Source of the DNA: Shigella phage SP21535 | DNA length: 64,000 nt | Reading direction: 5' to 3' (one strand) | Sequence record: PQ615101 | In this document: in pieces, positions 1-64,000 of the stretch | Position numbering within the stretch: position 1 is the first letter of the stretch | Layout of the letters: each line of letters opens with the position of its first letter | Notes under the pieces: model-generated | Databases searched by the model: none | What the model was told of the DNA's origin: nothing | What the model saw: the letters and a program-made list of their open reading frames with translations, nothing else | Position numbers and translations under genes: made by a program

Positions 1-467
1 AAGCGCAAATTGCGTATTCATGGAAGAAAGATTCTTCTCCTGTAGAAGAGTCAACTAATGTATATACAGTTGATACTTCATCTGTTGGAAGTCAAACTAT
101 TGAAGTTACTGCAACTGTTACTGCTGCTGATTATGATAGCAAAACTATTACAGCAACAGGTCAAGTTCAGGTAACTGATAAAGTTGCTCCAGAACCAGAA
201 GGTGAATTACCTTATGTTCATCCTCTTCCACATCGTACTTCAGCTTATATCTGGTGCGGTTGGTGGGTTATGGATGAAATCCAAAAAATGACTGAAGAAG
301 GTAAAGATTGGAAAACTGAAGATCCAGACAGTAAATACTATCTGCATCGTTACACTCTCCAGAAGATGATGAAAGACTATCCAGAAGTTGATGTTCAAGA
401 ATCGCGCAATGGATACATCATTCATAAAACTGCTTTAGAAACTGGTATCATCTATACCTATCCATAA
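1..467 (+). CDS. hoc: outer capsid protein Hoc, C-terminal part (5' end upstream of window)
   Basis: Frame open from window edge (codons from nt 3) to TAA 465-467; track ORF 270-467 is its in-frame tail; position upstream of rnlB/24 as in T4 order. Confidence 0.5.
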   Translation, partial: AQIAYSWKKDSSPVEESTNVYTVDTSSVGSQTIEVTATVTAADYDSKTITATGQVQVTDKVAPEPEGELPYVHPLPHRTSAYIWCGWWVMDEIQKMTEEGKDWKTEDPDSKYYLHRYTLQKMMKDYPEVDVQESRNGYIIHKTALETGIIYTYP

Positions 468-473
468 TCTTAG

Positions 474-499
474 GGGCTTCGGCCCCTTTCTTCATTTTG
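474..499 (+). terminator. rho-independent terminator hairpin
   Basis: GGGGC-TTCG-GCCCC stem-loop followed by T-rich run just after hoc stop. Confidence 0.55.
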
Positions 500-555
500 A
501 AAGCACACAAAACACAATCAGAAAATGATGTATATAATGGCACCAACTCGATAAC

Positions 556-771
556 ATGAGATTGATTATGAGAACTGAGGTTGTGGTGTTTACTCTTCAT
601 GAGTCTGGAAAGTCATTCATTGAAATTGCTCGTGAATTGAACTTACAGGCGAAAGAAGTGGCTGTATTGTGGGCTCGAGCTATGACTGCTAAGAATAAAT
701 TTGAAACTCGAGAAAAAGTTGTCTATAGAAAAAGGCATATTAATAAAAAGGTGAAAAATGGAACAGTATGA
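556..771 (+). CDS. hypothetical small protein (24.3 position)
   Basis: 71-aa ORF with ATG start; gene order. Confidence 0.4.
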   Translation: MRLIMRTEVVVFTLHESGKSFIEIARELNLQAKEVAVLWARAMTAKNKFETREKVVYRKRHINKKVKNGTV

Positions 772-1036
772 TCTTTATGAAAATGAATCTTTTGCTAATC
801 AATTACGCGAAAAAGCACTTAAAAGTAAACAGTTTAAACTAGAGTGTTTTATTAAAGATTTTTCGGAACTTGCTAATAAAGCAGCTGAACAAGGTAAAAC
901 ATATTTTAGTTATTATTGTACCGCTCGCGATAAATTGATTACTGAAGAAATTGGTGATTGGCTGAGAAAAGAAGGATTTAGCTTTAAAGTCAATAGTGAT
1001 CAGCGTGATGGTAATTGGTTAGAAATTACATTTTGA
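758..1036 (+). CDS. hypothetical protein (24.2 position)
   Basis: 92-aa ORF overlapping upstream stop; gene order. Confidence 0.45.
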   Translation: MEQYDLYENESFANQLREKALKSKQFKLECFIKDFSELANKAAEQGKTYFSYYCTARDKLITEEIGDWLRKEGFSFKVNSDQRDGNWLEITF

Positions 1037-1045
1037 GGATTAATT

Positions 1046-2050
1046 ATGTTTAAAAAGTATAGCAGTCTTGAAAATCATTACAATTCTAAATTCATTGAAA
1101 AACTTTACAGTTTAGGATTGACTGACGGCGAATGGGTAGCTCGTGAAAAGATTCATGGCACAAATTTCTCACTGATTATTGAACGCGATAAAGCAACTTG
1201 TGCTAAACGTACTAGACCGATTCTTCCTGCTGAAGATTTCTTTGGGTATGAAATTATTTTAAAGAATTACGCTGATTCCATTAAAGCAGTGCAAGATATT
1301 ATGGAAACTTCAGCAGTTGTATCTTATCAAGTTTTTGGCGAATTCGCTGGACCTGGCATTCAGAAGAATGTCGATTATGGCGATAAAGATTTTTATGTAT
1401 TTGACATTATTGTTACTACGGAAAGTGGTGATGTGACTTATGTCGATGATTATATGATGGAATCATTCTGTAATACATTTAAATTTAAAATGGCTCCACT
1501 TTTAGGTCGCGGTAAATTTGAAGAACTTATTAAATTGCCAAATGATTTAGATTCTGTCGTCCAGGATTATAATTTTACAGTAGACCATGCTGGATTAGTT
1601 GATGCAAATAAATGTGTTTGGAATGCCGAAGCAAAAGGCGAAGTATTTACCGCTGAAGGATATGTATTGAAACCTTGTTATCCTTCTTGGCTGCCTAATG
1701 GCAATCGTGTCGCTATTAAATGCAAGAACTCTAAATTTAGCGAAAAGAAAAAGTCTGATAAGCCTATTAAAGCTAAAGTTGAGTTGTCAGAAGCTGATAA
1801 TAAATTGCTGGGAATTTTAGCTTGTTACGTTACACTGAACCGAGTAAATAACGTTATTTCTAAAATTGGCGAAATTAGTCCGAAGGATTTTGGAAAGGTG
1901 ATGGGACTAACTGTTCAAGATATTTTGGAAGAAACTTCTCGTGAAGGTATTACTATAACTCAAGCGGATAATCCTTCTTTGATTAAAAAGGAATTAGTTA
2001 AAATGGTACAAGATGTACTTCGTCCGGCTTGGATTGAATTGGTAAGTTAA
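1046..2050 (+). CDS. rnlB: RNA ligase 2
   Basis: 334 aa; adenylyltransferase motif I KIHGTNFS; adjacent to gene 24. Confidence 0.85.
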
Positions 2051-2054
2051 ATAA

Positions 2055-2079
2055 AAAGGGACCTTTTGGTCCCTTTGTT
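2055..2079. terminator. bidirectional terminator hairpin between convergent rnlB and gene 24
   Basis: AAAGGGACC-TTTT-GGTCCCTTT palindrome flanked by A/T runs on both strands. Confidence 0.5.
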
Positions 2080-3363
2080 TTATTCATCAACGATAATTTT
2101 TGGTAATTTAACACCTAATAAAACAGACAAATCTGAACGACCCGCCATTTTATCCATGTCTCCACCATCAATTATTCTTGCTTCTTTTTCATCTTTTGCT
2201 ACAGTGTAAGGATTTGCAGATAAAGCATATCTAACCAATAAACCGATAGATGGTTGTAAGCTTTCTGGATCAACTACAACTTTAAATGCACCTACATGTT
2301 CAGGGTCATCTAAGTCAAGACCTTCTGTATACGGAGCATAGAAAATTGATCCAACAATTTCTTTTTCGCCAATATTTTCTACTACACCAACGATTACATA
2401 ATCTAATGGGCTGTTAGTATCGCAATAAAGCGGTAAACCATTAGCTAAGAACCCGTAGGCATTTTGTGAAAGATATTTATCATCTTCTGGTTTATGTTTT
2501 AACCAACCTGATGCAGCAAGAATCGCAGCAGCACGAGCTGAAGCAACACAGAACGTTGCAGTATAAGTTGATTCTTTTTGGATATGCGAAACCATTTCAC
2601 ATACCATTCGGTATAATGAACGACCAGCTTCAGGTGCAGATGCATAACTCAAATCAATGAATCCAGTATCAGTAATTCCTGTAACTTTATAGCGTTTTGA
2701 CACTGTAATCAAAGACTGTAGAATATCTTTATTGATTTCATCCGCCATTTCAGTTGCAAGCAAATCTTCCAAGAAATTAGGAGCATCGAATCCATTTGCT
2801 TCTAAATCTTGTGCTAATTCAACTGTAATGCCAGTTTTAAGTTTACGAGATTTAACTGCGGTTTGCCATTTATTAATCTGGAATCTAGCATCAGCAATTT
2901 CGCTATCAGAGCTTTCAAATTTGCTCGTTGACGCTGCGTCAGAAAATAGACGAACCTTTAAAAGAACAATTGCAATCTGAAGAGCTAGTTCTAAATCGCT
3001 TTCTTCAATGGTAGCAAATGGTGTATCTTCTAATACTTTATAAACGATATTATTATATTTGAATAAATCGCCTTTATTGAGAGTTAATTTAGACTCTTCT
3101 GTTAATTCTGTGATTTGTTCTCGGTCTACATACCCAGCTTCGCCAGCGTAAGTAGCACCAGTTTTAAACGTAAATTCGTTGTCTGGGTTAAGGTATTTGA
3201 TACCATAAAAAGCAGCAACAGGTTGATTAGTTCTTTGCGTTGCTACAATGTCAGAATATATTAATTTAGTGGTAGCGCGAGTCAAAGCAACGAGATTTGG
3301 GCGACCGATTGAGTTGCTATTCGTTGTGGTTGATTCGCGCAGAAGTTCGTTGATTTTAGCCAT
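2080..3363 (-). CDS. 24: head vertex protein gp24
   Basis: 427 aa, paralog of gp23 fold, T4 gene order. Confidence 0.9.
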   Translation of the reverse strand: MAKINELLRESTTTNSNSIGRPNLVALTRATTKLIYSDIVATQRTNQPVAAFYGIKYLNPDNEFTFKTGATYAGEAGYVDREQITELTEESKLTLNKGDLFKYNNIVYKVLEDTPFATIEESDLELALQIAIVLLKVRLFSDAASTSKFESSDSEIADARFQINKWQTAVKSRKLKTGITVELAQDLEANGFDAPNFLEDLLATEMADEINKDILQSLITVSKRYKVTGITDTGFIDLSYASAPEAGRSLYRMVCEMVSHIQKESTYTATFCVASARAAAILAASGWLKHKPEDDKYLSQNAYGFLANGLPLYCDTNSPLDYVIVGVVENIGEKEIVGSIFYAPYTEGLDLDDPEHVGAFKVVVDPESLQPSIGLLVRYALSANPYTVAKDEKEARIIDGGDMDKMAGRSDLSVLLGVKLPKIIVDE

Positions 3364-3390
3364 TGCGCTTTCCTTTCAGTTTATATGATT

Positions 3391-3398
3391 TATTTATA
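3391..3398 (-). promoter_or_regulatory. late promoter TATAAATA upstream of gene 24
   Basis: Exact TATAAATA on minus strand about 28 nt upstream of ATG. Confidence 0.5.
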
Positions 3399-3399
3399 C

Positions 3400-3432
3400 C
3401 ATAAAAACAACTAAAGGGACCCGAAGGTCCCT
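3400..3432 (-). terminator. terminator hairpin downstream of gene 23
   Basis: GGGACC-TTCG-GGTCCC stem-loop followed by U-run on minus strand. Confidence 0.55.
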
Positions 3433-3446
3433 TAAATCGTCAAAGA

Positions 3447-5012
3447 TTAGATACCTTTAACATATACACGTCTAAAGTAAGCGTTTTTACCAAGGCTATT
3501 CAGAATAGAAGGCATACCGCTCTGGATGCGAGAAGCCGGAGCCTGAGCAGCGGATTCTGCAAATGGGTTGATACCGATACCGTAACGAGTTTTGAATCCC
3601 ATTACCGGTTGGAAGTTCTTCGGATCGGAACCACGCAGCGGAGTCAGAGCTACATATGGAGCATAGTAAATACCAGCATCCATTTCGTTCGGACCTTTAT
3701 AACCTACAGTGAAATAATCCTGTTTAGCATACTGGTCGATATATACACGGTATTTACCACCCAGAACACCAGCAAATACTGACTTGGTAGTATCAGTGTT
3801 AAAGCCGGTAGCCAGACCCTGTGCAGCATAAGAAATGCCGGTATCAACTGAAGCCAGAACGTTAACTACGTTACGGGAAGCGATAATGAAGTTACCTTCG
3901 CCGCGACCAGTCTGACGAGCAATTTCAACTGCTTCTTTGTCAATCTGGAACAACAGAGCTTTAAAGGATTCACCCGCCCAGCGAGCACCACGAATATCAA
4001 TCGGATCCTGGAAGTCAAATACACCAGCTTTAGAACCTGGAGTCAGGGTCATACCAGATTTACCAACCTGAGCTGAGTAGTTAATCCAATCAACAACTTC
4101 ACGGTTGATTTCCAGCATGATTTCTGTAGCCAGAATACCAGACAGTTCAGCATCAGCATCCATACCGTGAACAGCGCGGAGGTCTTGTGCTAATTCGATA
4201 GAGTAAGCAGCTTTCAGCTGGCGAGATTTAGCTTCGATAACTTGTTTATCGATACGGAAGCCCATTTCATTCCATGGGTTATCGGTAGAACCGTTGAAAC
4301 TTTCCTGAAGTTCAGCGATAGAAGTAGCCATACCTTCAGCGATTTCTACCAGTGCACCAGCTTCCATTTGTTTCTTAATTTCAGCATCTAATTTAGCTGC
4401 ATCAGTTGCGCTTGAACTAATTGTTACTACAGCGGAAGCTTGCAGATACACAGTACCAGTGTCCTGGAAGAAGTGAGTATAGATATCACCTACAACGGTT
4501 TGTGTGCTAGCAGCCAGAGCTGTGAATTTCTTAGCAGCACCCTGACCAGAGAACATTGCATCTGGACCATACATTGGGTGGAATGCTTCTTTAGCACCGG
4601 AAGCGATTGGGTCTTTACCGTATACTGCGCGCATTGCGAATACCTGGCCAGTCGGGCTGTTCATCGGCTGAACACCGCAAATATCGAAAGCAATCAGGTT
4701 AGGAATAGCACGACGTACCATACCCATAACAGCTGGGCCAATCTGAGTTACTGCGCCAGAAGTCTGACCTGCAGCGATGTTGGTAGCATTGTAACCGTGG
4801 TCACCACCGATTTCAGCTTCTGTTAAGAAAGAACCGAATGCCTGAGCAATTTTTTCGTCTTTATATTCCGGAGCTGTCTGGAAATCTTTTTCCTGGTTTT
4901 CAAAGATTTTAGCGATAATCGCTTGTTTGCTATTAGCAATTTCCGGTAAACCTTCACCTTCCAGTAATGGCTTCCATTTGTTCAAAAGTTCAGCTTTAGT
5001 TTTGATAGTCAT
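3447..5012 (-). CDS. 23: major capsid protein gp23
   Basis: 521 aa; sequence recognised as T4 gp23 precursor. Confidence 0.95.
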   Translation of the reverse strand: MTIKTKAELLNKWKPLLEGEGLPEIANSKQAIIAKIFENQEKDFQTAPEYKDEKIAQAFGSFLTEAEIGGDHGYNATNIAAGQTSGAVTQIGPAVMGMVRRAIPNLIAFDICGVQPMNSPTGQVFAMRAVYGKDPIASGAKEAFHPMYGPDAMFSGQGAAKKFTALAASTQTVVGDIYTHFFQDTGTVYLQASAVVTISSSATDAAKLDAEIKKQMEAGALVEIAEGMATSIAELQESFNGSTDNPWNEMGFRIDKQVIEAKSRQLKAAYSIELAQDLRAVHGMDADAELSGILATEIMLEINREVVDWINYSAQVGKSGMTLTPGSKAGVFDFQDPIDIRGARWAGESFKALLFQIDKEAVEIARQTGRGEGNFIIASRNVVNVLASVDTGISYAAQGLATGFNTDTTKSVFAGVLGGKYRVYIDQYAKQDYFTVGYKGPNEMDAGIYYAPYVALTPLRGSDPKNFQPVMGFKTRYGIGINPFAESAAQAPASRIQSGMPSILNSLGKNAYFRRVYVKGI

Positions 5013-5030
5013 TTGTGTTAACCTTTAAAA

Positions 5031-5840
5031 TTAGAAACGAGATGCGACTTTCGCATATACACTTACAATATCTTCTGCACCCTGTGCAGCTTTATCTTCT
5101 ACAGCTTCAGTGACGAAATTCAGTCCGGCTGCTTCAGTATCAGGAGTATTTATACTCTCAGTAATAGTGCTTTCATCTTTATTAGATTTCTTCACCATTT
5201 CTACGATTGCACTCAATTTACTTGAGAATTCATCTGAATAATCCATACCTTCGACCAGAGCAGAGACTTTTTCTTTTTGAGACTCAGTCAGATCTTTAGT
5301 ACTTTCGCTCAATGCCACTTCACGCTGCACATAATTGATATATGCGTCACGCTTATTGAGTTCTTCGAACAGACGAGCTGATTCTTCTTTATGTTCTTGC
5401 AGCTCTTCTTCCATTTCAGCTACAATATCAACTGATTCTTCTGGAACAACAACGTTGTGTTCAACAAAGAGCTCTTTTAATCCACCAAGCATGGATTCAA
5501 ACAGTTCGGCTTTGATGCCTTTATCAACTGCTAATTTATTTTCAGCGAGCCATTCTTTTGCAAGATGGTCAATGAATTTAGAAGCTTGCTCAGCGATTTT
5601 CTTCTCAGCTTTTTCTTCGGCTTCTTCTTTATTTTTTTCTACTTCTTCTTCTGCTTTTTCAGCAATTTTAGCGATATGAGATTCAGCTAATTTAACGGCG
5701 TGCTGCTTGACGGTAGCTTCGAATACAGTGCCGAAAGTTTCTTTTGCTTCCGGAGAAATATTAACTGATTCGAAAATACTATCAAGAGCAACGGAAGCAT
5801 CAATTTTTTGCGCTTCAGCAATCAGTTGTTCTTTAAGCAT
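5031..5840 (-). CDS. 22: prohead scaffold protein gp22
   Basis: 269 aa, highly acidic/helical, between 21 and 23. Confidence 0.9.
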   Translation of the reverse strand: MLKEQLIAEAQKIDASVALDSIFESVNISPEAKETFGTVFEATVKQHAVKLAESHIAKIAEKAEEEVEKNKEEAEEKAEKKIAEQASKFIDHLAKEWLAENKLAVDKGIKAELFESMLGGLKELFVEHNVVVPEESVDIVAEMEEELQEHKEESARLFEELNKRDAYINYVQREVALSESTKDLTESQKEKVSALVEGMDYSDEFSSKLSAIVEMVKKSNKDESTITESINTPDTEAAGLNFVTEAVEDKAAQGAEDIVSVYAKVASRF

Positions 5841-5867
5841 TTTGTAGTCCTGTTGTTTAGATAATAA

Positions 5868-5875
5868 TATTTATA
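5868..5875 (-). promoter_or_regulatory. late promoter TATAAATA upstream of gene 22
   Basis: Exact TATAAATA on minus strand 28 nt upstream of ATG. Confidence 0.5.
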
Positions 5876-6509
5876 ACGCTTTTTTCATGGCCTCTGCGAG
5901 AGCCATATAGGCGTCATCGGCACTTGTATCGGCTTCCGCCGTCTGTGATTCGGTAATTTCCTTAGGAGTTACCCATGCATCTGGAGCACTTGGACCCCAT
6001 ACCGCATCAACACCTACAGTTAATTTGAATCCTTCGTTTACGATACGATAACCTTTATTTGTGTCAGTCAATGAACCTAATCCACGAGAAGAAACTCCTG
6101 GAATCCATCCGGCACGAATATTAGCTGCTAATTTATCTCCAGGACCATGGTCACCTTCAATAACACGAGCTCGTCCGTATACGTCATTTCCTTTCCACCA
6201 CATATCTTCTATAATGATAGCGGCTTGCATCGGGTCAACATTAGCGCGTGGAGGATGATTTAATTCTCCGAGAGCTTGTTTAGTTAAAACTTGCTCATTA
6301 ATATAGTCTTTTACCGCTTTTTCTAATATACGTTTTGGATAAAGACGTTTATTTCTATTGACAACTTCCGCTTGCATGAATATTCCTTCGATGTATAAAC
6401 CCGGTTTTAAACCTAAGTCTTTTCCATCGTGGGATTCAAGCATTGGCACACCATCAATAATTTCGCCAGGTTGACCCCAAGTTTCAATTAGTAATTGGGG
6501 TTCATTCAT
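5871..6509 (-). CDS. 21: prohead protease gp21
   Basis: 212 aa; T4 gene order and size. Confidence 0.9.
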   Translation of the reverse strand: MNEPQLLIETWGQPGEIIDGVPMLESHDGKDLGLKPGLYIEGIFMQAEVVNRNKRLYPKRILEKAVKDYINEQVLTKQALGELNHPPRANVDPMQAAIIIEDMWWKGNDVYGRARVIEGDHGPGDKLAANIRAGWIPGVSSRGLGSLTDTNKGYRIVNEGFKLTVGVDAVWGPSAPDAWVTPKEITESQTAEADTSADDAYMALAEAMKKAL

Positions 6510-6934
6510 TAGCTTAATCCTAATGCTTTACGGCGTTTAAGAGCTTTTTTACGCTTACGCTGAGCACGAGATTGACCTGCTGGATTGGCAATCTTCGTTT
6601 TGGTAGCTTTGCGAGCAATTTGTCTACGTTTTGCTTTAGACAGCCCAGTGGTTTGAAATGCATTACGTTCGCGTGTTTTGCGGTCTTTAGTACGTGTAAT
6701 TTCACCACGAGCTGAAACATGCTTAACAATGAATTCATTTAACGGCATATTTTCATTAATAGAAGCTAATGCAACTGCTAAATCAGTTTCATCATCAAGC
6801 ATATTCTCGACAATTGTATTTATATCGTCTTTATTTAAAGCAGAAGACAATTCGTCAAAGCGACCCTGTGCTTCAGGAATAAGTGCTTCGACATTCTCGA
6901 GAACTAATTCATGAGTTTCAGGGATCAGAAGCAT
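6509..6934 (-). CDS. 68: prohead core protein gp68
   Basis: 141 aa, basic C-terminus; gene order. Confidence 0.8.
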
Positions 6935-7181
6935 TATTCATCATCCTCGTCTTCGTCATCTTCGTCAGAGTCTTTGTCTTTTTTGTCGTCTTTATCATCA
7001 CTATCTTCGTCTTCGTCATCATCCTCGTCTTCAGGTTCTTCACCTTCGATTAAGAAATTACGAGCGATAGCGATTTTTTCTTCTTTAATTAAATCAATCG
7101 TTCTTGCAGCCATGGCTTCAGCAAATAATTTACGAGCGGCTACGAGGTCGTTTGATTTAATAGCTTCAATTAAACCTTCCA

Positions 7182-7182
<1 letters not shown>
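6934..7182 (-). CDS. 67: prohead core protein gp67 (acidic C-terminal tail)
   Basis: 82 aa with Asp/Glu-rich tail; gene order. Confidence 0.8.
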
Positions 7183-8777
<1,595 letters not shown>

Positions 8778-8786
8778 TTATAGTTA

Positions 8787-8794
8787 TATTTATA
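8787..8794 (-). promoter_or_regulatory. late promoter TATAAATA upstream of gene 20
   Basis: Exact TATAAATA on minus strand about 31 nt upstream of ATG. Confidence 0.5.
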
Positions 8795-8841
8795 ATGGAC
8801 TTCTCTGCTTTAAGCAGGATGGGGATTTCTCCCCATTCATT

Positions 8842-9333
8842 TTATTCCCAATAATCGAGAGCAAGAGTTACTTCAAATGTTTGGATTTCATTGTTTGAAT
8901 CCCAATCTAATTGAAGTTCACCCACGTTAGTAGGCCACAAGCCTTTAATTTCGATTTCTTTTGTTACTGTTTTAGCGTCACGAGCATATTGACGAACGAT
9001 AGCGCTCTTTTTATACTCTGCAGGTTTTCCACCAGTAATTTCGTTTCCTTGCCCCGCAGCAATGCTTTGCCAATCAACGAACTTCTGACGAGCATCATGA
9101 GCTTCATCGTTCATTACTGTAACAGTCCAGTCATCGAATGTACGATCGCCTGCTACATTAATTTTACGGTTCATAAATCCGACTGGAATTTTTTCTACAA
9201 TACCAGCTGGTAAAGCAGTGGCTTTACACTGAAACGTAAAATTTTGTCCAAGATAAGAAATTTCTACTTGGAATAAGTTAGGTCGAGCAAAATCACCAGA
9301 TTCAAACGCTCGTGTTACATCATCTACAAACAT
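8842..9333 (-). CDS. 19: tail tube protein gp19
   Basis: 163 aa; gene order. Confidence 0.9.
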   Translation of the reverse strand: MFVDDVTRAFESGDFARPNLFQVEISYLGQNFTFQCKATALPAGIVEKIPVGFMNRKINVAGDRTFDDWTVTVMNDEAHDARQKFVDWQSIAAGQGNEITGGKPAEYKKSAIVRQYARDAKTVTKEIEIKGLWPTNVGELQLDWDSNNEIQTFEVTLALDYWE

Positions 9334-9347
9334 ATTAGCCTCTGTAG

Positions 9348-9355
9348 TATTTATA
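9348..9355 (-). promoter_or_regulatory. late promoter TATAAATA upstream of gene 19
   Basis: Exact motif on minus strand. Confidence 0.45.
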
Positions 9356-9406
9356 TCCCTATGTTTAACCTAGGGCATATAGAATTAAAGAATTAAGGAT
9401 ATAGTG

Positions 9407-9414
9407 TATTTATA
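9407..9414 (-). promoter_or_regulatory. second late promoter TATAAATA in the 18-19 intergenic region
   Basis: Exact motif on minus strand. Confidence 0.45.
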
Positions 9415-9449
9415 TGGCCTGCCGAAACAGGCCTTTAGAATGCACCGTA

Positions 9450-11429
9450 TTAACCTGCAAGACCAGTTAACTCGTCGAAATCTGCACCAGTAGCAGTTGC
9501 GACGAAATTAAGTTGGATATAATTTATACTTCTAGCCGGTTGGATGTAGAATGTTGCAACAAACTCATTTCTATCAATTACTGACGGAGTGTTATTTGTT
9601 GTATCGCAAACTACACGATATTCATAAATTCCACCGAGAGCTTTAATTCCCTGTAAGTATTGGGCAGTTTCTGTGCGGAACGATGAACGGGTAAACGCGT
9701 TGTTTAATTCGAACAAACGATATTTTGAACTACGTCCGATATTCGTTTTCAACATATTAAACAGACGACGAACGTTAATACGATCAAATGGAGAAGGAAC
9801 AGAAGTAGCTGTTTTATCACCATACAATACGTAACCATCACCACCTGTACCGGTTACCGGGTTGATAGCTTCTTGGTATAAACGGTCGCGCTGAGCCTGG
9901 CGAGTTTCAATAGCAAGTTTAATAACATTAAGAATCTGGCCACGATTATAACCAGCCGGAGACATCCAAGTCTGAGAAACGTTATCTGTTCTCGCGCATA
10001 AACCAGCAATATCAGCTGCTAATGGAACCCAACGATTCACATCATTATATTTGTCATACTGATACTTGTAGTTACCATCAATTGCTGCGTAGGTTGAACT
10101 GATATTAAAGTTATTATCAGTATATGAACCTGTCGCAGTTCTCCAATTGACTAAGTTATCGACAGCACGAGTTACAGGAATTCCAACTACAGTTTCGCGC
10201 GGCGGTGAGCACAATACTAAGCAATCTTGGCGAGCATCACCAATTGAAACGACGTGTTTTTGGACAGTAGATGCTGTTTCTAAAGATTCGCCGGCGCAAG
10301 AACCCGCAATAAACAACTGAACATCAACAGATTCGCGGTCAGCAAAGAAGTCCCAAGCTTCCATCAAATCTCCTGCTGTTACTTCAGCATTTGATGATAA
10401 TCCGCCAGACAAAGTTAAAATTCCAGAGAAACCTTCTGGCCAGTTTTGTGCAGTTGCGAAAATATATTCTGAACCACCTTTTGCGAAAAAGTCATCGATA
10501 TAGATGTTACTATCGTAAATATCTTTTTCACCACGCTTAGTTGAAAGAACAACGCTTTGAACAATAGCATCATTGCGACGAACTATAATAGCGTACTGTG
10601 AATCAGTTTGTGGTCCATATCCAAACACAGCTTTAGCAGTAGATGCACGAGTACCACCGCCTGGATAAATTGGCAGTAATGCAGAAGCCCCTTTTGCGTA
10701 GTCAGCTTTAGATACGATTTCAATTTCAATTTTATCGCCTAATTCGCCTGGATAAAGAGCTACTACTCCTGGAATTCCATATTTTTCGAGATTTGCTTGA
10801 AAGCCAACCTCTGTCATAGCAGCTTCAGCATTTTCAATTTCAGCTAATAAAATACCAGAATCAGTAATAATTTTTCCAAGAGTTATTACTGCAGCTAAAC
10901 CAGAGGAAGATGAAGAAATTTCCACGGTCCAGTTAGAACCTAATTCTGGATATTCACCGACTTCTTTAGCTTTAGCGATAATTTTTGCAGTAGGAATATT
11001 AATTTTCTTAATTTTTCCATCTGTGTCTACTTCAGTAATTTTACCTTCAGTTTCAATAGCATCTGAAACATATTTGACCGTGATTTTATCTCCAACCGCG
11101 TAGTTACTACCTGGGGTAGAAATAGTGTATTCAATATTACCGGCAATTGGAGATGAGTTTTTAGCGGTATCTCTATCGACAGCACGCACAACTCGCAAAT
11201 CATTTCCGTATTGCAAGAAATTCATTGCAGACATAAAATAGTCAGCAGTTTCAGCTGTAGGTTGACCAAAAGTATTAACTAAATCTACTTCATTTGTAAC
11301 CTGTTTAATCTGAAAAGCAGGACCCCACTGGAATTTACCGGCCAAAGCTGCTGTACCAGTAGAGTTATTAACCACGGTGCTTTGAACCGTGGTTTCTTTG
11401 AGCTCAATGCCCGGAGATAATAAAGTCAT
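9450..11429 (-). CDS. 18: tail sheath protein gp18
   Basis: 659 aa; gene order. Confidence 0.95.
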   Translation of the reverse strand: MTLLSPGIELKETTVQSTVVNNSTGTAALAGKFQWGPAFQIKQVTNEVDLVNTFGQPTAETADYFMSAMNFLQYGNDLRVVRAVDRDTAKNSSPIAGNIEYTISTPGSNYAVGDKITVKYVSDAIETEGKITEVDTDGKIKKINIPTAKIIAKAKEVGEYPELGSNWTVEISSSSSGLAAVITLGKIITDSGILLAEIENAEAAMTEVGFQANLEKYGIPGVVALYPGELGDKIEIEIVSKADYAKGASALLPIYPGGGTRASTAKAVFGYGPQTDSQYAIIVRRNDAIVQSVVLSTKRGEKDIYDSNIYIDDFFAKGGSEYIFATAQNWPEGFSGILTLSGGLSSNAEVTAGDLMEAWDFFADRESVDVQLFIAGSCAGESLETASTVQKHVVSIGDARQDCLVLCSPPRETVVGIPVTRAVDNLVNWRTATGSYTDNNFNISSTYAAIDGNYKYQYDKYNDVNRWVPLAADIAGLCARTDNVSQTWMSPAGYNRGQILNVIKLAIETRQAQRDRLYQEAINPVTGTGGDGYVLYGDKTATSVPSPFDRINVRRLFNMLKTNIGRSSKYRLFELNNAFTRSSFRTETAQYLQGIKALGGIYEYRVVCDTTNNTPSVIDRNEFVATFYIQPARSINYIQLNFVATATGADFDELTGLAG

Positions 11430-11457
11430 TTTTAATCCTCTTTAATATGCTTTAATA

Positions 11458-15618
<4,161 letters not shown>

Positions 15619-15659
15619 GATTTCTCCTAATCTGGGCTTTAATTAGTTTATAATATTTA

Positions 15660-17390
<1,731 letters not shown>

Positions 17391-17393
17391 ATG

Positions 17394-18857
17394 TTATGCT
17401 GGTGATAAAAAGGTAGAAAGTAATACCCATTCGCCGTCTTTACGAACGTAAGCTTGGCCATCTTTTGGAGCTTCAGGAATATAACCTGCTTCTTGGAGAG
17501 CTTGAACATCACCTTGCAGAGAAGATATACTACCTTTAGCGGTATTCACTTCTTGTGTAACTGATGCAATGTTGGTTTCGTTAGCTTTTATTGAATTGGT
17601 TAATCCGCGTTCTTCGACAGTTGAACCATTTGGGTTAGTTCCATTTACTAAAGTATTTAACGCTACAACTTGCCCTTTAATTCCTGTGCTGTTATTACCA
17701 ATCTCTACTTGTAGGTTTTGAACATCATTATTCAAGCCTGAAACAGAAGTTTCAATTGTAGAAACTTGGTTTAAAAGAGACCCAGGAGGAGAAGGTTGTC
17801 CACCGCTAGAATCAGTTCCAACAATTTGGTTTAACCATGAAACATTCGCTCTTAAACCAGATGAAGTGTTTTCACCGACGATTCCATTCAGAGATTCGAT
17901 TGAAGTTGTATTATCTTTAATTTGACCTTTAATACTCGAAGGAATATCATCTGAACCAATGGAAGTTTCAATAACTGTTAAACGCTGTTTAATACCTCCA
18001 CTTTGATTTAGCTCTAAATTAATAGATGCAATATTATCAGTGTTTGTATTAACACTCGTGATAATCGAATTATTTCCTGGATATCCTATTGAGGTCTTAA
18101 TAGCACTAATGTCAGATTCAAATGTTGTCTGTTTAGTGTCAATTTCATTTAAACGACTATAAACGTTTTGTGAAAATGATGGTGGTTTCGGTCCAAGCTC
18201 TTCACGAAGATTACCAACTTCAATAGTCAAAGAACCTACATCAGATTCAATAAATTTTGTTTCTAATTCGCTTAAACGTATTCCCTGTGAAGTAATGGCA
18301 TCAGTATTATTAATAATGCGATGCTTCATTCCACTACTAGGATTTCCTACAACAGGAAGACCATTAATATCTTGACCTGCGTATTGTCCAAGTTCACGCT
18401 TTATCCACAGTAAATCATTTCTGATCGTTCTGTATACAGAGTTGGCCTCGGAGTTAAATGGACCAATATCAGCAAGAATACTGTCAACCGTACTATTAGT
18501 TCCATTTAATATTTCTGTGTGTTCACTGGTTAGCGTTTTGAGGTCAGAAATATCCTTTTTATTGATACCTATTTGGGCCAAAGCTTCAATATCACCAGAT
18601 ACATCTAAGATGCCCTGAATTGTTTTAATATCACTATTTGTGGTTTCTAAAGATGTTTTAAGTATTCCAATGTTTTTATCAAGAACTTCAACATTTCTTA
18701 GTACAGAAACTGTAGGTCTATTCATTGAACCTTCGCTTCCATACTGCGTGTCAGCTCCTAATATTTCTTCGCCGTTTTTAATCCAGGAAATGCGGCTCTG
18801 GCCCTCTGCAGGAGGGCCGTCAACGAATGGTAAGTCATTCAGTACAATATCTGTCAT
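17394..18857 (-). CDS. wac: fibritin (whisker antigen control)
   Basis: 487 aa, long heptad-repeat coiled coil; gene order. Confidence 0.85.
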
Positions 18858-20437
18858 TCTTTTACCTTAATTATGTAGTTTAAAGAAATGTTCCATGGAC
18901 GTGTTTCATTTCCAATTAATTCAGGACGATTTAATGTATATTTGGAATTACGCTGCGATTCTGGGTCAATTTCATATCCGTCATTGGTGAAGTATGAACG
19001 GTTATCCCAGTCAAGTCCTTTACGTGTACCAACAAAATTTGATCTACGGGTATTACCGAATGCCCCAGAATCATCATGCTCACCAAATCCACCAGCATGT
19101 TTATGATAAGACATCTGCTGTTTTTGTACTTCACCAACATATCCACCGGTACAACCTACACCTAATCTAGGCTTACCAAATTGGTCATTACCATTAACGT
19201 TTGGATTTGTTAAGTGAGAGCCACGACCAGAGCCACGAACAAAAAGACCACGCATATCAGGTAATCCAGGATTTGATGAGCTTCCGCCGTATCTTGTTCC
19301 AATTCTAGAAGCATATAATGGACAATCTGACGCTGAAACAGTTCCACCATGGCAAAAACGCCAAGCATCACTAGGAAGACTATCAGCGGCCCACATCATA
19401 ATAGCTCCGACAGGAATAGTTCTATCAATTTCATTTTGTGTTACGACACGCTTACCTTGAATATAACCACCGGTCATGTTAACTGTTCCGGTAATATTTG
19501 CTCCGCCTGAAGCTATTGTAAGTGTGTTATTAATGCGGAGTGTTCCATTAATAGTTTGACCGCCTCTTTGGTGGATAACGTCAGCATTCCAAGCTAGTGC
19601 TGATGAAGCATCTCCTCCACTCTGTGAACCGGCCGTTGTTGTTAATCTAACTACGCCTCTCATTGACGTTGTAGAACCACGACCATTAAGAGTTGCGCCA
19701 GTAACTGCGACTGAAGCATTATTCGAGTTAACTTCTGACTGTGTTCCTAATTTAATTACACCTTTATACTCTTCAGTAGCAGTAGAATTCATAAACGTAT
19801 AAGGAGAAATTGCATAGCCTTCTCTTAAAGTTCCTTGACGAACTTGCGCTACTGTTGCTAATTGAACAACGCCTTGGGCCGATTCGGTAGCTGTAGTTTC
19901 AGAAGGAGCAATTTGCGCAATTAATTTAATAGCTAACTGTTGAGTTTTTAATGGAGTCATTGCAGTAGTATCATCTGCACCAGCTAATGCTTGTGGTAGA
20001 GATGAAATTTTAATAACACCATTCGAGGATTCAGTTGAAACACGAGTTTCAAACGCATTATTAAGGGCGACAGTAAATTTAGCTGGAGTTATAGAAGATT
20101 CATTATTAACTCCGGCAATGGCTTCATCATTGGTTGAATATCTTGTTAATCCGTAAACAGTTTCAGTTGCGTTTGGATAAGATAATCTTGTTGCCAACGT
20201 TGCTGGTGTAACTGCTTTGGTATTATTAGTTCCATCTATAACTTCCTGTTCAGTGGCAAGAAATAAAATTCCCTTTGTTGTTGACGATGCATCAGGAACT
20301 CCATTTACGCCAGCAGGAGAAATGGCTGCTATAGCAGCCTGAACATCAGTAATCTCTGGTGGAAAATTCGTATCGGTAGGATCAAATTTTACATAACGAG
20401 ATTCATTAGAAACGTGTTGATATGTATTATTACTCAT
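18854..20437 (-). CDS. 12: short tail fibre protein gp12
   Basis: 527 aa; gene order. Confidence 0.9.
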
Positions 20438-21093
20438 GCTGTTCTCTCAAAATGATAAAATACTGTAGGAGTCTGCTGATTATCTAAAGTTACCGTTTGT
20501 GCGCCCAATAAATTCCATGTACCATAGCCAGGTTTAGACTCAGAAATAATTTCCTGCGAAATAGTTATTCCATATGTAGAATATGTGCTTAATACATGTT
20601 TTTGATTATCTAAATAAGTAACTTCTAATTTACTACCATCTGTTGGATGGTCTTTATATGAGTTGATAGCAGTAAATGACGCAATAGCTTCTTGAAGGGC
20701 AACACGAACTTTTGCAACAAACTCAATAGCCGTCATTCCAGTTGTTGCTGAAACTGGAAGACCAAATACTAATACCGTAACAGGAGAACCCGGAGGAAGA
20801 GAATCGTCTGTTACAGTTCCAGAAAATGCCCAATAATCAGTTTGAGAAACACCCTCAGGAGAAACACCAGTTTTATTAGTAATAATTGTACCAACGTCTT
20901 TTATAGAAAAATTATGAACGTCATTAATAGCTGATTCTACGTTTGGTTCATAAAATCCTTTCGCTAATTGAGAAATTGTCACTGACCCAACTGATTGACG
21001 ATTCATTACATCTATATTACCAGCTTTAGGTCTAAAACCAAGAAAATCGGCTAAGCGGGAAATAACTCCCGCTTTATTATTAAGTAAACTCAT
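20434..21093 (-). CDS. 11: baseplate wedge protein gp11
   Basis: Start at ATG 21091-21093 (MSLLNN), overlapping gene 10 stop; 219 aa. Confidence 0.85.
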
Positions 21094-22901
21094 TATGCAA
21101 TCCTTATCCAACGATAAACTGTAATATATGGTTGAATGTTAGTTATTGATGTTGGCGGAGTGTGAGTAGAGTTAGTAGATGCTTTAGCTTCACGGTATTT
21201 AGTGTAAATTGGACCGGATTCATCTGGATCGTATTGACACCCACCAACAATGACTGATCCATTTTCATCAACTATTAGAACTTCTTCATCTGTTTCAGTT
21301 GCAGGAAGATTAGCATTTTCCAATGTAACCGAAGTAGAACCACCTGTTCCACCTGCAGTATGCGAAGGACTTCCACCAGAATCTAAATCGTTGTTATTTA
21401 GAGCGAAATTCGGATCCGAAATATCTTCATTCCATCCAACTAAAACTTTTCCTTGCCCAAATAATTTCCATGAGCCGAATCCCATATATGTAACAGGGTT
21501 GTTTGGATTAACAGCGTTTTCATATATAGTTCCAATAGGATAAATCGTATCAAAGATATTTGAAACAGCATTAAATTCGCGTTGATAAGATTGAACTGCT
21601 TCTACATTTGGCCAACCAATTTTATCGAAGTCTGTTAAATTTACATCACCAGAAATATCTACTCCCGGCCCTTGCGATACATAGAGATTATCAGTTTCAT
21701 CAATAATCTCATCTTTTGTCAATAATGTACCCAAATCATTATTAAACCAGGTGATATTGATAATGTCACCATGCTCAAATACTCTATCGAAATGTAAAAT
21801 TTCCGGTATGCCGTTTTCATCAGTTTCAATTGAATAATCGGTATGAGATTGTTCCCAAGTTCCACCTAAAACAGAGCATTCTACTTCATCGTCTGAATCG
21901 GCACCAACACAATGAAATAATGGCATTCCAACTGTGCCAGCCAATTCCTGCAAAATCCCGTTAAAACGAACCTCAAGAGAGTTAGGATTAATAGGTTCTC
22001 CTGGAATTAATCCAAAAGCAGAAAATGGAATTGATTTCATTGTTGATAAATCAGTAACGTAAATGCTTCCTTCTAAAGAAGTTTTTGACGTTAATTTTGA
22101 ATCTAACAATCTGATTTGACGTCTTGTATATGAACTTCTCCACTGCGATACACCATCCATAAATGTTTCAATTTGAACAGTGTCACCAATATTACAAGGC
22201 TGTCTTAATCGAATATTAAATCCATCAAGAGGAACTAGTTCTCCTTCATTTTCGCCCGGAGAGCCAAAATCACTGTTTTCGCTAAACACATCGCCGTAAT
22301 ACAATTCGTTACCACGATGTTTTACTCTGATGTTATTTACATTATAACTGGTTCCACGAAAAACATCTAAAAAGTCTGTTTGTCCTTGGACTTCGACTAA
22401 AAATTCTTTACGAGCTACATTACTAATGTCTGAACTGGTAATTTTGTCAATTTGTTTATTTTTGACATATTCCCAACGTCCTGGGGCACAATACACTAGT
22501 TCTAAATCGCTGAATTGAACATTAATTTCAACTGGTACTGCAGACCCTTTAATCGTATCACCGGAAGCAGCTACTAAAGTAACTGGGTTGACGTTCCATG
22601 TAGCAAATACGTCTCTAGCTCTAATTACCTTGTTGTAATCATTAACTGTTCCTTTTGGAAGATTTATAGTCACTCTTCCAGAAGAGGTATTAATAGCGTA
22701 TGATTTTCCCCATTCAGCTTTTAGTGTTTGCCCAGATGAAGCATCATAAGTTTTCCAGGCACCAGCTGAATATGGAACGTCTCCATCACCGAGCTCGTAA
22801 TAAAGCTCATCAAAGTTTTCATTTATTTTTATACCACCTTTACGCAGGTAGTCACCGGTACCATCATCTACAACATTACCGATATTAATATTTTGTTTCA
22901 T
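21093..22901 (-). CDS. 10: baseplate wedge protein gp10
   Basis: 602 aa; gene order. Confidence 0.9.
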
Positions 22902-23767
22902 TATTGAGCCACCCCGATTTTCTGCGTAGCGATAACTTTAACTGCTGCTCTCATACCGACAGTTGAAGAACTTATAGTCGCCGTTACATAATTTTCTTTA
23001 ATACTAAATGCAATATTAGCGATTTCGTCTTCTTCGGTTTCATTCCCAACTCGCATGACAGCATATTCAGAAGAAATGACCTCTGAATTAACAGTATCCA
23101 CAAGAATATTTATTTCTGCTGTTTTAATTTTTCTTCCATCTACCGATTGGCACGTAACTAGCAATTTAGCCATATTGTATTCAGTGCGATGAAATAATGG
23201 AATGTCAACTGATCCAGATGTAGAAATATTCCATGTACCTTCAGCTGGTGATTCCTTTTGACCAAACATACTTTCAATAGAATAATTCCACACCGATGTG
23301 GAATTATCAGATGAAATACAGCGTAAAGTTACTTTACTATATGGGCTAGTTACTACTAAATTACCAGAAACACCTTTAATTGAATCAATCGCTTGAATCG
23401 TTAAAGGATTAGTAACTGATATAGATCCATTTGAGTTAATAAATTCAACGCAGTCACCAAGTTCGCCTCTTTCAATGATAACTTTAACACCTACAGTAGA
23501 GGTATCAATATCATGCCTAGTGCCAACTTTTACTGGAGTTGCGTACTCTGCAATAGAGTGTTTTTGATAATATCCAGTAGCATGGATAATTTGGCCATCT
23601 GCTCCAGTTCCATTTGCTACTGCCATTTTACGTTGATCGCCAAACGCATTATAAATTGCATTAAAATCACTATTAATTTTATTACCACCGTCGAATAAGA
23701 TATCACCAGTAGAAGCGTTACCAATTTCGCCGGTATCAATCAATTTCTTTGGTTCTTGAATGAACAT
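22901..23767 (-). CDS. 9: baseplate wedge protein gp9
   Basis: 288 aa; gene order. Confidence 0.9.
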   Translation of the reverse strand: MFIQEPKKLIDTGEIGNASTGDILFDGGNKINSDFNAIYNAFGDQRKMAVANGTGADGQIIHATGYYQKHSIAEYATPVKVGTRHDIDTSTVGVKVIIERGELGDCVEFINSNGSISVTNPLTIQAIDSIKGVSGNLVVTSPYSKVTLRCISSDNSTSVWNYSIESMFGQKESPAEGTWNISTSGSVDIPLFHRTEYNMAKLLVTCQSVDGRKIKTAEINILVDTVNSEVISSEYAVMRVGNETEEDEIANIAFSIKENYVTATISSSTVGMRAAVKVIATQKIGVAQ

Positions 23768-23791
23768 AGCGGTTTCCTTATGAGTTTATAG

Positions 23792-23799
23792 TATTTATA
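23792..23799 (-). promoter_or_regulatory. late promoter TATAAATA upstream of gene 9
   Basis: Exact motif 25 nt upstream of ATG. Confidence 0.4.
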
Positions 23800-23805
23800 A
23801 AGAAA

Positions 23806-23827
23806 AAGGGAGCCCATGGGCTCCCTT
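23806..23827 (-). terminator. stem-loop downstream of gene 8
   Basis: AAGGGAGCCC-ATG-GGCTCCCTT palindrome followed by T-run on minus strand. Confidence 0.45.
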
Positions 23828-23830
23828 AAG

Positions 23831-24835
23831 TTAAAATGTAAACAGAATATTGATTTCTTCTGTTTGATCCATTGCCATAATAATAGGTGGCCTATTTTCC
23901 ATATAAATCATTTCGCCCGAATGCCTCATTAAATCTTCCGGATCATAATAATCCTTTTCAGCTTTAACGTTTGGGTCATTTGGATGAGCTTTAGCTTCAA
24001 GAGGATTCGTGATTATTGATATTTGTCTAAATCCTTTATTTCCCGGCAATGCAGCTTCCGGAAAATAAACTGAATCTAAATATGCTTTAAAACGGATAGT
24101 ATTTGCCTTAACACGGTAAATTAATCCAAAATCATCTTGTTGCCAAGTGAGGTTATCTTCATACCCCCATCTAGTCGGGTCTTCTTTTAATTCTTCCGGC
24201 CAAGGAACCACGATATATTCATTCGTGCATCTATTTATAGATACATCAGGTGGAATCTCAAAAAGATATTCCCAAACATATCCGTCGCCGGGTTCGATTG
24301 TTCCTTCCGCGTCTCCTCGACCTTCAGGAGGAGTCATTGACCTAACAGAAGGAGTCCATTTTCCACCTAACTTAAGGCATTCATCCTTATTAGTTAAAGA
24401 CTCAATTGAACACATTCCTGTGTCAGGAACATCTAAACAACGATATACTAACCAGCCTGCGCCTGATTCAGTAGCATTGTAAGGAGCTGAGTTACACACT
24501 ACAATATCGTTAATTCTAAATGTGTATGGATCTGGATATCTAGTATCTCCCCAATCTCGACGAGGAATAACTGCATCAAGCATAGATGGAAGAACCTTTA
24601 CAGTTCCCATCATATGCGTCCACATGTCAGTTACGCCTAATACAGAATCAGTAGGATAAGGTGGAGCAAAGCCCACCTCATTTTCATTTGATGACCACGG
24701 TTCTGATCTTCCAAATGTGATAAAGATAGTGTTTTTATCCGGACCACTTCCAATTGAATTATAAAAATTCAACATTTTTTCTGTTCTAAATTTTGAAGTA
24801 ACTATCGCACGATAGATAACACTTGAATCATTCAT
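23831..24835 (-). CDS. 8: baseplate wedge protein gp8
   Basis: 334 aa; gene order. Confidence 0.9.
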   Translation of the reverse strand: MNDSSVIYRAIVTSKFRTEKMLNFYNSIGSGPDKNTIFITFGRSEPWSSNENEVGFAPPYPTDSVLGVTDMWTHMMGTVKVLPSMLDAVIPRRDWGDTRYPDPYTFRINDIVVCNSAPYNATESGAGWLVYRCLDVPDTGMCSIESLTNKDECLKLGGKWTPSVRSMTPPEGRGDAEGTIEPGDGYVWEYLFEIPPDVSINRCTNEYIVVPWPEELKEDPTRWGYEDNLTWQQDDFGLIYRVKANTIRFKAYLDSVYFPEAALPGNKGFRQISIITNPLEAKAHPNDPNVKAEKDYYDPEDLMRHSGEMIYMENRPPIIMAMDQTEEINILFTF

Positions 24836-27800
24836 CTATTTTAACCTGTGTTGGATTTTCAGGGTCTCTTGGATTTCCTATATTATCTTTTAGACGTTTA
24901 TTAACTAAATCCCTAAATTGTGCAAATGTTGTTCCAGATGCATCGAATAAAGGACTCATTAATTTACGTCGTTCAGACGGCAATTGACCTTGAAATATTG
25001 AATTATTATTTTCAGCATTATAGTCATCAGGAAGAGGATATTTTACACCAGCCATTGGGCCAGGTTCATAAATTGCTTCGCCTGTTACTGAATCATGCTC
25101 AATTTCGCCAGTTGGAGTCAATTTAGCTACTCTATCAGCATATTCAGTAGGCAATCCAGAATCCCATTTATAGTTTTTGTATTTATTAATTATAGTCTCT
25201 GTATGTTTAAGAGTTAAACCAACATTAATAAACATCGTTAAAAGAGTAATTGCTATAAATCCAAATCCTACTGGATGAACAAAACGAATAACGTCAGATT
25301 TCCAGCGGGAAGAAGGTAAATTGGATTTAATTTTCATTACATAATATGATCTACTTCTATTAATATAGTCTATGTTATTTTGAAGCAAATCCTTTCCTTT
25401 AACCCCGCGAATAATTTCGCCTTCGAAACTAGGGAGTCTTTCTGCTTTAACTTCTTGACCGGCAATTAATCTTCCCAAAAGATTATGAATAGTTACGGTC
25501 CATTGCAATTTACCATTAGAATAGCTTCTTTCTATATAAGTAACATTACATCTTCCTGTAGCTGTATAAATCGTTTGTCCTACTAAGTCTTCGGTCAAAG
25601 AATCAGATTGAACGATTATATCATATTCAGTACCAGCCCCAGATTCAATTTCAATTTCAACTTCTTCATTATAAAGAACTTTAAAAAGAAATTTGTATGA
25701 TGCTTCAATTCCTTTAGTGGAATAAAAATCATAGCTACGTGATTCAAAAAATCTTGCAACAGCATCGCGTTTGTCAGCATTTAAATAAATGTTTCTTTTA
25801 TATATCTCTGACCACAAATATTCCCACGCATGCTCTTCTCGCGGATATTGGTTACGAATTAAATTTCGTAAATTATTATACTGAGTTCCATATCCATCAG
25901 AAAGATACTGAATATATGCTTCGCAGAATGCCTCAAAATTAGAATCCTGTAGCAAATAAGAATCAGGCATCATTGTGCCAATCAATGGTCTTAAATCAGG
26001 ATCAGCTAATCCATGCTCTTCTTCCGGGGACCAAGGAGTTTCACGCTCTTGGTTTTGTAAAAATGCTTTTAAAAATATTCCAGTTGGCTTCCAAATTATT
26101 TCAACCGTGTCTCTCACTCGATAGTTAAAATCATAGTAAGAAATTATTTCACCAGAAGACTTATAAAAAAGCATCCCAGACGCATATTTTTTAAATCCCG
26201 TGAATTTAACATTTGGCATTACTATCGTGCAATCACCATCATCCCAATATTCATGAACTAATCTATCTGGCGATGTTTCCGGAATATTTTCTATAACTTT
26301 AGTGTATTTTAAATCAGCATAAACTACTACAGCTCTATCAGAGTTGTTTATCCAACAGCGTGTGTTAGATTTTTTAGACCAGTTAAAGAATGGTTCTGCA
26401 TAGTATTTCATCGGCTGAGGCGTAAAAGTTTCCCAATCAGATTTTTCGTCTGCTATAAATGCCATCATATGATAATGCTTATCAGCTAGCCATTCACGAG
26501 GAAATTCATATTTAACAGCACCGATTAACTGATATTTCGTTGCAGTTTCAGGGTCATTAACAATGTTATCACTTAAAAATTTAAAATTACTCGAAGACAG
26601 AGAAACTAATTTACCATCAGTTGACATATTCGCATACCCTGGTTGAATGCGTCTTCTTTCTTCTTCAGTGTTGCCAAAAACTCTTTTCCACGTTTTTGTG
26701 TCGTGATTTAAAACATATATTCCTTTATCAGCAGAATCAATTATTTTTGATGTTCTAGGATTAGCATTTAATGTTTCAACTTCACCAATAATAAGAGCAA
26801 AAACTTTATCACCGATAGAATCCATTTTATAGCATACTGCTTTAGGATTTCCGGTTATAGTCATTGTATCAGGCTCAAAAAGCCTTTCCGAATATGTTGG
26901 AGATAATGGATCAGAATCTATAGGTGCATTACTCGTTTTTATGTATCTAACTTTATCTCTGGCGACAACGTAAATGTAATCATCGGTGCAAGTAATAGCT
27001 TCTGCAATGCGATATACATTCGCTGGCAAAGTTGCGTAAGTGGCAAAAATTTCTACATCAAATCCTAAATGTAATTGGTCGCCAAGTTTAGCGAATGTTA
27101 TATCTTGAGAACTAAATCTGACATCATCAGCTGACCATCTAACATCAGTAGATTTGCGGCCATAGAAAATCTTGTCGTATCCTAGAACGTATGTTGTGTT
27201 CGCAGATTGGTAATATACTGTCTTAGATAAAGGATATCCTACGCGGTCATTGAAGAGCTTTACAGCTTTCCAGGTTTGTCCTTTATCATTGGATACTTTA
27301 ACTACAGGTTGATAACGCTCAAAAAGATATAGAATCCCTTCTGATTCCATCAAATAAACTCGGTTAATATCCTTACATACTTGCTGAATAGAACCCTGTA
27401 TTTCATGGTACTCATTTTCACCAATAATAAAATTACTTATTGATGAAACATCAACATATGATGGGCTGAACTGAAATGATTCATTCATCAATGCAGCCAT
27501 TATAGTGTCATTATTAAAATTGACATAATCAGAATTATTAAGAGTAAATTTTTCCTGAATGAATTTATTAGCTAATTGCATTTCAATCATGTTTTGAAAT
27601 GTATAAGCGTTTGTAGCAAAAGTTTCAAACTCTTCGGTATAAATCCAATCAGACTGCTCAAAATCCTGCGCAGCTGTAGCTACTCTAATAATGTACGATG
27701 TCAATGGATTAGCATTATCAAAAAAGAAGCTGTTATTTGCAGTATATCCTAAGTTAATCCATCTGTATTGATTACTCGGGAGATTTTCCCCCGAGTTTGT

Positions 27801-27926
27801 TTTTGTCTCAGCGATTTCTACAAAATAGTAGAAATTAGCACCAACGTCATCCCAGCGTACTTGCACCTGATTTGCGGATAACTTGGAAATTCTGAGACTA
27901 GTGACTGAAGGTGCTTTTACTGTCAT
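24828..27926 (-). CDS. 7: baseplate wedge protein gp7
   Basis: 1032 aa; gene order. Confidence 0.9.
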   Translation of the reverse strand: MTVKAPSVTSLRISKLSANQVQVRWDDVGANFYYFVEIAETKTNSGENLPSNQYRWINLGYTANNSFFFDNANPLTSYIIRVATAAQDFEQSDWIYTEEFETFATNAYTFQNMIEMQLANKFIQEKFTLNNSDYVNFNNDTIMAALMNESFQFSPSYVDVSSISNFIIGENEYHEIQGSIQQVCKDINRVYLMESEGILYLFERYQPVVKVSNDKGQTWKAVKLFNDRVGYPLSKTVYYQSANTTYVLGYDKIFYGRKSTDVRWSADDVRFSSQDITFAKLGDQLHLGFDVEIFATYATLPANVYRIAEAITCTDDYIYVVARDKVRYIKTSNAPIDSDPLSPTYSERLFEPDTMTITGNPKAVCYKMDSIGDKVFALIIGEVETLNANPRTSKIIDSADKGIYVLNHDTKTWKRVFGNTEEERRRIQPGYANMSTDGKLVSLSSSNFKFLSDNIVNDPETATKYQLIGAVKYEFPREWLADKHYHMMAFIADEKSDWETFTPQPMKYYAEPFFNWSKKSNTRCWINNSDRAVVVYADLKYTKVIENIPETSPDRLVHEYWDDGDCTIVMPNVKFTGFKKYASGMLFYKSSGEIISYYDFNYRVRDTVEIIWKPTGIFLKAFLQNQERETPWSPEEEHGLADPDLRPLIGTMMPDSYLLQDSNFEAFCEAYIQYLSDGYGTQYNNLRNLIRNQYPREEHAWEYLWSEIYKRNIYLNADKRDAVARFFESRSYDFYSTKGIEASYKFLFKVLYNEEVEIEIESGAGTEYDIIVQSDSLTEDLVGQTIYTATGRCNVTYIERSYSNGKLQWTVTIHNLLGRLIAGQEVKAERLPSFEGEIIRGVKGKDLLQNNIDYINRSRSYYVMKIKSNLPSSRWKSDVIRFVHPVGFGFIAITLLTMFINVGLTLKHTETIINKYKNYKWDSGLPTEYADRVAKLTPTGEIEHDSVTGEAIYEPGPMAGVKYPLPDDYNAENNNSIFQGQLPSERRKLMSPLFDASGTTFAQFRDLVNKRLKDNIGNPRDPENPTQVKIDE

Positions 27927-29905
27927 TGTGATATAGGCTCCAAATCGATAGTTAAGTATTGTGGACGTAAGTCATTTTCAAATACAATCAGTGAACCATC
28001 GCGAGTAAAGATAACATCATCGGTTGGGTCAGAATATAATTCAATAGTCTGAACCTCAAATTTATCGGATGTTAAATTAATTTTAGCGATATTCCAATAA
28101 ATCATGTCAGCTGGATAATTTATTTCACCGATAACATAATATTTGTCACGTCCATCAGAATTTGCTAATTTGTTAAAATCGTTGCCTGTATACGGCTGAA
28201 TGTTTTCATTTTCTGTAACATCACCCGAAGCAAATGGACCAATAATAACTTTACCGATTCCTTTAGAATCTCGGTCTGTTGATACTATGCGAACGTCATA
28301 TAATACATCTTCTTCTAAACCAGTATCAGGATTTACAACCTTTCGTCCGGAATTAAATGAAAACGTATTAGATTCCATAGAACGATCTTTTATTTGATTA
28401 TTGTATTTAATACCTGCTTCAGGCGTTTTATAGAAGTTTTGTACTTCACGAACAATTTGAATTGTCGCTGATGAACCAATGATAGAATGATCTGCATCAT
28501 CTACATATGTCAACATCTTAGATTTAGCGAAAGATGAGTTAAAAATTTCTACGTCTTCGGTATAATAACGATCAATTTTATCAATTATTTGACCTTCAAG
28601 CCACTGTTCGGATTCTTGCAGCTTATTTAAAGCATATGTGACTTTTAAATTAGTCTTAATAAAAAGATAATTAGGAGAAATAATTGATGGCGTAATAGGA
28701 GCTAAATTATAGTCTTTGAGATAATTTTTAATATCTTCGCGCTGTACAGTAGTTAAATATAGTCCCGATTTAGGTTTAGCAGCAATAAATGCATAACCAG
28801 GTTTAGTAGAATCAGTGAAAGTCTGAACTGCCTGAATAATAGAACCAAATCTCTCTGAAACGAATGTATCATAGTCAGTCGCAGTTACGCAGCGTTGCTG
28901 GGTTTCACGTTTAATAGTACCCAATTCGCGAATACGTTCAATATCTTCTGGATCACCGCCGCCATCTGCTCCAACAAAATCTGGGTCATCGTTTGGGTTT
29001 TCATTAATATTGATGACAGTTATATTTGTTAATGTATCCGCGTATGAAAATCCGACTGCACCATTCGCATCTGCACCGTTAGTGCTGATGTACTCAATGA
29101 CAATCGTAGAGTTCTGAGTAGGTTTAAGACCTCCAATATAATTAGCGGTCAATGCTCCTTCTGCCGCGTTAACAGAAATCTCACCTTCACCAAAATAAAA
29201 TTCAGTATTTCCATCAATAGTTTCACGCATATAGTAAATCGTTGATGTTGAACCAGCATGAACCATTGACTTTCTCGTCCAGTTAATCCATTCCGCTCCA
29301 TCAACATATAATTTAACCTGGTTTCTATCAATATTTTTATCATAAATGATAATAGGTGTTAATTTATCATAAATGATTTCAGTTCTTACTATACGTCCCT
29401 GAGCTAATTTTAAACGCGGAAAATATTGGTTATTTTTATCGCGAATAGCAATAACATCTTCGGTAGATACAAAGTTATAAGGATTAACTGAAGTATCTTT
29501 TGCATATGCTAAAAAGCGAGTACCACGAGGAATAGTAATGTAATTTCTATTCAATGCGTCGGTACATGTTAACATAATTTCGGTCTGCGCAGCGGATTTT
29601 GAAGTAGGTAAATATCCGTTATCTTGTGCAGCTTGAACAACTGAACTTCGTAAGTTAGCAGTACGCATAAAGCTTTCATACACGGCAGCATTACCAAATT
29701 GTTGAATGTACAATGTATTATAAGCCAAAAGGTCACACAGAACGTTTAATCTTGAGCCTTCAAAATCATAATCCAAAAATTCATTTTGGCCATTAAGCCA
29801 TTCAATGAGGTTTTGTTTTATTTCAGCAAACGTACCCCCGACGAATATCTCGGGAATAGCATTTGCTGTTCTTGTTAATTGATAATTTACAGGGGTATTT
29901 GCCAT
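27923..29905 (-). CDS. 6: baseplate wedge protein gp6
   Basis: 660 aa; gene order. Confidence 0.9.
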   Translation of the reverse strand: MANTPVNYQLTRTANAIPEIFVGGTFAEIKQNLIEWLNGQNEFLDYDFEGSRLNVLCDLLAYNTLYIQQFGNAAVYESFMRTANLRSSVVQAAQDNGYLPTSKSAAQTEIMLTCTDALNRNYITIPRGTRFLAYAKDTSVNPYNFVSTEDVIAIRDKNNQYFPRLKLAQGRIVRTEIIYDKLTPIIIYDKNIDRNQVKLYVDGAEWINWTRKSMVHAGSTSTIYYMRETIDGNTEFYFGEGEISVNAAEGALTANYIGGLKPTQNSTIVIEYISTNGADANGAVGFSYADTLTNITVININENPNDDPDFVGADGGGDPEDIERIRELGTIKRETQQRCVTATDYDTFVSERFGSIIQAVQTFTDSTKPGYAFIAAKPKSGLYLTTVQREDIKNYLKDYNLAPITPSIISPNYLFIKTNLKVTYALNKLQESEQWLEGQIIDKIDRYYTEDVEIFNSSFAKSKMLTYVDDADHSIIGSSATIQIVREVQNFYKTPEAGIKYNNQIKDRSMESNTFSFNSGRKVVNPDTGLEEDVLYDVRIVSTDRDSKGIGKVIIGPFASGDVTENENIQPYTGNDFNKLANSDGRDKYYVIGEINYPADMIYWNIAKINLTSDKFEVQTIELYSDPTDDVIFTRDGSLIVFENDLRPQYLTIDLEPISQ

Positions 29906-29913
29906 TTTAAATC

Positions 29914-30207
29914 CTATTTAATGAATACTTTAGATGATGCCTGAGCCACAGTATCACCGCATGATATTGGATCAGCCATTTGAACAGCTTTCTTTCCAGT
30001 GACATATACCTTAGAAGTTCTGGGTTGTGTCACTCCGCCATGTGTTTCATATGGCTTTTTAATTTCTGTATGTTCTGTAATTGGATCACCTGCTACGAGA
30101 ACAGCAATTCCTCCAGTGAATACTTTACTTTGTGTAGCATTCACAACTGTTGGAGGCCACGCTTCATGGCCAGCAGTAACACACTTATCATAACTTAATC
30201 CTGACAT
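29914..30207 (-). CDS. 5.4: baseplate spike tip protein gp5.4 (PAAR-like)
   Basis: 97 aa; gene order. Confidence 0.75.
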
Positions 30208-30785
30208 TTATAATACCCCGCTTTAACTCGCCCCTTTAAGGTACTATAATTTATATTAAGAGCTTTAGCTGCGATTTTAATACTTTTATATAAAACGCCG
30301 TTGATAATAATAGATTTAGCATTAGGGGCTATTTTGCCATACATTGGGTTATTGGCGCCGCACATCTTCGGAGTTTTACCTCTAGGCCCTCTAGGCCCTC
30401 TTTTTCTAGACGATTTAATGCTAATTTTCAATCTAGTTTCACGCGAATGAGATTTACCGTAAAATCCATTTTTAACACCCGCTGTGCTATGTTTTGGGAA
30501 GCCACCGATACCACCTAGTTTCATATTATAAGTTTTCTCAGATTTAACAAATTCCTCTGTGACTATTTCTGCCTCTGCGTCATACATAGCTTTTTCAGAT
30601 TCAAAGAATTTTATAATATGCTTATAAAAATTATCTATGCCATATTTTTTAATGGCATTTTTAATGGCAACGCCAGAACCCATATACCCATCATCCAAAT
30701 TTGAAGTTTTATGGACACCTACATAAATTTTTCCCGTTGTTTTATTAGTTATTGAATACAAATAAAAATATTTATGGCCTCTCAT
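30195..30785 (-). CDS. GIY-YIG homing endonuclease (Seg family, SegB paralog)
   Basis: [18 protein letters not shown] ... YMGSG motifs; NUMOD-like repeats; C-terminal HTH-like region. Confidence 0.8.
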
Positions 30786-31308
30786 ACACGTAGCTTCTCA
30801 ATTTATTAGCCCAACGACTCCAATTTCCAACTATAGTTTTAGTATAATTTTTAACGAGAGTTTTTCTTACTGGAGCAGGAGGATCTGTTGGTTCAGTAGT
30901 ATCAGAAGATGACCTAGAATTACTGCCAGAACCCCCAGATTCACTTTGTTCTTGGTAGTCATATATTAATGTTACTTCATAAGTGAATGTTTTCTGGAGG
31001 TTTTGAGGAGCTTTCCATAAATATAACTGAGTATTAGAATCAGTTGGAAGGTCTTCCCATGAAGCAGCAGTTTTAAATTCATTATCTAAACGATATTTCA
31101 ATGCGTCATTTCCAAATCCAAATACAGATTCATACGTTCCATATAAACGATTTTCTTCTACTAAAACCCCAGGAGTTTCTTCGTAACTAGTTATATTTAT
31201 AGATACTAACGTTTCACCTGTTTCTAATTGAGCGGTAAAGGTGACGTCGATAGAAGAACCTTCCATGGATTCTCCTAAATCAGCGCTCATTGGAAGTATA
31301 TTAGCCAA
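30772..31308 (-). CDS. hypothetical protein (gp5.1-like position)
   Basis: 178-aa ORF between the two GIY-YIG genes; Ser/Gly-rich linker. Confidence 0.5.
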   Translation of the reverse strand: MANILPMSADLGESMEGSSIDVTFTAQLETGETLVSINITSYEETPGVLVEENRLYGTYESVFGFGNDALKYRLDNEFKTAASWEDLPTDSNTQLYLWKAPQNLQKTFTYEVTLIYDYQEQSESGGSGSNSRSSSDTTEPTDPPAPVRKTLVKNYTKTIVGNWSRWANKLRSYVYERP

Positions 31309-32167
31309 TTGTTGAATTCTCTAATGATGTAAATTTATAATCACATTTTTTCAAAGCTTTTAAAATTGCGTTATAACTTACATCCGGGAGGTCATGTTCA
31401 ATTGCTTTTTCTCTAAACCATTTGTATTTCTGTGGATGTGGTTTTCCCAAAACCTCCCAAAGTTTTTTGACTTTTTCTATACTAATCCAAGGTTCAACTG
31501 ATCTTAGTTTTTTATTTCTAGCATCTAATCTCGATTTTCTTATCAAAGGATCATTCCATGATTGTTTCGTTCCTTCTATTTTTCCTGGATGATTGATTAA
31601 TTTATTTCTGTATTCATCGGATTTCCATAAAGATTTAACGGTATTAGAAATACGAATTTTTAATGTTGGGTCATTTTCAAAAGCAGTTTTCATCGCATTA
31701 CTCATTTTCTTTCGATATTCTGGTGATGCGCATCTTTCTTTGTTTATTTTAGATATTTTCTCTGAAAATTCTTTAGTTGACGTTGATTTAGCTAATGCCT
31801 TCAATTGAGCTTTCCTATATTCAGGATTAGACCACATTCTCTTCAAATCTTCGGATGAAAAACCATCACCGCCGGATTTTATATTGGTACATAGAATGTC
31901 AGATGATTTATATTTCGAAATCCAATACCTTTCTCTTAAATTAAGAATTTCATAAGTAGAAACAAATTCAATTATTTCAAAATCTATTTTATAACCAGGT
32001 TTATTGCGTATCTTTTTAATATAATCACCGGAACCTATATACTTGTCATTTTCTAAATCAAAATATCTAGATTCATGTTTACCAATATAAACACGTACTA
32101 ATCCTTTCGGATTAGTAACGGTTGTTTTATATATGTATCTAAATTGAACAGTGTTAGATTTTTTCAT
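31301..32167 (-). CDS. GIY-YIG homing endonuclease with W-x-x-P-E-x-R repeat region
   Basis: FRYIYKTT...RVYIGKH...YIGSG motifs; repeated WSNPEYRK/WKSDEYRN/WNDPLIRK units. Confidence 0.75.
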   Translation of the reverse strand: MKKSNTVQFRYIYKTTVTNPKGLVRVYIGKHESRYFDLENDKYIGSGDYIKKIRNKPGYKIDFEIIEFVSTYEILNLRERYWISKYKSSDILCTNIKSGGDGFSSEDLKRMWSNPEYRKAQLKALAKSTSTKEFSEKISKINKERCASPEYRKKMSNAMKTAFENDPTLKIRISNTVKSLWKSDEYRNKLINHPGKIEGTKQSWNDPLIRKSRLDARNKKLRSVEPWISIEKVKKLWEVLGKPHPQKYKWFREKAIEHDLPDVSYNAILKALKKCDYKFTSLENSTIG

Positions 32168-32185
32168 AATTCACCTCTGAATTAT

Positions 32186-33916
32186 TTATAAACCTACGTC
32201 TATACGGCTACCATCAATTGTGTATTGACCAGATGAAATAGAACTCATAGATGCCATTTTTTCTGTCCAATCACCACCAACGTCCCAATCAACTGTCCCA
32301 GCAACTTTCCAAGAAAGATTTCCATTTACTGTATTAGTCTGGTTTCCTTCAACTAAAGTGGTAGCATCCCCTTTAACTGTAATGTCAGCATTACCTTCAA
32401 CTACAATAGTAACATTACCTTTAACTAGGATAGTTCCATTACCTTCAACTGTCTTAGTTTCATCGCCACGTACAAATATTGTATTGCTTCCATCTATTTG
32501 GTGGAGACGATTATCCATGTTGTAATAAATTTCTGACCCACCGACGTTAGTCTTTTTATCGCCAGCTACCAAAAAATTACCATCAGCATTTGTTATATCA
32601 TACAAATTATCAACAGTTTTTCTTGTTCTTCTTCCTGACGGTGATACTTCCTCATATGTTCCAGTCGGATGAACTAATCTGTATCGTTCTTGTCCCGGGG
32701 TATCGTCAAATTCCTGAATATGACCGCTTTCAGTTTCCATTGTGTGAACATACGGATATTCACCTTTATATGAAGAAACAGGTTCTTTAAATAAAATTCT
32801 CGAATCATTCGGAATAGGAGGGTCAGCTGGATCAGAAGACTTTGCTACAGCAGCAGCCATTGCTGACAAAGACCTAGCCGGTGTTTTCACTTCAATACCG
32901 TATGATTCCAAATTACCGGTAAGAATAATCATGGTAACACGGGATGCACGGCCTTTTGTTTGTTGATACCACAATGAATCACGACCAGCTTTATATGCTT
33001 TTTCCCAATCTCCGGCTAACATAGCAGTTAACATTGTGTTAAATTTAGCTACACCGCCAACACCCATTTGGAATGCCATATTTTCTAATGCCATTTGACG
33101 AGAACGATTAACTGCCTGCCAAACTGGGCCAACTTTAGAATGTGATTTAATGTCACGTTGCATATCAGCTAAATCACGTTCAAATAAAGTTACCGCTTCT
33201 TCCATTGTAATAGAACCTGGATTTCCGGTAATTTCACGACCAACTTGTTTTGATAAAACTTTATTAATTTGGGCCATATCACGAACTGGCTGCTTCATGA
33301 TAAGATGACCAATACCAATTGTCGGATATCCTTCGGTATCCCAATAAACTTTTAGTCTTAATCCTTCATCGCGGCGAAGCATTTCAGCCATTGACATATT
33401 TGGATTATCATCAGTTGGAATCTCTGATAGTGGTCTATCATCAGGATTTATCGCAGTGTCTAAATTACTATCTTGGATAATATTAGAAGACGAATCATAT
33501 CCTACTTCTCCGCCTTGGTTTAATACGTTAGTATCATTTCCTAGACGTCTAGGATACTGTCCAGTCGGGTCAGAAAATCCTTCAAGTCTATTAGGCTTTT
33601 CGCGAACTATTCCACCATACGTGCCAAGGACAATTCCGTTAGTTTTCCATTTGTCTAAAAAATGACCATAAACTCTAGTTCCTTCTACCGGTCCAGTAAC
33701 AGAACCTCCAATTCCAGACATTGCTGCAGAAGTTATAGGTTGAATAACTGACATCCATGGTAATTTATCAGTTGGAATACCCATTACATCGCCTTGCGCT
33801 CTTTGAGGTGGATGCAGACCAACCACACGAACACGAACACGACCTAATTTTAATGGGTCCATTCTATCTTCAACAACACCAACAAACCAGTTGAGGTTAT
33901 TACTTATCATTTCCAT
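32186..33916 (-). CDS. 5: baseplate hub + tail lysozyme gp5
   Basis: 576 aa; lysozyme-like GYPTIGIGHL segment; C-terminal VxGxxxxx beta-helix repeats. Confidence 0.9.
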   Translation of the reverse strand: MEMISNNLNWFVGVVEDRMDPLKLGRVRVRVVGLHPPQRAQGDVMGIPTDKLPWMSVIQPITSAAMSGIGGSVTGPVEGTRVYGHFLDKWKTNGIVLGTYGGIVREKPNRLEGFSDPTGQYPRRLGNDTNVLNQGGEVGYDSSSNIIQDSNLDTAINPDDRPLSEIPTDDNPNMSMAEMLRRDEGLRLKVYWDTEGYPTIGIGHLIMKQPVRDMAQINKVLSKQVGREITGNPGSITMEEAVTLFERDLADMQRDIKSHSKVGPVWQAVNRSRQMALENMAFQMGVGGVAKFNTMLTAMLAGDWEKAYKAGRDSLWYQQTKGRASRVTMIILTGNLESYGIEVKTPARSLSAMAAAVAKSSDPADPPIPNDSRILFKEPVSSYKGEYPYVHTMETESGHIQEFDDTPGQERYRLVHPTGTYEEVSPSGRRTRKTVDNLYDITNADGNFLVAGDKKTNVGGSEIYYNMDNRLHQIDGSNTIFVRGDETKTVEGNGTILVKGNVTIVVEGNADITVKGDATTLVEGNQTNTVNGNLSWKVAGTVDWDVGGDWTEKMASMSSISSGQYTIDGSRIDVGL

Positions 33917-34490
33917 AAGATTTCTCCATTATACGTATAAGGTCGTTCATAAATGAATTAATGTCTGATTTTGCTATTATTTTTATTTGACGAAGTTTTT
34001 CATTTTCAAGAACAGCAGCTTCATACGTATCAACAGCAGCAAGTGCTCCTTCATATTGAGGATATTTTCTAGCTTTATCGCCTTTATCATACCAAACATA
34101 TGGATTATCATCGTATGATATTAAATTATAAAATTTTTCACCATTCTCATTCACGTGATATACTATTTGGTCTCCACCTACGTTTTTGTATTTTTGTATA
34201 GATGCTTGATAAGCAGCTTCTTGCGAAGTAATCCATCCATAATACGGATCATAATTATCATTACACATCAATAAAACCCAATACAACTGTGGATTTCCAT
34301 ATATAGCATTTGCTAATTCTTCCGGGCGTGGTGAACCTTTAATATAATAAGTACGTAAGCGGTATCCCGCAAGAGCGCGTTTGAAATAGTCTTTATAGTT
34401 TCTAAAAATATCTGTCATAGGAATAGTCGGCGCGTTTTTATTCACCGTTTTGGCCGCATATTCAATCGGATCAAAAAATGTAAAGAGCAT
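33900..34490 (-). CDS. 53: baseplate wedge protein gp53
   Basis: 196 aa; divergent from gene 4. Confidence 0.85.
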   Translation of the reverse strand: MLFTFFDPIEYAAKTVNKNAPTIPMTDIFRNYKDYFKRALAGYRLRTYYIKGSPRPEELANAIYGNPQLYWVLLMCNDNYDPYYGWITSQEAAYQASIQKYKNVGGDQIVYHVNENGEKFYNLISYDDNPYVWYDKGDKARKYPQYEGALAAVDTYEAAVLENEKLRQIKIIAKSDINSFMNDLIRIMEKSYGNDK

Positions 34491-34503
34491 GGGCCCTCCT
34501 GTT

Positions 34504-34511
34504 TATAAATA
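34504..34511 (+). promoter_or_regulatory. late promoter TATAAATA for gene 4
   Basis: Exact motif 27 nt upstream of ATG 34538. Confidence 0.5.
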
Positions 34512-34518
34512 TATTATC

Positions 34519-34526
34519 TATTTATA
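34519..34526 (-). promoter_or_regulatory. late promoter TATAAATA for gene 53 (divergent)
   Basis: Exact motif on minus strand 29 nt upstream of ATG at 34490. Confidence 0.5.
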
Positions 34527-34537
34527 AGGAGAATCCA

Positions 34538-34990
34538 ATGGCATATTCTGGAAAATGGGTTCCTAAAAATATATCAAAATACAGAGGTGACCCTAAAAAA
34601 ATTACGTATAGATCAAATTGGGAAAAATTCTTTTTTGAATGGTTAGATAAAAATCCAGAAATTATTGCATGGGGTAGTGAAACAGCAGTAATTCCTTATT
34701 TTTGTAATGCAGAAGGGAAAAAACGTAGATACTTCATGGATATTTGGATGAAAGATTCTTCTGGACAAGAATTTTTTATTGAAATAAAACCTAAAAAAGA
34801 AACACAACCACCAGTTAAACCAGCACATCTAACAACTGCAGCGAAGAAAAGATTTATGAATGAAATTTATACATATTCCGTTAATACTGACAAATGGAAA
34901 GCAGCACAATCTTTAGCTGAAAAGCGTGGAATAAAATTTAGAATTTTAACAGAAGATGGATTACGAGCTCTTGGCTTTAAGGGGGCATAA
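34538..34990 (+). CDS. 4: head completion protein gp4
   Basis: 150 aa; gene order. Confidence 0.85.
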
Positions 34991-35814
34991 TGGCTATTTT
35001 TCAAATAATTAATGAAAGCACTCCCCAAGTTCCAAAGGTTAAGCAATCATTAAACGAAAAGAAATGGATTCAGATAGGTCTTGAATACAAAAAGGCCAAA
35101 GCAAAAGGAATGACAGGAAAGCAATTTGCTGAAGAAAGAGGAATCAAATACTCTACGTTTACTTCGGCAATGTCAAAATATGCTTCAGGAATTAAAACAG
35201 CCGAAAAGATTCAAAAACTTGAATCAAAACCAATGAATAAACTCAATAAGCAAGAAAGACAACTGCTTATGATAAATTCATTCAGACAAACATTGCGTGA
35301 TAAAATTCGTAATGAAGGTGCAGCAATTAATAATAAAACCAGAAAGTGGTTTGCTGAAACTATTAAGCAAGTAAAAGGACATAAAGTTGTTCGCCCGCAG
35401 CCGGGACGAATATATGCTTTTGCTTACGATGCTAAACACAAAGAAACTCTTCCTTACTGGGATAAATTTCCTTTGATAATTTACCTCGGTTTAGGTAAAC
35501 ATAATTTAATGTACGGATTGAACTTGCACTATATTCCACCTAAAGCTCGTCAGCAATTTCTAGAAGAGCTTTTAAAGCAATATTCAAATACACCTACTAT
35601 TACTAATAAAACGAAATTAAAAATTGATTGGAGTCAAGTGAAAGGATTTAGGGGTGCAGACCAAATGATTAAGGCATATATACCTGGTAATATTATGGGT
35701 AGCCTTGTTGAAATCGCCCCGAAAGACTGGGCGAACGTTGTGTTAATGCCACTCCAAAGCTTTTACTCCAAAGGAAAACGTTTCTCTGCAAACAAAGTCT
35801 GGTCAAATATCTAA
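34990..35814 (+). CDS. 2: DNA end protector protein gp2
   Basis: 274 aa; gene order. Confidence 0.85.
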
Positions 35815-35920
35815 TTCTATTATCTTCCATTCTTTTCTGTTGTTTGTTCTAATTGGAATTGAATGGAAGGGACTTAGACCCATTATACCACCAACATTTA
35901 TAAAGCATTATGAGGAATAT

Positions 35921-36451
35921 ATGTCACAAGCTCTGCAACAAATTTTTAACCAAGCAAATACAACTAACTTTGTAGTATCAATACCACATAGTAATACTAC
36001 ATCTGCTTTTACTTTAAATGCTCAGTCAGTTCCTATTCCGGGAATTAGGATACCTGTTACTGATACCGTGACTGGGCCGTTTGGACTAGGCCGAGCACAG
36101 CGTCCAGGAGTTACATTTGAGTACGATCCACTCATCGTGAGATTTATAGTTGATGAAGAGCTTAAGTCATGGATAGGAATGTATGAATGGATGCTAGGAA
36201 CTAGTAACTATCTTACAGGCGAAAATACTGCCCAAAAAACAGGTCCTGAATACATTACGCTTTACATTTTAGATAATAGTAAAACTGAAATCGTGATGTC
36301 AATAAATTTTTATAAGCCCTGGGTTTCTGACCTGTCTGAAGTAGAATTTAGCTACACAGAAGATTCAGACCCAGCCTTAGTATGCACAGCAACGATTCCT
36401 TATACGTATTTTCAAGTAGAAAAAGATGGAAAAATTATAGCAGAAGTTTAA
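35921..36451 (+). CDS. 3: tail completion/sheath stabiliser gp3
   Basis: ATG 35921 with GAGGA RBS (track start 35840 is upstream alt start); 176 aa. Confidence 0.75.
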   Translation: MSQALQQIFNQANTTNFVVSIPHSNTTSAFTLNAQSVPIPGIRIPVTDTVTGPFGLGRAQRPGVTFEYDPLIVRFIVDEELKSWIGMYEWMLGTSNYLTGENTAQKTGPEYITLYILDNSKTEIVMSINFYKPWVSDLSEVEFSYTEDSDPALVCTATIPYTYFQVEKDGKIIAEV

Positions 36452-36475
36452 TGCTTCAGTTTCATGTGTTATAAT
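36452..36475 (+). promoter_or_regulatory. middle-type promoter (MotA box TGCTTCA + TATAAT) upstream of gene 1
   Basis: TAATGCTTCA at 36449-36458, 11-nt spacer, TATAAT 36470-36475. Confidence 0.45.
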
Positions 36476-36500
36476 CTTAACTAAATTTGAGGAGAAACAT

Positions 36501-37213
36501 ATGAAACTAATCTTTTTAAGTGGTGTAAAGCGTAGTGGAAAAGATACTACTGCAGATTTTATTATGAATAATTATTCTGCAGTTAAATATCAACTTGCTG
36601 GTCCTATTAAGGATGCATTGGCTTATGCATGGGGTGTATTTGCAGCAAACACTGGCTATCCTTGTTTAACTCGTAAAGAGTTTGAAGGAATTGACTATGA
36701 TCGTGAAACTAATTTAAATCTGACTAAATTAGAAGTAATTACGATTATGGAACAAGCATTTTGCTATCTTAATAGTAAAAGCCCAATTAAAGATGTGTTT
36801 GTTTTTGATGACGCAGTTAATTTCGTAGCATTTAACAAGATTGCTGACGTTATAAATAATATTGAAGATCAATGGTCAGTCCGTCGTCTGATGCAAGCCC
36901 TAGGTACGGATTTGATTGTTAATAACTTCGACCGCATGTATTGGGTAAAATTATTTGCTTTAGATTATCTTGATAAATTTAACTCAGGTTATGATTATTA
37001 TATCGTTCCTGATACTCGTCAAGATCATGAAATGGATGCGGCTAGGGCGATGGGTGCTACAGTAATTCATGTAGTTCGTCCTGGTCAAAAATCCAATGAT
37101 ACACATATTACAGAAGCTGGATTGCCAATTCGTGATGGCGATTTAGTAATTACAAACGACGGTTCTCTTGAAGAACTTTTTTCTAAAATTAAAAATACAC
37201 TAAAGGTACTATA

Positions 37214-37214
<1 letters not shown>
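36501..37214 (+). CDS. 1: deoxynucleoside monophosphate kinase gp1
   Basis: 237 aa; P-loop GVKRSGKDT; gene order. Confidence 0.9.
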
Positions 37215-37911
<697 letters not shown>

Positions 37912-37923
37912 TTTCACAAAGTT

Positions 37924-37953
37924 GTTTACACGTTGATGAGGTAGTGATACTAT
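37924..37953 (+). promoter_or_regulatory. early promoter (GTTTAC -35, TG-extended -10) within inverted repeat
   Basis: GTTTAC 37924-37929; TGaTACTAT; flanking GATGAG/CTCATC stem. Confidence 0.5.
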
Positions 37954-37983
37954 TATCTCATCAAAATTAATTAGGAAAATAAA

Positions 37984-38271
37984 ATGAAAACTTTCAAAGA
38001 ATTTACTTCTACAACTACCCCGGTTTCTACTATTACCGAAGCTACTCTTACTTCTGAGGTTATTAAAGCAAATAAAGGACGAGAAGGTAAACCAATGATT
38101 AGTCTGGCTGATGGTGAAGAAATCAAAGGTACTGTTTACCTAGGTGATGGGTGGTCTGCTAAAAAGGATGGTGCTACAATCGTTATCTCTCCTGCTGAAG
38201 AAACTGCGTTGTTTAAAGCTAAACACATTTCTGCGGCACATCTCAAAATTATTGCTAAAAATCTTTTGTAA
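37984..38271 (+). CDS. ipI: internal protein I (capsid-targeted, injected)
   Basis: 95 aa; N-terminal capsid targeting sequence ending ...ITE before mature Ala; gene order. Confidence 0.85.
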   Translation: MKTFKEFTSTTTPVSTITEATLTSEVIKANKGREGKPMISLADGEEIKGTVYLGDGWSAKKDGATIVISPAEETALFKAKHISAAHLKIIAKNLL

Positions 38272-38290
38272 TAAATAATTTCACAAAGTT

Positions 38291-38320
38291 GTTTACATAG
38301 GGTTTTAGTTGTGATACTAT
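38291..38320 (+). promoter_or_regulatory. early promoter stem-loop cassette
   Basis: GTTTAC 38291-38296; TGATACTAT; ATAGGG/CCCTAT stem. Confidence 0.5.
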
Positions 38321-38348
38321 TACCCTATCAACTACTGAGGAGAATAAA

Positions 38349-38534
38349 ATGAAACGTTGTGAATTAATTCGAAATGTTGCTATTGCAATTTCTGCTTCCG
38401 CTTTTAGTTTTTCAATGTTTGTTGGATTTATATGTGGATTATTAACTACAGCAGAAAATGTGTTTTCACTTGTAGTAGCATTTTTAATTGGTTTAATTGC
38501 TATCGTTATGGATAAAATTTCTAAAGGTGAATAG
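38349..38534 (+). CDS. small hydrophobic protein
   Basis: 60-aa ORF, predicted transmembrane helices. Confidence 0.45.
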   Translation: MKRCELIRNVAIAISASAFSFSMFVGFICGLLTTAENVFSLVVAFLIGLIAIVMDKISKGE

Positions 38535-38535
38535 A

Positions 38536-38916
38536 ATGTACAAAGTGTATGCGGATTATCAGGCTAATCCATCTGAAAAGCCAGGTTGTCAAATTGGATG
38601 GGCTCATGATACTTTGCTTGAAGCAGTAGATGCTGCTCAAAAATTGGGATATAAATATGTAGAGATTGTTCAACCGTCAGGAAAAGTTATTACTCTTGAA
38701 GAGTTCAATAACATTAAACCAAACTTTTTACTTTTTGCAGGTGATAATTATTATCCTCGTGGTGGATATGCTGATTTAATCGCGAAAGCCGCCACTGAAG
38801 ATGAACTCCGTGATATTATCAAAGAAAATGAAAATAAACCAGATTATGGTTCCAATCGTTTCGATTGGTGGCAAATTGTAAATGCCAATACTCATACTAT
38901 TGTTGATGAAGGCTGA
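38536..38916 (+). CDS. hypothetical protein
   Basis: ATG 38536 after RBS-like AAAGGTGA; track start 38497 is upstream alt start. Confidence 0.5.
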   Translation: MYKVYADYQANPSEKPGCQIGWAHDTLLEAVDAAQKLGYKYVEIVQPSGKVITLEEFNNIKPNFLLFAGDNYYPRGGYADLIAKAATEDELRDIIKENENKPDYGSNRFDWWQIVNANTHTIVDEG

Positions 38917-38918
38917 TA

Positions 38919-39206
38919 ATGATTCTTTATGCGAAAGTATCATCCATTGAAAATGGATATAAATATGATCAAGAAGCAGCTAAAGCCTTGATTGATGATT
39001 ATGGCGTTTTAACATGTTTTGAAGTTGAAAAGGTTTATGTTGACCGTTCATCTTCTCAAGTTAAATTAGTGAAGGAAGACCGTAAATTTAATACAGTAAA
39101 TTTTGATTTCTTTATTGAAACAGAAAAAGGTCCTCTTGAATATGATATTTTCAAGAATCCTTTGGGTCTTGAATGCATCGTAAGTATGTATCATCATAAA
39201 TGGTAA
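38919..39206 (+). CDS. hypothetical protein
   Basis: 95-aa ORF with start overlapping upstream stop. Confidence 0.5.
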   Translation: MILYAKVSSIENGYKYDQEAAKALIDDYGVLTCFEVEKVYVDRSSSQVKLVKEDRKFNTVNFDFFIETEKGPLEYDIFKNPLGLECIVSMYHHKW

Positions 39207-39303
39207 ATATGCTTTAAGAATTATTTGTTATTATTAACTCATATCGCACTGATTAATACCCTCTATCATCAAGGGTTCTTGTTAGAGAGCCTTTGTTAAT
39301 AAT

Positions 39304-39376
39304 TGGGAATTAGCCAAGTTGGTAAGGCATAGCACTTTGACTGCTAGATGCAAAGGTTCGAGTCCTTTATTCCCAG
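39304..39376 (+). tRNA. tRNA-Gln (anticodon TTG)
   Basis: Cloverleaf: acceptor TGGGAAT/ATTCCCA, anticodon loop CTTTGAC, T-arm GGTTCGAGTCC. Confidence 0.85.
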
Positions 39377-39377
39377 C

Positions 39378-39464
39378 GCGAGAATGGTCAAATTGGTAAA
39401 GGCACAGCACTTAAAATGCTGCGGAATGATTTCCTTGTGGGTTCGAGTCCCACTTCTCGTACCA
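39378..39464 (+). tRNA. tRNA-Leu (anticodon TAA), long variable arm, CCA encoded
   Basis: Acceptor GCGAGAA/TTCTCGT, anticodon loop CTTAAAA, T-arm GGTTCGAGTCC, 3' ACCA. Confidence 0.85.
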
Positions 39465-39470
39465 AAGTTT

Positions 39471-39542
<72 letters not shown>

Positions 39543-39554
39543 AAATTTAATTTA

Positions 39555-39628
39555 CTCCGTGTAGCTCAGTTTGGTAGAGCGTCTGCTTTGGGAGCAGAAT
39601 GTCGCAGGTTCAAATCCTGCCGCGGAGA
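39555..39628 (+). tRNA. tRNA-Pro (anticodon TGG)
   Basis: Acceptor CTCCGTG/CGCGGAG, anticodon loop TTTGGGA, T-arm GGTTCAAATCC. Confidence 0.85.
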
Positions 39629-39630
39629 CT

Positions 39631-39717
39631 GGAGGCGTGGCAGAGTGGTTTAATGCACCGGTCTTGAAAACCGGCAGTCGCTCCGGCGACTCATAGGTTC
39701 GAATCCTATCGCCTCCG
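39631..39717 (+). tRNA. tRNA-Ser (anticodon TGA), long variable arm
   Basis: Acceptor GGAGGCG/CGCCTCC, anticodon loop CTTGAAA, T-arm GGTTCGAATCC. Confidence 0.85.
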
Positions 39718-39724
39718 TAATTTC

Positions 39725-39797
39725 GCTGATTTAGCTCAGTAGGTAGAGCACCTCACTTGTAATGAGGACGTCGGCGGTTCGATTCCGTCAATCAGCA
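39725..39797 (+). tRNA. tRNA-Thr (anticodon TGT)
   Basis: Acceptor GCTGATT/AATCAGC, anticodon loop CTTGTAA, T-arm GGTTCGATTCC. Confidence 0.85.
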
Positions 39798-39803
39798 TAT
39801 CAA

Positions 39804-39875
39804 GGCCCTGTAGCTGGAAGGTTCAAGCAAGCGACTCATAATCGCCAGATGGTGGTTCAATTCCACCCAGGGCCA
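39804..39875 (+). tRNA. tRNA-Ile (anticodon CAT, presumably lysidine-modified) or tRNA-Met
   Basis: Acceptor GGCCCTG/CAGGGCC, anticodon loop CTCATAA, T-arm GGTTCAATTCC; T4-type phages carry a CAU-anticodon tRNA-Ile here. Confidence 0.75.
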
Positions 39876-39916
39876 TATTTTGGGAACATAAATACTCTTA
39901 GAAATAGGAGATATTT

Positions 39917-40582
39917 ATGTTCCATTACACTTATAAAATAACAAATAAAATTAATAATAAAATTTATATTGGTGTGCATTCTACCGAAAATTTAGATGAT
40001 GGATATATGGGTTCTGGTAAATTATTAAAAAGAGCCCAAGACAAGTATGGTATAGAAAATTTCTCTAAAGAAATATTAGAGTATTTTGATGATAAAGAAT
40101 CTATGCTTGAAGCCGAGAAAAATATTGTCACAGAAGAGTTTTTAAATAGACCAGATGTGTATAATTTAAAACTTGGCGGTGAAGGTGGATGGGACCATAT
40201 AAATATTCCTGGGATGCTAAACCAGAAGAAAGATGCTAGCTTAAAAGGAGCTAAATCGTTTAAATCACGTTTTGAAAATGATATTTTACTTCAAGAAAAA
40301 TATCGTAAAATTGGTTCAAATGTATTTAAACGTTTGTGGTCAACTCCTGAATACAAGGAAAAATTTTTAAATAATAGCAGATTTTTAAATAAGCATCATA
40401 CTCCTGAAACTATTAATAAAATGAAAGAAATTCACGCTAAAAATAATCACCAGAAAGGAGAAAAGAATTCCCAATTTGGTATGATGTGGATTCATTCATT
40501 AGATGAAAAAGTTTCTAAACGTATTAAGAAAACTGACCCAATTCCAGAAGGATGGTTTAAAGGTCGAAAAATGAAATTTTAA
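39917..40582 (+). CDS. segB: GIY-YIG homing endonuclease SegB
   Basis: 221 aa; FHYTYKITNKINNKIYIGVH...YMGSG; located between tRNA subclusters. Confidence 0.85.
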   Translation: MFHYTYKITNKINNKIYIGVHSTENLDDGYMGSGKLLKRAQDKYGIENFSKEILEYFDDKESMLEAEKNIVTEEFLNRPDVYNLKLGGEGGWDHINIPGMLNQKKDASLKGAKSFKSRFENDILLQEKYRKIGSNVFKRLWSTPEYKEKFLNNSRFLNKHHTPETINKMKEIHAKNNHQKGEKNSQFGMMWIHSLDEKVSKRIKKTDPIPEGWFKGRKMKF

Positions 40583-40585
40583 TTA

Positions 40586-40662
<77 letters not shown>

Positions 40663-41000
40663 GACAAGAAACCGGGTCGCTACCGGTAAGTCGTCGGACT
40701 GATGTTCCCTGGGTAAGGAATTGCGTTAATAAATCTTTATGATTTGTTGATGCCCTCTTACATCACAGCAGAAACGGCGCACCGAATTATCGATTCGAGG
40801 AAATATCTTTGCCGTAAGCCGAGTAGCGTTTTTGACGGAACGTTCGGATATGGTCGAGATATGGCCTTTTAAAAATATTAAGTAGCGTCAACTGCTTAAT
40901 AACCGGGTTCGAATCCCGGCGTTTCGTACAAACACTTGCCTTAGCAGGTGGAACCCCGACAAGGTTGCCGCAAGGCTTTAGCCCCGACCGAAAGGTTGGG
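40663..41000 (+). ncRNA. structured stable RNA region (T4 species 1/2 RNA-like, tRNA-like T-arm)
   Basis: No ORF; GC-rich helices; CCGGGTTCGAATCCCGG T-arm-like element at ~40902-40918; precedes terminator. Confidence 0.4.
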
Positions 41001-41006
41001 GCTTTT
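40981..41006 (+). terminator. rho-independent terminator, GNRA-capped hairpin
   Basis: GCCCCGACC-GAAA-GGTTGGGGC followed by TTTTT. Confidence 0.65.
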
Positions 41007-41009
41007 TGG

Positions 41010-41017
41010 TATAAATA
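41010..41017 (+). promoter_or_regulatory. late promoter TATAAATA
   Basis: Exact motif 40 nt upstream of ATG 41057. Confidence 0.45.
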
Positions 41018-41056
41018 TAGTAGTATATTAAATCACGAATTAAAACAGGAAATAAG

Positions 41057-41515
41057 ATGAAATCATATGCTCAATTTTTAAATGAAGCATCCGCTTCAGA
41101 TGTTCGCGCTGTAGCAACTGCTGCTATTAAAGCTGGTAAATATTCTTATAAAGATGCTTCTGACGAATCTCGGTACAAGTTCTACGACGATATGAGAGCT
41201 GAAGGCTTTGTGGGTAACTATGTTACCACCGCCTGGAAAAGCCTGGTTGCTACTGGTGCGGCTTTCGAAAAACCTTCTGGTAAACCTGCTCCTAAGGCTG
41301 ACCCTAAAGCAGCACAAGAAAAAAATATTGCTAAAGGAATTATTTCTAGGTATGAAGCAATTCTTAAAGAACTTTTGGTAATTAAGACCGAAGGCCAGAA
41401 ACTTGCGCGAGCTCATAGTTTCAAAGATAACCCACATGCTCATGACCTAGAGTATGTTGAAGATCTCCAAAAAATCATCAAAGACCGCATTTGGTCTGCT
41501 AAACAAATTAAATAA
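41057..41515 (+). CDS. internal-protein-like capsid-targeted protein
   Basis: 152 aa; N-terminus MKSYAQFLNE-A resembles the IP capsid targeting sequence; late promoter upstream. Confidence 0.55.
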   Translation: MKSYAQFLNEASASDVRAVATAAIKAGKYSYKDASDESRYKFYDDMRAEGFVGNYVTTAWKSLVATGAAFEKPSGKPAPKADPKAAQEKNIAKGIISRYEAILKELLVIKTEGQKLARAHSFKDNPHAHDLEYVEDLQKIIKDRIWSAKQIK

Positions 41516-41523
41516 CATTCTTA

Positions 41524-41549
41524 GCCCCAGCCGAAAGGTTGGGGCTTTT
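41524..41549 (+). terminator. rho-independent terminator, near-identical copy of 40981 hairpin
   Basis: GCCCCAGCC-GAAA-GGTTGGGGC followed by TTTT. Confidence 0.65.
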
Positions 41550-41725
41550 GGTATCTAGGCCTTTCTGGACCTCTCTAGGCATCATTTAGTTTATACCCTT
41601 TATAATATATTATCCTATCCTTTAATTGCCCATCCCTGCCCTAGAATTCCCTAAAACTTCCCCGTTCTTCCATGGTACTATACAACTATCAACTACTGAT
41701 ACAGAAAAACAACTTGGAGAATGAA

Positions 41726-41989
41726 ATGGATAATTACGGCGAACTGTTCAACTTCTTTATGAAATGCGTTTCAGAAGATTTCGGTCGTACAGTGAATGAT
41801 ATTAAAGTTATCGGTCCTGATCATCCGATGTTTGAAACTTACGCAGTAATGGGTAATGAAGATGGTCAGTGGTATACTGTAAAGGTTGTGATTAACATGT
41901 TCACTGCTGAAAGTTATGTTAAACTGTCTTCTAAAGTTTACCATGATAACGACGAAATCGCAGAAGAATATTTCAATAATATGAAATAA
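41726..41989 (+). CDS. hypothetical protein
   Basis: ATG 41726 after GGAGAATGAA RBS region; track start 41672 lies inside promoter-like element. Confidence 0.5.
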   Translation: MDNYGELFNFFMKCVSEDFGRTVNDIKVIGPDHPMFETYAVMGNEDGQWYTVKVVINMFTAESYVKLSSKVYHDNDEIAEEYFNNMK

Positions 41990-42044
41990 GTTTACATAGG
42001 CTCATGATTGAGATATTATGAGCCTATAATTTGAGGAAACTGTT

Positions 42045-42575
42045 ATGTCTCTTTATACCGAACTGAATGAAACTTCCGAAAAATCTTTTGATGGTATCTT
42101 ATCAATAATGCAAAAGCAGGTATTAGAACAGCTTAGTGAAGCCGCAAGCAACGGACATAAGGCTTGTCGAATCCCAAGCCCACATCGTCGCCTGTATGAA
42201 CGCCCTCTTATTAATTGGCTAGAAAGCGAAGGTCTTACAGTTAAGATTTGTCCTGCCAAATTTGATGTCCCACGTATTCTTAATATTTACTGGGATAAAC
42301 CGATTGAGAAACCGATTGAGAAAAGTGAACCTTGGGTTGTCAATGTAAAAACATATGATAATGGATGCTCACTTGAGGTGTCTGCTGTAATTAAAGGCAC
42401 TCACGGTGAAAAATCGTGGGGTTGGCCTGGTAAAGATAAAGAAATCGTGTTAAGTGTAAAAGCTACTAGTATTAGTACTCCTATAGCTAAAAGCATTATC
42501 GCCGCCGCTGTTGAAGAAGCTGAACGAATTTGTAAAATTAAAAATAGTTTACATCTCTTAAATAGCATGATATAA
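42045..42575 (+). CDS. hypothetical protein
   Basis: 176-aa ORF, GAGGA RBS; contains PIEK PIEK tandem motif. Confidence 0.5.
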   Translation: MSLYTELNETSEKSFDGILSIMQKQVLEQLSEAASNGHKACRIPSPHRRLYERPLINWLESEGLTVKICPAKFDVPRILNIYWDKPIEKPIEKSEPWVVNVKTYDNGCSLEVSAVIKGTHGEKSWGWPGKDKEIVLSVKATSISTPIAKSIIAAAVEEAERICKIKNSLHLLNSMI

Positions 42576-42618
42576 TTCTTCCACAGATTTTAATTTTTAA
42601 TCAACCTAAGGAAATACT

Positions 42619-43212
42619 ATGAACACACTGAAGAAAATTGTTGAGTTTATTCGCACTAAACTTGGTTCTGCTATGGCTAAAAATCTATCTGTTGAAGAAC
42701 AGTATACTGCTGCAGCAGCAAAACTGCTTGATAAAATTAAAGATCTAAAAACTGCTTCTGTTAAATCTATTAATGAAGAAAAACGTATTCGTGAACTTGT
42801 TATCGAAAAGAATCGACAAGCCGAATCAAAAGAGCGTGAAATTCGCAAACTTCTTTCCGAAGGTCAAGATGTAACAATGCATGCTAAGCTCGGTTTACTA
42901 TATCGTCGAACAGCTGAGCAGTTGACTACTAAAGCTGATGGTTATGCTGAAATGCGAATTGAAATCGCCAAGAAAGTAGTTGAGTTAGATGATGCTCGTC
43001 AAGAACTTGCAGTTAAATTGGAATATATCCGTGAAACTCGTGCAGCAAATGCCCTTGGAATTAGTACTGCCGATGATGTAGTTGAAATCGCAGCGCTAAC
43101 TAAGGTTGATATTGAAGATACTCTTGCTCGAGTTGAAACCTTTAACGGTAATATTTCCGGGGTTGAAACTACCTCTGCCGATGTTCAGGAATACATTAAT
43201 TCTCTGAAATAA
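42619..43212 (+). CDS. hypothetical coiled-coil protein (PspA-like helical repeat pattern)
   Basis: 197 aa, almost entirely heptad-like helical sequence. Confidence 0.45.
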
Positions 43213-43253
43213 TGATAAGGGGCTTCGGCCCCTATTACTTGGAGTAAATAGGA

Positions 43254-43862
43254 ATGAAAATGCAAAGTGATTTCAATTCAATGTTTGAAGAGTTCCAAAG
43301 ACAGGTTGATGTTCCAGACCAATTACTAAATGCTCTTAAACGTATGGCAGAAGGACGTAATTACTATTGGGGGTCTTCATATGAAACTGATGAAAGTCTT
43401 TCTGGAAGATTTTCTAGAGGTAAAAAGTCTTTAATACGTCCTGGAATACTCATTAAAAGTATTGAATCAATTCATTCATTGACGTGTGATTTTGATGTTG
43501 AATTTACTGATTTCATTTCTCCTGAATGGACGGTTTGTTATTTAAATGACGATTATGATTATCTTGGCGTTTATAGTTTAAGTGACGCATGGTTTAAACG
43601 TAATTTACAAAAGTCAAATTTGTTCTATATTGATACTACGGTAAAATTTCAGGGAAAGAAATATTTCTTTACTCTTATAGTTGATTCTGAAACAAAGCAT
43701 GAAAATAAACGTATTCTTAGTAAAAAGAATATCTTAACTATTGTTGATGATCTTTTTGATAAATTCGTGGAAAATCCTAATTTTGAAAGCGATTTATTAT
43801 TAGAAAAATTTGTTAAGGAATGTAGAGAATATGTCAAAGCCATCACTATACCTTCCAAGTAA
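43254..43862 (+). CDS. hypothetical protein
   Basis: 202-aa ORF with RBS. Confidence 0.5.
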   Translation: MKMQSDFNSMFEEFQRQVDVPDQLLNALKRMAEGRNYYWGSSYETDESLSGRFSRGKKSLIRPGILIKSIESIHSLTCDFDVEFTDFISPEWTVCYLNDDYDYLGVYSLSDAWFKRNLQKSNLFYIDTTVKFQGKKYFFTLIVDSETKHENKRILSKKNILTIVDDLFDKFVENPNFESDLLLEKFVKECREYVKAITIPSK

Positions 43863-44223
43863 ACCTGTGAAGTATGAACCAAAGCGTCAGCTAATTTCTA
43901 CTGATGTATTAATAGGTCCTGTTATACTCATATCATTTGTAATTCTATTGATTATTGGAGGTGTTTTAGATGTTATGACTGATATTGATTCTGGCGAAAT
44001 ACTTGTATTAATGCTAATTCTTCCATTAATAGTTCCATTTTTATTAGTACCTGTAAATTGGGTAGGATACTGGTATCAAGGAAGGCATTATCGTAAACGC
44101 GTACGTGATTGGAAAGCACAGTGTAAAAAGATTAAAAAGGAATATCAGCTTAAACTTGCTGCGTATGAATTTGATGAAATTATGAAATTTGTTAAGGAAT
44201 CACGATGCAAAAGCCAAAACTAA
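43810..44223 (+). CDS. small membrane protein (paralog family member 1)
   Basis: Two hydrophobic helices then basic C-terminus ending ...FVKESRCKSQN; true start uncertain. Confidence 0.45.
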   Translation: MLRNVENMSKPSLYLPSKPVKYEPKRQLISTDVLIGPVILISFVILLIIGGVLDVMTDIDSGEILVLMLILPLIVPFLLVPVNWVGYWYQGRHYRKRVRDWKAQCKKIKKEYQLKLAAYEFDEIMKFVKESRCKSQN

Positions 44224-44570
44224 ATAAAGTCAAATATTCGCTTCCTGAGTCATTTTTAATTTTTGCTGTGGCGTTGGCTGCAGCTCTTGCGGGTAGTCTT
44301 TTTGGATTGTTAATTGACGACTGTTTTATTTTAAACATCGATGGCACAGTAAATATAATAGAAGTTTGGAGTGAACTTCGCTATACTAAAATTATTTCAT
44401 TATTTTCATTCTTTTGTATCATTCTATATTTTCATTATGATAATTTTAAAATAAATTGGCAAAGAAAAAAGGATTACAAAATACAATTAAAAGAATATAA
44501 TAGCTACATGTCTTATATTGAAAATGAATCAATGAAAGAGTTTGTGAGTGATTGTAGGAAAATCAGATGA
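44205..44570 (+). CDS. small membrane protein (paralog family member 2)
   Basis: Hydrophobic helices then C-terminus ...FVSDCRKIR. Confidence 0.45.
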   Translation: MQKPKLNKVKYSLPESFLIFAVALAAALAGSLFGLLIDDCFILNIDGTVNIIEVWSELRYTKIISLFSFFCIILYFHYDNFKINWQRKKDYKIQLKEYNSYMSYIENESMKEFVSDCRKIR

Positions 44571-45055
44571 TTTTAAAAACTCGCTGGTATGATTTAGATG
44601 ATGGGGATGATGGCATTCCAGTTGATAGAGTTGACTGGAATGGCTGTTCCGAAGATATGAAAAATTTGCTGATTAGGGAGTTTAGAATGGGATATCAACC
44701 AGTTAAGCCATCTACTGCAACAGATGATAAATTCGTATGTATTCATAATGGTCGCGCTAAATTAACGAACGCTGATTGGTTCACAGATAAAATTATGATT
44801 CTGTGGTATATTATTAGTCTTCCTGTGACATCATTCGTATTTTACTTTTTTATAAAAAATCCAATGGACAGAATAGGAGATTGGATTCTTTTAACCATAC
44901 TTGTTAATATTTTTACAGCAGCAATATTATCTGGGATATGGTACACGTTCATTGAAATGCCATGGCGGCTACGCAGACAACAAAAGATTTTTGATGAAAA
45001 GAAATATACTCAAAATTTAAATAACTTTATCACTGAATGCAGGAAATTAAAATGA
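44567..45055 (+). CDS. small membrane protein (paralog family member 3)
   Basis: Hydrophobic helices then C-terminus ...FITECRKLK. Confidence 0.45.
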   Translation: MILKTRWYDLDDGDDGIPVDRVDWNGCSEDMKNLLIREFRMGYQPVKPSTATDDKFVCIHNGRAKLTNADWFTDKIMILWYIISLPVTSFVFYFFIKNPMDRIGDWILLTILVNIFTAAILSGIWYTFIEMPWRLRRQQKIFDEKKYTQNLNNFITECRKLK

Positions 45056-45492
45056 AAACACTATCAGCTGGTATTATCTTTATGACAGAAGATAAAGATT
45101 TATTCATGGGACGGGTTACTGGTTCTCGTAAGCCTGGAATGATGGCACATCGCTGGGATATCCCAAAGGGCCGCGTAGAAAATTCTGATTTAAGCGCACT
45201 AGATGCAGCACGAAGAGAATGTTTAGAAGAGACTGGTTTTAGCAATTATAATCCAGACCTTCTAGAAGACCTAGGTGTATTTAAATATTCTAGTAATAAA
45301 GACTTACAGTTATTTTATTATACGATTCCAGTAGAGCATGAGATGTTTAGAAATTGCCATTGCGAGTCTTATTTTGAAAATAAAGATGGCGTTATGATTC
45401 CAGAGATGGACGCTTTTGCTCTTATTCCTCGTACTCAGTGGCAATATGTGATGGGTCCTTCACTTTACCGAATAATGAACAACCTCTTTTAA
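45052..45492 (+). CDS. nudE: Nudix hydrolase NudE
   Basis: Nudix box GRVENSDLSALDAARRECLEETGF; ATG 45052 with AGGAAA RBS. Confidence 0.8.
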   Translation: MKTLSAGIIFMTEDKDLFMGRVTGSRKPGMMAHRWDIPKGRVENSDLSALDAARRECLEETGFSNYNPDLLEDLGVFKYSSNKDLQLFYYTIPVEHEMFRNCHCESYFENKDGVMIPEMDAFALIPRTQWQYVMGPSLYRIMNNLF

Positions 45493-46023
<531 letters not shown>

Positions 46024-46027
46024 AGTT

Positions 46028-46058
46028 GTTTACTTTCTCCTAGAACTGTGATAGTATA
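46028..46058 (+). promoter_or_regulatory. early promoter stem-loop cassette
   Basis: GTTTAC 46028-46033; AACTGTGA/TCACAGTT inverted repeat around -10. Confidence 0.45.
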
Positions 46059-46100
46059 TTCACAGTTACTAATTAAAATATTTACATTTAAAGGAAACAT

Positions 46101-46575
46101 ATGAAAACATATCAAGAATTTATTACTGAAGCAGCTATTAATTCTCAAAATTATTGCTGAATCTTTTACTGATCTTTTGAAATTTAAAAAAGGACAGAAA
46201 ATTACTGCTGTATTAGATGATGGTACAGAAGTTGAGATGGATGTACAGGGATATAATTATGCAGTAGATGGAAAACTGTATAATAAATCTCATGCTAAAT
46301 TTGATTCATTTGATGATTTTGTTAATACAGTTGAAGATGAAAAAACTCGTCGATCCATTGCAACTGGTGATGCTAAGGTTCTTATGGCGCATGGACATGA
46401 ACGTATTCGCGCTAAACAGAATAAAATGGGTGAAGATAATTTCGCATTAGTTGGTTATCAATCTGGTAAACAAACTTATGGTTATCAGCGTACTGCTACC
46501 ATGTATAATAAAAATGGTAAAATCGCTTTCGTGAATAGTAAAGGTTCTATTCAGTACGTTAAATCGTTCAAATAA
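46101..46575 (+). pseudogene. internal-protein-like gene interrupted by +1 frameshift at an A-run
   Basis: MKTYQEFITEA... reads 19 codons to TGA at 46158; downstream frame open to 46575; removing one A of AAAA 46147-46150 fuses them. Confidence 0.45.
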
Positions 46576-46716
46576 TATGGGAACAACCTGGACCTCATGA
46601 TTCTGTGAGGGATTCCCGCCAACCTGTAATAAGGTCGAGCCCAAGTGCGGTAATGGGTAAATACAGAAATGGACAATTCATGCGCCATGGAATGGCCCAA
46701 ATTTAGAGAGAATAAA

Positions 46717-47259
46717 ATGAGAACATTTTTAACTGGTCCTTATCTATCCCTGATGAATGCTTTTACACACCATTCTGATGCTAGAGTAGAAGAAATTTGT
46801 AATAGTGGATTTTATGTACCTGATTCGTCGCATTTATTTAAAGAATATTGTACACTTCGACTAGACGGTGGACGTCAATCCGGTAAATCAACTGCAGTAA
46901 CTAATTTTGCCGCTAATTGGTTGTATGATGGTGGAACAGTTATTGTTCTTTCTAATACTTCAGCTTACGCTAAAATTTCTGCGGGCCGCATTAAAAAAGA
47001 ATTTTCTCGTTATTCTAGCGATGATATTCGATTCCGTTTATTTACTGATTCTGTCCGTAGTTTTGTTGGTAATAGAGGTAGCAAGTTCAGAGGTTTATCG
47101 CTTTCTCGAATTTTGTATATAATCGATGAGCCTGTTAAATCTCCTGATATGGATAAAATTTACGATATTCATATTGAAACTGTGCAACACTGCTGCAATA
47201 GTAAATGCTGCATTGGTGGTATTACTCGTCCACAGTTTTTCATAATCGGAATGCAATGA
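46717..47259 (+). CDS. small P-loop NTPase
   Basis: Walker A GGRQSGKST, Walker B ILYIIDEP; ATG 46717 after GAGAGAATAAA. Confidence 0.55.
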   Translation: MRTFLTGPYLSLMNAFTHHSDARVEEICNSGFYVPDSSHLFKEYCTLRLDGGRQSGKSTAVTNFAANWLYDGGTVIVLSNTSAYAKISAGRIKKEFSRYSSDDIRFRLFTDSVRSFVGNRGSKFRGLSLSRILYIIDEPVKSPDMDKIYDIHIETVQHCCNSKCCIGGITRPQFFIIGMQ

Positions 47260-47585
47260 TGACAGACACGCAACTTTTCGAATATCTTTATTTTTCGCCA
47301 AAAACTATTAAAAATAAATTGGTGAATCATTTTGAAATTTTGGCAAATAACAACGTCTTGAGCGAATTTTATCCTAAGCAATACAAATTACAAAAAGGTG
47401 TATTTAAAGGATGTAGAGTTTTGTGTACTGCTCCTAATGCAAGGTTAATGAATAAAATTCCATATTTTACTATGGAATTTATTGATGGTCCTTTTAAAGG
47501 ACTAATCACCCAAAGTTTAATGGCATATGATTCTGAGCCATTTTTAATTAAAGAACAATCTTGGATAAATTTATTTTCTAATTGA
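47256..47585 (+). CDS. hypothetical protein
   Basis: ATG overlapping upstream stop (ATGATGA). Confidence 0.45.
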   Translation: MMTDTQLFEYLYFSPKTIKNKLVNHFEILANNNVLSEFYPKQYKLQKGVFKGCRVLCTAPNARLMNKIPYFTMEFIDGPFKGLITQSLMAYDSEPFLIKEQSWINLFSN

Positions 47586-47591
47586 GGTTAT

Positions 47592-47954
47592 ATGAAAGCA
47601 TATCAAATTCTTGAAGGCACACATAAAGGTACTATTTATTTTGAAGACGGTATTCAAGCACGAATTATTGTCTCTAAAACTTTTAAAGAGGACTCTTTTG
47701 TAGACCCAGAAATTTTCTATGGTTTGCATGCCCGTGAAATTGAAATTGAAACACAACCTACAGTTAAAATTGAAGGTGGTCAGCACCTGAACGTTAACGT
47801 TCTGCGTCGTGAAACTCTGGAAGATGCAGTTAAGCATCCGGAAAAATATCCGCAGCTGACCATCCGTGTATCCGGATACGCAGTTCGCTTTAACTCTCTG
47901 ACTCCGGAACAGCAACGCGACGTTATTGCTCGTACCTTTACTGAGAGTTTGTAA
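47592..47954 (+). CDS. GrcA/YfiD-like autonomous glycyl radical cofactor protein
   Basis: C-terminal [57 protein letters not shown] with glycyl radical motif RVSGY. Confidence 0.8.
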
Positions 47955-48175
47955 TGGCAAAGATAATTATTGAAGGTTCTGAAGATGTGCTAAATGCTTT
48001 CGCCGAGTGGTTTAGTAATTCAGGCGAACAGCAATTTAATGAAGCGTGGAACATGGGTGATATTAGTGGAATTTATCCTACGACAGAAATTTCTGTTCAA
48101 GGATATGGAATTCATGAACCTATTCGTTTAGTTGAATATGATTTGGGAACAGGTGAGGAAGTAAAATATGATTGA
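47954..48175 (+). CDS. hypothetical protein
   Basis: 73-aa ORF, start overlaps upstream stop. Confidence 0.45.
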   Translation: MAKIIIEGSEDVLNAFAEWFSNSGEQQFNEAWNMGDISGIYPTTEISVQGYGIHEPIRLVEYDLGTGEEVKYD

Positions 48176-48434
48176 AGACATTAAAGGTTATAAGCCACAT
48201 ACTGACGATAAAATCAGTAAAGTGAATGCTATCAAAGACGCTGAAGTTCGTTTAGGACTTATCTTTGATGCTTTATACGATGAATTCTGGGAAGCATTAG
48301 ATAATTGTGAAGACTGCGAATTCGCAAAGAATTATGCTGAAAGCCTCGATCAGTTAACTATTGCTAAAACGAAACTCAAAGAAGCCAGTATGTGGGCTTG
48401 TCGTGCTGTGTTCCAACCAGAGGAAAAATACTAA
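48168..48434 (+). CDS. hypothetical protein
   Basis: 88-aa ORF, start overlaps upstream stop. Confidence 0.45.
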   Translation: MIEDIKGYKPHTDDKISKVNAIKDAEVRLGLIFDALYDEFWEALDNCEDCEFAKNYAESLDQLTIAKTKLKEASMWACRAVFQPEEKY

Positions 48435-48711
48435 TGGCTCAATTAAGCGCAGGGTTTGGTTATGAGTATTATACTGCCCTCGTCGTGTATCTGTTGCTCC
48501 TAAGAAAATTCAAAGTCTTGATGACTTCCAGGAAGTAGTTCGTAACGCTTTCCAGGACTATGCACGTTATCTTAAAGAAGATTCACAGGACTGTCTCGAA
48601 GAAGATGAAATTGCTTACTATGAGCAGCGTCTTGAACAGCTCAAAAATCTACATGAGGTTCGTGCAGAAGTTTCAAAGTCTATGAATAAATTGATTAGAT
48701 TTAAAGAATAA
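48434..48711 (+). pseudogene. small gene interrupted by -1 frameshift at A-run
   Basis: ATG 48434 frame stops at 48536-48538; overlapping frame open 48466-48711; one extra A in AAAA 48505-48508 would fuse to a ~92-aa product. Confidence 0.4.
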
Positions 48712-48713
48712 CT

Positions 48714-48743
48714 GTTTACTTTTCCTCTTGACTGTGGTATAAT
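48714..48743 (+). promoter_or_regulatory. early promoter (GTTTAC ... TGgTATAAT)
   Basis: GTTTAC 48714-48719, TGGTATAAT 48735-48743, flanking inverted repeat. Confidence 0.55.
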
Positions 48744-48770
48744 TTTTCTATCAGTTAAGAGGAGAATAAC

Positions 48771-49232
48771 ATGACTATCAATACAGAAGTTTTTATCCGT
48801 CGAAATAAGCTCCGTCGTCACTTTGAGTCGGAGTTTCGTCAAATTAACAATGAGATTCGTGAGGCATCAAAAGCAGCAGGGGTCTCATCGTTTCATCTAA
48901 AATATTCTCAACATCTTCTTGATCGTGCAATTCAACGGGAGATTGATGAGACATACGTTTTTGAATTATTCCATAAAATAAAAGACCATGTTTTAGAAGT
49001 TAATGAATTCCTGAGTATGCCTCCGCGTCCTGACATTGACGAGGATTTTATTGATGGGGTTGAATATCGTCCTGGACGTTTAGAAATCACAGATGGAAAT
49101 CTTTGGCTTGGATTTACAGTTTGTAAACCTAACGCGAAGTTCAAAGACCCGTCACTTCAATGTAGGATGGCAATTATCAACAGTCGTCGTTTACCAGGAA
49201 AGGCTTCTAAAGCAGTAATTAAAACTCAATGA
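48771..49232 (+). CDS. regB: endoribonuclease RegB
   Basis: 153 aa; sequence and position between vs and the vs.x genes. Confidence 0.8.
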   Translation: MTINTEVFIRRNKLRRHFESEFRQINNEIREASKAAGVSSFHLKYSQHLLDRAIQREIDETYVFELFHKIKDHVLEVNEFLSMPPRPDIDEDFIDGVEYRPGRLEITDGNLWLGFTVCKPNAKFKDPSLQCRMAIINSRRLPGKASKAVIKTQ

Positions 49233-49239
49233 GGTAAGC

Positions 49240-49785
49240 ATGAGAAAAGCACTACTCGCTGGTCTATTGGCCATTTCAATGATGGCACATAGCTCCGAGC
49301 ATACTTTCAGTAATGTCCAACTCGATAACATGCGTTACGCGTATCAATTCGGGGAACAGTTTTCTAAGGATGGAAAATATAAAACACATAAAAATATCCA
49401 CAAGAGCGGATTAGGTTATATAATGGCTGCTATTTTATGGCAAGAAAGCTCTGGCGGAGTTAATTTAAAATCTAAACCAAAGCATCACGCTTACGGAATG
49501 TTCCAAAATTATTTGCCTACTATGCGAGCGAGAGTTAAGGAACTTGGTTATAATATGACCGATGCTGAAATAAAAAGAATGTTGAATAAACGATCCAATT
49601 CAGCTTCCTGGGCGTACATTGAACTTTCTTATTGGTTAAATATACATAAGGGCGATATAAGAAAAGCAATATCCTCTTATAATTCGGGATGGAATGTTAA
49701 AGCTGGTTCTAAATATGCTTCTGAAGTCCTAGAAAAGGCTAATTACCTTAAAAATAATAAACTTTTGGAAATAGTAAATGACTAA
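49240..49785 (+). CDS. secreted lytic transglycosylase-like protein (vs.1 position)
   Basis: Signal peptide; SLT-like motifs QESSGG, AYGMFQ, YNSG. Confidence 0.6.
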   Translation: MRKALLAGLLAISMMAHSSEHTFSNVQLDNMRYAYQFGEQFSKDGKYKTHKNIHKSGLGYIMAAILWQESSGGVNLKSKPKHHAYGMFQNYLPTMRARVKELGYNMTDAEIKRMLNKRSNSASWAYIELSYWLNIHKGDIRKAISSYNSGWNVKAGSKYASEVLEKANYLKNNKLLEIVND

Positions 49786-50125
49786 AATTTTGGTTTTATG
49801 TATAGGATTAATTTCATTTTCTGCTTCTGCGTCAGCAGATACATCATATACTGAAATTAGAGAATATGTAAATCGCACTGCGGCAGATTATTGTGGGAAA
49901 AATAAAGCATGCCAAGCTGAATTTGCGCAGAAATTAATATATGCATATAAAGACGGAGAAAGAGATAAATCAAGCAGATACAAAAACGATACATTATTAA
50001 AACGATATGCTAAAAAGTGGAATACCTTAGAATGTTCAGTTGCGGAGGAGAAAGATAAAGCCGCTTGTCATTCAATGGTTGACCGTTTGGTAGATTCTTA
50101 TAATCGAGGATTGAGTACTAGATGA
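49778..50125 (+). CDS. vs: valyl-tRNA synthetase modifier Vs (positional)
   Basis: 115 aa with N-terminal signal-like helix; gene order. Confidence 0.55.
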   Translation: MTKILVLCIGLISFSASASADTSYTEIREYVNRTAADYCGKNKACQAEFAQKLIYAYKDGERDKSSRYKNDTLLKRYAKKWNTLECSVAEEKDKAACHSMVDRLVDSYNRGLSTR

Positions 50126-50589
50126 TTGTAAAATATATCAAGGGCGATATTGTCGCCCTTTTCGCTGAAGGTAAAAATATTGCGCATGGATGCAATTGTT
50201 TTCATACTATGGGTTCAGGCGTAGCGGGTCAATTAACCAAAGCTTTCCCTAAAATTTTGGAAGCTGATAAATTACAGACTGAATGGGGTGATGTAACTAA
50301 ACTTGGTTCTTACTCAGTCTATGAAAAATACTTTAGGACTCATAAAGCGTATTGCTTCAACCTTTATACTCAATTTCAACCAGGGCCAAATTTTGAGTAT
50401 TCCGCTTTAATGAATTGTATGTTAGAATTAAATGAGTTTGGTGAAAATAAACTGATTAAACCTACAATCTATATGCCTAGGATTGGTGCAGGCATAGGTA
50501 AAGGGAACTGGGATATTATTGAGGGGATTTTAGATACATATTCCTCTAAATTAGAAATTGTGATTGTTGATTGGGAACCATTATTATGA
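50122..50589 (+). CDS. macro domain protein (tk.4 position)
   Basis: 155 aa; macro-domain-like glycine-rich stretches (GCNCFHTMGSGVAG, RIGAGIGKG). Confidence 0.6.
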   Translation: MIVKYIKGDIVALFAEGKNIAHGCNCFHTMGSGVAGQLTKAFPKILEADKLQTEWGDVTKLGSYSVYEKYFRTHKAYCFNLYTQFQPGPNFEYSALMNCMLELNEFGENKLIKPTIYMPRIGAGIGKGNWDIIEGILDTYSSKLEIVIVDWEPLL

Positions 50590-50798
50590 ATATACATTAT
50601 CCACATCCATATGACCCAAAGAATAAGGCAGTAATTATTCGTCAATGGGAACGCATTTGCCGTACTAAATGTCCAATTAATAGTCCACACGATGTAGATA
50701 AAGACTACATTGGAACATTCGTTGAATATACCTTTATTGATAGGAAAGGTCGTAAACAACATGTAGAAGAATATTGCTTAAAGGTTACATGGTTATGA
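50571..50798 (+). CDS. hypothetical protein
   Basis: 75-aa ORF. Confidence 0.4.
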   Translation: MGTIIMNIHYPHPYDPKNKAVIIRQWERICRTKCPINSPHDVDKDYIGTFVEYTFIDRKGRKQHVEEYCLKVTWL

Positions 50799-50980
50799 GT
50801 CTGAGTAAAGAACAAAAAGATAAATTGTTTGAGCTTATCCATGAACTTCTAGATGAGCATACAGAAGCAAACACCTTTTATGATGAATACGGCCCGCTAT
50901 CTCCCGAACAGCAAGAAGAATTTGCTGACCGGTTTGATAAGAAAGAAAACGAATTAATAGCTTATGTGAATACGCTTTAA
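50789..50980 (+). CDS. hypothetical protein
   Basis: ATG 50789 (track start 50774 is TTG). Confidence 0.4.
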   Translation: MVMSLSKEQKDKLFELIHELLDEHTEANTFYDEYGPLSPEQQEEFADRFDKKENELIAYVNTL

Positions 50981-50989
50981 GAAGGTGAT

Positions 50990-51571
50990 ATGGCGAGTTT
51001 AATTTTTACTTATGCAGCAATGAATGCTGGAAAATCTGCTTCTCTTTTGACTGCTGCGCATAATTATAAAGAACGCGGAATGGGTGTATTAGTTCTTAAA
51101 CCTGCTATTGATACTCGCGATTCTGTCTGTGAAGTCGTTTCTCGCATTGGAATTAAGCAGGAAGCAAATATTATTACAGATGATATGGATATTTTCGAGT
51201 TCTATAAATGGGCTGAAGCACAAAAAGATATTCATTGCGTATTTGTAGATGAAGCCCAGTTTTTAAAAACTGAACAGGTGCATCAATTGAGCCGAATTGT
51301 TGATACATATAATGTTCCTGTTATGGCCTATGGTCTAAGGACTGATTTCGCCGGAAAATTATTTGAAGGTTCTAAAGAACTTTTGGCGATTGCAGATAAA
51401 CTTATTGAACTAAAGGCAGTTTGTCATTGTGGTAAAAAAGCTATTATGACAGCTCGATTAATGGAAGATGGAACACCCGTTAAAGAAGGTAATCAAATCT
51501 GTATTGGTGATGAAATTTATGTTTCTTTGTGTAGAAAACATTGGAATGAATTAACTAAAAAGCTCGGTTAG
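50990..51571 (+). CDS. tk: thymidine kinase
   Basis: 193 aa; P-loop NAGKS, Zn-binding CHCG...C..C. Confidence 0.9.
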   Translation: MASLIFTYAAMNAGKSASLLTAAHNYKERGMGVLVLKPAIDTRDSVCEVVSRIGIKQEANIITDDMDIFEFYKWAEAQKDIHCVFVDEAQFLKTEQVHQLSRIVDTYNVPVMAYGLRTDFAGKLFEGSKELLAIADKLIELKAVCHCGKKAIMTARLMEDGTPVKEGNQICIGDEIYVSLCRKHWNELTKKLG

Positions 51572-51613
51572 TGCAAAAGTTATAAATAGGTTTATCTAAC
51601 TAAAGGGGTATAT

Positions 51614-51826
51614 ATGCTACAATTAACTGAAAAGCAACTTCGCAATCTTACTGTTCTTCAATTAGATGAAATTCGTAGGGAAGTTGGAAATATCATTTCA
51701 GCTTTGCGTCGAGAAGTATCACTCAACCAATCTCCGGCAGACTATACTAGATTGCGAAATTTTGAAAAATACCTTGATAAAGTTAAGGCCGTGCATCGGC
51801 ATAAAGTAAATACAGGACAAAAATGA
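51614..51826 (+). CDS. hypothetical protein (rI.1 position)
   Basis: 70-aa ORF. Confidence 0.45.
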
Positions 51827-51838
51827 TAGGAGGCCTTT

Positions 51839-52132
51839 ATGGCCTTAAAAGCAACGGCACTATTTGCCATGCTAGGATTAGCGTTTGCTTTATCTCCACC
51901 GATTGAAGCGAATGTCGATCCTCATTTTGATAAATTTATGGAATCTGGTATTAGACACGTTTATATGCTTTTTGAAAACAAAAGCGTAGAATCATCTGAA
52001 CAGTTCTATAGTTTTATGCGAACGACTTATAAAAATGACCCGTGCTCTTCCGATTTTGAATGTATAGAGCGAGGCGCGGAGATGGCACAATCATACGCTA
52101 GAATTATGAACATTAAATTGGAGACTGAATGA
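51839..52132 (+). CDS. rI: lysis inhibition regulator RI
   Basis: 97 aa with N-terminal signal-anchor; gene order. Confidence 0.75.
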   Translation: MALKATALFAMLGLAFALSPPIEANVDPHFDKFMESGIRHVYMLFENKSVESSEQFYSFMRTTYKNDPCSSDFECIERGAEMAQSYARIMNIKLETE

Positions 52133-52515
52133 AATTCAGCGACTTTTCACAAAGTGGAAAACCTTCAAAGGCAGATGAATACTTAGGTTTATTAATGGCT
52201 GCACAAGCTTATTTTCATTCTGCACATTTTGAAACTAAAAATTATGCTAGACACAAAGCATACGATTTTATTTTCTCCGAGTTGCCAGATTTGATTGATA
52301 AATTTGGTGAGCAATATTTGGGGTATTCTGGTAGAAAATACACGCCGTCAATTCCGGATGCCAGTAAACTTCCTACCGACACAATTAAAATGATTGATCG
52401 TATACTAGACCAATCTAACAGCATTTATAAAGAAATGCCTCCAGCCATTCAAAGCACGATAGATGATATTACTGGAATGTTTTACCAGAGCAAGTATCTT
52501 CTTTCCCTCGAATAA
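52129..52515 (+). CDS. hypothetical protein (rI.-1 position)
   Basis: 128-aa ORF overlapping rI stop. Confidence 0.5.
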
Positions 52516-52519
52516 CATT

Positions 52520-52543
52520 AGTCTCCTTCGGGAGACTTTTTTC
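52520..52543 (+). terminator. rho-independent terminator
   Basis: AGTCTCC-TTCG-GGAGACT followed by TTTTTT. Confidence 0.65.
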
Positions 52544-52552
52544 ATTTTACCG

Positions 52553-52582
52553 GTTTACTTTCCGTTTGAGCTGTGGTACTAT
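52553..52582 (+). promoter_or_regulatory. early promoter cassette (GTTTAC ... TGGTACTATACAACTATC)
   Basis: GTTTAC 52553-52558; conserved GGTACTATACAACTATC block. Confidence 0.5.
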
Positions 52583-52610
52583 ACAACTATCGGATAAAGA
52601 GGAGAACATC

Positions 52611-52799
52611 ATGAAAATTGAAGCACTTAATCAAGAAGGAAATATCTACGTCATCATTAATGGTGATTTTTTCGTCGACATGGATGAAGTTACCAGTGAA
52701 GAACTTGTAGAACTTCTTAAGAAACGTTATAATATGTGTGATGAAGTTGCAACTCACATGGCGTGTGCAATATTCTCTCTTTCATATGTGGTGGAATAA
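52611..52799 (+). CDS. small helical protein, tandem paralog 1
   Basis: ATG 52611 after GAGGAGAACATC. Confidence 0.45.
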
Positions 52800-52981
52800 T
52801 GATTAGTATCGAACAAGCAGATAAAATCAAGGAATTAGTGGCTTTAATTCGTAAAGCAGATGAGGAACGCATTAACTTTGCCTTATCAGGTATTGAAGAA
52901 TTTGAAGATAAAGTTAACAATGCTGTAGAAGCGTTAGATATGTTTCTTGATGAAATTATCGATCATAATACGAGAGTTTAA
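52799..52981 (+). CDS. small helical protein, tandem paralog 2
   Basis: ATG 52799 overlapping upstream stop. Confidence 0.45.
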   Translation: MISIEQADKIKELVALIRKADEERINFALSGIEEFEDKVNNAVEALDMFLDEIIDHNTRV

Positions 52982-52983
52982 GT

Positions 52984-53178
52984 ATGCTAACACGCGAACA
53001 GTTTGAAAAAATCATTAAATTAGCACGTGATATTGAAATAGATTCATATCAATTAGCAGTTGAGCATTGTGAAGGATATTCATACGACGGTATAGAAGCA
53101 GCTAAAAGGGATTTGGATAAATCCAAAGCTAAGTTAGTTCAATATCTTGAAATGATTAGGTGGAATAATGAAAACTGA
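52984..53178 (+). CDS. small helical protein, tandem paralog 3
   Basis: 64-aa ORF. Confidence 0.45.
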   Translation: MLTREQFEKIIKLARDIEIDSYQLAVEHCEGYSYDGIEAAKRDLDKSKAKLVQYLEMIRWNNEN

Positions 53179-53341
53179 AAAGCAGATGTTTTTAATGAAG
53201 CTAATTGAAGAATATGCTAATGCAGTTTCTGACTATGAGTGTTCTTCTCGGGAAAGAGGTATAGCTTTCGCAAAGGAAGAAATGAAAATCATGGTTGATG
53301 CTCACACAAAGCTTCAGAATTTTATTGAAAACGTCATTTAA
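53168..53341 (+). CDS. small helical protein, tandem paralog 4 (below ORF-track cutoff)
   Basis: ATG 53168, 57 codons to TAA 53339-53341. Confidence 0.35.
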   Translation: MKTEKQMFLMKLIEEYANAVSDYECSSRERGIAFAKEEMKIMVDAHTKLQNFIENVI

Positions 53342-53343
53342 TG

Positions 53344-53373
53344 GTTTACAAGTTGGCAAGGTTATGGTATAGT
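53344..53373 (+). promoter_or_regulatory. early promoter (GTTTAC ... TGGTATAGT)
   Basis: GTTTAC 53344-53349; TATAGT 53368-53373. Confidence 0.45.
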
Positions 53374-53505
53374 AATCTTGTCAACTGCCAAGGAGAAGAG
53401 AATGAAAATTTTGTTTGTTGTGTATGTGATGATTCAATATAATTACCCAATGTTTACTTATAATCTAGTGAACAACATTATTGATATTATTCAGAGGAGT
53501 ATGTA

Positions 53506-53691
53506 ATGACAAGTGAGCAGGCTTTTAAATTAAGAGAATTAATTGAGATGTATAGTAAAGCTGTTCATACATCAACAATTATTGATGAATCAGCTTTCTC
53601 CGGACATGCTAACAAGATTAAATACAAAACTCTTATGGAAGAAGCTAAAGTAAATCTTGATTCTTATATTGAAACTTTAATTGGTGAATAA
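53506..53691 (+). CDS. small helical protein, tandem paralog 5
   Basis: 61-aa ORF. Confidence 0.45.
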   Translation: MTSEQAFKLRELIEMYSKAVHTSTIIDESAFSGHANKIKYKTLMEEAKVNLDSYIETLIGE

Positions 53692-53959
53692 CATGGGCTT
53701 TCCTAAATTAGAAGTAGGTGATTTAGTTTTAACAAAATTATGGAATGGTGTTCAATCAGTAGAAATCTGCCAATATCGTGGAGCAACAGGTAATTTGATG
53801 TACACGATTTATAATCCAGAAATTTTGTTAGAGTGTCATTTGGAACGCTTTATAAAAGACACCGATAGTATGCCTTATAGTGTATCAATTGTACGTAAAT
53901 CTGATACAAAGGAATATTCTAAAATTTTAGAACAAATTCGTGCCAATAAAAAGGATTAA
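53681..53959 (+). CDS. hypothetical protein
   Basis: 92-aa ORF. Confidence 0.45.
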   Translation: MVNNMGFPKLEVGDLVLTKLWNGVQSVEICQYRGATGNLMYTIYNPEILLECHLERFIKDTDSMPYSVSIVRKSDTKEYSKILEQIRANKKD

Positions 53960-54500
53960 TATGAAACGATTAGTATTAGAAGTTAGTTCACTTTTTGGTG
54001 AATTGGCTATAGAAAAAGTAAATAATATGTATCGTTTGACGCAAGAAGATGATATGCTATATTTTACGCCTAGTGAAATCATTCATTTAACCCAAATTGA
54101 AAATCCTTATACTGATAAAATTGTAAGCATTAATGATGAGCATAAAATTCATTTTTATTCTTCATGCCCAGGATTTAATATTGAAAGCGAGTCAATATGC
54201 TTATCAGTTATCCATTGGGATAGTTTTATAGATAAGATTAAATATTTTTATTATTCTAATGAAAGAAAACATAGTTTAAAATGGCTTAAAAATTGCAATG
54301 CTATTATTACTAACGCTTGTGATCAGTGCGATCAGAATGATGAAACTGATACTTATATGTGTGTTTTAAAAGCTGGTGGTGACCGTCATCCGGATTTTAT
54401 TTCTATTCGTCAAAACAATGGAGAAATTTCATTATCAAAATCAGAAGCTGAAGCTATGATTAAGTATTTAACAACTGTTACACCTTCAATGAAAGGATGA
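53940..54500 (+). CDS. hypothetical Cys-rich protein
   Basis: 186-aa ORF. Confidence 0.45.
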   Translation: MPIKRINMKRLVLEVSSLFGELAIEKVNNMYRLTQEDDMLYFTPSEIIHLTQIENPYTDKIVSINDEHKIHFYSSCPGFNIESESICLSVIHWDSFIDKIKYFYYSNERKHSLKWLKNCNAIITNACDQCDQNDETDTYMCVLKAGGDRHPDFISIRQNNGEISLSKSEAEAMIKYLTTVTPSMKG

Positions 54501-54982
54501 TTATAATTATGATTATTAATGAAAACTCTTGGCACTATAAAATTTACTCGGCATTTAATAGCACATGGAATCGTCCAAAAACGTTATGTGCTTATTTTTG
54601 GAAAACGTTTCTCCCGGTATTAGCTGTTTCAATTGTTGGATTTGCAACTTTAGCAGGTGCCGCAATAATTGGCCAAGAAATTTTAATTAAATTCTTTGTC
54701 TTTAGTAGTCTATGGACATTAGTTCCGGCTTCAATTGGTATAGGCATTTTAGCATTATCGGTTATGGTTCTTATTGCTGTCGGGGCGGTAATTGGTCCTT
54801 CCTGGTTGTTAGACAAATATAACGACCGAAAGCTCAATAAAGAAATTGAGTTCATTGTACAAAACGAAGAACGAATCAAAAATGGACTTGAGCCTATTCA
54901 ACCCAAGAAATCGATTATCGTTGAATTTTTAAAAGCTCGTAAAGCTAAAGTATGTCCTGTTATTGAATATAAGGCTGAATGA
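54497..54982 (+). CDS. polytopic membrane protein
   Basis: 161 aa with several hydrophobic helices. Confidence 0.5.
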   Translation: MIIIMIINENSWHYKIYSAFNSTWNRPKTLCAYFWKTFLPVLAVSIVGFATLAGAAIIGQEILIKFFVFSSLWTLVPASIGIGILALSVMVLIAVGAVIGPSWLLDKYNDRKLNKEIEFIVQNEERIKNGLEPIQPKKSIIVEFLKARKAKVCPVIEYKAE

Positions 54983-55992
54983 TGAAAACAGTAATGAAAA
55001 GTTATTTTGGTAGTCATCTTTATGGAACTTCTACCCCAGAATCTGATGTAGATTTTAAAGAAATCTTTGTTCCTCCTGCTCGCGATATTCTTATTGGAAA
55101 TGTTAAAGAGCACATGAGTAAAAACACTAACAACACATCATCTAAAAACACTAAAGATGATATTGACCACGAATTGTATAGTCTTAAGTATTTCTTTAAA
55201 TTAGCAGCAGATGGTGAAACTGTAGCATTAGATATGCTTCACACTCCACCTGAGCTAGTGGTTAAATCTGATTTGCCTGATGTGTGGAAGTTTATTCAAG
55301 ACAACCGTTCTCGTTTTTATACGACTAACATGAAATCCTATTTAGGATATGTCCGTAAGCAAGCTTCTAAATACGGTGTCAAGGGTTCTCGTTTGGCCGC
55401 ATTACGTGATGTATTGAAAGTAGTTAATCAAATCCCTGACCAGTGGGTCGACTATCAAGAAGGAATCCCTGATAGACTTCGTCGCACTAAAGTTGAAGAT
55501 ATTAAGCATCGTCTTCCAGAAAACGAGTTCTGTGAATGGGTGTTCCATAATTATGAGAAAACAGGCCCGCAAATGTTCTACACTGTGTTGGGTCGTAAAT
55601 ATCAGACAACGCTTTCTCTTATTGAGCTTAAGCAGTCACTGAACAAATTAGATGCTGAATATGGTGAACGTGCCCGTAAGGCCGAAGCCAACGAAGGTAT
55701 TGACTGGAAAGCTCTGAGCCATGCTTGTCGTGGTGGACTTCAACTATTGGAAATTTACAAAACTGGTGACTTGGTTTATCCACTTCAAGACGCTCCATTT
55801 ATTCTTGACGTGAAGTTGGGTAAACATCCATTTAAAACGGTTCAAGAGTTTTTGGAAGATGTGGTCGATCAAGTAGAAGCAGCATCTACTGAAGCTTCTA
55901 AGAACGGTATGCCTAAAACAGTAGACATGAGTTTCTGGGATGACTTCCTTGAGAAGGTCTATCTTGAAAACCACCGAAGTTATTATAAATGA
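54979..55992 (+). CDS. predicted nucleotidyltransferase (Pol-beta-like fold)
   Basis: N-terminal GSHLYGTSTPESDVDF resembles the G[SG]-x(9-13)-DxD NTase signature. Confidence 0.5.
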   Translation: MMKTVMKSYFGSHLYGTSTPESDVDFKEIFVPPARDILIGNVKEHMSKNTNNTSSKNTKDDIDHELYSLKYFFKLAADGETVALDMLHTPPELVVKSDLPDVWKFIQDNRSRFYTTNMKSYLGYVRKQASKYGVKGSRLAALRDVLKVVNQIPDQWVDYQEGIPDRLRRTKVEDIKHRLPENEFCEWVFHNYEKTGPQMFYTVLGRKYQTTLSLIELKQSLNKLDAEYGERARKAEANEGIDWKALSHACRGGLQLLEIYKTGDLVYPLQDAPFILDVKLGKHPFKTVQEFLEDVVDQVEAASTEASKNGMPKTVDMSFWDDFLEKVYLENHRSYYK

Positions 55993-56207
55993 TAGGGAGC
56001 CTTCGGGCTTATGGTACTATACAACTATCAAAACAAACACTTAAACGGAAAAACAAAATGAAAATTACACCAATTGAAGTAAAAAAGTTGATTGATACAG
56101 AAGAAATTTCAGAGTGTTTTGAAAGTTTCTTAGAAGATGCAACTGAAGATAATGCAGTTTATCTCGCTCAGAAAATTATCGAAACTTATTTGGAGAAGAA
56201 TCAATGA
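55989..56207 (+). CDS. hypothetical protein
   Basis: 72-aa ORF; actual start may be internal ATG after promoter cassette. Confidence 0.35.
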   Translation: MIGSLRAYGTIQLSKQTLKRKNKMKITPIEVKKLIDTEEISECFESFLEDATEDNAVYLAQKIIETYLEKNQ

Positions 56208-56467
56208 CAGTTTACGTAGATGTTTTAATGAATCATGGATGGAAACTTCGCGGTCATCCAACTAAAAATTGTCATATGTTCACTGATGGAGATATTGAAG
56301 AGCTTCACGAAATGGCAGAAGCAATAGGAATGAAACGTTCTTGGTTTCAAGATAAACGCATTAAACATTATGACTTACACGCTCGGCGACGCCAAAAAGC
56401 TGTAGAACTTGGAGCTGTAGAAGTATCTCGTCGCGAAGCAGTAAAAATTTGGCAAACATTAAAATAA
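56204..56467 (+). CDS. hypothetical protein
   Basis: 87-aa ORF overlapping upstream stop. Confidence 0.45.
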   Translation: MTVYVDVLMNHGWKLRGHPTKNCHMFTDGDIEELHEMAEAIGMKRSWFQDKRIKHYDLHARRRQKAVELGAVEVSRREAVKIWQTLK

Positions 56468-56470
56468 ATT

Positions 56471-56500
56471 GTTTACAGCAGGGTAGTAGTGTGATACTAT
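56471..56500 (+). promoter_or_regulatory. early promoter stem-loop cassette (copy of the 38291 element)
   Basis: GTTTAC 56471-56476; GTGATACTATTACCCTATCAA identical to 38310-38330. Confidence 0.5.
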
Positions 56501-56524
56501 TACCCTATCAAAACAAATGTAAAA

Positions 56525-57505
56525 TTGGAGAATAAAATGAAAACTGTAACTATCAATAAGGGTATCTACTTCGGTAAAGAAATCTCTGGAACTTTTGAGC
56601 TCTTAGGCGAATGGTTCCCAGATAATGCTCCGGTAGATGTACAAGGAGATGGTAAAGTTTTTGTTGAAATTGACGGTAAACGTCGCGGTGTTTGGGTTTA
56701 CAAATCAGACATTTCATATGATGGTGTAAAAGTTGAAGAAGTTAAAGAATCGTATGAAGATATGAAAACCCGCATTAATAAAAGATTTAATGTTATGGGA
56801 ATGATGACGAATGGTATTATTAATGGAAACATTCGTTCATTAATTATCTCTGGTGCGGCGGGTATTGGTAAAACGTATTCTTTAGATAAAGCTTTGAATA
56901 AAGCAAATGATAATGGATACATTGAATATAAAAGCATTAACGGTAAAATCTCTGGTATTGGTCTTTATGAGCAGCTTTGGAATAATCGTGAAGAGAATTC
57001 TGTCCTTTTGATTGATGATGTGGATGTTTTCTCTGATATGGACATTCTTAATCTTCTAAAAGCCGCTCTGGACACTGGAGAGACCCGTAAAGTCTGCTGG
57101 AGCACTGCATCTTCTTACTTAGAAGAAAAAGGCATTGAGCGTGAGTTTGAATTTAAAGGAACGATTGTTTTTATCACAAACGTTGACATTGACCGCGAAT
57201 TAGACCGTGGTACTAAACTTGCTCCACATTTACAAGCATTAGTATCCCGCTCAGTTTATTTGGATTTGGGTGTTCACACTAATGAAGAAATTATGGTCAG
57301 GGTTGAAGATGTTATTCTTTCAACCGACATGATGCAAAAGCGCGGTCTTTCTGATGAAGAAACTTATAAAGCATTATCATGGATGAAAGTCAATGTTAAT
57401 CGTTTACGCAATGTTTCACTGCGTACTGCACTTTATCTTGCTGACTTTATTATGACCGACAAAAACGGTTGGCAAGAAATTGCTGAGGTTACTCTTCTGA
57501 AATAA
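56525..57505 (+). CDS. AAA+ family ATPase
   Basis: Walker A GAAGIGKT, Walker B LLIDDVD. Confidence 0.6.
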   Translation: MENKMKTVTINKGIYFGKEISGTFELLGEWFPDNAPVDVQGDGKVFVEIDGKRRGVWVYKSDISYDGVKVEEVKESYEDMKTRINKRFNVMGMMTNGIINGNIRSLIISGAAGIGKTYSLDKALNKANDNGYIEYKSINGKISGIGLYEQLWNNREENSVLLIDDVDVFSDMDILNLLKAALDTGETRKVCWSTASSYLEEKGIEREFEFKGTIVFITNVDIDRELDRGTKLAPHLQALVSRSVYLDLGVHTNEEIMVRVEDVILSTDMMQKRGLSDEETYKALSWMKVNVNRLRNVSLRTALYLADFIMTDKNGWQEIAEVTLLK

Positions 57506-57595
57506 TTCATAAGAGGACTTCTATGACAAAAAAGGCAGTTCAGAAATAGATTATATGGACTGCCATTAAAAAGATGACTAGAATTAAACTGGTAA

Positions 57596-57910
57596 ATGGA
57601 GGTAGTGATGTTATACTCAAAGGCTCGTGAAATTTACGAAACTAAGATTAAAGAAGCTGTATTTCAATTCGCAACGACAATGCGATGGACAAATGACTGG
57701 GAGTATTCAAAAAATCATAAGAAGCCCATGGTGACAAGAAAGGCTCATATGTTAGTGTTAATAGACCGTGAGCAGATTAAAGCCCGAGAAGCCCTCCAGA
57801 ATCATAAAAAGGCTGCCTTTGAATGGTTTATGGATAACACTGCTCCTGAGACTAAGAAAGCAGTGAGCGCATGGTTCAGTGGAAAAAAATGTGAAAGAAG
57901 TTTCTTTTAG
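57596..57910 (+). CDS. hypothetical protein
   Basis: 104-aa ORF. Confidence 0.45.
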   Translation: MEVVMLYSKAREIYETKIKEAVFQFATTMRWTNDWEYSKNHKKPMVTRKAHMLVLIDREQIKAREALQNHKKAAFEWFMDNTAPETKKAVSAWFSGKKCERSFF

Positions 57911-57912
57911 TG

Positions 57913-57942
57913 GTTTACAAGACTGTTCCTCTGTGGTACTAT
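57913..57942 (+). promoter_or_regulatory. early promoter stem-loop cassette
   Basis: GTTTAC 57913-57918; CTGTTCCTC/GAGGAACAG stem around GGTACTATACAACTATC. Confidence 0.5.
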
Positions 57943-57970
57943 ACAACTATCAACTACGGAGGAACAGAAA

Positions 57971-58498
57971 ATGAACGCTAAAGATATTTTCAACCTGGTA
58001 AATTACAACGATGGTAAATTTAAATCAGAAGCACAAAGCAAGTTCTTTAATGACATCTCAATCGAAGGTGAAATCACGGTTGACGGAGGACAAATTTATA
58101 AATCCCGTTGGAATTGGATCGTTATTATCGATGAGATTGGTATTGTAGAAATTTACAAGAATACGAATAAAAATCGTACATTACACTGGTCTCGTGATAC
58201 TAACGAACAGTACAAAAAGGATAAAGCATCTAAATTATCTCGTGTAACTCAAGAAGATATTGAGTTCATCAAGAAAGATATTTTGATGTATGATAACTTA
58301 ATTGCTGAAGAGCAAGCTGTTATTGATAAATTTGACGAGATTAAAGCTTCTCATGAAATTCCTGATTTTATGAAAGAATCAGTAAATGAACGATACACTC
58401 TCATTTCAGAGCGTATTGAAACTTACAAAAAGCAAAGAGCTGAACGCCAGAACACTCTTCGGAAATTTGAAGAACGGTTAAAGACGGTACTCGCATAA
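57971..58498 (+). CDS. hypothetical protein
   Basis: 175-aa ORF with RBS GGAGGAACAG. Confidence 0.5.
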   Translation: MNAKDIFNLVNYNDGKFKSEAQSKFFNDISIEGEITVDGGQIYKSRWNWIVIIDEIGIVEIYKNTNKNRTLHWSRDTNEQYKKDKASKLSRVTQEDIEFIKKDILMYDNLIAEEQAVIDKFDEIKASHEIPDFMKESVNERYTLISERIETYKKQRAERQNTLRKFEERLKTVLA

Positions 58499-58553
58499 CC
58501 GCTTTATACCAAGGATGGTATAATGGTTCTAAGCCCTTTTAATTGAGATTATT

Positions 58554-58961
58554 ATGAAACAGTTGATAATTAAAAGATTGAATTTATTGATATGTTGTTT
58601 ATGTATAGCAATTGCATACGGTTATTACGCAATTAATGATTATATGCATTATAAAGATTATGATGTTACTGTAGTTAATACCATTACAGGAACACAAGGA
58701 AAAGGGTCTAGTTTATCGTTTATTGCTGTATATGAACTCAAAGACGGTTATAGATTTAGTGAATATATTTCCCCAGAGATGTATTCTTCAATAGAAAAAG
58801 GTGATAATATTACTGTAAGTTTACGTCCTTTCGACGTAAAACAGACACTGTTTGATAATATTGTTTGGTTCTTTGGGATGGTATTAGTTCAATCTGTGTG
58901 CGGTGCTTATGTAGTCTGTTCAATCATATTCTGTGTATTTAGTAAAATTGAAATTGAGTGA
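58554..58961 (+). CDS. membrane protein
   Basis: 135 aa, N- and C-terminal hydrophobic helices. Confidence 0.45.
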   Translation: MKQLIIKRLNLLICCLCIAIAYGYYAINDYMHYKDYDVTVVNTITGTQGKGSSLSFIAVYELKDGYRFSEYISPEMYSSIEKGDNITVSLRPFDVKQTLFDNIVWFFGMVLVQSVCGAYVVCSIIFCVFSKIEIE

Positions 58962-58968
58962 GGAAAAT

Positions 58969-59856
58969 ATGTCAGTAGCAATTAATAATGTCAATGCAGT
59001 AATTAAATCTTTAGTTAATAAAAAATCAAATGAATGGACTGTACTTCGCCGTGGAGAGCCAGATAAATTTTTTCATAGATTTAACCCAACTTTGGATTTG
59101 AATGTTATCGACAAAGATGTTCATGCTGAAATTTTAGATAAATTTAAAGTTGATATTGGATTTGGATTAGAAAAACATTTACAGCGACCAAACGGGTCTG
59201 GAATGCTTTTATCTAAACGCATTATGAAAGCCCTTAATAAAATTGGAGCGTTGTCTCGTATTAATGCGAGCGAAATCCTTCGTAATTATAATAAAGGATA
59301 TGACCTTTACGGTCGACTAATGCCAAAATTATCATTCGATCAAATGATTGCGGATTTGTGGGAAAATCAACGACGATTATTAGCATTAGGCGCTCGATTA
59401 GCTAAAGGTCTAGATAAACAAATGATTTTTAAGACCAATAATACAGAAGACCTTAAATGCTTTAAATTTAGTATTCGCGGAGATGATTATTACATCAGAG
59501 CTCGCTCTACAGATTATGTTAATATGGGGCATCATCTCTGTTTAGCTTTTGAAGTTTTAAAAGAAGCTGGAACATTAGAATATTCATCTGGTGCAAAATG
59601 CCCTATTGGTTCAAGTTGTATTTTAATTTATCGCCCGAATGAATCCAGTTCAACTACATTGCCTACAAAACCTGTACCGGTTCGTAGTAATGAAAAACAT
59701 TCTGAACAAATTGATTATTTTAATAAGCAAATTGAAGAACTGAATATTTCTATTCAACAATATGATGATGAAATTTTCAGACTATCTGGATTGAGTAGTA
59801 AAGCTAAATCTGAGCGTGAAAAGTTAATTAAAATTGTTGATTTACTTAAATCTTAA
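58969..59856 (+). CDS. hypothetical protein with C-terminal coiled coil (tandem family member 1)
   Basis: ATG 58969 after GAGGAAAA RBS. Confidence 0.5.
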   Translation: MSVAINNVNAVIKSLVNKKSNEWTVLRRGEPDKFFHRFNPTLDLNVIDKDVHAEILDKFKVDIGFGLEKHLQRPNGSGMLLSKRIMKALNKIGALSRINASEILRNYNKGYDLYGRLMPKLSFDQMIADLWENQRRLLALGARLAKGLDKQMIFKTNNTEDLKCFKFSIRGDDYYIRARSTDYVNMGHHLCLAFEVLKEAGTLEYSSGAKCPIGSSCILIYRPNESSSTTLPTKPVPVRSNEKHSEQIDYFNKQIEELNISIQQYDDEIFRLSGLSSKAKSEREKLIKIVDLLKS

Positions 59857-59864
59857 GGAACACC

Positions 59865-60872
59865 ATGAAAACTCGTTCTCAAATTGAAGATATGGTTCGT
59901 AATGCCAGTTATACTCGTGATGTTATGACATTTTTGTGTGAAAATAATTTAGACCCTGATAAAGTTAATCGTGTTATTCATCACTTTAAGTATACGAATA
60001 GCAGTGAATGGGTGCGTAATTTTAGTAAAGCGGGATATATTACACAAATGACTGCTCGTGAGCAGCTCACCGATTTCTGTAAAACTATTGATTATAAAAA
60101 TCCTCTATTTGTTCAAGGCGTTGGTCAAAGTAAGGTCGATTTATCATCTGGATTTTTCAATCCAAATCATTATCGTATTGAATGGAGATTTATTGCTCTG
60201 TTCCGTAGACAATTAAAGCAAATTTTATCAACTGCGAGTCGATTAAAAGGTTCTGATATTAACTTAAAGAATCTGAAATTTGATGGTTATACTCTTCAGA
60301 TGGAAGTAAGACCATTAAAAGAAAATAATAGAACTGCACGAATTAGCTTTAAACCTAATACAAAAAATTCTCTTTCAATTTGCGAATGCCTTAAATCACA
60401 GTTGACAGAAGCATTTAAGTATATGGATGTTGTTGCTGCTGTTCAATCTAAGATTTTACCTCGTTTTGAGCGAAATTGGGAACATACAACAACATATGAA
60501 CTTGATATGATCGTTTCATTTAAATACGATTTTTTGAGAAAGGACGAAGTCCCGCAAGAGAAAAAACCTGAACCCCAAACTAATTACTCATCAAACGATC
60601 CTAAATTTTGGATGTATAGTTCAGGTAATAAAGATGCATGGAAATTCAATAAAGTGAATTTTCTTTCTGTTGAAAATCCGAGTCTTAAACCTGTTGAAAA
60701 ATGGTACGCGGATGCGATTGAGAAGTCCCTTAAGGCAGTAGATGATGAACTCGTTAAAGCGACCAATGAAGTGCTAGAAGCTGAAAAGGCGTTAGAACAA
60801 GCTCAGTCAAGGGTTCAAAATCTGACAAAGCAACGTTCTAAACTGAACAATGCACTAAATGCACTGAACTAG
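59865..60872 (+). CDS. hypothetical protein with C-terminal coiled coil (tandem family member 2)
   Basis: 335-aa ORF. Confidence 0.5.
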   Translation: MKTRSQIEDMVRNASYTRDVMTFLCENNLDPDKVNRVIHHFKYTNSSEWVRNFSKAGYITQMTAREQLTDFCKTIDYKNPLFVQGVGQSKVDLSSGFFNPNHYRIEWRFIALFRRQLKQILSTASRLKGSDINLKNLKFDGYTLQMEVRPLKENNRTARISFKPNTKNSLSICECLKSQLTEAFKYMDVVAAVQSKILPRFERNWEHTTTYELDMIVSFKYDFLRKDEVPQEKKPEPQTNYSSNDPKFWMYSSGNKDAWKFNKVNFLSVENPSLKPVEKWYADAIEKSLKAVDDELVKATNEVLEAEKALEQAQSRVQNLTKQRSKLNNALNALN

Positions 60873-60901
60873 TTTACTTTGCCACAAGGATGTGGTATAA
60901 T
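60873..60901 (+). promoter_or_regulatory. early promoter (GTTTAC ... TGGTATAAT)
   Basis: GTTTAC 60873-60878; TGGTATAAT 60893-60901. Confidence 0.55.
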
Positions 60902-60929
60902 GTTCTTACTTTCTACTGAGGAGATTAAT

Positions 60930-61856
60930 ATGACTCGTAAACACTATATTGATTATTTTGACAGTCTTATTACTAAACATCGTAATTATCAGATCGGGCA
61001 CAGAGCAGTAATCAATAATATTCTTCGTGATTTCCTTCAATATGTTGACCAGGAAAATCATATCTGTAAAGATACTCAAAACGCTTATTCTCATTCGTTA
61101 GGCAATTTGCTTGAATGGTTTAAACGTTCTCGTATGTTATCTTCTACTGTAGCTCGCGATAACATTAAAAACTTTATGAAGCCGAGCTTCATTAAATCTG
61201 AGACATCTATAACCGATTTGGTTGAATTTACTATTGTTAACGATGTTAAAAAGACCCATTTGGCTGATTGGTTATCTACCATTCCTGAAACTAAATTTGC
61301 TGATAAATTTGCTTGTCAATTCAATGACCAAGTGAATATGCTTTTTAAGCATGCTCGTAAACTATTTACCGCGGGCGATGACCGTACAAATACAGTTCAT
61401 GTTAAGGATTGGGTTATTGCTGATGAAGTAACACACAAGCCAGGTGGTTCATCAGTGTTAATTAATATCCAGGTTCCTTATTATTACTCACGTAATCTCG
61501 GCACCATGAACTCTAGAGAAATTAATAAGCACAACAAAACTATTCGTTCATTGTCTTATAAACTCCGCATGATGTTAAAAATCATGGACGTAGTAGAAAT
61601 GTATGATGAAACCGAAGATAATGGTTCAATGTTATACAGTTCACGCATTCTAATTAAACTGAAGAACCCTAATACGTATAAGCCAGTTGTAAAAGAACCT
61701 AAAGTAGAAAAGATTGATAACCTGAGTGAAGAACGCGAATATCTTAATACACGCTTAATTGAAGTTGAAGCCCAAATTGCAGAACACACCAAATTGTTAA
61801 AAGCTCTTAATGCAAAAGCAAATGGTTTACGTAATGCTATTGAGGTATTGAAATGA
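60930..61856 (+). CDS. hypothetical protein with C-terminal coiled coil (tandem family member 3)
   Basis: ATG 60930 after GAGGAG RBS; track start 60879 lies in promoter. Confidence 0.5.
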   Translation: MTRKHYIDYFDSLITKHRNYQIGHRAVINNILRDFLQYVDQENHICKDTQNAYSHSLGNLLEWFKRSRMLSSTVARDNIKNFMKPSFIKSETSITDLVEFTIVNDVKKTHLADWLSTIPETKFADKFACQFNDQVNMLFKHARKLFTAGDDRTNTVHVKDWVIADEVTHKPGGSSVLINIQVPYYYSRNLGTMNSREINKHNKTIRSLSYKLRMMLKIMDVVEMYDETEDNGSMLYSSRILIKLKNPNTYKPVVKEPKVEKIDNLSEEREYLNTRLIEVEAQIAEHTKLLKALNAKANGLRNAIEVLK

Positions 61857-62170
61857 AAAAGCGCTTATTAGAAGATATTGCAGCTTCAAGTAATTCCAGT
61901 CTAATTAAAATTATTATGGCTGGTGAAGAAGACGATTTAGAAATGCGTGGAAAGATTCATGGCTGTGACGATCTAGACTTTAAACCTCCTGCTTGGGATG
62001 CCATTACGGTTATGGTTGAACGCCGCGAAAGGGCTTCTAAGAATGTTCCGAACTGCCCAAAATGTGGTACTGAACAGGTCCAATTGATTAACTGGCGTAA
62101 ACCAGAGCTTGAATATAAATGTCGTCATTGTAAACATCGATTTGACCGAGAAGAAAATGACAAAGCGTAA
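61853..62170 (+). CDS. hypothetical Zn-ribbon protein
   Basis: 105 aa; CPKCG...CRHCKH. Confidence 0.45.
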
Positions 62171-62330
62171 AGAATATATGGAGACTGCTGAAAAGGCAGT
62201 CCGTGAATTAGCAATAGCTTATTATAATGAACATGGTAAATTTCCTGATAGATACAGCGTGCTTAAATCAGCTTTAACTCGTTCATATAAAAATATGCTA
62301 TCAGAAGTAAGTGATATTATACAAACATAA
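62157..62330 (+). CDS. hypothetical protein
   Basis: ATG 62157 overlapping upstream gene end. Confidence 0.4.
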
Positions 62331-62398
62331 AGAACAAACGGGCCAAAGTCTTGATTACGACGAGACTTTTAAACAAGTATTAGGAATTAAGGAATAAT

Positions 62399-62662
62399 AT
62401 GTTTAAAGTATATGGTTATGATAGCAACATTCATAAATGCGTGTATTGTGATAATGCAAAACGTCTCTTGACTGTGAAGAAACAGCCGTTTGAATTTATC
62501 AACATTATGCCGGAAAAAGGTGTTTTTGATGATGAGAAAATTGCTGAGCTTCTGACTAAACTAGGTCGTGATACTCAAATCGGATTGACGATGCCTCAGG
62601 TATTTGCTCCTGATGGAAGTCATATTGGTGGATTTGACCAATTGCGGGAATACTTTAAATGA
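62399..62662 (+). CDS. nrdC: glutaredoxin/thioredoxin NrdC
   Basis: 87 aa; CVYC active-site motif. Confidence 0.8.
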   Translation: MFKVYGYDSNIHKCVYCDNAKRLLTVKKQPFEFINIMPEKGVFDDEKIAELLTKLGRDTQIGLTMPQVFAPDGSHIGGFDQLREYFK

Positions 62663-62874
62663 TGCTTGAAGGAACTGATTATATCCATGACTACCGCGGA
62701 AGCGCGGTATATGTAGGTGATGAGGTTGCAGTTTATTATGGGTATGGAACTTTGATGACAGCAAAGGTTATTCAAATTAAAAATAATCGTGCTAAACTTG
62801 AAGTTTATTATTCTAACGGTGAAAAGTCTATTTCTAAATGGAAATACGGCGATTGTATGGTCAAACTGGGGTAA
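62659..62874 (+). CDS. hypothetical protein
   Basis: 71-aa ORF overlapping nrdC stop. Confidence 0.45.
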   Translation: MMLEGTDYIHDYRGSAVYVGDEVAVYYGYGTLMTAKVIQIKNNRAKLEVYYSNGEKSISKWKYGDCMVKLG

Positions 62875-62876
62875 AT

Positions 62877-63047
62877 ATGATTTACGATATTAGTGTATCA
62901 AGAACTCCGTCAATGGTTACTATTCCAGCTGAAGAATTAGATCGTCTTCAGAAAATTGAAGAACTTCTTTGGGAAATTGAATATGATTTGCCATCAGGAC
63001 TAGAATCCTGGATTGATTATGAAGAACTTAATAAGCTTCGGGGTTAA
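62877..63047 (+). CDS. hypothetical protein
   Basis: ATG 62877 (track start 62838 upstream). Confidence 0.4.
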   Translation: MIYDISVSRTPSMVTIPAEELDRLQKIEELLWEIEYDLPSGLESWIDYEELNKLRG

Positions 63048-63169
63048 ACCTTGGTGGGCGGCTAGATGGGAAACTGTAGAGCCAGAGCCGGAAGAACCGG
63101 TTTACACTGATGAAGAAACAGTATATAATGAACCTACGATAAATGACTTAATTGATACGGAGATGGGAC

Positions 63170-63616
63170 ATGATTACAGTAGATAAGTGGTTTAGAATTA
63201 ATCGTGCTGATACCGGGCTGTGTAATTATTGGCCGGAACTTAGTGCAGGTACTGTCTTTAAAGTTCGTGAACTCGCAAAAGAATGCGAAGATGATATAGA
63301 ACCTGATACTGGAATTATTGAAATTGAACTTTCTGATGGAAAGATTATTAACATCTACGATAAGCCAATTACGTATTGGTGCTTATGGAATACTGAATCA
63401 GTAGAAAATGGCGAAATTGAAGAAGTTGTAGAACGAGCTGATCAAGCTCTTCATAAACCTAAAGCCGCTTTTCAAGGTGAACGCATTTCATACGCATTAG
63501 CTAAATTAGCTGCACAAGAAAATAACGATGGTTATGAAGGAAATTTGATGCAAGCTGCGGCAGAATATATTGAATGGCTTGAAACTCAAATTTCTTTTTC
63601 TGACCGAGCGTTTTAA
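63170..63616 (+). CDS. hypothetical protein
   Basis: ATG 63170 after GGAG; track start 63152 is TTG. Confidence 0.45.
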   Translation: MITVDKWFRINRADTGLCNYWPELSAGTVFKVRELAKECEDDIEPDTGIIEIELSDGKIINIYDKPITYWCLWNTESVENGEIEEVVERADQALHKPKAAFQGERISYALAKLAAQENNDGYEGNLMQAAAEYIEWLETQISFSDRAF

Positions 63617-63665
63617 TACTTGAAAATAATAAATACCCTTATCTATTTAAGGTAAGGGTTTTATT

Positions 63666-64000
63666 ATGTTATTGACTGGCAAATTATACAAAGAAGAAAA
63701 ACAGAAATTTTATGATGCACAAAACGGTAAATGCTTAATTTGCCAACGAGAACTAAATCCTGATGTTCAAGCTAATCACCTTGACCATGACCATGAATTA
63801 AATGGACCAAAAGCAGGAAAGGTACGTGGATTGCTCTGTAATCTCTGTAATGCAGCAGAAGGTCAAATGAAGCATAAATTCAATCGTTCTGGCTTAAAGG
63901 GACAAGGTGTTGATTATCTTGAATGGTTAGAAAATTTACTTACTTATTTAAAATCCGATTACACCCAAAATAATATTCACCCTAACTTTGTTGGAGATAA
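63666..64000 (+). CDS. 49: endonuclease VII (Holliday junction resolvase), N-terminal part; 3' end beyond window
   Basis: MLLTGKLYKEEKQKFYDAQNGKCLICQRELNPDVQANHLDHDHELNGPKAGKVRGLLCNLCN recognised as T4 gp49. Confidence 0.85.
   Translation, partial: MLLTGKLYKEEKQKFYDAQNGKCLICQRELNPDVQANHLDHDHELNGPKAGKVRGLLCNLCNAAEGQMKHKFNRSGLKGQGVDYLEWLENLLTYLKSDYTQNNIHPNFVGD

Follow-up and report, generated by a model that had tools for sequence, protein, structure and literature searches.

The interval between genes 5 and 5.4 of Shigella phage SP21535 (PQ615101) is best explained as carrying two independent free-standing GIY-YIG homing-endonuclease cassettes, one at each junction of gene 5.1, a reading to which we assign, including the mechanism proposed below, a probability of about 75%. 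In the 64,000-nucleotide stretch analyzed (here, the window), the two open reading frames (ORFs) concerned, at 30195 to 30785 and 31301 to 32167, are genuine, lie on the minus strand, and encode 196 and 288 amino acids (aa). We refer to the first as segC and to the second as ORF288. A first-pass annotation had described both as GIY-YIG genes bracketing a hypothetical gene between genes 5 and 5.4, and both points stand: the bracketed gene is 5.1, and the two ORFs are of the Seg type, segC by Pfam and ORF288 by PHROG_314, the 1LN0 profile, and hhalign.

Two insertions around gene 5.1

All genes of the interval are on the minus strand. Gene 5 (32186 to 33916) encodes the 576-aa baseplate hub/tail lysozyme and is identified by its ORF and by the gp5 annotation at the homologous place in T4T, T6, and LH2; as host gene of the ORF288 cassette, it has an altered 3' end. 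Gene 5.1 (30772 to 31266), the conserved gene that separates the two cassettes, encodes 164 aa counted from its ATG and matches PHROG_1168 (unknown function; E = 2e-73), while an automatic ORF listing runs further, to a TTG at 31308. The downstream flank is gene 5.4 (29914 to 30207), which encodes the PAAR spike-tip protein (Pfam PAAR_motif, E = 9e-10) and is annotated as 5.4 in T4T. Three other Tevenvirinae genera, Jiaodavirus, Winklervirus, and Dhakavirus, show the insert-free ancestral order at this locus. For Tequatrovirus, we propose that the ancestral order was 5/5.1/5.4/6 and that both cassettes would have been inserted later. An Rfam scan of 29500 to 32700 found no family, matches to sigma-70 promoters were not enriched (12 versus 11.2 expected), and further repeats in the interval were short and chance-like.

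On sequence identity, domain content, and junctions, the ORF at 30195 to 30785 is SegC itself, so segC is the name for its annotation. Its product, with GIY-YIG, NUMOD3, and I-TevI-type DNA-binding domains, is the ortholog of T4 SegC (97% nucleotide and 95% aa identity over the full length, with 187 of 196 residues identical) and passes the Pfam cutoffs for SegE_GIY-YIG (27.0 bits; cutoff, 25) and NUMOD3 (32.4; cutoff, 20.4), the same Pfam content as in T4. The segC annotation is found at the homologous gene in T4T, RB55, and RB59, and the junctions match those of T4T exactly, placing the site between 5.1 and 5.4. As in T4, the gene overlaps its neighbors, its start by 14 nt with the end of 5.1 and its end by 13 nt with the start of 5.4. 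Compared with the empty site of segC-less phages, which reads GGCAATAAATGTCAGG, the insertion (30206 to 30775) adds 564 bp net and is bounded by a 6-bp direct repeat, ATAAAT (30770 to 30775 and 30206 to 30211). The window nevertheless holds a distinct allele, which differs from T4 segC at 15 nt, starts two codons later, and is joined to a 5.1 3' end of the T6/T2 type, from which that of T4 has diverged.

T4 segC has been described as free-standing, mobile, promoterless, located between 5.1 and 5.3, and overlapping the upstream ORF (PMC2988022). The target of SegC is its own insertion junction, the 5.1/5.4 junction, and site-specific cleavage of the segC-less junction as well as preferential inheritance are listed for the T4 enzyme in Table 1 of the same work (PMC2988022). 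In the window, segC likewise has no promoter of its own and is probably translationally coupled to 5.1.

The first-pass annotation had taken this ORF for a close paralog of SegB. The shared motifs are real, but the 52% identity to the SegB of the window (39908 to 40579) is confined to the N-terminal 101 aa, the catalytic domain, and the 95% aa identity makes the ORF an ortholog of T4 SegC. SegB, the homing endonuclease of the T4 tRNA region, differs in its locus and in a C-terminal region unrelated to that of SegC, and is 26% identical to ORF288.

ORF288 as a Seg-type nuclease gene

We identified ORF288 (31301 to 32167, minus strand) as a T6-type, Seg-like GIY-YIG endonuclease gene from profiles, hhalign, fold, and alignment. 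Single-sequence Pfam searches with the whole protein and with three segments gave no GIY-YIG match even at E ≤ 10, only a sub-threshold GerD match, and the original GIY-YIG call must therefore have rested on motifs. This miss is attributable to the limited sensitivity of single-sequence searches, since the profile and fold tests were positive. The protein matches PHROG_314, "homing endonuclease," at E = 1e-25; a profile built from its homologs finds 1LN0, the catalytic domain of I-TevI, at E = 2e-6; hhalign relates it to SegC with 98.7% probability; and among 46 remote homologs, 11 match SegE_GIY-YIG and 8 match GIY-YIG. NCBIfam returned a weak TIGR01453 match only (18.9 bits; cutoff, 56), and phmmer searches of PDB sequences with SegC or ORF288 returned nothing meaningful. 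The structure prediction is usable for the N-terminal part, which is modeled with the beta-beta-alpha-beta-alpha GIY-YIG fold; the full-length AF2 model was poor (pLDDT, 64), and Foldseek found nothing in the PDB at E ≤ 0.001. Residues 1 to 103 form the catalytic domain, residues 104 to 216 hold four NUMOD3-like repeats, and residues 225 to 288 are a C-terminal region assigned with low confidence. From this sequence evidence, we infer nuclease activity.

The catalytic motifs align with those of I-TevI. Both motif tyrosines, Y13 (YIY) and Y27 (VYIG) of ORF288 and Y10 (YLY) and Y21 (IYVG) of SegC, are invariant in 16 aligned Seg proteins and correspond to I-TevI Y6 and Y17. The same holds for E79 and N95 of ORF288 and E71 and N87 of SegC, which align to I-TevI Glu75 and Asn90. 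Loss of catalytic Arg or Glu residues had been named beforehand as a possible mark of decay. Both proteins retain Glu and Asn; opposite I-TevI Arg27, a gapped sequence alignment without structural superposition places His in ORF288 (H31), SegC (H25), and SegB (H20). Across the 16 family members this position is His in 12 and Lys or Ser in the remainder. Activity is listed for both SegB and SegC (PMC2988022), so the His that ORF288 shares with them is probably a trait of the clade rather than a sign of decay.

The repeats noted in the first reading of ORF288 are real, but the motif given for them, W-x-x-P-[ED]-x-R-x-K, matches nowhere, and there are four copies rather than three. They follow the pattern [WC]-x-x-[PD]-[EL]-[YI]-R, at residues 112, 146, 181, and 204, and none of 20,000 shuffles yielded even two copies. 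Nor is the DNA-binding region as distinct as had been thought: SegB carries the same motif as WSTPEYK, and hhalign places one copy, ASPEYRKKMS, on the NUMOD3 segment of SegC. The repeat region itself gave no NUMOD3 (PF07460) match at E ≤ 10, the best match being GerD (21.9 bits; cutoff, 29.5), and NUMOD3-positive homologs align over it. We suggest that the repeats plausibly act in a NUMOD3-like manner, without formal membership in that family.

ORF288 is under purifying selection, with dN/dS values of 0.092 against F2 and 0.05 against T6 (0.104 for gene 5), and none of the 32 records that cover it has a truncated copy. The same gene, 99% identical in aa sequence and at the same gene 5/5.1 site, is present in T6 as T6ncORF142 (AXN58183.1), and in Shigella phage vB_SsoM_113 it is annotated as a putative Seg-like homing endonuclease. 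The searched literature yielded no functional study or cleavage report on T6ncORF142/ORF288. Its annotation should read Seg-like GIY-YIG homing endonuclease instead of "hypothetical protein."

The altered end of gene 5 and a proposed homing mechanism

The ORF288 cassette adds 888 bp net within the final codons of gene 5. Where the window has 901 nt, the empty site of T4 has 13 nt, and the boundaries are defined to the single nucleotide. The gene stands alone between conserved genes, with no intron or intein, and its presence/absence pattern and boundaries are those of a free-standing homing gene. In T4, gene 5 ends in GGA TCG AGG ATT GAC ATT GGC TAA; in the window, the end (32186 to 32212, minus strand) is recoded to GGT AGC CGT ATA GAC GTA GGT TTA TAA (G S R I D V G L stop). 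This recoded end is found in all ORF288-carrying alleles examined (the window, Sso113, F2, and L020), and its substitutions are clustered in ~20 nt beside the insertion, the preceding 60 nt being identical to T4. The empty, T4-type end is at least 99% identical over the 141-nt junction in 470 records, and its last seven codons (TCG AGG ATT GAC ATT GGC TAA) recur unchanged in the two phages checked from Gaprivervirus and Dhakavirus; in an unclassified Enterobacter phage, two of the seven differ. Both empty sites are absent from the entire window with up to 3 mismatches permitted.

The cassette also carries putative expression signals. The T4 late-promoter consensus TATAAATA (32183 to 32190, minus strand) is positioned 16 nt ahead of the ORF288 ATG and shares nucleotides with the added Leu and stop codons of gene 5; the window holds 22 copies of the motif where chance alone would give 10.1, and we treat its promoter function as predicted. 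It is kept, with the recoded end, in all three diverged cassette alleles, including F2 and L020. A Shine-Dalgarno-like GAGGTGA (32171 to 32177, minus strand) precedes the ATG by 3 nt and reads GAGGTGA in L020 and GAGGTAA in F2. At its other end, ORF288 terminates in ATT GGC TAA (31301 to 31309, minus strand), which by alignment to the T4 empty site is how gene 5 originally ended, its final two codons plus the stop (AAT GGC TAA in L020). An RNA structure upstream of ORF288 that would sequester the ribosome-binding site was not supported, the fold being no better than those of shuffles (z = -1.15).

Within the 5' coding part, at codons 17 to 24, lies a perfect 9-bp stem with a 4-nt loop, UACUAAUCC GAAA GGAUUAGUA, followed by CGUGUUUAUAUU (32096 to 32117, minus strand), which was flagged as terminator-like. 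Three of the nine pairs are changed on both sides across diverged alleles, with 97% of cells paired. This covariation is based on four sequences because searches for additional, more divergent alleles of ORF288 were unsuccessful: IMG/VR gave one 99% copy, and JGI metagenomes gave only distant Seg-like proteins. Two other free-standing endonuclease genes, mobE and segF, are described as having intrinsic terminators early in their coding sequences (PMC2988022), and the conserved stem resembles these in position, although its U-tract is poor, above all in the F2 allele. We consider it a candidate internal attenuator or terminator; both this role and the timing of ORF288 expression are predictions from the motifs.

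We propose the following mechanism for homing. In a mixed infection, the nuclease would cut the empty allele of a cassette-less phage, and T4 recombination-dependent repair would then copy the cassette off the donor genome. For ORF288, we predict the target to be TCGAGGATTGACATTGGCTAA, the strongly conserved sequence with which gene 5 ends, and the target model would place the cut near TCGAGGATTGAC^ATTGGCTAA, sparing the occupied site. The cassette would bring the recoded gene 5 end, the late-promoter motif, and its own ribosome-binding site, and would read out via the old gene 5 stop. A carrier would be protected in that the insertion splits the site, and the ORF288 cassette would also recode its upstream half.

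The T6-type cassette might be more than this, namely, a self-contained "gene-end replacement" homing element in which a ~20-nt gene 5 target is attacked, the recoded end protects the carrier, the Leu and stop codons create the late promoter, and the hairpin attenuator balances nuclease dosage against read-through into the baseplate genes. We put this forward tentatively, as possible but short of probable. The proposed target is nearly invariant, lies in the essential spike gene 5, and is conserved across several Tevenvirinae genera. If true, a free-standing Seg gene would have adopted the intron-like strategy of splitting its own site. The closest comparison is I-TevI of the T4 td intron, which shares the modular layout (catalytic domain, then extended DNA-binding region), has a late-promoter motif directly upstream, and, provided that the predicted ORF288 target is right, likewise splits its target by its insertion. 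ORF288 differs in lying outside an intron, lacking a zinc finger, having a linker of four WxxPEYR-type repeats, and carrying His opposite Arg27. It adds to the small T-even Seg set a candidate with a testable predicted target, immunity through recoding and splitting, and a regulatory hairpin.

Two other accounts of ORF288 bear on this mechanism. The enzyme may be active but cut at a distance, in gene 5 elsewhere, in 5.1, or further away, the recoded end being an insertion scar only; we regard this as a serious but rather unlikely alternative. The usual distance between a free-standing T4 endonuclease gene and its cleavage site is hundreds to thousands of bp (PMC2988022), so a target at the insertion point would be atypical. 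Moreover, TCG to AGC and AGG to CGT cannot be reached by single synonymous steps, which fits an old import from a diverged lineage, and the unrelated cassette-free phage MY742 has AGC at the same Ser codon; the recoded end could be a relic of the founding exchange with a diverged donor, with no role in immunity. On the other hand, SegC, 0.5 kb away, is reported to target its own insertion junction (PMC2988022), so site-splitting does occur among Seg enzymes, the empty site is unusually conserved, and the substitutions are confined to the ~20 nt by the insertion. That ORF288 is instead a decaying, inactive remnant is suggested by the missing Pfam GIY-YIG match, the lack of Arg at the R27-aligned position, a KYG motif altered to KPGY, and two small insertions in the catalytic domain. 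We reject this very improbable reading on dN/dS (0.05 to 0.09 over dS values up to about 1) and motif conservation: Y13, Y27, E79, and N95 are invariant, the His-for-Arg exchange is common to SegB and SegC, the gene is intact in every covering record, and the promoter and Shine-Dalgarno motifs are kept in three diverged alleles.

Distribution and origin of the double carrier

T4 has segC alone at this locus, as the first-pass annotation had it, so one of the two genes is additional relative to T4 and the pair does not occupy identical positions there. The additional gene is not new, since T6 ("seg-like hypothetical protein; T6ncORF142") and about 30 further sequenced relatives have it at the same gene 5/5.1 site. 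T6 in turn lacks segC, whereas the window has both. Among about 495 close relatives, ~36 carry segC and ~30 to 32 carry ORF288, which is absent from about 460; four carry both, versus 2.2 expected if markers at ~7% and ~6% assort independently. These four fall into two haplotype groups, and the pair must therefore have been put together at least twice. All four presence/absence combinations occur, 5.1 haplotypes are shuffled, and the ORF288 site is occupied in three diverged backbones. The proposal that the locus is a recombination hot spot is weakly supported: the combinations and the shuffling fit it, but the double-carrier count agrees with independent assortment, and three other genera have no insert here. 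We found no paper on the origin of T4_ev151. The pairing of segC with the T6 seg-like gene is rare yet ordinary biology, in line with the usual behavior of mobile nuclease genes in T-even phages.

Under the homing mechanism, a double carrier would be the outcome of a T4-type genome meeting a T6-type genome; if gene-end replacement holds, each type would target the other at sites 0.5 kb apart, and the process would end in the double carrier. With two reciprocal homing systems at this spacing, T4 × T6-type crosses would suit the study of competing gene drives and co-conversion tracts. Plain crossing-over in the 495 bp of gene 5.1 homology between the sites could also yield double carriers from T4-type and T6-type parents, and the near-expected count and the shuffling of 5.1 haplotypes relative to either cassette favor it. 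We doubt that it acted without homing. In the lineage of the window, CJY920, and LH2, the switch from T6/T2-type 5.1 to segC comes no more than a few nt from the edge of the insert, which break-initiated repair fits better than a random crossover, and preferential inheritance of SegC has been reported (PMC2988022); both processes may operate together. Because no cassette-linked flanking haplotype is visible beyond the recoded codons, recent co-conversion stays a possibility only.

It is improbable that one or both nucleases are kept mainly for phage benefit, through competitor exclusion or break-induced segmental amplification of nearby or distant genes, rather than for selfish spread. T6 SegB promotes amplification of anti-defense loci (PMC13096335), a precedent for such a benefit; ORF288 is under strong purifying selection, and its divergence (dS, 0.99) is comparable to that of the host backbone (1.17 for 5.1 and 1.6 for gene 5). 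However, the locus shows no sign of amplifiable cargo, and either gene occurs in just ~6 to 7% of close relatives, unlike a generally useful gene.

Gene content between genes 5 and 6

The window is a T4-like (Tequatrovirus) genome whose minus strand bears the baseplate module. Open reading frames and the annotation of homologous records place gp7 at 24828-27926, gp6 at 27923-29905, 5.1 at 30772-31266 and gp5 at 32186-33916, all on the minus strand; 5.4 (PAAR; 29914-30207, minus strand) was assigned in the same way, with an additional domain search. The first-pass annotation described two GIY-YIG genes in this interval, and we found both, a 196-amino-acid (aa) ORF at 30195-30785 and a 288-aa ORF (here ORF288) at 31301-32167, each on the minus strand. 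That observation was essentially correct; its interpretation was half right.

The 196-aa ORF is SegC. The full-length protein shares 95% identity with T4 SegC, and in Pfam it passes SegE_GIY-YIG and NUMOD3 and nearly passes I-TevI_DNA-bd. Of a 2.6-kb query across the interval, 65% aligned with T4T, RB55 and RB59 (97%), and the aligned part takes in the annotated segC; by pairwise BLAST, T4 lacks only window 31310-32210. The gene had been called a SegB paralog; the motifs shared with SegB are real but confined to the N-terminal 101 residues (52%). With the SegB ortholog itself (39908-40579, plus strand), the Seg-type GIY-YIG genes of the window number three. This ortholog lies at T4's tRNA-cluster position, between a tRNA with anticodon CAT (39804-39875) and tRNA-Arg (40586-40662), with eight tRNA genes around it (39304-40662).

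According to a published review (PMC2988022), segC is a mobile GIY-YIG gene of the free-standing type that lies between 5.1 and 5.3 and targets this insertion junction; it has no promoter and overlaps the ORF upstream of it. Measured against Shigella phage vB_SsoM_113, a relative without segC, the insertion adds 564 bp net; the 6-bp repeat ATAAAT bounds it, the empty site being GGCAATAAATGTCAGG. Within segC, a scan flagged a 7-bp hairpin (8-nt loop) as terminator-like; it is overlapped by a 12-nt tandem duplication (TGCCATTAAAAA twice, AIKN-AIKK; 30637-30669, minus strand). T4 has the identical sequence. In T4 (T4T), the final ~20 nt of 5.1 next to segC are diverged, with about 8 substitutions and a protein ending in ...KYAYARP. 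At 30770-30800, compared with T4T and T6-type sequences, the window's segC adjoins a T6/T2-type 5.1 end (...SYVYERP), and T4's flank divergence is therefore not needed for segC carriage.

A T6-type Seg-like gene with a repeat module

ORF288 corresponds to a T6-type Seg-like gene, uncharacterised although annotated before. T4 lacks it and has segC alone at this locus, so the expectation that at least one gene was additional to T4 holds, and the pair is not T4's own arrangement. The gene occupies the same place in T6, vB_SsoM_113, ACG-C40, several Yersinia phages and others, and at least 80% of it is covered in 32 records (29 at ≥95% identity, three at about 82%). It is annotated as "seg-like hypothetical protein; T6ncORF142" in T6 and as a putative Seg-like homing endonuclease in vB_SsoM_113.

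Although a Pfam search of ORF288 returned no nuclease domain even at E≤10, its proposed GIY-YIG module was recovered by other routes. ORF288 matches PHROG_314 "homing endonuclease" (1e-25), a profile built from 13 database homologs matches the I-TevI catalytic domain (E 2e-6), and hhalign pairs it with SegC at 98.7% probability. An exhaustive phmmer search found 2074 relatives; SegE_GIY-YIG was present in 11 and GIY-YIG in 8 of the 46 that were sampled from the top of this list. ORF288 is thus a predicted nuclease.

Decay, of which loss of the catalytic Arg or Glu would be a sign, is very unlikely. Residues Y13, Y27, E79 and N95 are invariant in 16/16 aligned Seg proteins, SegB and SegC included. 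ORF288, SegC and SegB all have His where I-TevI has Arg27 in the alignment; SegB and SegC are reported to be active, and the missing Arg is therefore probably a clade trait rather than a sign of decay. Selection points the same way: the dN/dS of ORF288 is 0.05 against T6 and 0.092 against the diverged allele in F2, compared with 0.104 for gene 5 over the latter pair.

The three W-x-x-P-E/D-x-R-x-K repeats claimed for ORF288 match nowhere exactly, but four copies of a related motif, [WC]xx[PD][EL][YI]R, are present at residues 112, 146, 181 and 204; two or more copies occurred in 0/20000 shuffles. The underlying unit, of about 17 residues, has the consensus SxxxKxxWxxPEYRxK. Nor is this a DNA-binding region distinct to ORF288, as had been proposed: SegB has WSTPEYK, and homologs carry up to eight copies per protein, joined to N-terminal domains such as HNH, and also to REase_MTES_1575, Mom, SET, GNAT and GIY-YIG domains. 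Pfam NUMOD3 is not matched by the ORF288 repeats; in hhalign, one copy falls on the NUMOD3 segment of SegC. Judged from sequence, these would be NUMOD3-like DNA-contact repeats, and the WxxPEYRxK-type module may be worth describing as a DNA-binding repeat associated with nucleases. The module (residues 104-216) has no Pfam family of its own, and in 18/47 aligned proteins it matches Pfam GerD instead.

The ORF288 cassette and the gene 5 end

Where T4 has 13 nt, 901 nt are found in the window. Gene 5 ends GGA TCG AGG ATT GAC ATT GGC TAA in T4 and GGT AGC CGT ATA GAC GTA GGT TTA TAA in the window. The codons for G, S, R and I are changed synonymously and GAC (Asp) is kept, followed by an Ile-to-Val change, a synonymous Gly change and an added Leu codon. 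ORF288 ends ...ATT GGC TAA, which were originally the final two codons and the stop of gene 5. The cassette therefore lies inside the gene 5 end and brings a substitute end. The layout, together with the late-promoter motif described below, is the same in the 82%-identical F2 allele and in a third allele, L020 (78% aa identical; Dhakavirus-like backbone, public read assembly).

In 470 records, the empty T4-type junction is ≥99% identical across 141 nt. One Gaprivervirus and one Dhakavirus phage have the same last seven codons, and an unclassified Enterobacter phage differs at two of the seven (TCG to AGC, GAC to GAT), although synonymous sites just upstream vary. Neither the segC nor the ORF288 empty site occurs anywhere in the window. 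This pattern would be expected if the ORF288 nuclease recognised the conserved gene 5 end and the carrier allele were immune. It does not prove that target, because the cut sites of free-standing T4 nucleases are often distant from the nuclease gene (PMC2988022).

The extra TTA and the TAA stop, followed by ATA, create TATAAATA, the T4 late-promoter consensus (22 occurrences in the window, 10 expected by chance), with GAGGTGA and then ATG downstream. Codons 17-24 of ORF288 (V T N P K G L V; 32096-32117, minus strand) contain a 9-bp stem without mismatches, capped by a GAAA loop and flagged as terminator-like; the PKGL residues are an insertion relative to all distant homologs. The stem's three wobble positions pair mutually and change together in F2 and L020 (U-A to A-U once, U-A to C-G twice), leaving 97% of cells paired across four sequences. 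mobE and segF have intrinsic terminators in their 5' coding regions (PMC2988022), so the likeliest role for this candidate, which has a weak U-tract and was compared in a small sample of four sequences, would be an internal attenuator of the same kind.

Gene 5.1 contains another exact TATAAATA in its coding sequence (31194-31201, minus strand). Late transcription could start again there, past the ORF288 hairpin, and run toward segC, 5.4 and gene 6. In phage T2 (LC348380; locus 3825-4318), the annotated length of 5.1 is only 294 nt and the alignment has a 1-nt gap, which suggests a frameshift; gene 5.1 may be dispensable.

Occurrence and assembly of the segC-ORF288 pair

No insert is present in Jiaodavirus, Winklervirus and Dhakavirus phages, which keep a compact 5 / 5.1 / 5.4 / 6 order; this marks the cassettes as derived and as restricted to a limited group. 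Two independent homing cassettes are the most likely mechanism. The interval is matched at ≥95% identity by 495 records, of which about 36 have segC, about 30 have ORF288 and 4 have both (CJY920, LH2, T4_ev151 and Manna). About 2 double carriers would be expected if the two assorted independently, which means that the cassettes show neither attraction nor exclusion. The 5.1 haplotypes are shuffled relative to both cassettes. The proposed recombination hot spot is only weakly favoured.

By SNP patterns, the double carriers fall into two groups. The window, CJY920 and LH2 have a distinct segC allele joined to the T6/T2-type 5.1 3' end, with a switch of sequence type within a few nucleotides of the segC insert. 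T4_ev151 and Manna combine the T4 segC allele and T4's diverged 5.1 end with the T6 ORF288 allele. The pair was therefore assembled at least twice.

Follow-up and report, generated by a model that had tools for sequence, protein, structure and literature searches.

Repeated elements and their context

The window, a stretch of 64,000 nucleotides from Shigella phage SP21535 (sequence record PQ615101), belongs to a Tequatrovirus (T4-like phage). Positions 33875–64000 aligned with 78000–46521 of T4 on the reverse strand, and the + strand of the window runs in the T4 early direction. GTTTAC-N15-TGnTAnnnT matched the window exactly at 10 sites, which all lie on the + strand between 37924 and 60901; a scan of the − strand gave no exact match (Table 1). 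There were 14 one-mismatch matches compared with 1.9 ± 1.3 by chance, and 0 of 100 dinucleotide shuffles reached 14. A generic sigma-70 scan showed barely any enrichment (57 vs 51.8; 74 vs 56.3); hence it is the T4-type motif in particular that is over-represented.

Table 1. Early promoter elements of the window, predicted from motif and homology (all coordinates in nucleotides)
Element	Coordinates	Strand	Motif match (start)	Signals	ATG	Remarks
Before ipI	37924..37983	+	exact (37924)	-35 37924-37929; TGn-10 37945-37953	37984	
Before trna.4	38291..38348	+	exact (38291)	-10 38315-38320	38349	family D1
Before e.8, truncated	41652..41725	+		TGG-TACTAT 41673-41681		leader intact; UP element/-35 deleted
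Before 176-aa ORF in e.7 slot	41990..42044	+	one mismatch	GTTTAC; -10 TATTAT 42014-42019		
Before e.6	42547..42618	+	exact (42547)	-10 TATAAT 42571-42576		
After gene e	46028..46100	+	exact (46028)	-10 46052-46057		
regB	48714..48770	+	exact (48714)	-10 48738-48743	48771	T4 identity
Before mobD.5, with terminator	52520..52610	+	exact (52553)	-35 52553; -10 52577-52582		
Before mobD.2	53344..53401	+	exact (53344)	-10 53368-53373		
After nrdC.11, truncated	55991..56057	+		TGG-TACTAT 56012-56020		-10 region retained
Before nrdC.10	56471..56536	+	exact (56471)	-10 56495-56500		
Before nrdC.8	57913..57970	+	exact (57913)	-10 57937-57942	57971	
nrdC.4	60872..60929	+	exact (60872)	-10 60896-60901	60930	

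An earlier note on this DNA had listed these elements, which are real, but overlooked those at 41990 and 42547 and placed several others one nucleotide off, including the last copy (60873 instead of 60872). The 17-mer GGTACTATACAACTATC was present in four copies as that note had reported, each 1 nt further along than given (41674, 52575, 56013 and 57935), and the 21-mer GTGATACTATTACCCTATCAA in two, at 38311 and 56491 rather than 38310 and 56490; a version of the 21-mer with three mismatches lies at 37944. The longest exact blocks common to pairs of copies were 18–25 nt. The UP element and −35 of the 38291 copy had 25 nt in common with the 37924 copy and 22 nt with the 56471 copy.

The consensus of 11 copies, GTTTACat..TGTG.TA.tAT, agreed with the published T4 early motif (PMC2988021, PMC1524935), in which GTTTAC occupies −36 to −31 (PMC1524935) and the architecture is UP/−35/TGn/−10 (PMC2988021). 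A preprint quotes the T4 early motif as TGTG(A/G)TA(C/T)(A/T)AT (bioRxiv 10.1101/2024.04.04.588121). The 30 nt upstream of the 11 copies had an A+T content of 74.5% against 64% window-wide. At 41990 AGA replaces TGn, and T4 has this same promoter before e.7. The regB copy was identical to the T4 sequence 5′ of regB over 131/131 bp, and 41673–41706 showed 100% identity over 34 bp to the −10 and leader of the T4 motA promoter, which bears annotated −35 and −10 signals. The ipI promoter was kept in relatives, and in the GenBank entry for Yersinia phage fPS-90, 11 of the 13 copies have a counterpart, matched by gene order, that is labelled 'predicted early promoter'. The complete related genome BCH953P4 encoded 29 exact motif copies, on one strand only. 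The assignment of the elements as early promoters, already made in the earlier note, is supported by T4 homology as well as by the motif; their activity in SP21535 is predicted from that homology.

The two copies near 41660 and 56000 that had been described as −35-less variants are indeed present, and are ordinary promoters that lost the UP element and −35 through short deletions. At the e.8 site all 11 relatives hold 32 additional bp (TTTT.AAAAATTTTTTCACAAAACTGTTTACA), and the deletion there is also present in phiC600P9. The copy at 55991 has lost its UP element, its −35 and the spacer, together with the terminator tail; PD112, fPS-90 and NIC06P2 have approximately 52–54 more bp, including GGTTTACAAGCATAAAGCT, at the post-nrdC.11 site, as T4 likewise does at its own nrdC.10 promoter.

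Hairpins overlapping the promoters

In 9 of the 11 intact copies the minimum free energy helix encloses the −10 hexamer, which bears out the claim that most copies carry the −10 inside an inverted repeat. Nine of the 11 folded better than dinucleotide shuffles (P<0.05), seven of these with z between −3.2 and −6.2, and genome-wide in BCH953P4 z was ≤ −3 for 13 of the 29 copies. The regB promoter forms a long hairpin between 48714–48737 and 48748–48770 (−22.4 kcal/mol, z −5.0), the 3′ arm of which covers the GAGGAG ribosome-binding site of regB. At nrdC.8 the spacer sequence GTTCCTC pairs with GAGGAAC, the ribosome-binding site (−23.2 kcal/mol, z −6.2), and the accessibility of this site was 0.27 in read-through RNA compared with 0.41. 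The remaining strong structures were found at ipI (arms 37933–37946 and 37951–37964; −15.5 kcal/mol, z −4.2), at 41990 (perfect 10-bp inverted repeat ATAGGCTCAT/ATGAGCCTAT around the −10; −18.1 kcal/mol, z −3.45), at 46028 (AACTGTGA/TCACAGTT, arms 46041–46051 and 46060–46071; z −3.25), at mobD.2 (15 bp, 53351–53365 with 53372–53386; z −4.05) and at nrdC.10 (GGGTAGTAGT/ACTATTACCC; z −3.2). The trna.4 promoter has ATAGGGT/ACCCTAT around its −10 (z −1.8), the nrdC.4 promoter a small CCACA/TGTGG hairpin confined to the spacer, and the mobD.5 promoter a weak hairpin (z −0.56), whereas folding against shuffles gave no hairpin at e.6 (−0.4 kcal/mol, z +1.1). Fold and terminator scans of the window found no U tracts at the hairpins, so they are not canonical terminators; the terminator scan did reveal a canonical terminator, GTCTCC-TTCG-GGAGAC followed by T6, at 52520–52537, 5′ of the mobD.5 promoter.

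For 9 of the 11 copies the sense strand gave the better fold of the two strands; the mean advantage was 4.2 kcal/mol (Wilcoxon P=0.03), which favours a role at the RNA level. Of the 29 BCH953P4 copies, 7 had CCTC/CTCC, complementary to the ribosome-binding site, in their spacer where 1.8 were expected (P=0.0002), and 14 have a ribosome-binding site that pairs with bases 5′ of the transcription start. Genome-wide, ribosome-binding-site accessibility was lower in read-through RNA (0.42) than in RNA from the gene's own promoter (0.55; P=0.005). Within the window the corresponding values, 0.47 and 0.53, did not differ significantly (P=0.24), and only two of the 11 hairpins, those of regB and nrdC.8, clearly cover the ribosome-binding site.

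Two double compensatory changes were found in orthologous hairpins, one of them in the T4 orthologue of the 46028 hairpin, and at mobD.2 all four distinct orthologue substitutions kept pairing. Overall, 14 paired-position substitutions in orthologues kept pairing and 12 broke it, approximately the expectation from transitions alone; in the 57913 hairpin, five of six broke pairs.

Rearrangement breakpoints at the elements

Comparison with 12 relatives yielded 51 clusters of indel breakpoints, which are not independent events. Element footprints contained 14 of the 51, compared with 3.0 at random positions (0 of 10,000 trials reached 14) and 6.7 at random gene starts (P=0.006). The synteny comparison proposed in the earlier note therefore does show enrichment at the elements, though about three quarters of the clusters lie outside them. 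At the level of junctions, 7 of 12 promoter-bearing junctions (8 of 13 with 46028) were affected against 15 of 46 others, which was not significant (Fisher P=0.18). The enrichment, which is a correlation only, fits the suggestion that modular shuffling uses the elements as homology blocks, but the junction-level test did not reach significance.

Three slots, ipI, e.7 and nrdC.11/nrdC.10, have elements on both sides. The boundaries of the last of these, 56009 and 56525, recur in nine relatives; a variable cassette of 515 bp has the nrdC.10 promoter at its right end, and HY01 holds a complete promoter-ORF-terminator unit in this slot. The right-hand junction of the e.7 slot is in the e.6 leader and not in a shared promoter. 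After gene e, a denV indel junction at 46070/46075 lies immediately 3′ of the 3′ arm of the 46028 hairpin, and a frameshifted ip4-like gene (ATG 46101) is now the downstream target of that promoter. Relative to T4, nrdC.4 is joined to the nrdC.3 body (junction 60933–60949), the crossover of this deletion being in an 8–17-bp microhomology where the coding sequence begins and not in the promoter. Many rearrangements occurred at other sequences, namely a terminator repeat, homing-endonuclease genes and stop/start overlaps.

Interpretation and related systems

The elements are very probably sigma-70-dependent early promoters overlaid by a layer of read-through hairpins and a layer of breakpoint correlation, with two copies truncated by short deletions. 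From the sequence and established T4 knowledge, host RNA polymerase would bind the A/T-rich UP region and read the T4-type −35 hexamer GTTTAC(A/T) and the extended −10 (TGn) with its TAnnnT hexamer, the hexamers being 17 bp apart. Transcription is predicted to start approximately 7 nt 3′ of the −10 and to give a leader of 20–37 nt bearing a GGAG-type ribosome-binding site. In most copies the 5′ arm of the inverted repeat lies in the −35/−10 spacer and the 3′ arm in the first 5–25 bases of the predicted transcript; the promoter's own transcript would lack the 5′ arm, and the hairpin would therefore form only in read-through RNA from an upstream promoter. At regB and nrdC.8 such a hairpin may bury the ribosome-binding site and the GGAG target of RegB, such that translation and RegB sensitivity would vary with the promoter from which the RNA originated. 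At other copies it may be an intercistronic structure, a 3′-end barrier or an attenuator. The copies appear to coincide with indels and cassette swaps between relatives more often than other gene junctions do, probably because they share identical blocks of 18–25 nt and mark the edges of autonomous cassettes.

A stricter version of the published promoter-early stem-loop (PeSL) concept is possible, and we entertain it tentatively: the stem-loops would terminate or attenuate upstream transcripts, and recombination at the promoter and stem-loop units would excise and integrate gene cassettes, perhaps as mini-circles, thereby driving modular shuffling. The architecture fits, as the commonest class in phi1/RB49 has its stem-loop over the −10 or in the −35/−10 interval (PMC2839356), and the PST/T4 pair is reported to have PeSLs too (PMC4122927); the breakpoint enrichment and the three element-bounded slots agree with it too. 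However, the A/U-rich stems have no U tract 3′ of them, the shared exact blocks are short, and neither the right e.7 junction nor the nrdC.4 deletion used a shared promoter or promoter pair. In BCH953P4, z ≤ −3 was found in 1 of 7 promoters with a canonical terminator before them vs 12 of 22 others, which would fit a hairpin that handles incoming transcription, but the contrast was not significant (P=0.09). It is rather unlikely that the elements are promoters only, similar through convergence on an optimal RNA polymerase site, with inverted repeats that have no function of their own. The corresponding account of the breakpoints, to which we give the same low probability, is that the elements start independent dispensable cassettes and selection keeps rearrangements that end there. 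Gene boundaries in general are breakpoint-rich, as the 15 of 46 affected promoterless junctions and the non-significant junction-level test indicate, the HY01 unit is complete, and the orthologue stem substitutions look nearly neutral. Against this stand identity beyond the positions read by polymerase, for example ACAACTATCAACTAC 3′ of the −10, and the 34 bp shared without mismatch with the distant motA promoter; the excess of hairpins (z as low as −6 within the window, and the 13 of 29 in BCH953P4) and of ribosome-binding-site complements in spacers; the sense-strand bias and compensatory changes; and the breakpoint excess over random gene starts. That the repeats are operators bound by a phage or host protein, such as a factor shutting off early promoters, is very improbable: they have the −10 at their centre, so that a dimer bound there would block polymerase, and early-promoter shut-off is described as incompletely understood (PMC3014915), but the arms vary between promoters with no common half-site, several promoters lack a repeat altogether, and the G-T pairs in the stems and worse antisense folding suit RNA rather than a DNA palindrome.

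The early promoter reading is a rediscovery of known biology. The repeated elements are the strong early promoters published for T4, as well as PeSL cassettes, and the earlier note restated the PeSL concept already published for T4-type phages (PMC2839356, PMC4122927); the finding adds nothing new to what is described in the literature on T4 early promoters and in the 2010 and 2014 papers on PeSLs. Motif, spacing, strand and genomic positions are all shared with T4 early promoters, the common positions being before ipI, trna.4, e.8, the e.7 slot, e.6, the internal-protein slot after gene e and regB, and before mobD.5, mobD.2, nrdC.10, nrdC.8 and nrdC.4. There is no substantial difference from T4; in SP21535 two copies lack the UP element and −35 and one has AGA instead of TGn.

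PeSLs (Arbiol et al. 2010, PMC2839356; Comeau et al. 2014, PMC4122927) likewise combine a strong early promoter with a stem-loop before small genes and are concentrated in variable accessory regions, near indels and cassette swaps of close relatives. The RB49/phi1 stems are G/C-rich, one being a demonstrated terminator, whereas those of SP21535 are A/U-rich. The figure legend of the 2014 paper places the PST/T4 stem-loops just 5′ of the promoter, whereas most of those in SP21535 span the −10. In T4 genes e, soc, 49 and I-TevI a hairpin hides the ribosome-binding site only in the long upstream transcript, and a promoter within the DNA encoding the hairpin 5′ strand gives a shorter, translatable RNA (PMC3014915). 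The geometry is the same at regB, nrdC.8 and 14 of the 29 BCH953P4 early promoters; the internal promoter in T4 is late or middle and the effect is a delay of expression, whereas here the internal promoter is early. If such masking applies at the SP21535 early promoters, translation would be limited to promoter-proximal early RNA. The regB early promoter, and cleavage by RegB of the ribosome-binding site of regB itself, have been described for T4 (PMC3014915). The ip genes of T-even phages have conserved 5′ regions (Repoila et al. 1994, as cited in PMC4122927), and swaps between relatives have affected the ipI slot (37984–38271) and the slot after gene e, with homology kept in the promoter, leader and first ~10 codons. 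As cited there, the T-even observation is restricted to ip loci, whereas the SP21535 elements also precede unrelated genes.

Predicted early promoters of the accessory region

A search of the window for the pattern GTTTAC-N15-TGnTAnnnT revealed ten exact matches, all on the + strand (37924, 38291, 42547, 46028, 48714, 52553, 53344, 56471, 57913 and 60872; each copy is named by its start coordinate). With one mismatch allowed there were 14 matches, compared to 1.9 ± 1.3 in shuffled sequences, and these included 41990, a clear member of the group with AGA instead of TGn and a perfect 10-bp inverted repeat around the -10. The -35 GTTTAC was present at positions -36 to -31 in the ten exact copies and in 41990, and was missing from two further copies, 41652 and 55991, because of deletions. 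In all ten exact copies N15 separated GTTTAC from TG, giving a 17-bp hexamer spacing and a TAnnnT -10, and the 11 intact copies shared the consensus GTTTACat...TGTG.TA.tAT. The 30 nt upstream of the -35, the UP region, had a mean A+T content of 74.5% compared to 64% for the window. Every copy lay in the early direction with a ribosome-binding site and ATG 20–45 nt further on, and the copies were confined to the variable accessory region at 37.9–60.9 kb, before small genes, with none in the first 37.9 kb. Exact blocks of 18–25 nt were common to copies and formed families D1–D7. The nearly identical subfamilies described in an earlier note on this sequence were recovered as a 17-mer occurring four times and a 21-mer occurring twice, none of which would be expected by chance. 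The repeated motif listed in that note was real, but 42547 and 41990 were not on the list, and a number of the listed coordinates were off by one base.

In a megablast analysis, window positions 37000–57000 matched over a thousand T4-like phages, with vB_vPM_PD112 and CE1 as the best matches (97% identity). Positions 78000–46521 of T4 (AF158101) aligned, on the opposite strand, with window positions 33875–64000; the + strand of the window is therefore oriented as T4 early transcripts are. By approximate mapping, the corresponding -10 boxes in T4 lie near 73.93, 73.56, 70.70, 70.37, 66.47, 62.78, 58.76, 57.97, 53.92 and 50.96 kb on its minus strand. The gene order of the region was 57B, ipI, the tRNA cluster, e, regB, tk, rI and then the nrdC genes, and an Rfam search of 36000–64000 identified eight tRNAs and nothing more.

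The T4 early -35 is GTTTAC at -36 to -31 (PMC1524935), and the T4 early promoter has been described as an 'uber' UP/-35/TGn/-10 promoter (PMC2988021). The T4 early motif TGTG(A/G)TA(C/T)(A/T)AT is quoted in a T4 dRNA-seq preprint (bioRxiv 10.1101/2024.04.04.588121); a literature search found no other T4 start-site maps, and T4 GenBank record AF158101 contained no promoter features. The regB copy (48714) was identical to T4 over 131/131 bp. The T4 motA promoter, whose -35 and -10 are annotated in record Z48569, showed 100% identity from the -10 into the leader with window positions 41673–41706. When promoters were matched by gene order, the fPS-90 GenBank record carried a 'predicted early promoter' at 11 of the 13 counterparts. 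The complete relative BCH953P4 (169 kb) contained the exact pattern 29 times, on one strand only. The T4 consensus, the identity of the regB copy, the motA promoter block and the fPS-90 annotations support the promoter reading of the earlier note and the identification of the elements as the published T4 early promoters; because of this close homology, we infer that they act as promoters in SP21535. For annotation, this provides a clean promoter map of the phage with 11 intact and 2 crippled copies.

Two other sites were noted. At 36446, before gene 1, there was a one-mismatch match carrying a TGCTT MotA box. This sequence (36446–36475, GTTTAATGCTTCAGTTTCATGTGTTATAAT) combined the MotA box with an extended -10, and in its fold (z -3.2) the spacer also paired with both the leader and the ribosome-binding site. 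These features resemble those of a middle promoter, and the fPS-90 record annotates one at the counterpart of this site. The sequence at 63100–63129 (GTTTACACTGATGAAGAAACAGTATATAAT), within coding sequence upstream of pin, had a perfect -35 and -10 without TGn or a hairpin and is possibly a weak or internal promoter.

Truncated copies and rearrangements between relatives

At 41652, before e.8, 11/11 relatives carried 32 extra bp (TTTT.AAAAATTTTTTCACAAAACTGTTTACA) that comprised an UP element and a -35. At 55991, PD112, fPS-90 and NIC06P2 carried approximately 52–54 extra bp, as did T4 at its nrdC.10 promoter, and these held a terminator tail, an UP element, a -35 and the spacer. TGn, the -10 and the leader were all that 41652 and 55991 retained. 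The deletions, of 32 bp at 41640–41681 and approximately 52 bp at 56000–56020, were relative to every sampled relative that had the locus; the first was common to phiC600P9 and the second occurred in no listed record. The UP element and -35 were missing at both sites, which the earlier note had listed as -35-less variants; by these alignments the two copies are best read as deletion derivatives and not as a class of their own. Either natural variation that weakens the promoters or faulty assembly may account for them, an artefact being possible because one-base frameshifts occur elsewhere in this genome, in vs.3 and an ip4-like gene. If the losses are real, e.8 and the small ORFs that follow nrdC.11 are predicted to have reduced early expression.

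Compared to T4, vs.3 (48434–48711) had a one-base deletion near 48477 (CCCC to CCC), resulting in two short ORFs. The ip4-like internal-protein gene behind 46028 (46101–46575) began MKTYQEFITE and reached a stop after 19 codons, with the remainder in another frame (46177–46575); either the gene is frameshifted or the sequence contains an error.

Rearrangement breakpoints were located by aligning the window with 12 relatives and chaining the matches, which gave 51 clusters downstream of 37000 (see table for features). Element footprints contained 14 of the 51, compared to 3.0 for random positions (0/10,000 trials reached 14) and 6.7 for random gene starts (P=0.006). The promoters coincided with about a quarter of the breakpoint clusters, roughly twice the rate expected at other gene starts. 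When counted per junction, 7/12 promoter-bearing junctions were affected versus 15/46 others, which was not significant (P=0.18). These figures are consistent, by correlation, with the suggestion that the elements may also serve modular shuffling.

Promoter hairpins and rearrangement sites. Hairpin z-scores are for 62 nt from the -35 onward against dinucleotide shuffles.
Feature	Position	Hairpin z	Observation
Promoter before ipI	37924	-4.2	
Promoter	41990	-3.5	
Promoter	46028	-3.3	
Promoter before regB	48714	-5.0	
Promoter	53344	-4.1	
Promoter	56471	-3.2	
Promoter before nrdC.8	57913	-6.2	
ipI cassette	between 37924 and 38291		Element-associated rearrangement
e.7 slot	edges of 41990 and 42547		Junctions at these edges; three different cassettes in window, T4 and T2
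nrdC.11/nrdC.10 slot	between 56009 and 56525		Five different contents
denV indel	46070–46075		Directly after 3′ arm of 46028
Inserted ORF	41057–41515		Flanked by duplicated terminator (repeat D12); rearrangement without elements
Homing-endonuclease insertions	57486/57512 and tRNA region		Rearrangements without elements
Stop/start overlaps			Junctions without elements
nrdC.4 deletion	60930–60949		Crossover in ACTCGTAA at start of two paralogous genes, without element

The gene denV (endonuclease V, UV repair) was missing from its site in the window, and tblastn gave no convincing match elsewhere in the window. Eight sampled relatives, including HY01 and RB51, carried approximately 412 extra bp at this site, annotated or shown to be denV in HY01, RB51 and fPS-90; PD112 was without these bases too. 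At the nrdC.4 deletion, the promoter, leader and first three codons of nrdC.4 were joined to the body of nrdC.3 via ACTCGTAA, an arrangement also present in PD112 and BCH953P4. A 29-nt terminator hairpin (AGCCCC..GAAA..GGGGCTTTT) was duplicated at 40978–41006 and 41521–41549, flanking an inserted ORF that is missing in T4, T2 and VEc74; in the record of RB51, the site is described as a '34 bp imperfect direct repeat'. This ORF is a cassette with terminators, not promoters, as its bounds. The stretch at 41560–41672, which separates the duplicated terminator from the e.8 promoter, was unusually C-rich and pyrimidine-rich (CCCATCCCTGCCCTAGAATTCCC...TTCCCCGTTCTTCC) in a genome that otherwise has 36% G+C, and it was conserved in relatives.

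Predicted hairpins over the -10 and, in some copies, the ribosome-binding site

In the window, 9/11 intact copies folded better than their shuffles (P<0.05); folds were weaker at 38291 and 60872, and 42547 and 52553 gave no fold signal. A helix enclosed the -10 in 9/11 copies, which agrees with the earlier observation that the -10 lies within an inverted repeat in most of them. Its 5′ arm occupied positions 7–24, the spacer, and its 3′ arm approximately 28–44, extending to 57 at the regB copy and 64 at the nrdC.8 copy, over GAGGAG and GGAGG respectively. The sense strand folded better than the antisense strand in 9/11 copies (P=0.03), and z was -3 or lower in 13/29 BCH953P4 promoters. Among orthologues, 14 stem substitutions preserved pairing and 12 disrupted it, too few to decide; all four at 53344 preserved pairing and five of six at 57913 disrupted it. 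Double compensatory changes were found twice (46028 in T4 and 52553 in TH09), covariation being sparse at approximately 95% identity. The T4 record AF158101 has an N at approximately 70.37 kb, in the 5′ arm of the e.7 promoter hairpin (ATAGGCTNATGATT).

Several other explanations of the copies and their stems were considered. Chance origin of both motif copies and folds was ruled out by the shuffles, and a generic sigma-70 scan, tried as a detector, did not separate these sites from background. Dispersed repeats could represent a transposon or MITE; the copies lacked terminal repeats and target duplications, and promoters explain them. A palindrome bound by a protein, that is an operator, was rejected because the arms have no common sequence. 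As to transcription termination, no copy had a U tract after the -10-spanning stem, and since they lack it the stems are not canonical terminators by sequence. The only canonical terminator adjoining a promoter was at 52520–52537, upstream of 52553, and the contrast between upstream terminators and embedded hairpins in BCH953P4 was a trend only (P=0.09–0.11).

With transcription predicted to start at approximately position 37, RNA made from the promoter itself would be without the 5′ arm, and the hairpin would form in read-through RNA only. The ribosome-binding site was clearly paired with bases upstream of the start at 48714 and 57913 in the window; such pairing was also predicted at 14/29 promoters in BCH953P4. 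CCTC or CTCC occurred in 7/29 BCH953P4 spacers compared to 1.8 expected (P=0.0002). Ribosome-binding-site accessibility across that genome was 0.42 in read-through RNA versus 0.55 in the promoter's own RNA (P=0.005), a difference that was not significant in the window alone (P=0.24). In one reading of these data, the -35/-10 spacer would serve as the 5′ arm, often through a CCTC that is complementary to the ribosome-binding site, and the 3′ arm would be provided by the leader or ribosome-binding site of the downstream gene; translation of that gene and its exposure to RegB would then be confined to RNA from its own promoter, and the gene would be silent on read-through RNA. That approximately a third to half of T4-type early promoters hold such a 'which promoter made me' switch in their DNA is a tentative idea that we consider rather unlikely. 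The complementarity of spacers to the ribosome-binding site does have statistical support and is directly testable in T4.

Relation to known systems

What the earlier note observed is confirmed and its interpretation supported, and it is already known: the T4 early promoters and the papers on promoter-early stem-loop (PeSL) cassettes (PMC2839356; PMC4122927, the latter on the PST/T4 pair) cover everything that it described, and the result matters little as a finding. The spacers complementary to the ribosome-binding site add, on statistical evidence, an only mildly new angle that leaves this classification unchanged. No description of such a switch for early promoters was found in the reviews consulted; older T4 literature may contain one. 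Like PeSLs, the elements mostly have a stable stem-loop overlapping the promoter, and all lie in variable accessory regions before small genes. They depart from the PeSL description in small ways only: their stems are rich in A/U and have no U tract, and the majority of these stems span the -10 instead of sitting upstream of the promoter. The known hairpins that mask translation of T4 e, soc, 49 and I-TevI (PMC3014915) have the same geometry as those found here, but here an early promoter is inside the structure.

What the first reader, a model, noticed from the sequence alone, without database searches (positions are those of the whole stretch)
40663..41000. ~340-nt non-coding structured RNA segment after tRNA-Arg
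No ORF is present. The region has GC-rich helical segments and a T-arm-like CCGGGTTCGAATCCCGG at about 40902-40918, and ends at a strong terminator. This fits the small stable RNAs (species 1 and 2) of T4-type phages that are processed by tRNA-maturation enzymes. The function of such RNAs is poorly understood.
Basis: partly seen in the sequence, partly recalled or inferred. Interest (0 to 1): 0.4.

Follow-up and report, generated by a model that had tools for sequence, protein, structure and literature searches.

The report
T4-type species 1 and 2 RNAs
This stretch holds the two small stable RNAs (rnaD and rnaC) that T4-like phages cut out of the end of their tRNA operon; they have been known since the 1970s and their job is still unknown, but comparing relatives shows that rnaC is a tRNA-like molecule held together by a conserved loop-to-loop contact.

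Summary
The window is a Tequatrovirus. Bases 40663-41008 are the distal end of the T4 tRNA operon. They hold rnaD (species 2 RNA, 40664-40783; 112 of 121 aligned columns identical to T4), a 6-nt spacer, rnaC (species 1 RNA, 40790-40928; 136/139 identical to T4), a 51-nt hairpin trailer and an intrinsic terminator (40980-41008). So it is two known RNAs plus a trailer, not one 340-nt RNA. Rfam has no family for either RNA, and papers from 2010 to 2025 still call their function unknown.

Comparison of 34 distinct rnaC homologues from about 12 genera supports one fold: a tRNA-type 7-bp acceptor stem and T arm, a 70-72-nt hairpin H1 and a 10-bp hairpin H2. The 6-nt loops of H1 and H2 are exact complements (UUGACG/CGUCAA). 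They change together in Marfavirus (UUGGCG/CGCCAA) and Jiaodavirus (UUGCAG/CUGCAA). This supports a loop-loop (kissing) contact.

rnaC behaves as a tRNA-slot element inside phage tRNA arrays. rnaD is restricted to T4-type phages and has a conserved core around a swappable central hairpin.

Identity: already known. The function proposed here, tRNA mimicry in trans, is inference only.

The parts
40586..40662 (+). tRNA-Arg(UCU) with encoded CCA; the upstream neighbour. Its 3' end lies one base before the rnaD 5' end.
   Evidence: ARAGORN; Rfam RF00005 69.2 bits. Only 54% identical to the T4 tRNA-Arg allele.
40664..40783 (+). rnaD (species 2 RNA), 120 nt. It has a 5' hairpin (40671-40675 with 40683-40687), a basal stem (40690-40696 with 40775-40782), inner stems and a variable apical hairpin. 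The 3' end is ...GGCGCACC.
   Evidence: Coordinates transferred from the T4 (71053-71171) and RB33 annotations. 112 of 121 aligned columns identical to T4. Consensus fold 94.9% paired, 12 pairs with changes on both sides, 0/500 shuffles as good.
40784..40789 (+). Spacer GAAUUA between rnaD and rnaC. It corresponds to the AAUAA/AACAA/AAUUA spacer that follows the CCA of the upstream tRNA in other genera.
   Evidence: Upstream flanks of 31 homologues.
40790..40928 (+). rnaC (species 1 RNA), 139 nt; a tRNA-like four-helix molecule.
   Evidence: 136/139 identical to T4 rnaC 70908-71046. CM R1 158 bits. MFE -50.1 kcal/mol, z -4.10. Covariation.
40791..40797 (+). rnaC acceptor-stem 5' strand (C2-G8). 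It pairs with 40920-40926 (C131-G137). The tandem U5.U134/U6.U133 mismatch is invariant in 32 of 34 sequences and is replaced by Watson-Crick pairs (U-A with U-A or A-U) in PM2 and JD18.
   Evidence: helix 1: pair 4/135 GC:22 AU:11 GU:1; pair 2/137 CG:33 AU:1; pair 7/132 CG:33 UA:1. Alignments.
40798..40867 (+). rnaC hairpin H1 (70 nt, interrupted stem). Its length stays 70-72 nt even where the sequence is rewritten.
   Evidence: H1 length 70:15, 71:15, 72:1. helices 2 and 3: 23 of 26 pairs have changes on both sides.
40832..40837 (+). H1 apical loop UUGACG, proposed to pair with the H2 loop.
   Evidence: helix 4.
40876..40901 (+). rnaC hairpin H2: 10-bp stem and 6-nt loop CGUCAA at 40886-40891.
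   Evidence: helix 5: all 10 pairs have changes on both sides. Loop coordinates.
40903..40919 (+). rnaC T arm: CCGGG / UUCGAAU / CCCGG.
   Evidence: Pair 3 of the stem is UA:19 GC:12 CG:1. A weak tRNA-Sec-like Rfam hit covers it (17.3 bits, below threshold).
40920..40928 (+). rnaC acceptor 3' strand (40920-40926), U138 at the discriminator position (40927) and A139 (40928). ACA stands where Marfavirus, Jiaodavirus and PM2 homologues encode CCA.
40929..40979 (+). 3' trailer with predicted hairpins (40933-40950; 40952-40966; GCC-GCAA-GGC at 40967-40976). Conserved only in T4-type phages.
   Evidence: Nearly invariant, so the structure is predicted and not supported by covariation.
40980..41008 (+). 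Intrinsic terminator of the tRNA operon: 10-bp stem with GAAA loop, then UUUUU.
   Evidence: PMC2330249 states that the T4 tRNA-cluster transcript terminates after the species I gene.

Best explanation
The segment is the distal end of a T4-type tRNA operon and encodes the two known small stable RNAs: rnaD (species 2, 40664-40783) and rnaC (species 1, 40790-40928). A hairpin trailer and the operon terminator follow (to about 41008).

Shown here: identity with T4 rnaD and rnaC, conserved secondary structure of both, and the architecture of rnaC. rnaC is a four-helix, tRNA-like RNA. Its 5' and 3' ends form a 7-bp acceptor stem that stacks on a 5-bp T arm. The D/anticodon region is replaced by a 70-nt hairpin (H1) and a 10-bp hairpin (H2). 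The two 6-nt loops are complementary and co-vary, so they most likely form a 6-bp kissing contact that closes the molecule.

Inferred biogenesis: both RNAs are transcribed with the tRNAs as one precursor (a ~1.75-kb transcript is described for T4). rnaC is released like a tRNA. RNase P recognises the acceptor/T-arm minihelix at the 5' side, and the 3' side is trimmed near the discriminator U. The rnaD 5' end arises from the cut that frees the tRNA-Arg 3' end, and its 3' end from the cut that frees rnaC.

Inferred function (lowest certainty, about 0.25): rnaC acts in trans as a tRNA mimic that occupies a tRNA-recognising host or phage factor. rnaD is a T4-lineage accessory RNA with a sequence-constrained core.
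For: Identity:
- Nearest records are Tequatrovirus genomes: 99.8% to vB_EcoM_SYGD1 and 97.6% to RB32/RB33.
- RB33 and T4 annotate rnaD and rnaC at the aligned positions. rnaC is 136/139 identical to T4, and rnaD is identical in 112 of 121 aligned columns.
- Synteny with T4 is complete.

Structure:
- rnaC: 34 distinct homologues, 89.4% of cells paired against 38-45% when partners are slid. 40 of 54 pairs have changes on both sides. 0/500 shuffles reach the observed values.
- Acceptor stem: A4-U135 changes to G-C; PM2 and JD18 change pairs 2/137 and 7/132 and convert the tandem U.U mismatch to Watson-Crick pairs (U-A with U-A or A-U).
- Kissing helix: 99.5% of cells paired. Position 46/99 is AU:27, GC:6, CG:1. 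Position 47/98 is CG:33, AU:1. The covariance model that made the alignment does not model this helix.
- H1 is rewritten in several lineages, yet it keeps its 70-72-nt length and its loop.

tRNA-slot behaviour:
- In Karamvirus and Gelderlandvirus rnaC sits between tRNA-Trp and tRNA-Gly; in Mosugukvirus PM2 it sits between tRNA-Ser and tRNA-Trp. It lies 5 nt after the upstream CCA.
- Three lineages encode U-CCA at its 3' end.

rnaD: 94.9% paired, 12 covarying pairs, 0/500 shuffles as good.

Expression in T4:
- Northern and RNA-seq detection of RNAC and RNAD (PMC9697503).
- The transcript runs through the cluster and ends after species I (PMC2330249).

Hint of a host-dependent role: the same rnaD SNP arose in all lines of a T4-like phage evolved on ECOR34 (PMC12685909).
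Against: - No transcript or end-mapping data exist for this particular phage.
- The T4 annotation starts rnaC at U1, one base upstream of where a 7-bp acceptor stem predicts the RNase P cut (C2). In this window ACA, not CCA, follows the discriminator.
- The T loop is non-canonical in Kanagawavirus Q7622 (UGCAUGC) and in Virsaitis27 (UGCAUC), so a full tRNA elbow is not universally required.
- Covariation in the kissing helix comes from only two or three lineages. In PM2 only 4 contiguous pairs remain.
- Whether the contact forms within one molecule or between two molecules cannot be told from sequence.
- Nothing here tests function. From my own recollection of the 1970s genetics, T4 deletions removing the tRNA region grow on laboratory hosts.
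- rnaD is absent from most genera that keep rnaC, so the two need not work together.
Confidence: 0.85

Rival explanations
1. rnaC and rnaD are decayed tRNA genes or processing by-products. They accumulate because they are structured, but they have no function of their own.
For: The acceptor/T-arm module and tRNA-slot position suggest descent from a tRNA. The rnaC covariance model gives weak hits (about 21 bits) on tRNA-Ser genes. No function has been reported in 50 years.
Against: Sequence and structure are under strong purifying selection across about 12 genera. Length is constant, the loops are invariant or co-varying, and there are many compensatory changes. rnaC is retained while neighbouring tRNAs and ORFs are shuffled. 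A neutral relic would not keep two 6-nt loops complementary through three sequence states.
Confidence: 0.1
2. The region acts only in cis. It is a 3'-terminal structured cap and processing scaffold that protects the upstream tRNAs from 3' exonucleases and directs orderly cleavage of the precursor. The released RNAs are incidental.
For: In T4-type phages it lies at the 3' end of the operon, directly before the terminator. The trailer has additional predicted hairpins.
Against: In Karamvirus, Gelderlandvirus, Winklervirus and Mosugukvirus rnaC sits in the middle of tRNA arrays, not at the 3' end, and it lacks the trailer. A protective cap would not need invariant, mutually complementary loops. 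The RNAs accumulate as discrete species late in infection.
Confidence: 0.12
3. rnaC and/or rnaD are base-pairing regulatory sRNAs that target phage or host mRNAs through their conserved single-stranded segments.
For: The rnaD 5' ~46 nt and 3' ~20 nt are nearly invariant while its central hairpin is swapped. Some papers loosely call them small regulatory RNAs.
Against: No target is known. [quoted passage not shown] The conserved rnaC loops are explained by pairing with each other. rnaD-rnaC duplex energy is no better than shuffles (77/300 as good). I did not run a target search against phage or host mRNAs.
Confidence: 0.08
4. The region encodes a small protein, as many GenBank records annotate.
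For: Automatic annotations place 'hypothetical protein' CDSs over it in many genomes. A 42-codon TTG ORF lies at 40744-40872.
Against: That ORF spans the rnaD/rnaC boundary. Homologues carry 1-3-nt indels and wholesale hairpin replacements that destroy any frame. The substitution pattern is compensatory base pairing, not codon-like.
Confidence: 0.01

Closest known systems
Bacteriophage T4 rnaC (species 1 RNA; NC_000866 70908-71046)
   Same: Same gene: 136/139 identical, same position after rnaD and before the operon terminator, same length.
   Different: Three substitutions, all in stems (C66U in H1; A91G and G105A in H2).
Bacteriophage T4 rnaD (species 2 RNA; NC_000866 71053-71171)
   Same: Same gene: starts one base after tRNA-Arg, 112 of 121 aligned columns identical, conserved core identical.
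   Different: Small differences in the central hairpin. The base after the ...CACC 3' end is G here and A in T4, so T4 encodes CACCA and this phage CACCG.
Canonical tRNA (Rfam RF00005)
   Same: rnaC has a 7-bp acceptor stem stacked on a 5-bp T arm, mostly with a UUCGAAU loop. It has a discriminator-like U, CCA in some lineages, and a tRNA-type slot and spacer within tRNA arrays.
   Different: No D arm, and no anticodon arm with a 7-nt loop. It is 139 nt long. ARAGORN and the Rfam tRNA model do not call it.
tRNA-like domain of tmRNA, and tRNA-like bacterial Y RNAs such as YrlA (comparison from my own knowledge)
   Same: A partial tRNA mimic (acceptor plus T arm) fused to non-tRNA helices. tmRNA is likewise matured by RNase P.
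   Different: No tag ORF and no tmRNA-type pseudoknots. No match to either family in Rfam or ARAGORN. The helix topology differs: the two extra hairpins sit inside the junction. No G3.U70 pair except in PM2.
Hairpin loop-loop kissing complexes (ColE1 RNA I/RNA II, HIV TAR-TAR*, HIV DIS; from my own knowledge)
   Same: Two short hairpin loops that are fully complementary over 6 nt, as in the 6-nt TAR/TAR* complex.
   Different: Here both loops lie in one 139-nt molecule, so the contact may close the molecule rather than join two RNAs. There is no experimental proof.

Membership tests
T4 rnaC (species 1 RNA) | Sequence homology to the T4 rnaC gene over its full length | tested here: met
   136/139 identical; CM R1 158 bits, the same score as T4.
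T4 rnaC (species 1 RNA) | Location in the tRNA gene cluster: downstream of tRNA-Arg and rnaD, upstream of the cluster terminator | tested here: met
T4 rnaC (species 1 RNA) | Accumulates as a discrete stable RNA of about 140 nt in infected cells | not testable with these tools
   Shown for T4 by northern blot (PMC9697503). No expression data for this phage.
T4 rnaC (species 1 RNA) | Maturation by host tRNA-processing enzymes (RNase P at the 5' end) | not testable with these tools
   Only the anatomy is consistent: an acceptor/T-arm minihelix of 12 bp and a tRNA-slot position.
T4 rnaD (species 2 RNA) | Sequence homology to T4 rnaD, beginning one base after the tRNA-Arg 3' end | tested here: met
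   112 of 121 aligned columns identical; the conserved 5' and 3' cores are identical.
T4 rnaD (species 2 RNA) | Discrete stable RNA of about 120 nt in infected cells | not testable with these tools
   Reported for T4.
tRNA (RF00005) | Cloverleaf with D arm, anticodon arm with a 7-nt loop, and T arm; score at or above the Rfam gathering threshold | tested here: not met
   No RF00005 hit in 40663-41008 even at E<=10. The only clan hit is tRNA-Sec at 17.3 bits against a threshold of 47. ARAGORN finds nothing.
tmRNA | tRNA-like domain plus tag-peptide reading frame and pseudoknots | tested here: not met
   ARAGORN reports no tmRNA. The only Rfam signal is a 10-bit match of the bare T arm to permuted tmRNA.
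Any curated Rfam family | Match at the gathering score | tested here: not met
   The window scan gives only the eight tRNAs. A permissive scan of 40500-41100 gives only sub-threshold chance-level hits.
Intrinsic (rho-independent) terminator | G+C-rich hairpin followed by a U-run, at the end of the transcription unit | tested here: met
   10-bp stem with 7 G-C pairs and a GAAA loop, then TTTTT at 40980-41008. Termination after species I is reported for T4.

The most novel reading that the evidence does not exclude
rnaC defines a structured-RNA family that has no Rfam entry and spans at least about 12 genera of T4-like phages of enterobacteria. It is a tRNA-derived four-helix RNA whose two internal hairpin loops kiss each other through 6 bp that co-vary in three sequence states. 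It is matured like a tRNA, in some lineages down to an encoded U-CCA end. It would act in trans as a tRNA mimic, for example as a decoy or ligand for a tRNA-recognising host defence nuclease or processing/modification enzyme. That would explain why it is kept in phage tRNA arrays. I could not check whether the loop-loop contact was already noted in the 1970s-80s structure papers, because they are not in the searchable library.
Probability: 0.2. Interest if true: 0.75.

Novelty: already known. Interest (0 to 1): 0.35.

Why it matters
The finding itself rediscovers two RNAs that were sequenced in the 1970s and are annotated in T4, so it adds nothing new about this locus.

The value lies in the open question. 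These are among the oldest known phage non-coding RNAs. They are abundant late in infection, they are conserved in more than a thousand sequenced phages, and they still have no function and no Rfam family.

The comparative model built here gives a concrete handle on that question. It has a tRNA-type acceptor/T module plus a co-varying loop-loop contact. It predicts single and compensatory loop mutants with opposite outcomes. It suggests testing rnaC deletions on hosts that carry tRNA-targeting defence systems. It also flags hundreds of spurious 'hypothetical protein' annotations lying over these genes.

Tried and rejected
- Rfam at gathering and at permissive thresholds: no family for rnaC or rnaD.
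- The tRNA-Sec-like alternative fold, with an 8-bp acceptor made by ACGGAACG (rnaC 46-53) and CGUUUCGU (131-138). It shows no covariation: all 500 shuffles do as well, and G49A with U135C gives A.C in Karamvirus. Rejected in favour of the acceptor stem formed by the 5' and 3' ends.
- rnaD-rnaC and RNA-trailer intermolecular duplexes: no better than shuffled sequence.
- Host homologues: no match to rnaD+rnaC in 5,426 complete E. coli genomes at blastn sensitivity.
- Wider distribution: one metagenome scan and one IMG/VR scan with loop-agnostic patterns recovered only T4-like phages. Citrobacter phage CkP1 has the tRNA array but no rnaC.
- Protein-coding reading: rejected.
- A late promoter inside segB (TATAAATA at 40198): not conserved in T4, so not used.
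- Literature: the original structure and processing papers (1970s-80s) and the 2003 T4 genome review are not held in the library. Statements about them rest on my own recollection and are marked as such.
- Trailer hairpins: too invariant for covariation, so they remain predictions.

Full report
**What is there.** The window belongs to a Tequatrovirus. A 501-bp query around the finding matches 774 phage records. The best are vB_EcoM_SYGD1 (99.8%) and RB32/RB33 (97.6%).

ARAGORN and Rfam find eight tRNA genes on the + strand: Gln, Leu, Gly, Pro, Ser, Thr and 'Met(CAT)' at 39304-39875, and tRNA-Arg(UCU) at 40586-40662. The gene called 'Met(CAT)' is the one T4 annotates as tRNA-Ile. The GIY-YIG homing endonuclease gene segB lies between the two groups at 39917-40582. 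This is the order of the T4 tRNA region.

**Checking the observation.**
- After tRNA-Arg there is no credible ORF until 41057.
- The T-arm-like CCGGGTTCGAATCCCGG is at 40903-40919, one base off the stated coordinates.
- The terminator is a 10-bp stem at 40980-41003 followed by TTTTT.
- The three sub-segments fold better than dinucleotide shuffles, with z = -2.58, -4.10 and -3.39.

The one correction is that this is not a single 340-nt RNA.

**Identity.** T4 (NC_000866) annotates rnaD, 'small, stable RNA; species 2', at 71053-71171, one base after tRNA-Arg. It annotates rnaC, 'species 1', at 70908-71046. RB33 annotates the same two ncRNAs. The three-way alignment is almost base for base from the end of tRNA-Arg through the terminator.

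Transferred to the window, the coordinates are:
- rnaD: 40664-40783 (120 nt; 112 of 121 aligned columns identical to T4).
- Spacer: 40784-40789.
- rnaC: 40790-40928 (139 nt; 136/139 identical).
- Trailer: 40929-40979.
- Terminator: 40980-41008.

Published work on T4 agrees. [quoted passage not shown] RNAC and RNAD are detected by RNA-seq and northern blot and classed as late RNAs 'of yet unknown functions' (PMC9697503). The 2010 review says 'their biological roles are unknown' (PMC3014915).

Rfam 15 has no family for either RNA. Only sub-threshold chance-level hits appear, including a 17-bit tRNA-Sec-like hit on the rnaC T arm.

**Anatomy of rnaC.** I collected homologues by blastn walking, by pattern scans of IMG/VR and of metagenomes, and with a covariance model built here (R1).

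This gave 34 distinct sequences. They come from Tequatro-, Mosig-, Gapriver-, Karam-, Kanagawa-, Winkler-, Moon-, Gelderland-, Marfa-, Jiaoda- and Mosugukvirus, plus phage Ursula.

They support one fold. On the 34-sequence alignment:
- 89.4% of cells pair, against 38-45% when partners are slid.
- 40 of 54 pairs show changes on both sides.
- No shuffle out of 500 reaches the observed values.

The fold has these elements:
- **Acceptor stem.** The 5' end (C2-G8) pairs with the 3' end (C131-G137). In most sequences it carries an invariant tandem U.U mismatch. A4-U135 alternates with G-C. In PM2 the stem is A-U, G-C, G.U, U-A, U-A, C-G, G-C. In JD18 all seven pairs are Watson-Crick.
- **T arm.** It follows the acceptor 3' strand directly (40903-40919). 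Its third pair alternates U-A/G-C.
- **H1.** An interrupted hairpin of 70-72 nt (40798-40867) lies between the acceptor 5' strand and the T arm.
- **Linker.** 7-10 nt, A/U-rich.
- **H2.** A 10-bp hairpin (40876-40901). All ten of its pairs show changes on both sides.

The alternative 8-bp 'tRNA-Sec-like' acceptor suggested by the Rfam hit has no comparative support.

**The loop-loop contact.** The 6-nt apical loop of H1 is UUGACG (40832-40837). The 6-nt loop of H2 is CGUCAA (40886-40891). They are exact complements.

- Both loops are unchanged in lineages where H1 has been rewritten into unrelated sequence: fGh-Ecl01, Kosakonia 305, PEi20, the Gelderlandvirus sequences and Moonvirus NM4.3.
- In Marfavirus the loops are UUGGCG and CGCCAA.
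- In Jiaodavirus they are UUGCAG and CUGCAA.
- In PM2, 4 contiguous pairs remain (GACG/CGUC).

Counted as a pseudoknot helix, 99.5% of cells pair. Pair 46/99 occurs as A-U (27), G-C (6) and C-G (1). Pair 47/98 occurs as C-G (33) and A-U (1). The covariance model that produced the alignment cannot model this helix, so these counts are not fitted to it.

H1 length (70-72 nt) and H2 length (25-26 nt) are held constant across the sequence types. That is what one would expect if the H1 tip has to reach the H2 loop.

I conclude that a 6-bp kissing contact is likely (about 0.8). Sequence alone cannot say whether it forms within one molecule or between two. I could not check whether the 1970s structure papers had already noted it.

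**rnaC behaves like a tRNA gene in arrays.**
- In Karamvirus and Gelderlandvirus it lies between tRNA-Trp and tRNA-Gly.
- In PM2 it lies between tRNA-Ser and tRNA-Trp.
- In Kanagawavirus and Marfavirus it lies after a tRNA-Met.
- It starts 5 nt (AAUAA/AACAA/AAUUA) after the CCA of the upstream tRNA.
- In T4-type phages the same spacer follows the rnaD 3' end, ...GCACC(A/G).
- After G137 comes U138 at the discriminator position. Then comes ACA in most lineages, or CCA in Marfavirus, Jiaodavirus and PM2.

An acceptor stem plus T stem of 12 bp is the module RNase P recognises. This is established knowledge; the AT1 model substrate is described in PMC11143913. Release of rnaC by RNase P is therefore the natural inference, but it is not tested here.

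Two details do not fit neatly. The T4 annotation starts rnaC one base upstream of C2. The T loop is non-canonical in two lineages.

**rnaD.** It was found only in T4-type genomes (Tequatro-, Mosig- and Gaprivervirus).

Seventeen distinct sequences share a nearly invariant 5' part of about 46 nt, which includes a 5-bp hairpin with one covarying pair. They also share a nearly invariant 3' part of about 20 nt...CACAGCWGAAACGGCGCAC. The central hairpin occurs in three unrelated versions that all pair.

The consensus fold is 94.9% paired with 12 covarying pairs, and no shuffle out of 500 does as well. This pattern points to sequence-specific recognition of the core. No partner is evident:
- Complementarity to rnaC is no better than chance.
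- No Rfam relative exists.
- No homologue was found in 5,426 E. coli genomes.

A recent evolution experiment found the same rnaD SNP in all lines of a T4-like phage adapted to ECOR34 (PMC12685909). That is the only hint of a host-dependent role.

**Trailer and terminator.** The 51-nt trailer is predicted to form three small hairpins before the terminator. It is almost invariant among T4-type phages and absent elsewhere, so its structure remains a prediction.

**How it most likely works.**
- Shown: gene identity, conserved folds, tRNA-slot organisation, the terminator.
- Inferred from T4 literature and anatomy: co-transcription with the tRNAs from the promoter upstream of tRNA-Gln (a MotA-box-like TGCTTTA plus TATTAT lies at about 39210-39236), RNase P cleavage at the rnaC 5' side, 3' trimming, and accumulation because the RNAs are compact.
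- Inferred function (about 0.25): rnaC is a tRNA mimic acting in trans on a tRNA-recognising factor, with the kissing contact fixing its shape.

Rivals:
- Functionless relic (0.10). Argued against by the selection pattern.
- Purely cis-acting 3' cap (0.12). Argued against by the mid-array position outside T4-type phages.
- Base-pairing sRNA (0.08).
- Protein-coding (0.01).

**Verdict.** The locus is ordinary for a T4-like phage and already known, so novelty is 'already known' and interest is modest. The comparative structure of rnaC goes beyond the finding. It makes an old open question, what species 1 RNA is for, directly testable with compensatory loop mutants and with host panels carrying defence systems.

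Noticed in passing
window 40980-41003 and 41523-41546, ORF 41057-41515: The operon terminator hairpin (AGCCCC..CCGAAAGGTTGGGGCT) occurs twice. Between the copies lies a 152-aa ORF preceded by TATAAATA (41010-41017). T4 lacks it: T4 runs straight from the terminator into the sequence that follows the second copy here. It looks like a gene cassette inserted between terminator repeats. RB33 has the same ORF (RB33_134).
   Followed up: partly
window 40586-40662: The tRNA-Arg(UCU) gene is only 54% identical to the T4 tRNA-Arg, although the flanking segB end and rnaD are nearly identical to T4. RB33 shares the window's allele. This indicates replacement of one tRNA allele within otherwise conserved DNA, next to the segB homing endonuclease gene.
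   Followed up: partly
window 40198-40205 (inside segB): A T4 late-promoter-like TATAAATA on the + strand lies about 390 nt upstream of tRNA-Arg. It could give late transcription of tRNA-Arg, rnaD and rnaC. It is absent from the same place in T4, so it may be chance.
   Followed up: partly
window ~39210-39236: A MotA-box-like TGCTTTA followed 12 nt later by TATTAT lies about 70 nt upstream of tRNA-Gln. It is the likely middle promoter of the tRNA operon.
   Followed up: no
L009/L010 (Klebsiella phages F48, Potts1) ~1369-1419: Marfaviruses have a ~50-nt GGGGUGG...CCCACCCC hairpin element between tRNA-Met and rnaC, in the place where T4-type phages have rnaD. It may be a different small RNA or a processing hairpin.
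   Followed up: no
many phage GenBank records, e.g. L009 1443-1580 (vBKpnF48_274), L010 1443-1580, L034 1142-1315: Automatic annotation places 'hypothetical protein' CDSs across rnaC and rnaD in hundreds of T4-like genomes. Only a few records (T4, RB33, RB68, T2L) annotate the RNAs. These CDSs are probably spurious.
   Followed up: partly
rnaD homologues in L020, L022, L040 compared with window 40710-40765: The central hairpin of rnaD exists in three unrelated sequence versions between identical 5' and 3' cores, as if a module had been swapped by recombination.
   Followed up: partly
window 39804-39875: ARAGORN calls this gene tRNA-Met(CAT). The homologous T4 gene is annotated tRNA-Ile.
   Followed up: no
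rnaC loops, window 40832-40837 and 40886-40891: UUG in the H1 loop and CAA in the H2 loop are kept in all but one lineage (PM2). UUG is also the anticodon of the phage tRNA-Gln(UUG), whose anticodon loop reads CUUUGAC, and CAA is the codon it reads. This may be coincidence.
   Followed up: no
L074 2839-2979 (Pectobacterium phage PM2): In this homologue the third acceptor pair is G.U, at the 3:70 position if C2 is counted as position 1. In tRNAs that pair is the alanine identity element. It is seen in one lineage only.
   Followed up: no

Follow-up and report, generated by a model that had tools for sequence, protein, structure and literature searches.

The question raised by a 152-aa gene at the end of the tRNA cluster of Shigella phage SP21535 is whether this product, annotated in related phages as hypothetical, is an internal protein (IP) of the T4 type, packaged in the head and delivered with the DNA, and how the gene comes to lie between two almost identical hairpins. 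The window (the whole stretch of DNA that was analyzed, 64 kb of record PQ615101) belongs to Tequatrovirus; its top DNA match is Escherichia phage vB_EcoM_SYGD1, with 99.9% identity, and its orientation is reversed relative to the T4 numbering. The gene order on the + strand is 57A/57B, ipI, trna.4/.3/.2, seven tRNAs, segB, tRNA-Arg (3' limit at 40662) and rnaD/rnaC, followed by the cassette with the 152-aa ORF and then by e.8 to e.2, nudE and e. The rnaD/rnaC genes, at the tail of the tRNA cluster, form the left flank of a polymorphic site. The relevant features are the following.

37984-38271, + strand: ipI (Pfam IPI_T4, 6e-53)
40670-40935 (approximate limits), + strand: rnaD/rnaC stable RNA genes, from alignment to annotated T4 and RB27 rnaD/rnaC
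40980-41009, + strand: hairpin 1, intrinsic terminator of the tRNA/rnaC unit and left repeat copy (folding, terminator scan)
41010-41017, + strand: T4-type late promoter TATAAATA, abutting the T-run of hairpin 1 (sequence)
41043-41048, + strand: ribosome-binding site AGGAAA (read from the sequence)
41057-41515, + strand: 152-aa ORF, phrog_2280 (PHROG match 2e-53, 511 records, AlphaFold2 model, dN/dS)
41057-41086, + strand: leader MKSYAQFLNE, a propeptide resembling a capsid targeting sequence (CTS), with a predicted gp21 site after E10 (LNE-A; here and below the hyphen before the last letters marks the predicted cut), from comparison with the IPII and IPIII leaders
41523-41551, + strand: hairpin 2, intrinsic terminator of the cassette and right repeat copy (folding, terminator scan)
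41552-41725, + strand: right flank, upstream of e.8, common to the empty T4 site (alignment)

The two near-identical GAAA-capped hairpins that the preliminary description placed on either side of the gene are indeed present, each 22 nt long, at 40981-41002 (GCCCCGACCGAAAGGTTGGGGC) and 41524-41545 (GCCCCAGCCGAAAGGTTGGGGC). Both consist of a 10-bp stem including one G.U pair, a GAAA loop and a subsequent T-run, both are detected by a terminator scan, and the predicted folding energies are -21.7 kcal/mol (z = -5.3) for the first and -20.6 kcal/mol (z = -4.4) for the second. Apart from stem positions 6-7 (GA versus AG) and a single tail T, the copies are the same, and the whole direct repeat spans about 35 nt, TTAGCCCCnnCCGAAAGGTTGGGGCTTTT(T)GGTAT. 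A degenerate search allowing up to 3 mismatches identifies 2 copies in the 64 kb, compared to 0 in 100 shuffles. An Rfam search of the region detects tRNAs only, with nothing over the hairpins or the ORF at the gathering score. The late promoter, also anticipated in that description, is TATAAATA, located 39 nt 5' of the ATG; its position is retained in most of the related loci and in Klebsiella phage L022, and in some relatives CATAAATA takes its place. A late promoter, a ribosome-binding site, one gene and a terminator make 41010-41551 a late transcription unit complete in itself. Given that the gene has its own TATAAATA directly 3' of a strong terminator, its transcription should be late only, which is the timing expected of an IP, i.e., late enough for proheads.

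Comparison of the cassette position across T4-like genomes, suggested earlier as a check, reveals presence/absence and copy-number polymorphism with break-points at the hairpin. In T4, the rnaC-e.8 interval is devoid of genes and contains a single hairpin, followed at once by GGTATCTAAGCCTTTCC; the PST site is empty in the same way, again with a single hairpin, and in neither T2 nor T6 does this site contain a CDS. In SP21535, hairpin 2 is followed by GGTATCTAGGCCTTTC, which is the flank found after the single T4 hairpin. Thus, either the window carries a precise insertion of the late promoter, the ORF and the second hairpin, or T4 carries a precise deletion of the same segment. A survey of the rnaC-e.8 site that covered 19 loci identifies the following states.

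Empty
One cassette, 152-157 aa
Two cassettes, of which the second (187-188 aa) starts MKTYAEFLTE-AAKLP... and has an unrelated terminator at the end
A leaderless 184-aa gene (phrog_2143) and a 205-aa gene starting MKTYNEFLNESVLNE-AGV...
One cassette and the 184-aa gene

All leader-bearing genes found at this site belong to phrog_2280; they are of three types, which are connected to each other by BLASTP searches via intermediates. With no CDS in T2, T4, T6 and PST and one or two copies elsewhere, the locus is polymorphic and the gene is non-essential, as is typical of the IP class. The 184-aa phrog_2143 gene, which is present in the T4-like IMG/VR contigs L013-L016 at the rnaC-e.8 site, alone or beside a phrog_2280 gene, encodes a protein with a hydrophobic N-terminus, many Trp and Cys residues and no leader; in these contigs, the first hairpin is the variant GGCCCTTCCGAAAGGTTGGGCC.

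The preliminary description further suggested that the repeats could drive cassette exchange, as in hyperplastic ip loci. The coincidence of the break-points with the hairpin makes hairpin-driven exchange plausible, but the long flanks are an equally good substrate for recombination. Likewise, the comparison with the ip loci is apt with respect to the polymorphic cassette but not with respect to its location, which is a third site (rnaC-e.8) and neither of the two classical ip loci. An alternative that we consider almost, though not quite, an even bet is that the two hairpins are terminators of adjacent units, alike by copying or gene conversion, and that the cassette is gained and lost via the rnaC-side and e.8-side flanks in mixed infections rather than via the 35-nt repeat. 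Indeed, hundreds of bases of the flanks are conserved across phages at more than 90% identity, the two-cassette loci end with an unrelated terminator and yet have the same right flank, the hairpins of the Klebsiella locus are unrelated, and two natural deletion chimeras have their break-points elsewhere. However, the empty sites of T4 and PST, with one hairpin followed by GGTATCTA, are the exact product of recombination between the repeat copies, and repeated regulatory blocks bracket ipI in the same genome as well. A role of such blocks in the shuffling of T4-type genes has been proposed (PMC4122927) and, as reported in papers that cite their work, Repoila et al. (1994) made observations on the T4 IP locus similar to the idea of PeSL elements.

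The chimeras (proteins P0011 and P0012, from metagenome/Logan assemblies) are a fusion of trna.3 with the C-terminus of the 152-aa ORF product and a fusion of its N-terminus with nudE. They imply that natural deletions have removed the entire tRNA-segB block in the first case and e.8-e.2 in the second; the break-points are within the 152-aa ORF and not at the hairpins.

The borders of the cassette resemble PeSL elements (Arbiol 2010; Comeau 2014) in that a terminator-plus-promoter motif is located at the borders of a variable gene and the indels of close relatives coincide with this motif. In contrast to the PeSLs, which carry an early, sigma-70-type promoter, the promoter here is the late TATAAATA; there are two copies in 64 kb rather than a dispersed family; and the stem GCCCCnnCC/GGTTGGGGC with its GAAA loop differs from the PeSL stem-loop sequences of PMC4122927. 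The class of elements defined by an early promoter with a stem-loop and many repeats in hyperplastic regions therefore does not include the repeats described here.

The ORF at 41057-41515 encodes 152 aa and starts, as previously read, with MKSYAQFLNE-A (the translated N-terminus is MKSYAQFLNEASASD). The gp21 protease cleaves after L/I-x-E (PMC9026906), and amber-suppressor work of the Black laboratory on the 10-residue CTS of IPIII assigned targeting mainly to residues 4 and 7 and processing to residues 8 and 10 (PMC9026906). The T4 IPII and IPIII leaders both read MKTYQEFIAE-A. In the 152-aa ORF, Y4, F7, L8 and E10 agree with the four experimentally critical positions, in support of the earlier view that this leader resembles a capsid targeting sequence; the complete leader, M1 K2 S3 Y4 A5 Q6 F7 L8 N9 E10 followed by A11, contains the aromatic residue 4, Phe 7, L/I 8 and Glu 10 that characterize the IP class. 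In a six-frame scan of the window, leader-type starts are found in ipI and in the 152-aa ORF, and additionally in a frameshifted ipIV that falls below the scan length.

Within the family alignment, M1, K2, Y4, F7 and E10 are invariant and, despite indels (FLNE-A, FLNEvvLNE-A, FLMTE-A, FLTE-Q), the L/I/M-x-E junction is restored in all leader-length variants. Relatives in other genera, with about 25-50% identity, keep [YF]4, F7, [LIV]8 and E10, and the leaders of distant relatives read MLKFNEFLAE-G, MKFKEFLAE-A, MLEYSEFLKE.. and MISFNEFVDGNLITE-S. The DNA that encodes the leader of the 152-aa ORF is unlike the leader DNA of ipI and ipIV of the same genome, so that conservation of the leader operates at the protein level. 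One internal L-x-E, L103-K-E105, is invariant as well; IPI*, IPII* and IPIII* have none, and about one is expected by chance.

A tBLASTn search started with the 152-aa protein identifies about 511 phage records, and the surrounding DNA matches 679 records. This breadth, combined with the dN/dS of 0.09-0.17 against seven homologues, which is indicative of purifying selection, shows that the ORF is a real gene. The reverse-strand ORF at 41096-41443 (115 aa) was considered and rejected as the true gene, given that conservation, codon-level selection and PHROG membership all favor the + frame. The sole PHROG match is phrog_2280, for which PHROGs gives no function; in a 60-row spread sample of the matching GenBank records, every row carries the label "hypothetical", and neither PHROGs nor these sampled records provide a function, although an earlier mention within the original ip4-ip13 set (Repoila 1994) is possible. 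No match is detected in Pfam or NCBIfam. Among 1.84 billion representatives searched with a profile HMM, 11 proteins are retrieved, all of them T4-like phage relatives or fragments, and none provides a link to any described function.

The predicted mature form (142 aa, pI 9.4, no Cys) is similar to IPI*, IPII* and IPIII*, which have pI values of 9.0-9.65 and no Cys. The AlphaFold2 model (pLDDT 76) is all-helical and consists of a three-helix N-domain (residues 11-70, pLDDT 81-91), a Pro/Lys/Ala-rich linker (71-82) and a C-terminal helical hairpin (83-149). A search of BFVD and PDB with this model detects family members only, in addition to generic ferritin-like helical matches with E > 0.7. 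The two parts of the protein evolve at very different rates: the N-domain accumulates about 10 times more replacements than the C-terminal part (dN 0.20-0.36 versus 0.02-0.04), and the C-terminal module, with omega of 0.02-0.10, is common to all paralogues. In two comparisons, dS is discordant between the gene halves, with N-half and C-half values of 2.8 and 0.18 for L004 and of 0.10 and 0.56 for L014. This sharp difference points to intragenic mosaicism, with recombination near the linker that swaps N-domains.

Homologues outside the close relatives of SP21535 show a comparable organization. In a Klebsiella T4-like phage, a family member directly follows the tRNA cluster, behind a UUCG-capped terminator and TATAAATA, with an unrelated hairpin on its 3' side; given that this homologue is flanked by two unrelated hairpins, the hairpin repeat is not required for the unit. 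Yersinia phage fHe-Yen9-01 possesses two tandem family members, and phiR1-RT appears to lack the gene, with no CDS of matching size annotated at the locus. In Yersinia phage fD1, the g140 gene at the same locus encodes an 80%-identical homologue that is listed as particle-associated by LC-MS/MS, in a preparation from which DenV, lysozyme e, NudE and 672 host proteins were recovered too (PMC8309999, Table S3). These data show expression and co-purification rather than packaging. A literature search for a stringent virion proteome of a carrier phage yielded only this non-stringent data set; the paper on the fPS phages includes no proteome.

Comparison with T4 IPI, IPII and IPIII and the Ip4-Ip10 series of the T-even phages (Repoila et al. 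1994; Mullaney and Black 1996; Silas et al. 2025) reveals several shared characters: a leader of about 10 residues of the MK[ST][YF]x[EQ]F[LI]xE-A type; a small, basic, Cys-free and non-essential product; and a polymorphic cassette between repeated regulatory sequences that is present in some T-even-type phages only. Beyond the leader, there is no similarity: a BLASTP search against IPI-IPIII and the PST proteins IpIV, IpV and IpVI yields no match for the 152-aa ORF. The protein falls outside the named Ip families, i.e., IPI (PF11634, phrog_4363), IpIV (phrog_3155), IPII, IPIII, IpV and IpVI; in PHROGs, its phrog_2280 is distinct from those of IPI and IpIV. Unlike the genes of the T4 IPs, it is located at the rnaC-e.8 site, rather than the ipI site or the ipII/ipIII site and, unlike ipI of the same genome, it is bounded by terminators and has its own late promoter. 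Recent literature describes two Ip loci in T-even phages, with ip1-ip10 tested (PMC12373910). A search of the supplementary files of Silas et al. (PMC12373910), where ip4-10 were tested, detects no sequence motifs of the phrog_2280 family. The gene is a candidate member of the IP type by leader, expression and cassette behavior, lies outside every named Ip sequence family and occupies a third site. T4 Alt and other head proteins processed by gp21 have the L/I-x-E cleavage site that is predicted here, and delivery with the DNA is proposed for the 152-aa product as well. However, gp22, gp67, gp23, gp24 and Alt are core phage components (PMC9026906), in contrast to the optional cassette gene described here; in addition, Alt is processed at both termini (PMC9026906), and no enzyme-like domain is present in the 152-aa ORF product.

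Taken together, these observations are best compatible with the possibility that the 152-aa ORF product is a packaged, gp21-processed and injected T4-type internal protein that probably disables a host defence, encoded in a cassette that is exchanged at the duplicated terminator or its flanks; we consider this reading probable, with roughly two chances in three. Under the proposed scheme, hairpin 1 would stop the early and middle tRNA-rnaC transcripts, and the abutting late promoter would give rise to a monocistronic late mRNA that terminates at hairpin 2. The product would then be made during head assembly, and residues 1-10 would take it into the prohead core, where gp21 is predicted to cut after Leu-Asn-Glu10 and to release a basic, helical protein of 142 residues that starts at Ala11. 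We infer that the mature protein stays inside the head alongside the DNA until it is injected into the host. Its most likely job, by analogy with Ip1, Ip2 and Ip3, would be to disable a first-response host defence against the incoming DNA. The preliminary statement that IP-type proteins are often anti-restriction or anti-defence factors agrees with published results, given that a different GmrSD type IV enzyme is inhibited by each of Ip1, Ip2 and Ip3 (PMC12373910); inhibition of a GmrSD variant by IPIII is reported also in PMC9391042. By this analogy, the 152-aa ORF product may inhibit a GmrSD variant. The variable, fast-evolving N-domain might determine target specificity, and the conserved C-terminal helical module might perform a family-wide function. 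The duplicated terminator would mark the cassette ends, and recombination between its copies or between the longer flanks could remove, add or swap cassettes.

A different role of a packaged protein has to be weighed. The leader might direct the product into the head, where it would have a structural or physical function, as a basic, DNA-associated component of the head core involved in charge neutralization, condensation or ejection, with the linker acting as a histone-tail-like DNA binder. The basic character of the mature protein and the KPSGKPAPKADPKAAQEK linker, which is longer in the paralogues, are in line with such a role, and the very strong constraint on the C-module (dN 0.02-0.04, omega 0.02-0.10) fits a phage-internal partner better than a fast-evolving host target. 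Yet the gene is dispensable, being missing in T2, T4, T6 and PST, the roughly 10-fold faster divergence of the N-domain and the variable copy number are the pattern of an accessory host-range gene, and all three T4 Ips of known function are defence inhibitors, which together make a structural role unlikely. It is less likely still, and in our view improbable, that the product is an ordinary late cytoplasmic protein, which is not packaged and whose leader-like start was left behind by recombination in the conserved 5' blocks of ip genes and does not function in targeting: the proteomics of fD1 is non-stringent and PHROG, Pfam and NCBIfam assign no function, but such a relic would decay, whereas this leader persists across genera at 25-50% identity, its indel variants regenerate the L/I-x-E-A junction, and at the DNA level it is unlike the leaders of ipI and ipIV, indicative of conservation of the protein.

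The family, whose leader matches the packaging tag of the T4 internal proteins, is represented in about three quarters of the phage records with a match to this region (511 of 679), and its absence from T2, T4 and T6 may explain why it has been overlooked. Ip1-10 show no inhibition of some GmrSD groups (Silas et al. 2025, PMC12373910), and several active groups have no known inhibitor, which makes phrog_2280 a candidate anti-defence factor and a candidate host-range determinant. A more speculative extension, which we put forward only tentatively and regard as rather doubtful in its full form, is that phrog_2280 represents a third locus for injected proteins, adjoining the tRNA cluster of T4-like phages of E. 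coli, Klebsiella and Yersinia, and that its modular members, which combine interchangeable N-domains with a common leader, linker and C-terminal helical module, inhibit defences without a known phage counter-measure, such as these GmrSD groups. The carrier phages are of a type widely used for therapy, and the compact promoter-tag-terminator unit may also be useful for loading cargo into T4-type heads, as a natural place for insertion with a ready expression context.

Several observations pertain to the other ip genes of the window. The ipI gene is bracketed by a direct repeat of the early-promoter block AATTTCACAAAGTTGTTTACA (37911-37931 and 38278-38298), with GTGATACTATTA after each copy, in agreement with the observations of Repoila et al. 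(1994) as reported by citing papers. This is the classical ip-cassette layout with early-promoter blocks as borders, in contrast to the 152-aa gene, which is bordered by terminators and a late promoter. The ipIII, ipII and denV genes, which follow gene e in T4, are missing at 46023-46669 of the window, and the frameshifted ipIV alone is found between e and a vs.8-like gene, so that ipI and the 152-aa ORF are the only intact leader-bearing genes within the 64 kb. This ipIV-type gene (46102-46575), a homologue of PST IpIV (phrog_3155), has an A-run near 46146 that is longer by one base (CAAAATT versus CAAATT); the frame reads MKTYQEFITEAAINSQNYC followed by a stop, with the remainder of the gene in another frame. 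The extra A is shared by 0 of the 424 matching phage records (best match 99.5%, 200/201 nt) and represents either private pseudogenization or a homopolymer sequencing error.

On the other side of the cassette, around 41660-41665, 31 bp that T4, G8, RB27 and Pu-Krd-SF3 possess are deleted, and with them the GTTTAC -35 box of a T4-type early promoter upstream of e.8. Given the loss of this box, e.8 of SP21535 may rely on read-through or on some other promoter.

What the first reader, a model, noticed from the sequence alone, without database searches (positions are those of the whole stretch)
43810..45055. Three consecutive small membrane proteins with a conserved basic C-terminal motif
ORFs 43810-44223, 44205-44570 and 44567-45055 each have two hydrophobic helices and end with a similar tail (...F[VI]-x-[ED]-[SC]R-[CK]K...). 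The genes overlap at start/stop, suggesting translational coupling. They could be superinfection-exclusion or membrane-targeting factors.
Basis: seen in the sequence. Interest (0 to 1): 0.35.

Follow-up and report, generated by a model that had tools for sequence, protein, structure and literature searches.

The report
T4 e.2–e.5 proteins share a tail
These are the T4-type phage genes e.4, e.3 and e.2: early, dispensable inner-membrane proteins of unknown function whose conserved C-terminal tail also sits on the soluble neighbour e.5 and on other small proteins in related phages, which suggests a shared docking motif.

Summary
The window is a Tequatrovirus (T4-like) genome, and the three ORFs are orthologues of T4 e.4, e.3 and e.2. 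The first most likely starts at ATG 43831, not TTG 43810. Each has exactly two hydrophobic helices and a predicted N-in/C-in topology, and the genes overlap. The shared tail is F-[VI]-x-[ED]-[SC]-R. It occurs four times in all six frames of the 64 kb, each time 3-11 residues before the stop of an adjacent gene. Across seven to eight T4-like genera the core F-[ILV]-x-x-C-[RK] ends unrelated proteins encoded between e.6 and the lysozyme gene. Cys and Arg codons vary synonymously, so selection acts on the protein. Cytoplasmic segments are conserved; membrane helices and periplasmic loops are variable. e.4 and e.3 are tandem duplicates. Published T4 data show early transcription, detected proteins and no fitness cost on knock-down. 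No known family matches (Imm, holins, Psp partners). Best reading: membrane-anchored early proteins presenting a portable cytoplasmic docking helix. One candidate partner is e.6, whose model resembles PspA/Vipp1. Biological role is unknown; exclusion is untested and not favoured.

The parts
42548..42576 (+). sigma-70-type early promoter-like site (TTTACA-17-TATAAT, TG extension) upstream of e.6
   Evidence: 11/12 match. No TATAAATA late promoter lies between here and 45495. T4 RNA-seq classes e.2-e.6 as early RNAs (PMC9697503 supplement).
42619..43212 (+). e.6 orthologue (197 aa), first gene of the run; candidate PspA/Vipp1/ESCRT-III-like protein (context and candidate partner)
   Evidence: PHROG 1203. 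AF2 single-sequence model has a long helical hairpin with pLDDT >90 over residues 30-130. Foldseek PDB ranks 1-14 are all Vipp1/PspA/ESCRT-III, best E=3.4e-4, TM 0.55. Sequence methods are negative. Homologues are present in 1106 phage records.
43254..43862 (+). e.5 orthologue (202 aa), soluble, fourth carrier of the tail motif
   Evidence: PHROG 2607. No hydrophobic segment. Tail ...EKFVKECREYVKAITIPSK*. Tail conserved in Mosigvirus, Dhakavirus, Jiaodavirus and RB43 positional equivalents.
43806..43821 (+). copy 1 of the exact 16-nt repeat AAATTTGTTAAGGAAT (e.5 tail / SD of e.4); motif codons FVKECR = 43809-43826
43831..44223 (+). e.4 orthologue (130 aa): N-in, TM1 about aa 29-49 (43915-43977), 7-aa acidic loop, TM2 aa 57-75 (43999-44055), basic juxtamembrane stretch, amphipathic C-helix, tail FVKESRCKSQN*
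   Evidence: PHROG 2604 E=3e-70; 98 homologues, all starting MSKP; KD and charge; conservation by region
44185..44200 (+). copy 2 of the 16-nt repeat (e.4 tail / SD of e.3); motif codons FVKESR = 44188-44205
   Evidence: the e.5/e.4 and e.4/e.3 junctions are homologous DNA (tail + SD + ATG + xCAAAGCCA), 379 nt apart, in both Tequatrovirus and RB69
44205..44570 (+). e.3 orthologue (121 aa): TM1 aa 17-37 (44253-44315), loop, TM2 aa 63-77 (44391-44435), basic stretch, tail FVSDCRKIR* (motif 44541-44558)
   Evidence: PHROG 2330 E=8e-58
44567..45055 (+). e.2 orthologue (162 aa, intact): conserved cytoplasmic N-domain (aa 1-44, 44567-44698), TM1 aa 76-96 (44792-44854), TM2 aa 106-129 (44882-44953), tail FITECRKLK* (motif 45026-45043)
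   Evidence: PHROG 2203 E=3e-79. Exhaustive HMM search found 15 clusters. Invariant columns are I2 W7 D11 G16 V22 W24 C27 and F154 I155 C158 R159. AF2 model.
45037..45492 (+). nudE (Nudix hydrolase), overlapping the e.2 stop (alternative start ATG 45052 in an ATGA overlap)
   Evidence: Pfam NUDIX E=1e-13. The order e.2-(ORF130c)-nudE-e is conserved in five genera.
45495..45515 (+). two T4 late-promoter motifs TATAAATA upstream of the lysozyme gene e (45529-46023)

Best explanation
SHOWN: The three ORFs are the Tequatrovirus orthologues of T4 e.4, e.3 and e.2. They lie in one early-transcribed, overlapping gene run: e.6-e.5-e.4-e.3-e.2-nudE-e. Each is predicted to be an inner-membrane helical hairpin with both ends in the cytoplasm. 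The membrane helices and periplasmic loops vary freely. The cytoplasmic N-terminus, the basic juxtamembrane stretch and an amphipathic C-terminal helix ending in F-[IV]-x-x-C-R are strongly conserved. The same C-terminal element ends the soluble protein e.5, and in related genera it ends several other unrelated small soluble and two-helix membrane proteins encoded between e.6 and the lysozyme gene. e.4 and e.3 arose by tandem duplication of a unit that includes the junction (upstream tail + ribosome-binding site + start codon). e.2 is the oldest and most widespread membrane member. INFERRED: the hairpin is mainly an anchor, and the tail is a portable protein-level docking or assembly motif through which these proteins engage one common cytoplasmic partner at the inner face of the membrane. 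The partner could be a phage protein or a host protein. One candidate is the adjacent e.6, whose predicted fold resembles PspA/Vipp1; the arrangement would then be analogous to LiaI-LiaH or PspB/C-PspA (these systems recalled from my own knowledge). The tail codons also carry the Shine-Dalgarno sequence and start of the next gene, so the run is probably translationally coupled. The module is dispensable in laboratory infection, so its role is accessory (host takeover, membrane maintenance or host-range); that role is not shown.
For: Identity and synteny: 96.8% DNA identity to Tequatrovirus genomes and the T4 map; PHROG hits E=3e-70, 8e-58 and 3e-79. Topology. Motif specificity: 4 hits against about 0.45 expected, all at the C-termini of adjacent genes; none elsewhere in a further 133 kb of phage PD112. 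Protein-level selection: Arg is encoded by AGA, CGA, AGG and CGT, and Cys by TGT and TGC, across copies and genera. The motif is kept whether the next gene overlaps, abuts or lies 30-44 nt away, and whatever that gene is. In the e.2 family (22-36% identity) the tail residues F, I, C and R are among only 11 invariant columns, while the TM helices have 0-1. Portability: the tail is found on e.5-like, e.4-like, e.3-like, RB69 ORF133c, e.2 and three small soluble proteins in Mosig-, Dhaka-, Gapriver-, Kanagawa-, Jiaoda- and Pseudotevenvirus. Conservation by region: cytoplasmic segments 0.02-0.3 bits, against 0.4-1.5 bits for TM helices and loops. Duplication: exact 16-nt repeat 379 nt apart plus homologous start regions; hhalign and bridging BLAST; a natural in-register e.4::e.2 fusion (P0143). 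Expression and dispensability: early RNAs, proteins detected by MS (PMC9697503 supplement); CRISPRi-ART knock-downs 'Not Fit' (PMC11879866 supplement); T4's own e.2 is truncated. e.6 fold.
Against: No binding partner is shown, and no complex prediction or experiment was possible. Homology between e.2 and e.3/e.4 rests mostly on the 15-17-residue tail (prob 64%). hhalign of the deep e.2 profile against the Tequatrovirus-only e.4 alignment finds nothing, so the tail could be convergent or transferred rather than inherited. e.4's tail has S/I/V where the others have Cys, and its Cys lies two residues later. Part of the motif (K/E-E, R-K) is dual-coded with the next gene's Shine-Dalgarno sequence, and K, R and E are generally enriched in the last 8 residues of coupled genes in this window. 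The e.6-PspA link rests on a single-sequence model of a coiled-coil hairpin (rmsd above 20 Å) with no sequence support.
Confidence: 0.5

Rival explanations
1. The shared 'motif' is mainly a by-product of nucleic-acid constraints. The last codons of each gene carry the ribosome-binding site and start of the next gene, and they form a repeated junction cassette that promotes duplication and shuffling. On this reading the peptide itself has no function.
For: AAGGAA or AGGAAA lies inside every tail 4-10 nt before the next ATG. There is an exact 16-nt repeat at two junctions. K, R and E are enriched in the last 8 aa of coupled genes generally. Natural fusions and deletions have end-points in these genes.
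Against: F, I/V and C are not explained by a Shine-Dalgarno sequence. Arg uses four different codons and Cys both codons while the amino acids stay fixed. The motif persists when the downstream gene differs, when it is 30-44 nt away (IME08 ORF118, Merci gp14), and when the motif lies 11-25 aa from the stop (e.5, RB43 ORF268w). The tail is the most conserved part of e.2 at 22-36% identity.
Confidence: 0.12
2. They are superinfection-exclusion or immunity proteins that act at the membrane or periplasm against incoming phage DNA or ejection proteins, like T4 Imm.
For: They are small early two-helix inner-membrane proteins, as Imm is described (my own knowledge). In e.4 the periplasmic loop is the most variable region, which could reflect an arms race. 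They lie in an accessory, variable region.
Against: No similarity to the Imm family or to any defence or exclusion model. Loops are only 7-9 aa in e.4 and e.2. Conservation is concentrated on cytoplasmic parts. The same tail occurs on soluble proteins. T4 itself carries a truncated e.2. From my own knowledge, not tested here, T4 exclusion is attributed to imm and sp.
Confidence: 0.1
3. The tail is a timing signal: a degron for a host AAA+ protease (ClpXP, FtsH or Lon), or a processing site, that limits the lifetime of a set of early proteins.
For: The same short C-terminal element sits on heterogeneous proteins, as expected of a portable degron. The tail is basic and close to the C-terminus. 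I-x-E in many copies resembles the T4 prohead-protease site (L/I)-x-E (my own knowledge).
Against: The distance from the C-terminus varies from 0 to 25 residues. The invariant residues are F, I/V/L, C and R, not the terminal residues. Glu at the fourth position is replaced by G, M, Y or K in many members, so the I-x-E site is not conserved. Proteins of three different accumulation classes (early, middle, late) all carry it.
Confidence: 0.1
4. They are holin-like or lysis-timing proteins, remnants of a holin-endolysin cassette upstream of the lysozyme gene e.
For: Two transmembrane helices, N-in/C-in, and a charged C-terminus, located just upstream of the endolysin gene; this layout resembles class II holins (my own knowledge).
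Against: Early transcription, with no late promoter before 45495. No holin family hit in Pfam or PHROGs. The T4-type holin gene is elsewhere (annotated 'holin' at PD112 62592-63248). Knock-down has no fitness effect. e.2 is truncated in T4.
Confidence: 0.04
5. The tails bind each other rather than a third partner. The C-terminal amphipathic helices of e.5, e.4, e.3 and e.2 bundle, possibly bridged by a metal or a disulfide through the conserved Cys, and tether soluble e.5 to the membrane.
For: There is one conserved Cys per tail, with F and C on the same helical face (i, i+4). The helices are amphipathic (moment 0.38-0.56). The genes are co-translated neighbours. e.2 has a second invariant Cys in its N-domain.
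Against: Genera with only one or two tail-bearing proteins exist. e.4-type tails lack the Cys at the shared position. No structural prediction of a complex was possible.
Confidence: 0.14

Closest known systems
Bacteriophage T4 ORFs e.4, e.3, e.2 (and e.5), annotated 'conserved hypothetical, predicted membrane protein'; PHROGs 2604/2330/2203/2607; precomputed Pfam PF26873 (e.4) and PF26896 (e.2)
   Same: Orthologues: same order, same lengths, 82-97% identity within Tequatrovirus.
   Different: In the T4 reference, e.2 is broken by -1 and +1 indels and is annotated as 102 aa; here it is intact at 162 aa. The shared tail, its presence on e.5 and its spread over other proteins are not part of any annotation or paper I could find.
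T4 Imm (superinfection immunity protein)
   Same: A small, early, non-essential phage protein of the inner membrane (my own knowledge; an imm gene is annotated in the relative PD112).
   Different: No sequence or profile similarity. No comparable conserved cytoplasmic tail. Exclusion activity was not tested here.
Small membrane partners of PspA-family proteins (B. subtilis LiaI for LiaH; E. coli PspB/PspC for PspA)
   Same: Small membrane proteins encoded next to a PspA-like gene, presenting a cytoplasmic segment to it (the systems are from my own knowledge; the e.6 fold resemblance is).
   Different: No homology to LiaI, PspB or PspC. e.6 has no sequence-level PspA signal. e.5 lies between e.6 and the membrane proteins. 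The interaction is purely hypothetical.
Class II holins (e.g. phage 21 S21)
   Same: Two transmembrane helices, N-in/C-in, a charged C-terminus, and a position near an endolysin gene.
   Different: Early rather than late expression, no holin family match, dispensable, and the T4-type holin t is present elsewhere.
Repeated junction or regulatory cassettes that mediate modular shuffling in hyperplastic regions of T4-type genomes (described in the T4 literature; recalled from memory, not read here)
   Same: A short repeated sequence at gene boundaries that includes translation signals, associated with duplication, deletion and fusion of small ORFs.
   Different: Here the repeat lies inside coding sequence and encodes a peptide that is itself under amino-acid-level selection.

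Membership tests
T4 e.4 / e.3 / e.2 orthologous groups (PHROG 2604, 2330, 2203) | Full-length profile match | tested here: met
   E=3e-70 (1-130/130), 7.8e-58 (1-119/122) and 3e-79 (1-160/166)
T4 e.4 / e.3 / e.2 orthologous groups (PHROG 2604, 2330, 2203) | Synteny e.6-e.5-e.4-e.3-e.2-nudE-e | tested here: met
Imm superinfection-immunity family | Sequence or profile similarity to Imm | tested here: not met
   No Imm-type family among Pfam or PHROG hits at E<=1 / 0.1
Imm superinfection-immunity family | Blocks DNA entry of superinfecting phage | not testable with these tools
   Needs an exclusion assay
Class II holins | Two TMDs, N-in/C-in, charged C-terminus | tested here: met
Class II holins | Late expression with the endolysin | tested here: not met
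   No late promoter upstream; early RNA class in T4
Class II holins | Match to a holin family model | tested here: not met
Class II holins | Required for, or able to trigger, lysis | tested here: inconclusive
   Indirect evidence only: knock-down 'Not Fit'; T4 e.2 naturally truncated
Membrane partners of PspA-family proteins (LiaI, PspB, PspC) | Homology to LiaI, PspB or PspC | tested here: not met
   No such Pfam or NCBIfam hit
Membrane partners of PspA-family proteins (LiaI, PspB, PspC) | Encoded next to a PspA-family gene | tested here: inconclusive
   The e.6 model matches Vipp1/PspA/ESCRT-III structures but has no sequence support. e.6 is two genes upstream of e.4.
Membrane partners of PspA-family proteins (LiaI, PspB, PspC) | Physical binding to the PspA-like protein | not testable with these tools
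   No complex prediction or experiment available
Rhodanese-type sulfurtransferase (the name carried by some database entries for e.3 and e.4 homologues) | Rhodanese domain or profile match | tested here: not met
   The name appears. There is no NCBIfam or Pfam sulfurtransferase hit, and the proteins are two-helix membrane hairpins.

The most novel reading that the evidence does not exclude
F-[ILV]-x-x-C-R is a portable C-terminal docking tag. Through it, T4-like phages would recruit a changing set of early proteins (soluble e.5-type proteins, several two-helix membrane anchors, and small soluble proteins) to one hub at the cytoplasmic face of the inner membrane. That hub would be the phage-encoded PspA/Vipp1/ESCRT-III-like protein e.6, giving a phage-specified membrane-maintenance or membrane-remodelling module.
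Probability: 0.15. Interest if true: 0.75.

Novelty: new variant of a known kind. Interest (0 to 1): 0.45.

Why it matters
T4 is the best-studied virulent phage, yet roughly half of its genes, including e.2-e.8, have no known function. A short, testable peptide motif shared by at least four adjacent early proteins, and by other unrelated proteins in seven to eight genera, gives a concrete experimental handle: mutate three residues, or pull down with a 15-mer. If the partner proves to be the widely conserved e.6, and e.6 is truly PspA/ESCRT-III-like, this would reveal a phage-encoded membrane-stress or remodelling system. If the partner is a host protein, it would identify a new host-takeover target. 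If nothing binds, the case still documents how tandem duplication with overlapping junctions spreads a C-terminal peptide among genes.

Tried and rejected
(1) Family searches with all six proteins against Pfam, NCBIfam, PADLOC and PDB sequences gave only sub-threshold noise.

(2) hhalign of Tequatrovirus-only alignments was uninformative (Neff about 1.3). It became moderately informative only after adding Mosigvirus sequences.

(3) HMMER with a tail-only profile against all window ORFs is too insensitive for a 7-residue motif. A regex count with shuffles replaced it.

(4) The AF2 model of e.2 (pLDDT 72) gave no meaningful PDB fold match (best E=0.5).

The last job went to e.6 instead.

(6) A reading of the tail as a T4 prohead-protease or capsid-targeting-like site (…EFIAE↓) was rejected. 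Glu is not conserved (G, M, Y or K in many members), and these are early proteins, three of them membrane-embedded.

(7) The 'sulfurtransferase' label on some database homologues was rejected, as no profile supports it. CRK happens to resemble a rhodanese active-site loop (from memory), and I did not establish where the label comes from.

(8) Literature searches for e.2-e.6, UniProt accessions and phage PspA homologues found no functional study. The Miller 2003 T4 review is not held.

(9) A viral-contig scan for FIKECRK* returned e.2 and e.3 homologues in five of eight loci. One hit was an internal chance match, one a very short ORF, and two were 7-aa fragments left unexplained.
Full report
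**What the region is.** The 2.9 kb around the finding is 96-97% identical to Tequatrovirus (T4-like) genomes. The gene order matches T4: e.8/e.7-like, e.6 (42619-43212), e.5 (43254-43862), e.4, e.3, e.2, nudE (45037-45492) and lysozyme e (45529-46023). The three ORFs of the finding are therefore orthologues of T4 e.4, e.3 and e.2, with PHROG 2604, 2330 and 2203 at E=3e-70, 8e-58 and 3e-79. All homologues of the first ORF begin MSKP and are 125-131 aa long. T4 annotates 393 nt for it, and AAGGAA lies 10 nt upstream of ATG 43831. The true start is therefore very probably 43831, not the TTG at 43810.

**Checking the observation.**
- Kyte-Doolittle scans (15- and 19-residue windows) give exactly two hydrophobic peaks in each protein and none in e.5.
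- The flanks follow the positive-inside rule for an N-in/C-in hairpin. In e.4 the N-terminus is +3, the 7-residue loop TDIDSGE is -3, and the C-terminal 55 residues are +9.
- An AlphaFold2 model of e.2, built on a 12-sequence alignment, has helices 75-97 and 103-161 (pLDDT 72).
- The genes overlap by 32, 19 and 4 nt, and e.2 overlaps nudE.
- In a six-frame translation of the whole window this pattern occurs four times, against 0.4-0.5 expected from composition and shuffles. All four hits lie 3-11 residues before the stop codon of four adjacent genes.
- A further 133 kb of the close relative PD112 contains no such C-terminal tail.

**Are the proteins related?** Single-sequence BLASTP gives e.4/e.3 E=0.001 over 99 residues, and e.3/e.2 E=0.013 over the tail only. 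Profiles built from Tequatrovirus sequences alone are too shallow to help. tblastn against phage genomes showed that e.5, e.4 and e.3 also exist in Mosigvirus (RB69 type), and that e.2 exists in Mosig-, Dhaka-, Gapriver- and Kanagawavirus. With Mosigvirus sequences added, hhalign gives two results:
- e.3 against e.4: probability 62%, E=7.7e-5, over the whole cytoplasmic C-terminal region.
- e.3 against e.2: probability 64%, E=6.6e-5, over the tail.

Dhakavirus ORF133 bridges e.3 (E=1e-8 to 7e-11) and e.4 (0.002-0.005). Jiaodavirus gp20 matches e.4 at 7e-7, and RB69 ORF133c matches e.2 at 0.001 over TM2 plus tail.

At the DNA level, the e.5/e.4 and e.4/e.3 junctions are homologous. They share an exact 16-nt repeat, AAATTTGTTAAGGAAT, 379 nt apart, followed after a 5-nt indel by ATG-xCAAAGCCA. 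This is seen in both Tequatrovirus and RB69. e.4 and e.3 are thus tandem duplicates of a unit that includes the junction. The 5-nt indel explains why e.4's tail reads …KESRCK instead of …KECRE/K. A natural phage (UFV05/06) carries an in-register e.4::e.2 fusion with e.3 deleted (P0143).

**Is the tail a protein feature or a nucleic-acid feature?** Each tail contains the Shine-Dalgarno-like AAGGAA or AGGAAA of the next gene. K, R and E are somewhat enriched in the last eight residues of coupled genes in this window generally. Part of the 'basic' character is therefore dual coding. Four observations nevertheless point to selection on the amino acids:
- Arg is encoded by AGA, CGA, AGG and CGT, and Cys by TGT and TGC, in different copies and genera, while the amino acids stay fixed.
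- F, I/V and C are not explained by a ribosome-binding site.
- The motif persists when the next gene is different, when it is 30-44 nt away, and when the motif lies 11-25 residues from the stop.
- An exhaustive HMM search of 1.8 billion representative proteins found only 15 clusters for e.2. In an alignment of members at 22-36% identity, the 11 invariant columns are seven in the N-terminal domain (I2, W7, D11, G16, V22, W24, C27) and four in the tail (F154, I155, C158, R159). The two membrane helices have none or one.

**The tail is portable.** In the loci I fetched, F-[ILV]-x-x-C-[RK] ends six kinds of protein:
- e.5-type soluble proteins immediately downstream of e.6, in Tequatro-, Mosig-, Dhaka- and Jiaodavirus. 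In RB43 the equivalent protein has EKFIHSCKK 25 residues from the end.
- e.4-type hairpins.
- e.3-type hairpins.
- RB69 ORF133c, another two-helix protein.
- e.2.
- Three small soluble proteins: IME08 ORF118, PEi20 ORF137 and Merci gp14.

In RB69 the block e.6-e.5-e.4-e.3 is separated from e.2-ORF130c-nudE-e by about 3 kb of other ORFs. The tandem arrangement seen in this window is therefore specific to Tequatrovirus.

**Where the constraint lies.** Within Tequatrovirus, column entropy is 0.02-0.3 bits in the cytoplasmic N-termini, basic juxtamembrane stretches and tails. It is 0.4-0.9 bits in the membrane helices and 1.5 bits in the e.4 periplasmic loop. The C-terminal 18-residue windows are amphipathic as helices, with moment 0.38-0.56. 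In a helix, F and C (i, i+4) and I and R (i+1, i+5) form one compact face (inference).

**Expression and dispensability, from papers.**
- In T4, e.2-e.6 RNAs are classed as early and all five proteins were detected. e.4 and e.5 accumulate early, e.2, e.6 and NudE in the middle class, and e.3 late (PMC9697503, supplementary files 4 and 6).
- In the CRISPRi-ART screen, e.2-e.6 are listed as 'predicted membrane protein/unknown'. Prior essentiality is given as 'UNKNOWN' and knock-down as 'Not Fit' (PMC11879866, supplementary files 8 and 15).
- In the window, a strong sigma-70-like promoter precedes e.6 (42548-42576), and the only late-promoter motifs are at 45495 and 45508, before e.
- The T4 reference carries a -1 and a +1 indel in e.2, which removes TM2 and the tail from the annotated product.

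**Comparison with known families.** No Pfam, NCBIfam, PADLOC or PDB-sequence match exists for any of the four proteins. The e.2 model has no structural neighbour.
- Imm: no similarity, and the conserved parts are on the wrong side of the membrane.
- Class II holins: the topology fits, but expression is early, no family model matches, and the genes are dispensable.
- 'Sulfurtransferase' labels in some records have no profile support.

**The upstream neighbour e.6.** Its single-sequence model is a long helical hairpin plus three short helices (pLDDT above 90 over residues 30-130). Its 14 best PDB matches are all Vipp1/PspA/ESCRT-III (best E=3.4e-4, TM 0.55). Sequence methods do not support this, and coiled-coil matches are generic, so I give it about even odds. 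e.6 is far more widespread than the tail-bearing genes, with 1106 phage records.

**Most likely mechanism.**
- Shown: these are early, coupled, dispensable, two-helix inner-membrane proteins whose conserved surfaces are cytoplasmic. A C-terminal helix motif under amino-acid selection is shared with soluble neighbours. e.4 and e.3 are tandem duplicates.
- Inferred: the hairpin is an anchor, and the tail is a docking or assembly motif for one common partner at the inner face of the membrane (confidence about 0.5).
- More speculative (about 0.15-0.2): the partner is e.6. The arrangement would then resemble the small membrane partners of PspA-family proteins.
- Rivals: tail-tail bundling, a degron, a pure junction by-product, exclusion, and a holin-like role. 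They are scored separately.

**Verdict.** The proposed function, exclusion, is unsupported. The genes themselves are known hypothetical T4 ORFs. I found the shared portable tail described nowhere, and it offers a cheap experimental entry point.

Noticed in passing
window 42619-43212 (+): The e.6 orthologue (197 aa) is the first gene after an early promoter. Its single-sequence AF2 model is a helical hairpin whose top 14 PDB fold matches are all Vipp1/PspA/ESCRT-III (best E=3.4e-4, TM 0.55), with helix lengths like Vipp1 alpha0-alpha5. There is no sequence-level support. Homologues occur in 1106 phage records, and none is named PspA among the close BFVD hits.
   Followed up: partly
window 44854 and 44932 (equivalent to T4 NC_000866 e.2, L001 about 3491-3961, - strand): The T4 reference e.2 differs from the window by a -1 deletion in an A6 run and a +1 insertion 78 nt downstream. 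The annotated 102-aa product therefore lacks TM2 and the tail. 102-aa versions also occur in other sequenced phages (P0192, P0193), while most Tequatroviruses have the intact 162-aa form.
   Followed up: partly
P0143 (Escherichia phage vB_EcoM-UFV05/06; hit H50): A natural in-register fusion of the e.4 N-terminus (to ...DVLIGPV) with e.2 from ...TSFVFYFF onward, deleting e.3 entirely. The hybrid keeps a two-helix-plus-tail architecture.
   Followed up: partly
L009 4790-5584 (AV110), L016 5022-5603 (WG01), L010 7357-8152 (RB69): Immediately downstream of e.3 in Mosig- and Dhakavirus lies another run of two to three consecutive small soluble proteins. They share a different C-terminal tail, ...G(A/G)W(V/I)SSSxxC*.
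   Followed up: no
window 40980-41003 and 41523-41546 (+); 43215-43235: Two near-identical GC-rich terminator-like hairpins (AGCCCC(G/A)(A/G)CCGAAAGGTTGGGGCT + T-run) lie 543 nt apart, upstream of the e.7/e.8-like genes. A GC-rich hairpin (AGGGGCTTCGGCCCCT) lies between e.6 and e.5. These may be repeated regulatory cassettes.
   Followed up: no
database homologues of window 43831-44570: Several NCBI records name e.3 and e.4 homologues 'sulfurtransferase' (one 'DNA primase'). e.6 and neighbouring genes are sometimes named 'host specificity protein'. No profile supports these names.
   Followed up: partly
L004 3930-4435 (PEi20); L009 4060-4455 (AV110); L010 6627-7022 (RB69): Annotated starts are too far downstream. 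The PEi20 e.2 ORF extends upstream to include the conserved N-domain. AV110 e.4 is annotated as 59 aa, but the ORF encodes a full 131-aa e.4. RB69 e.4 probably starts at ATG 6627 (MSKPTLYM...).
   Followed up: partly
L018 12085-12108 and L019 11473-11496: Two 14-kb IMG/VR contigs contain an exact FIKECRK* coding string immediately preceded by a stop codon in frame. This may be a frameshifted or degraded tail-bearing gene.
   Followed up: no
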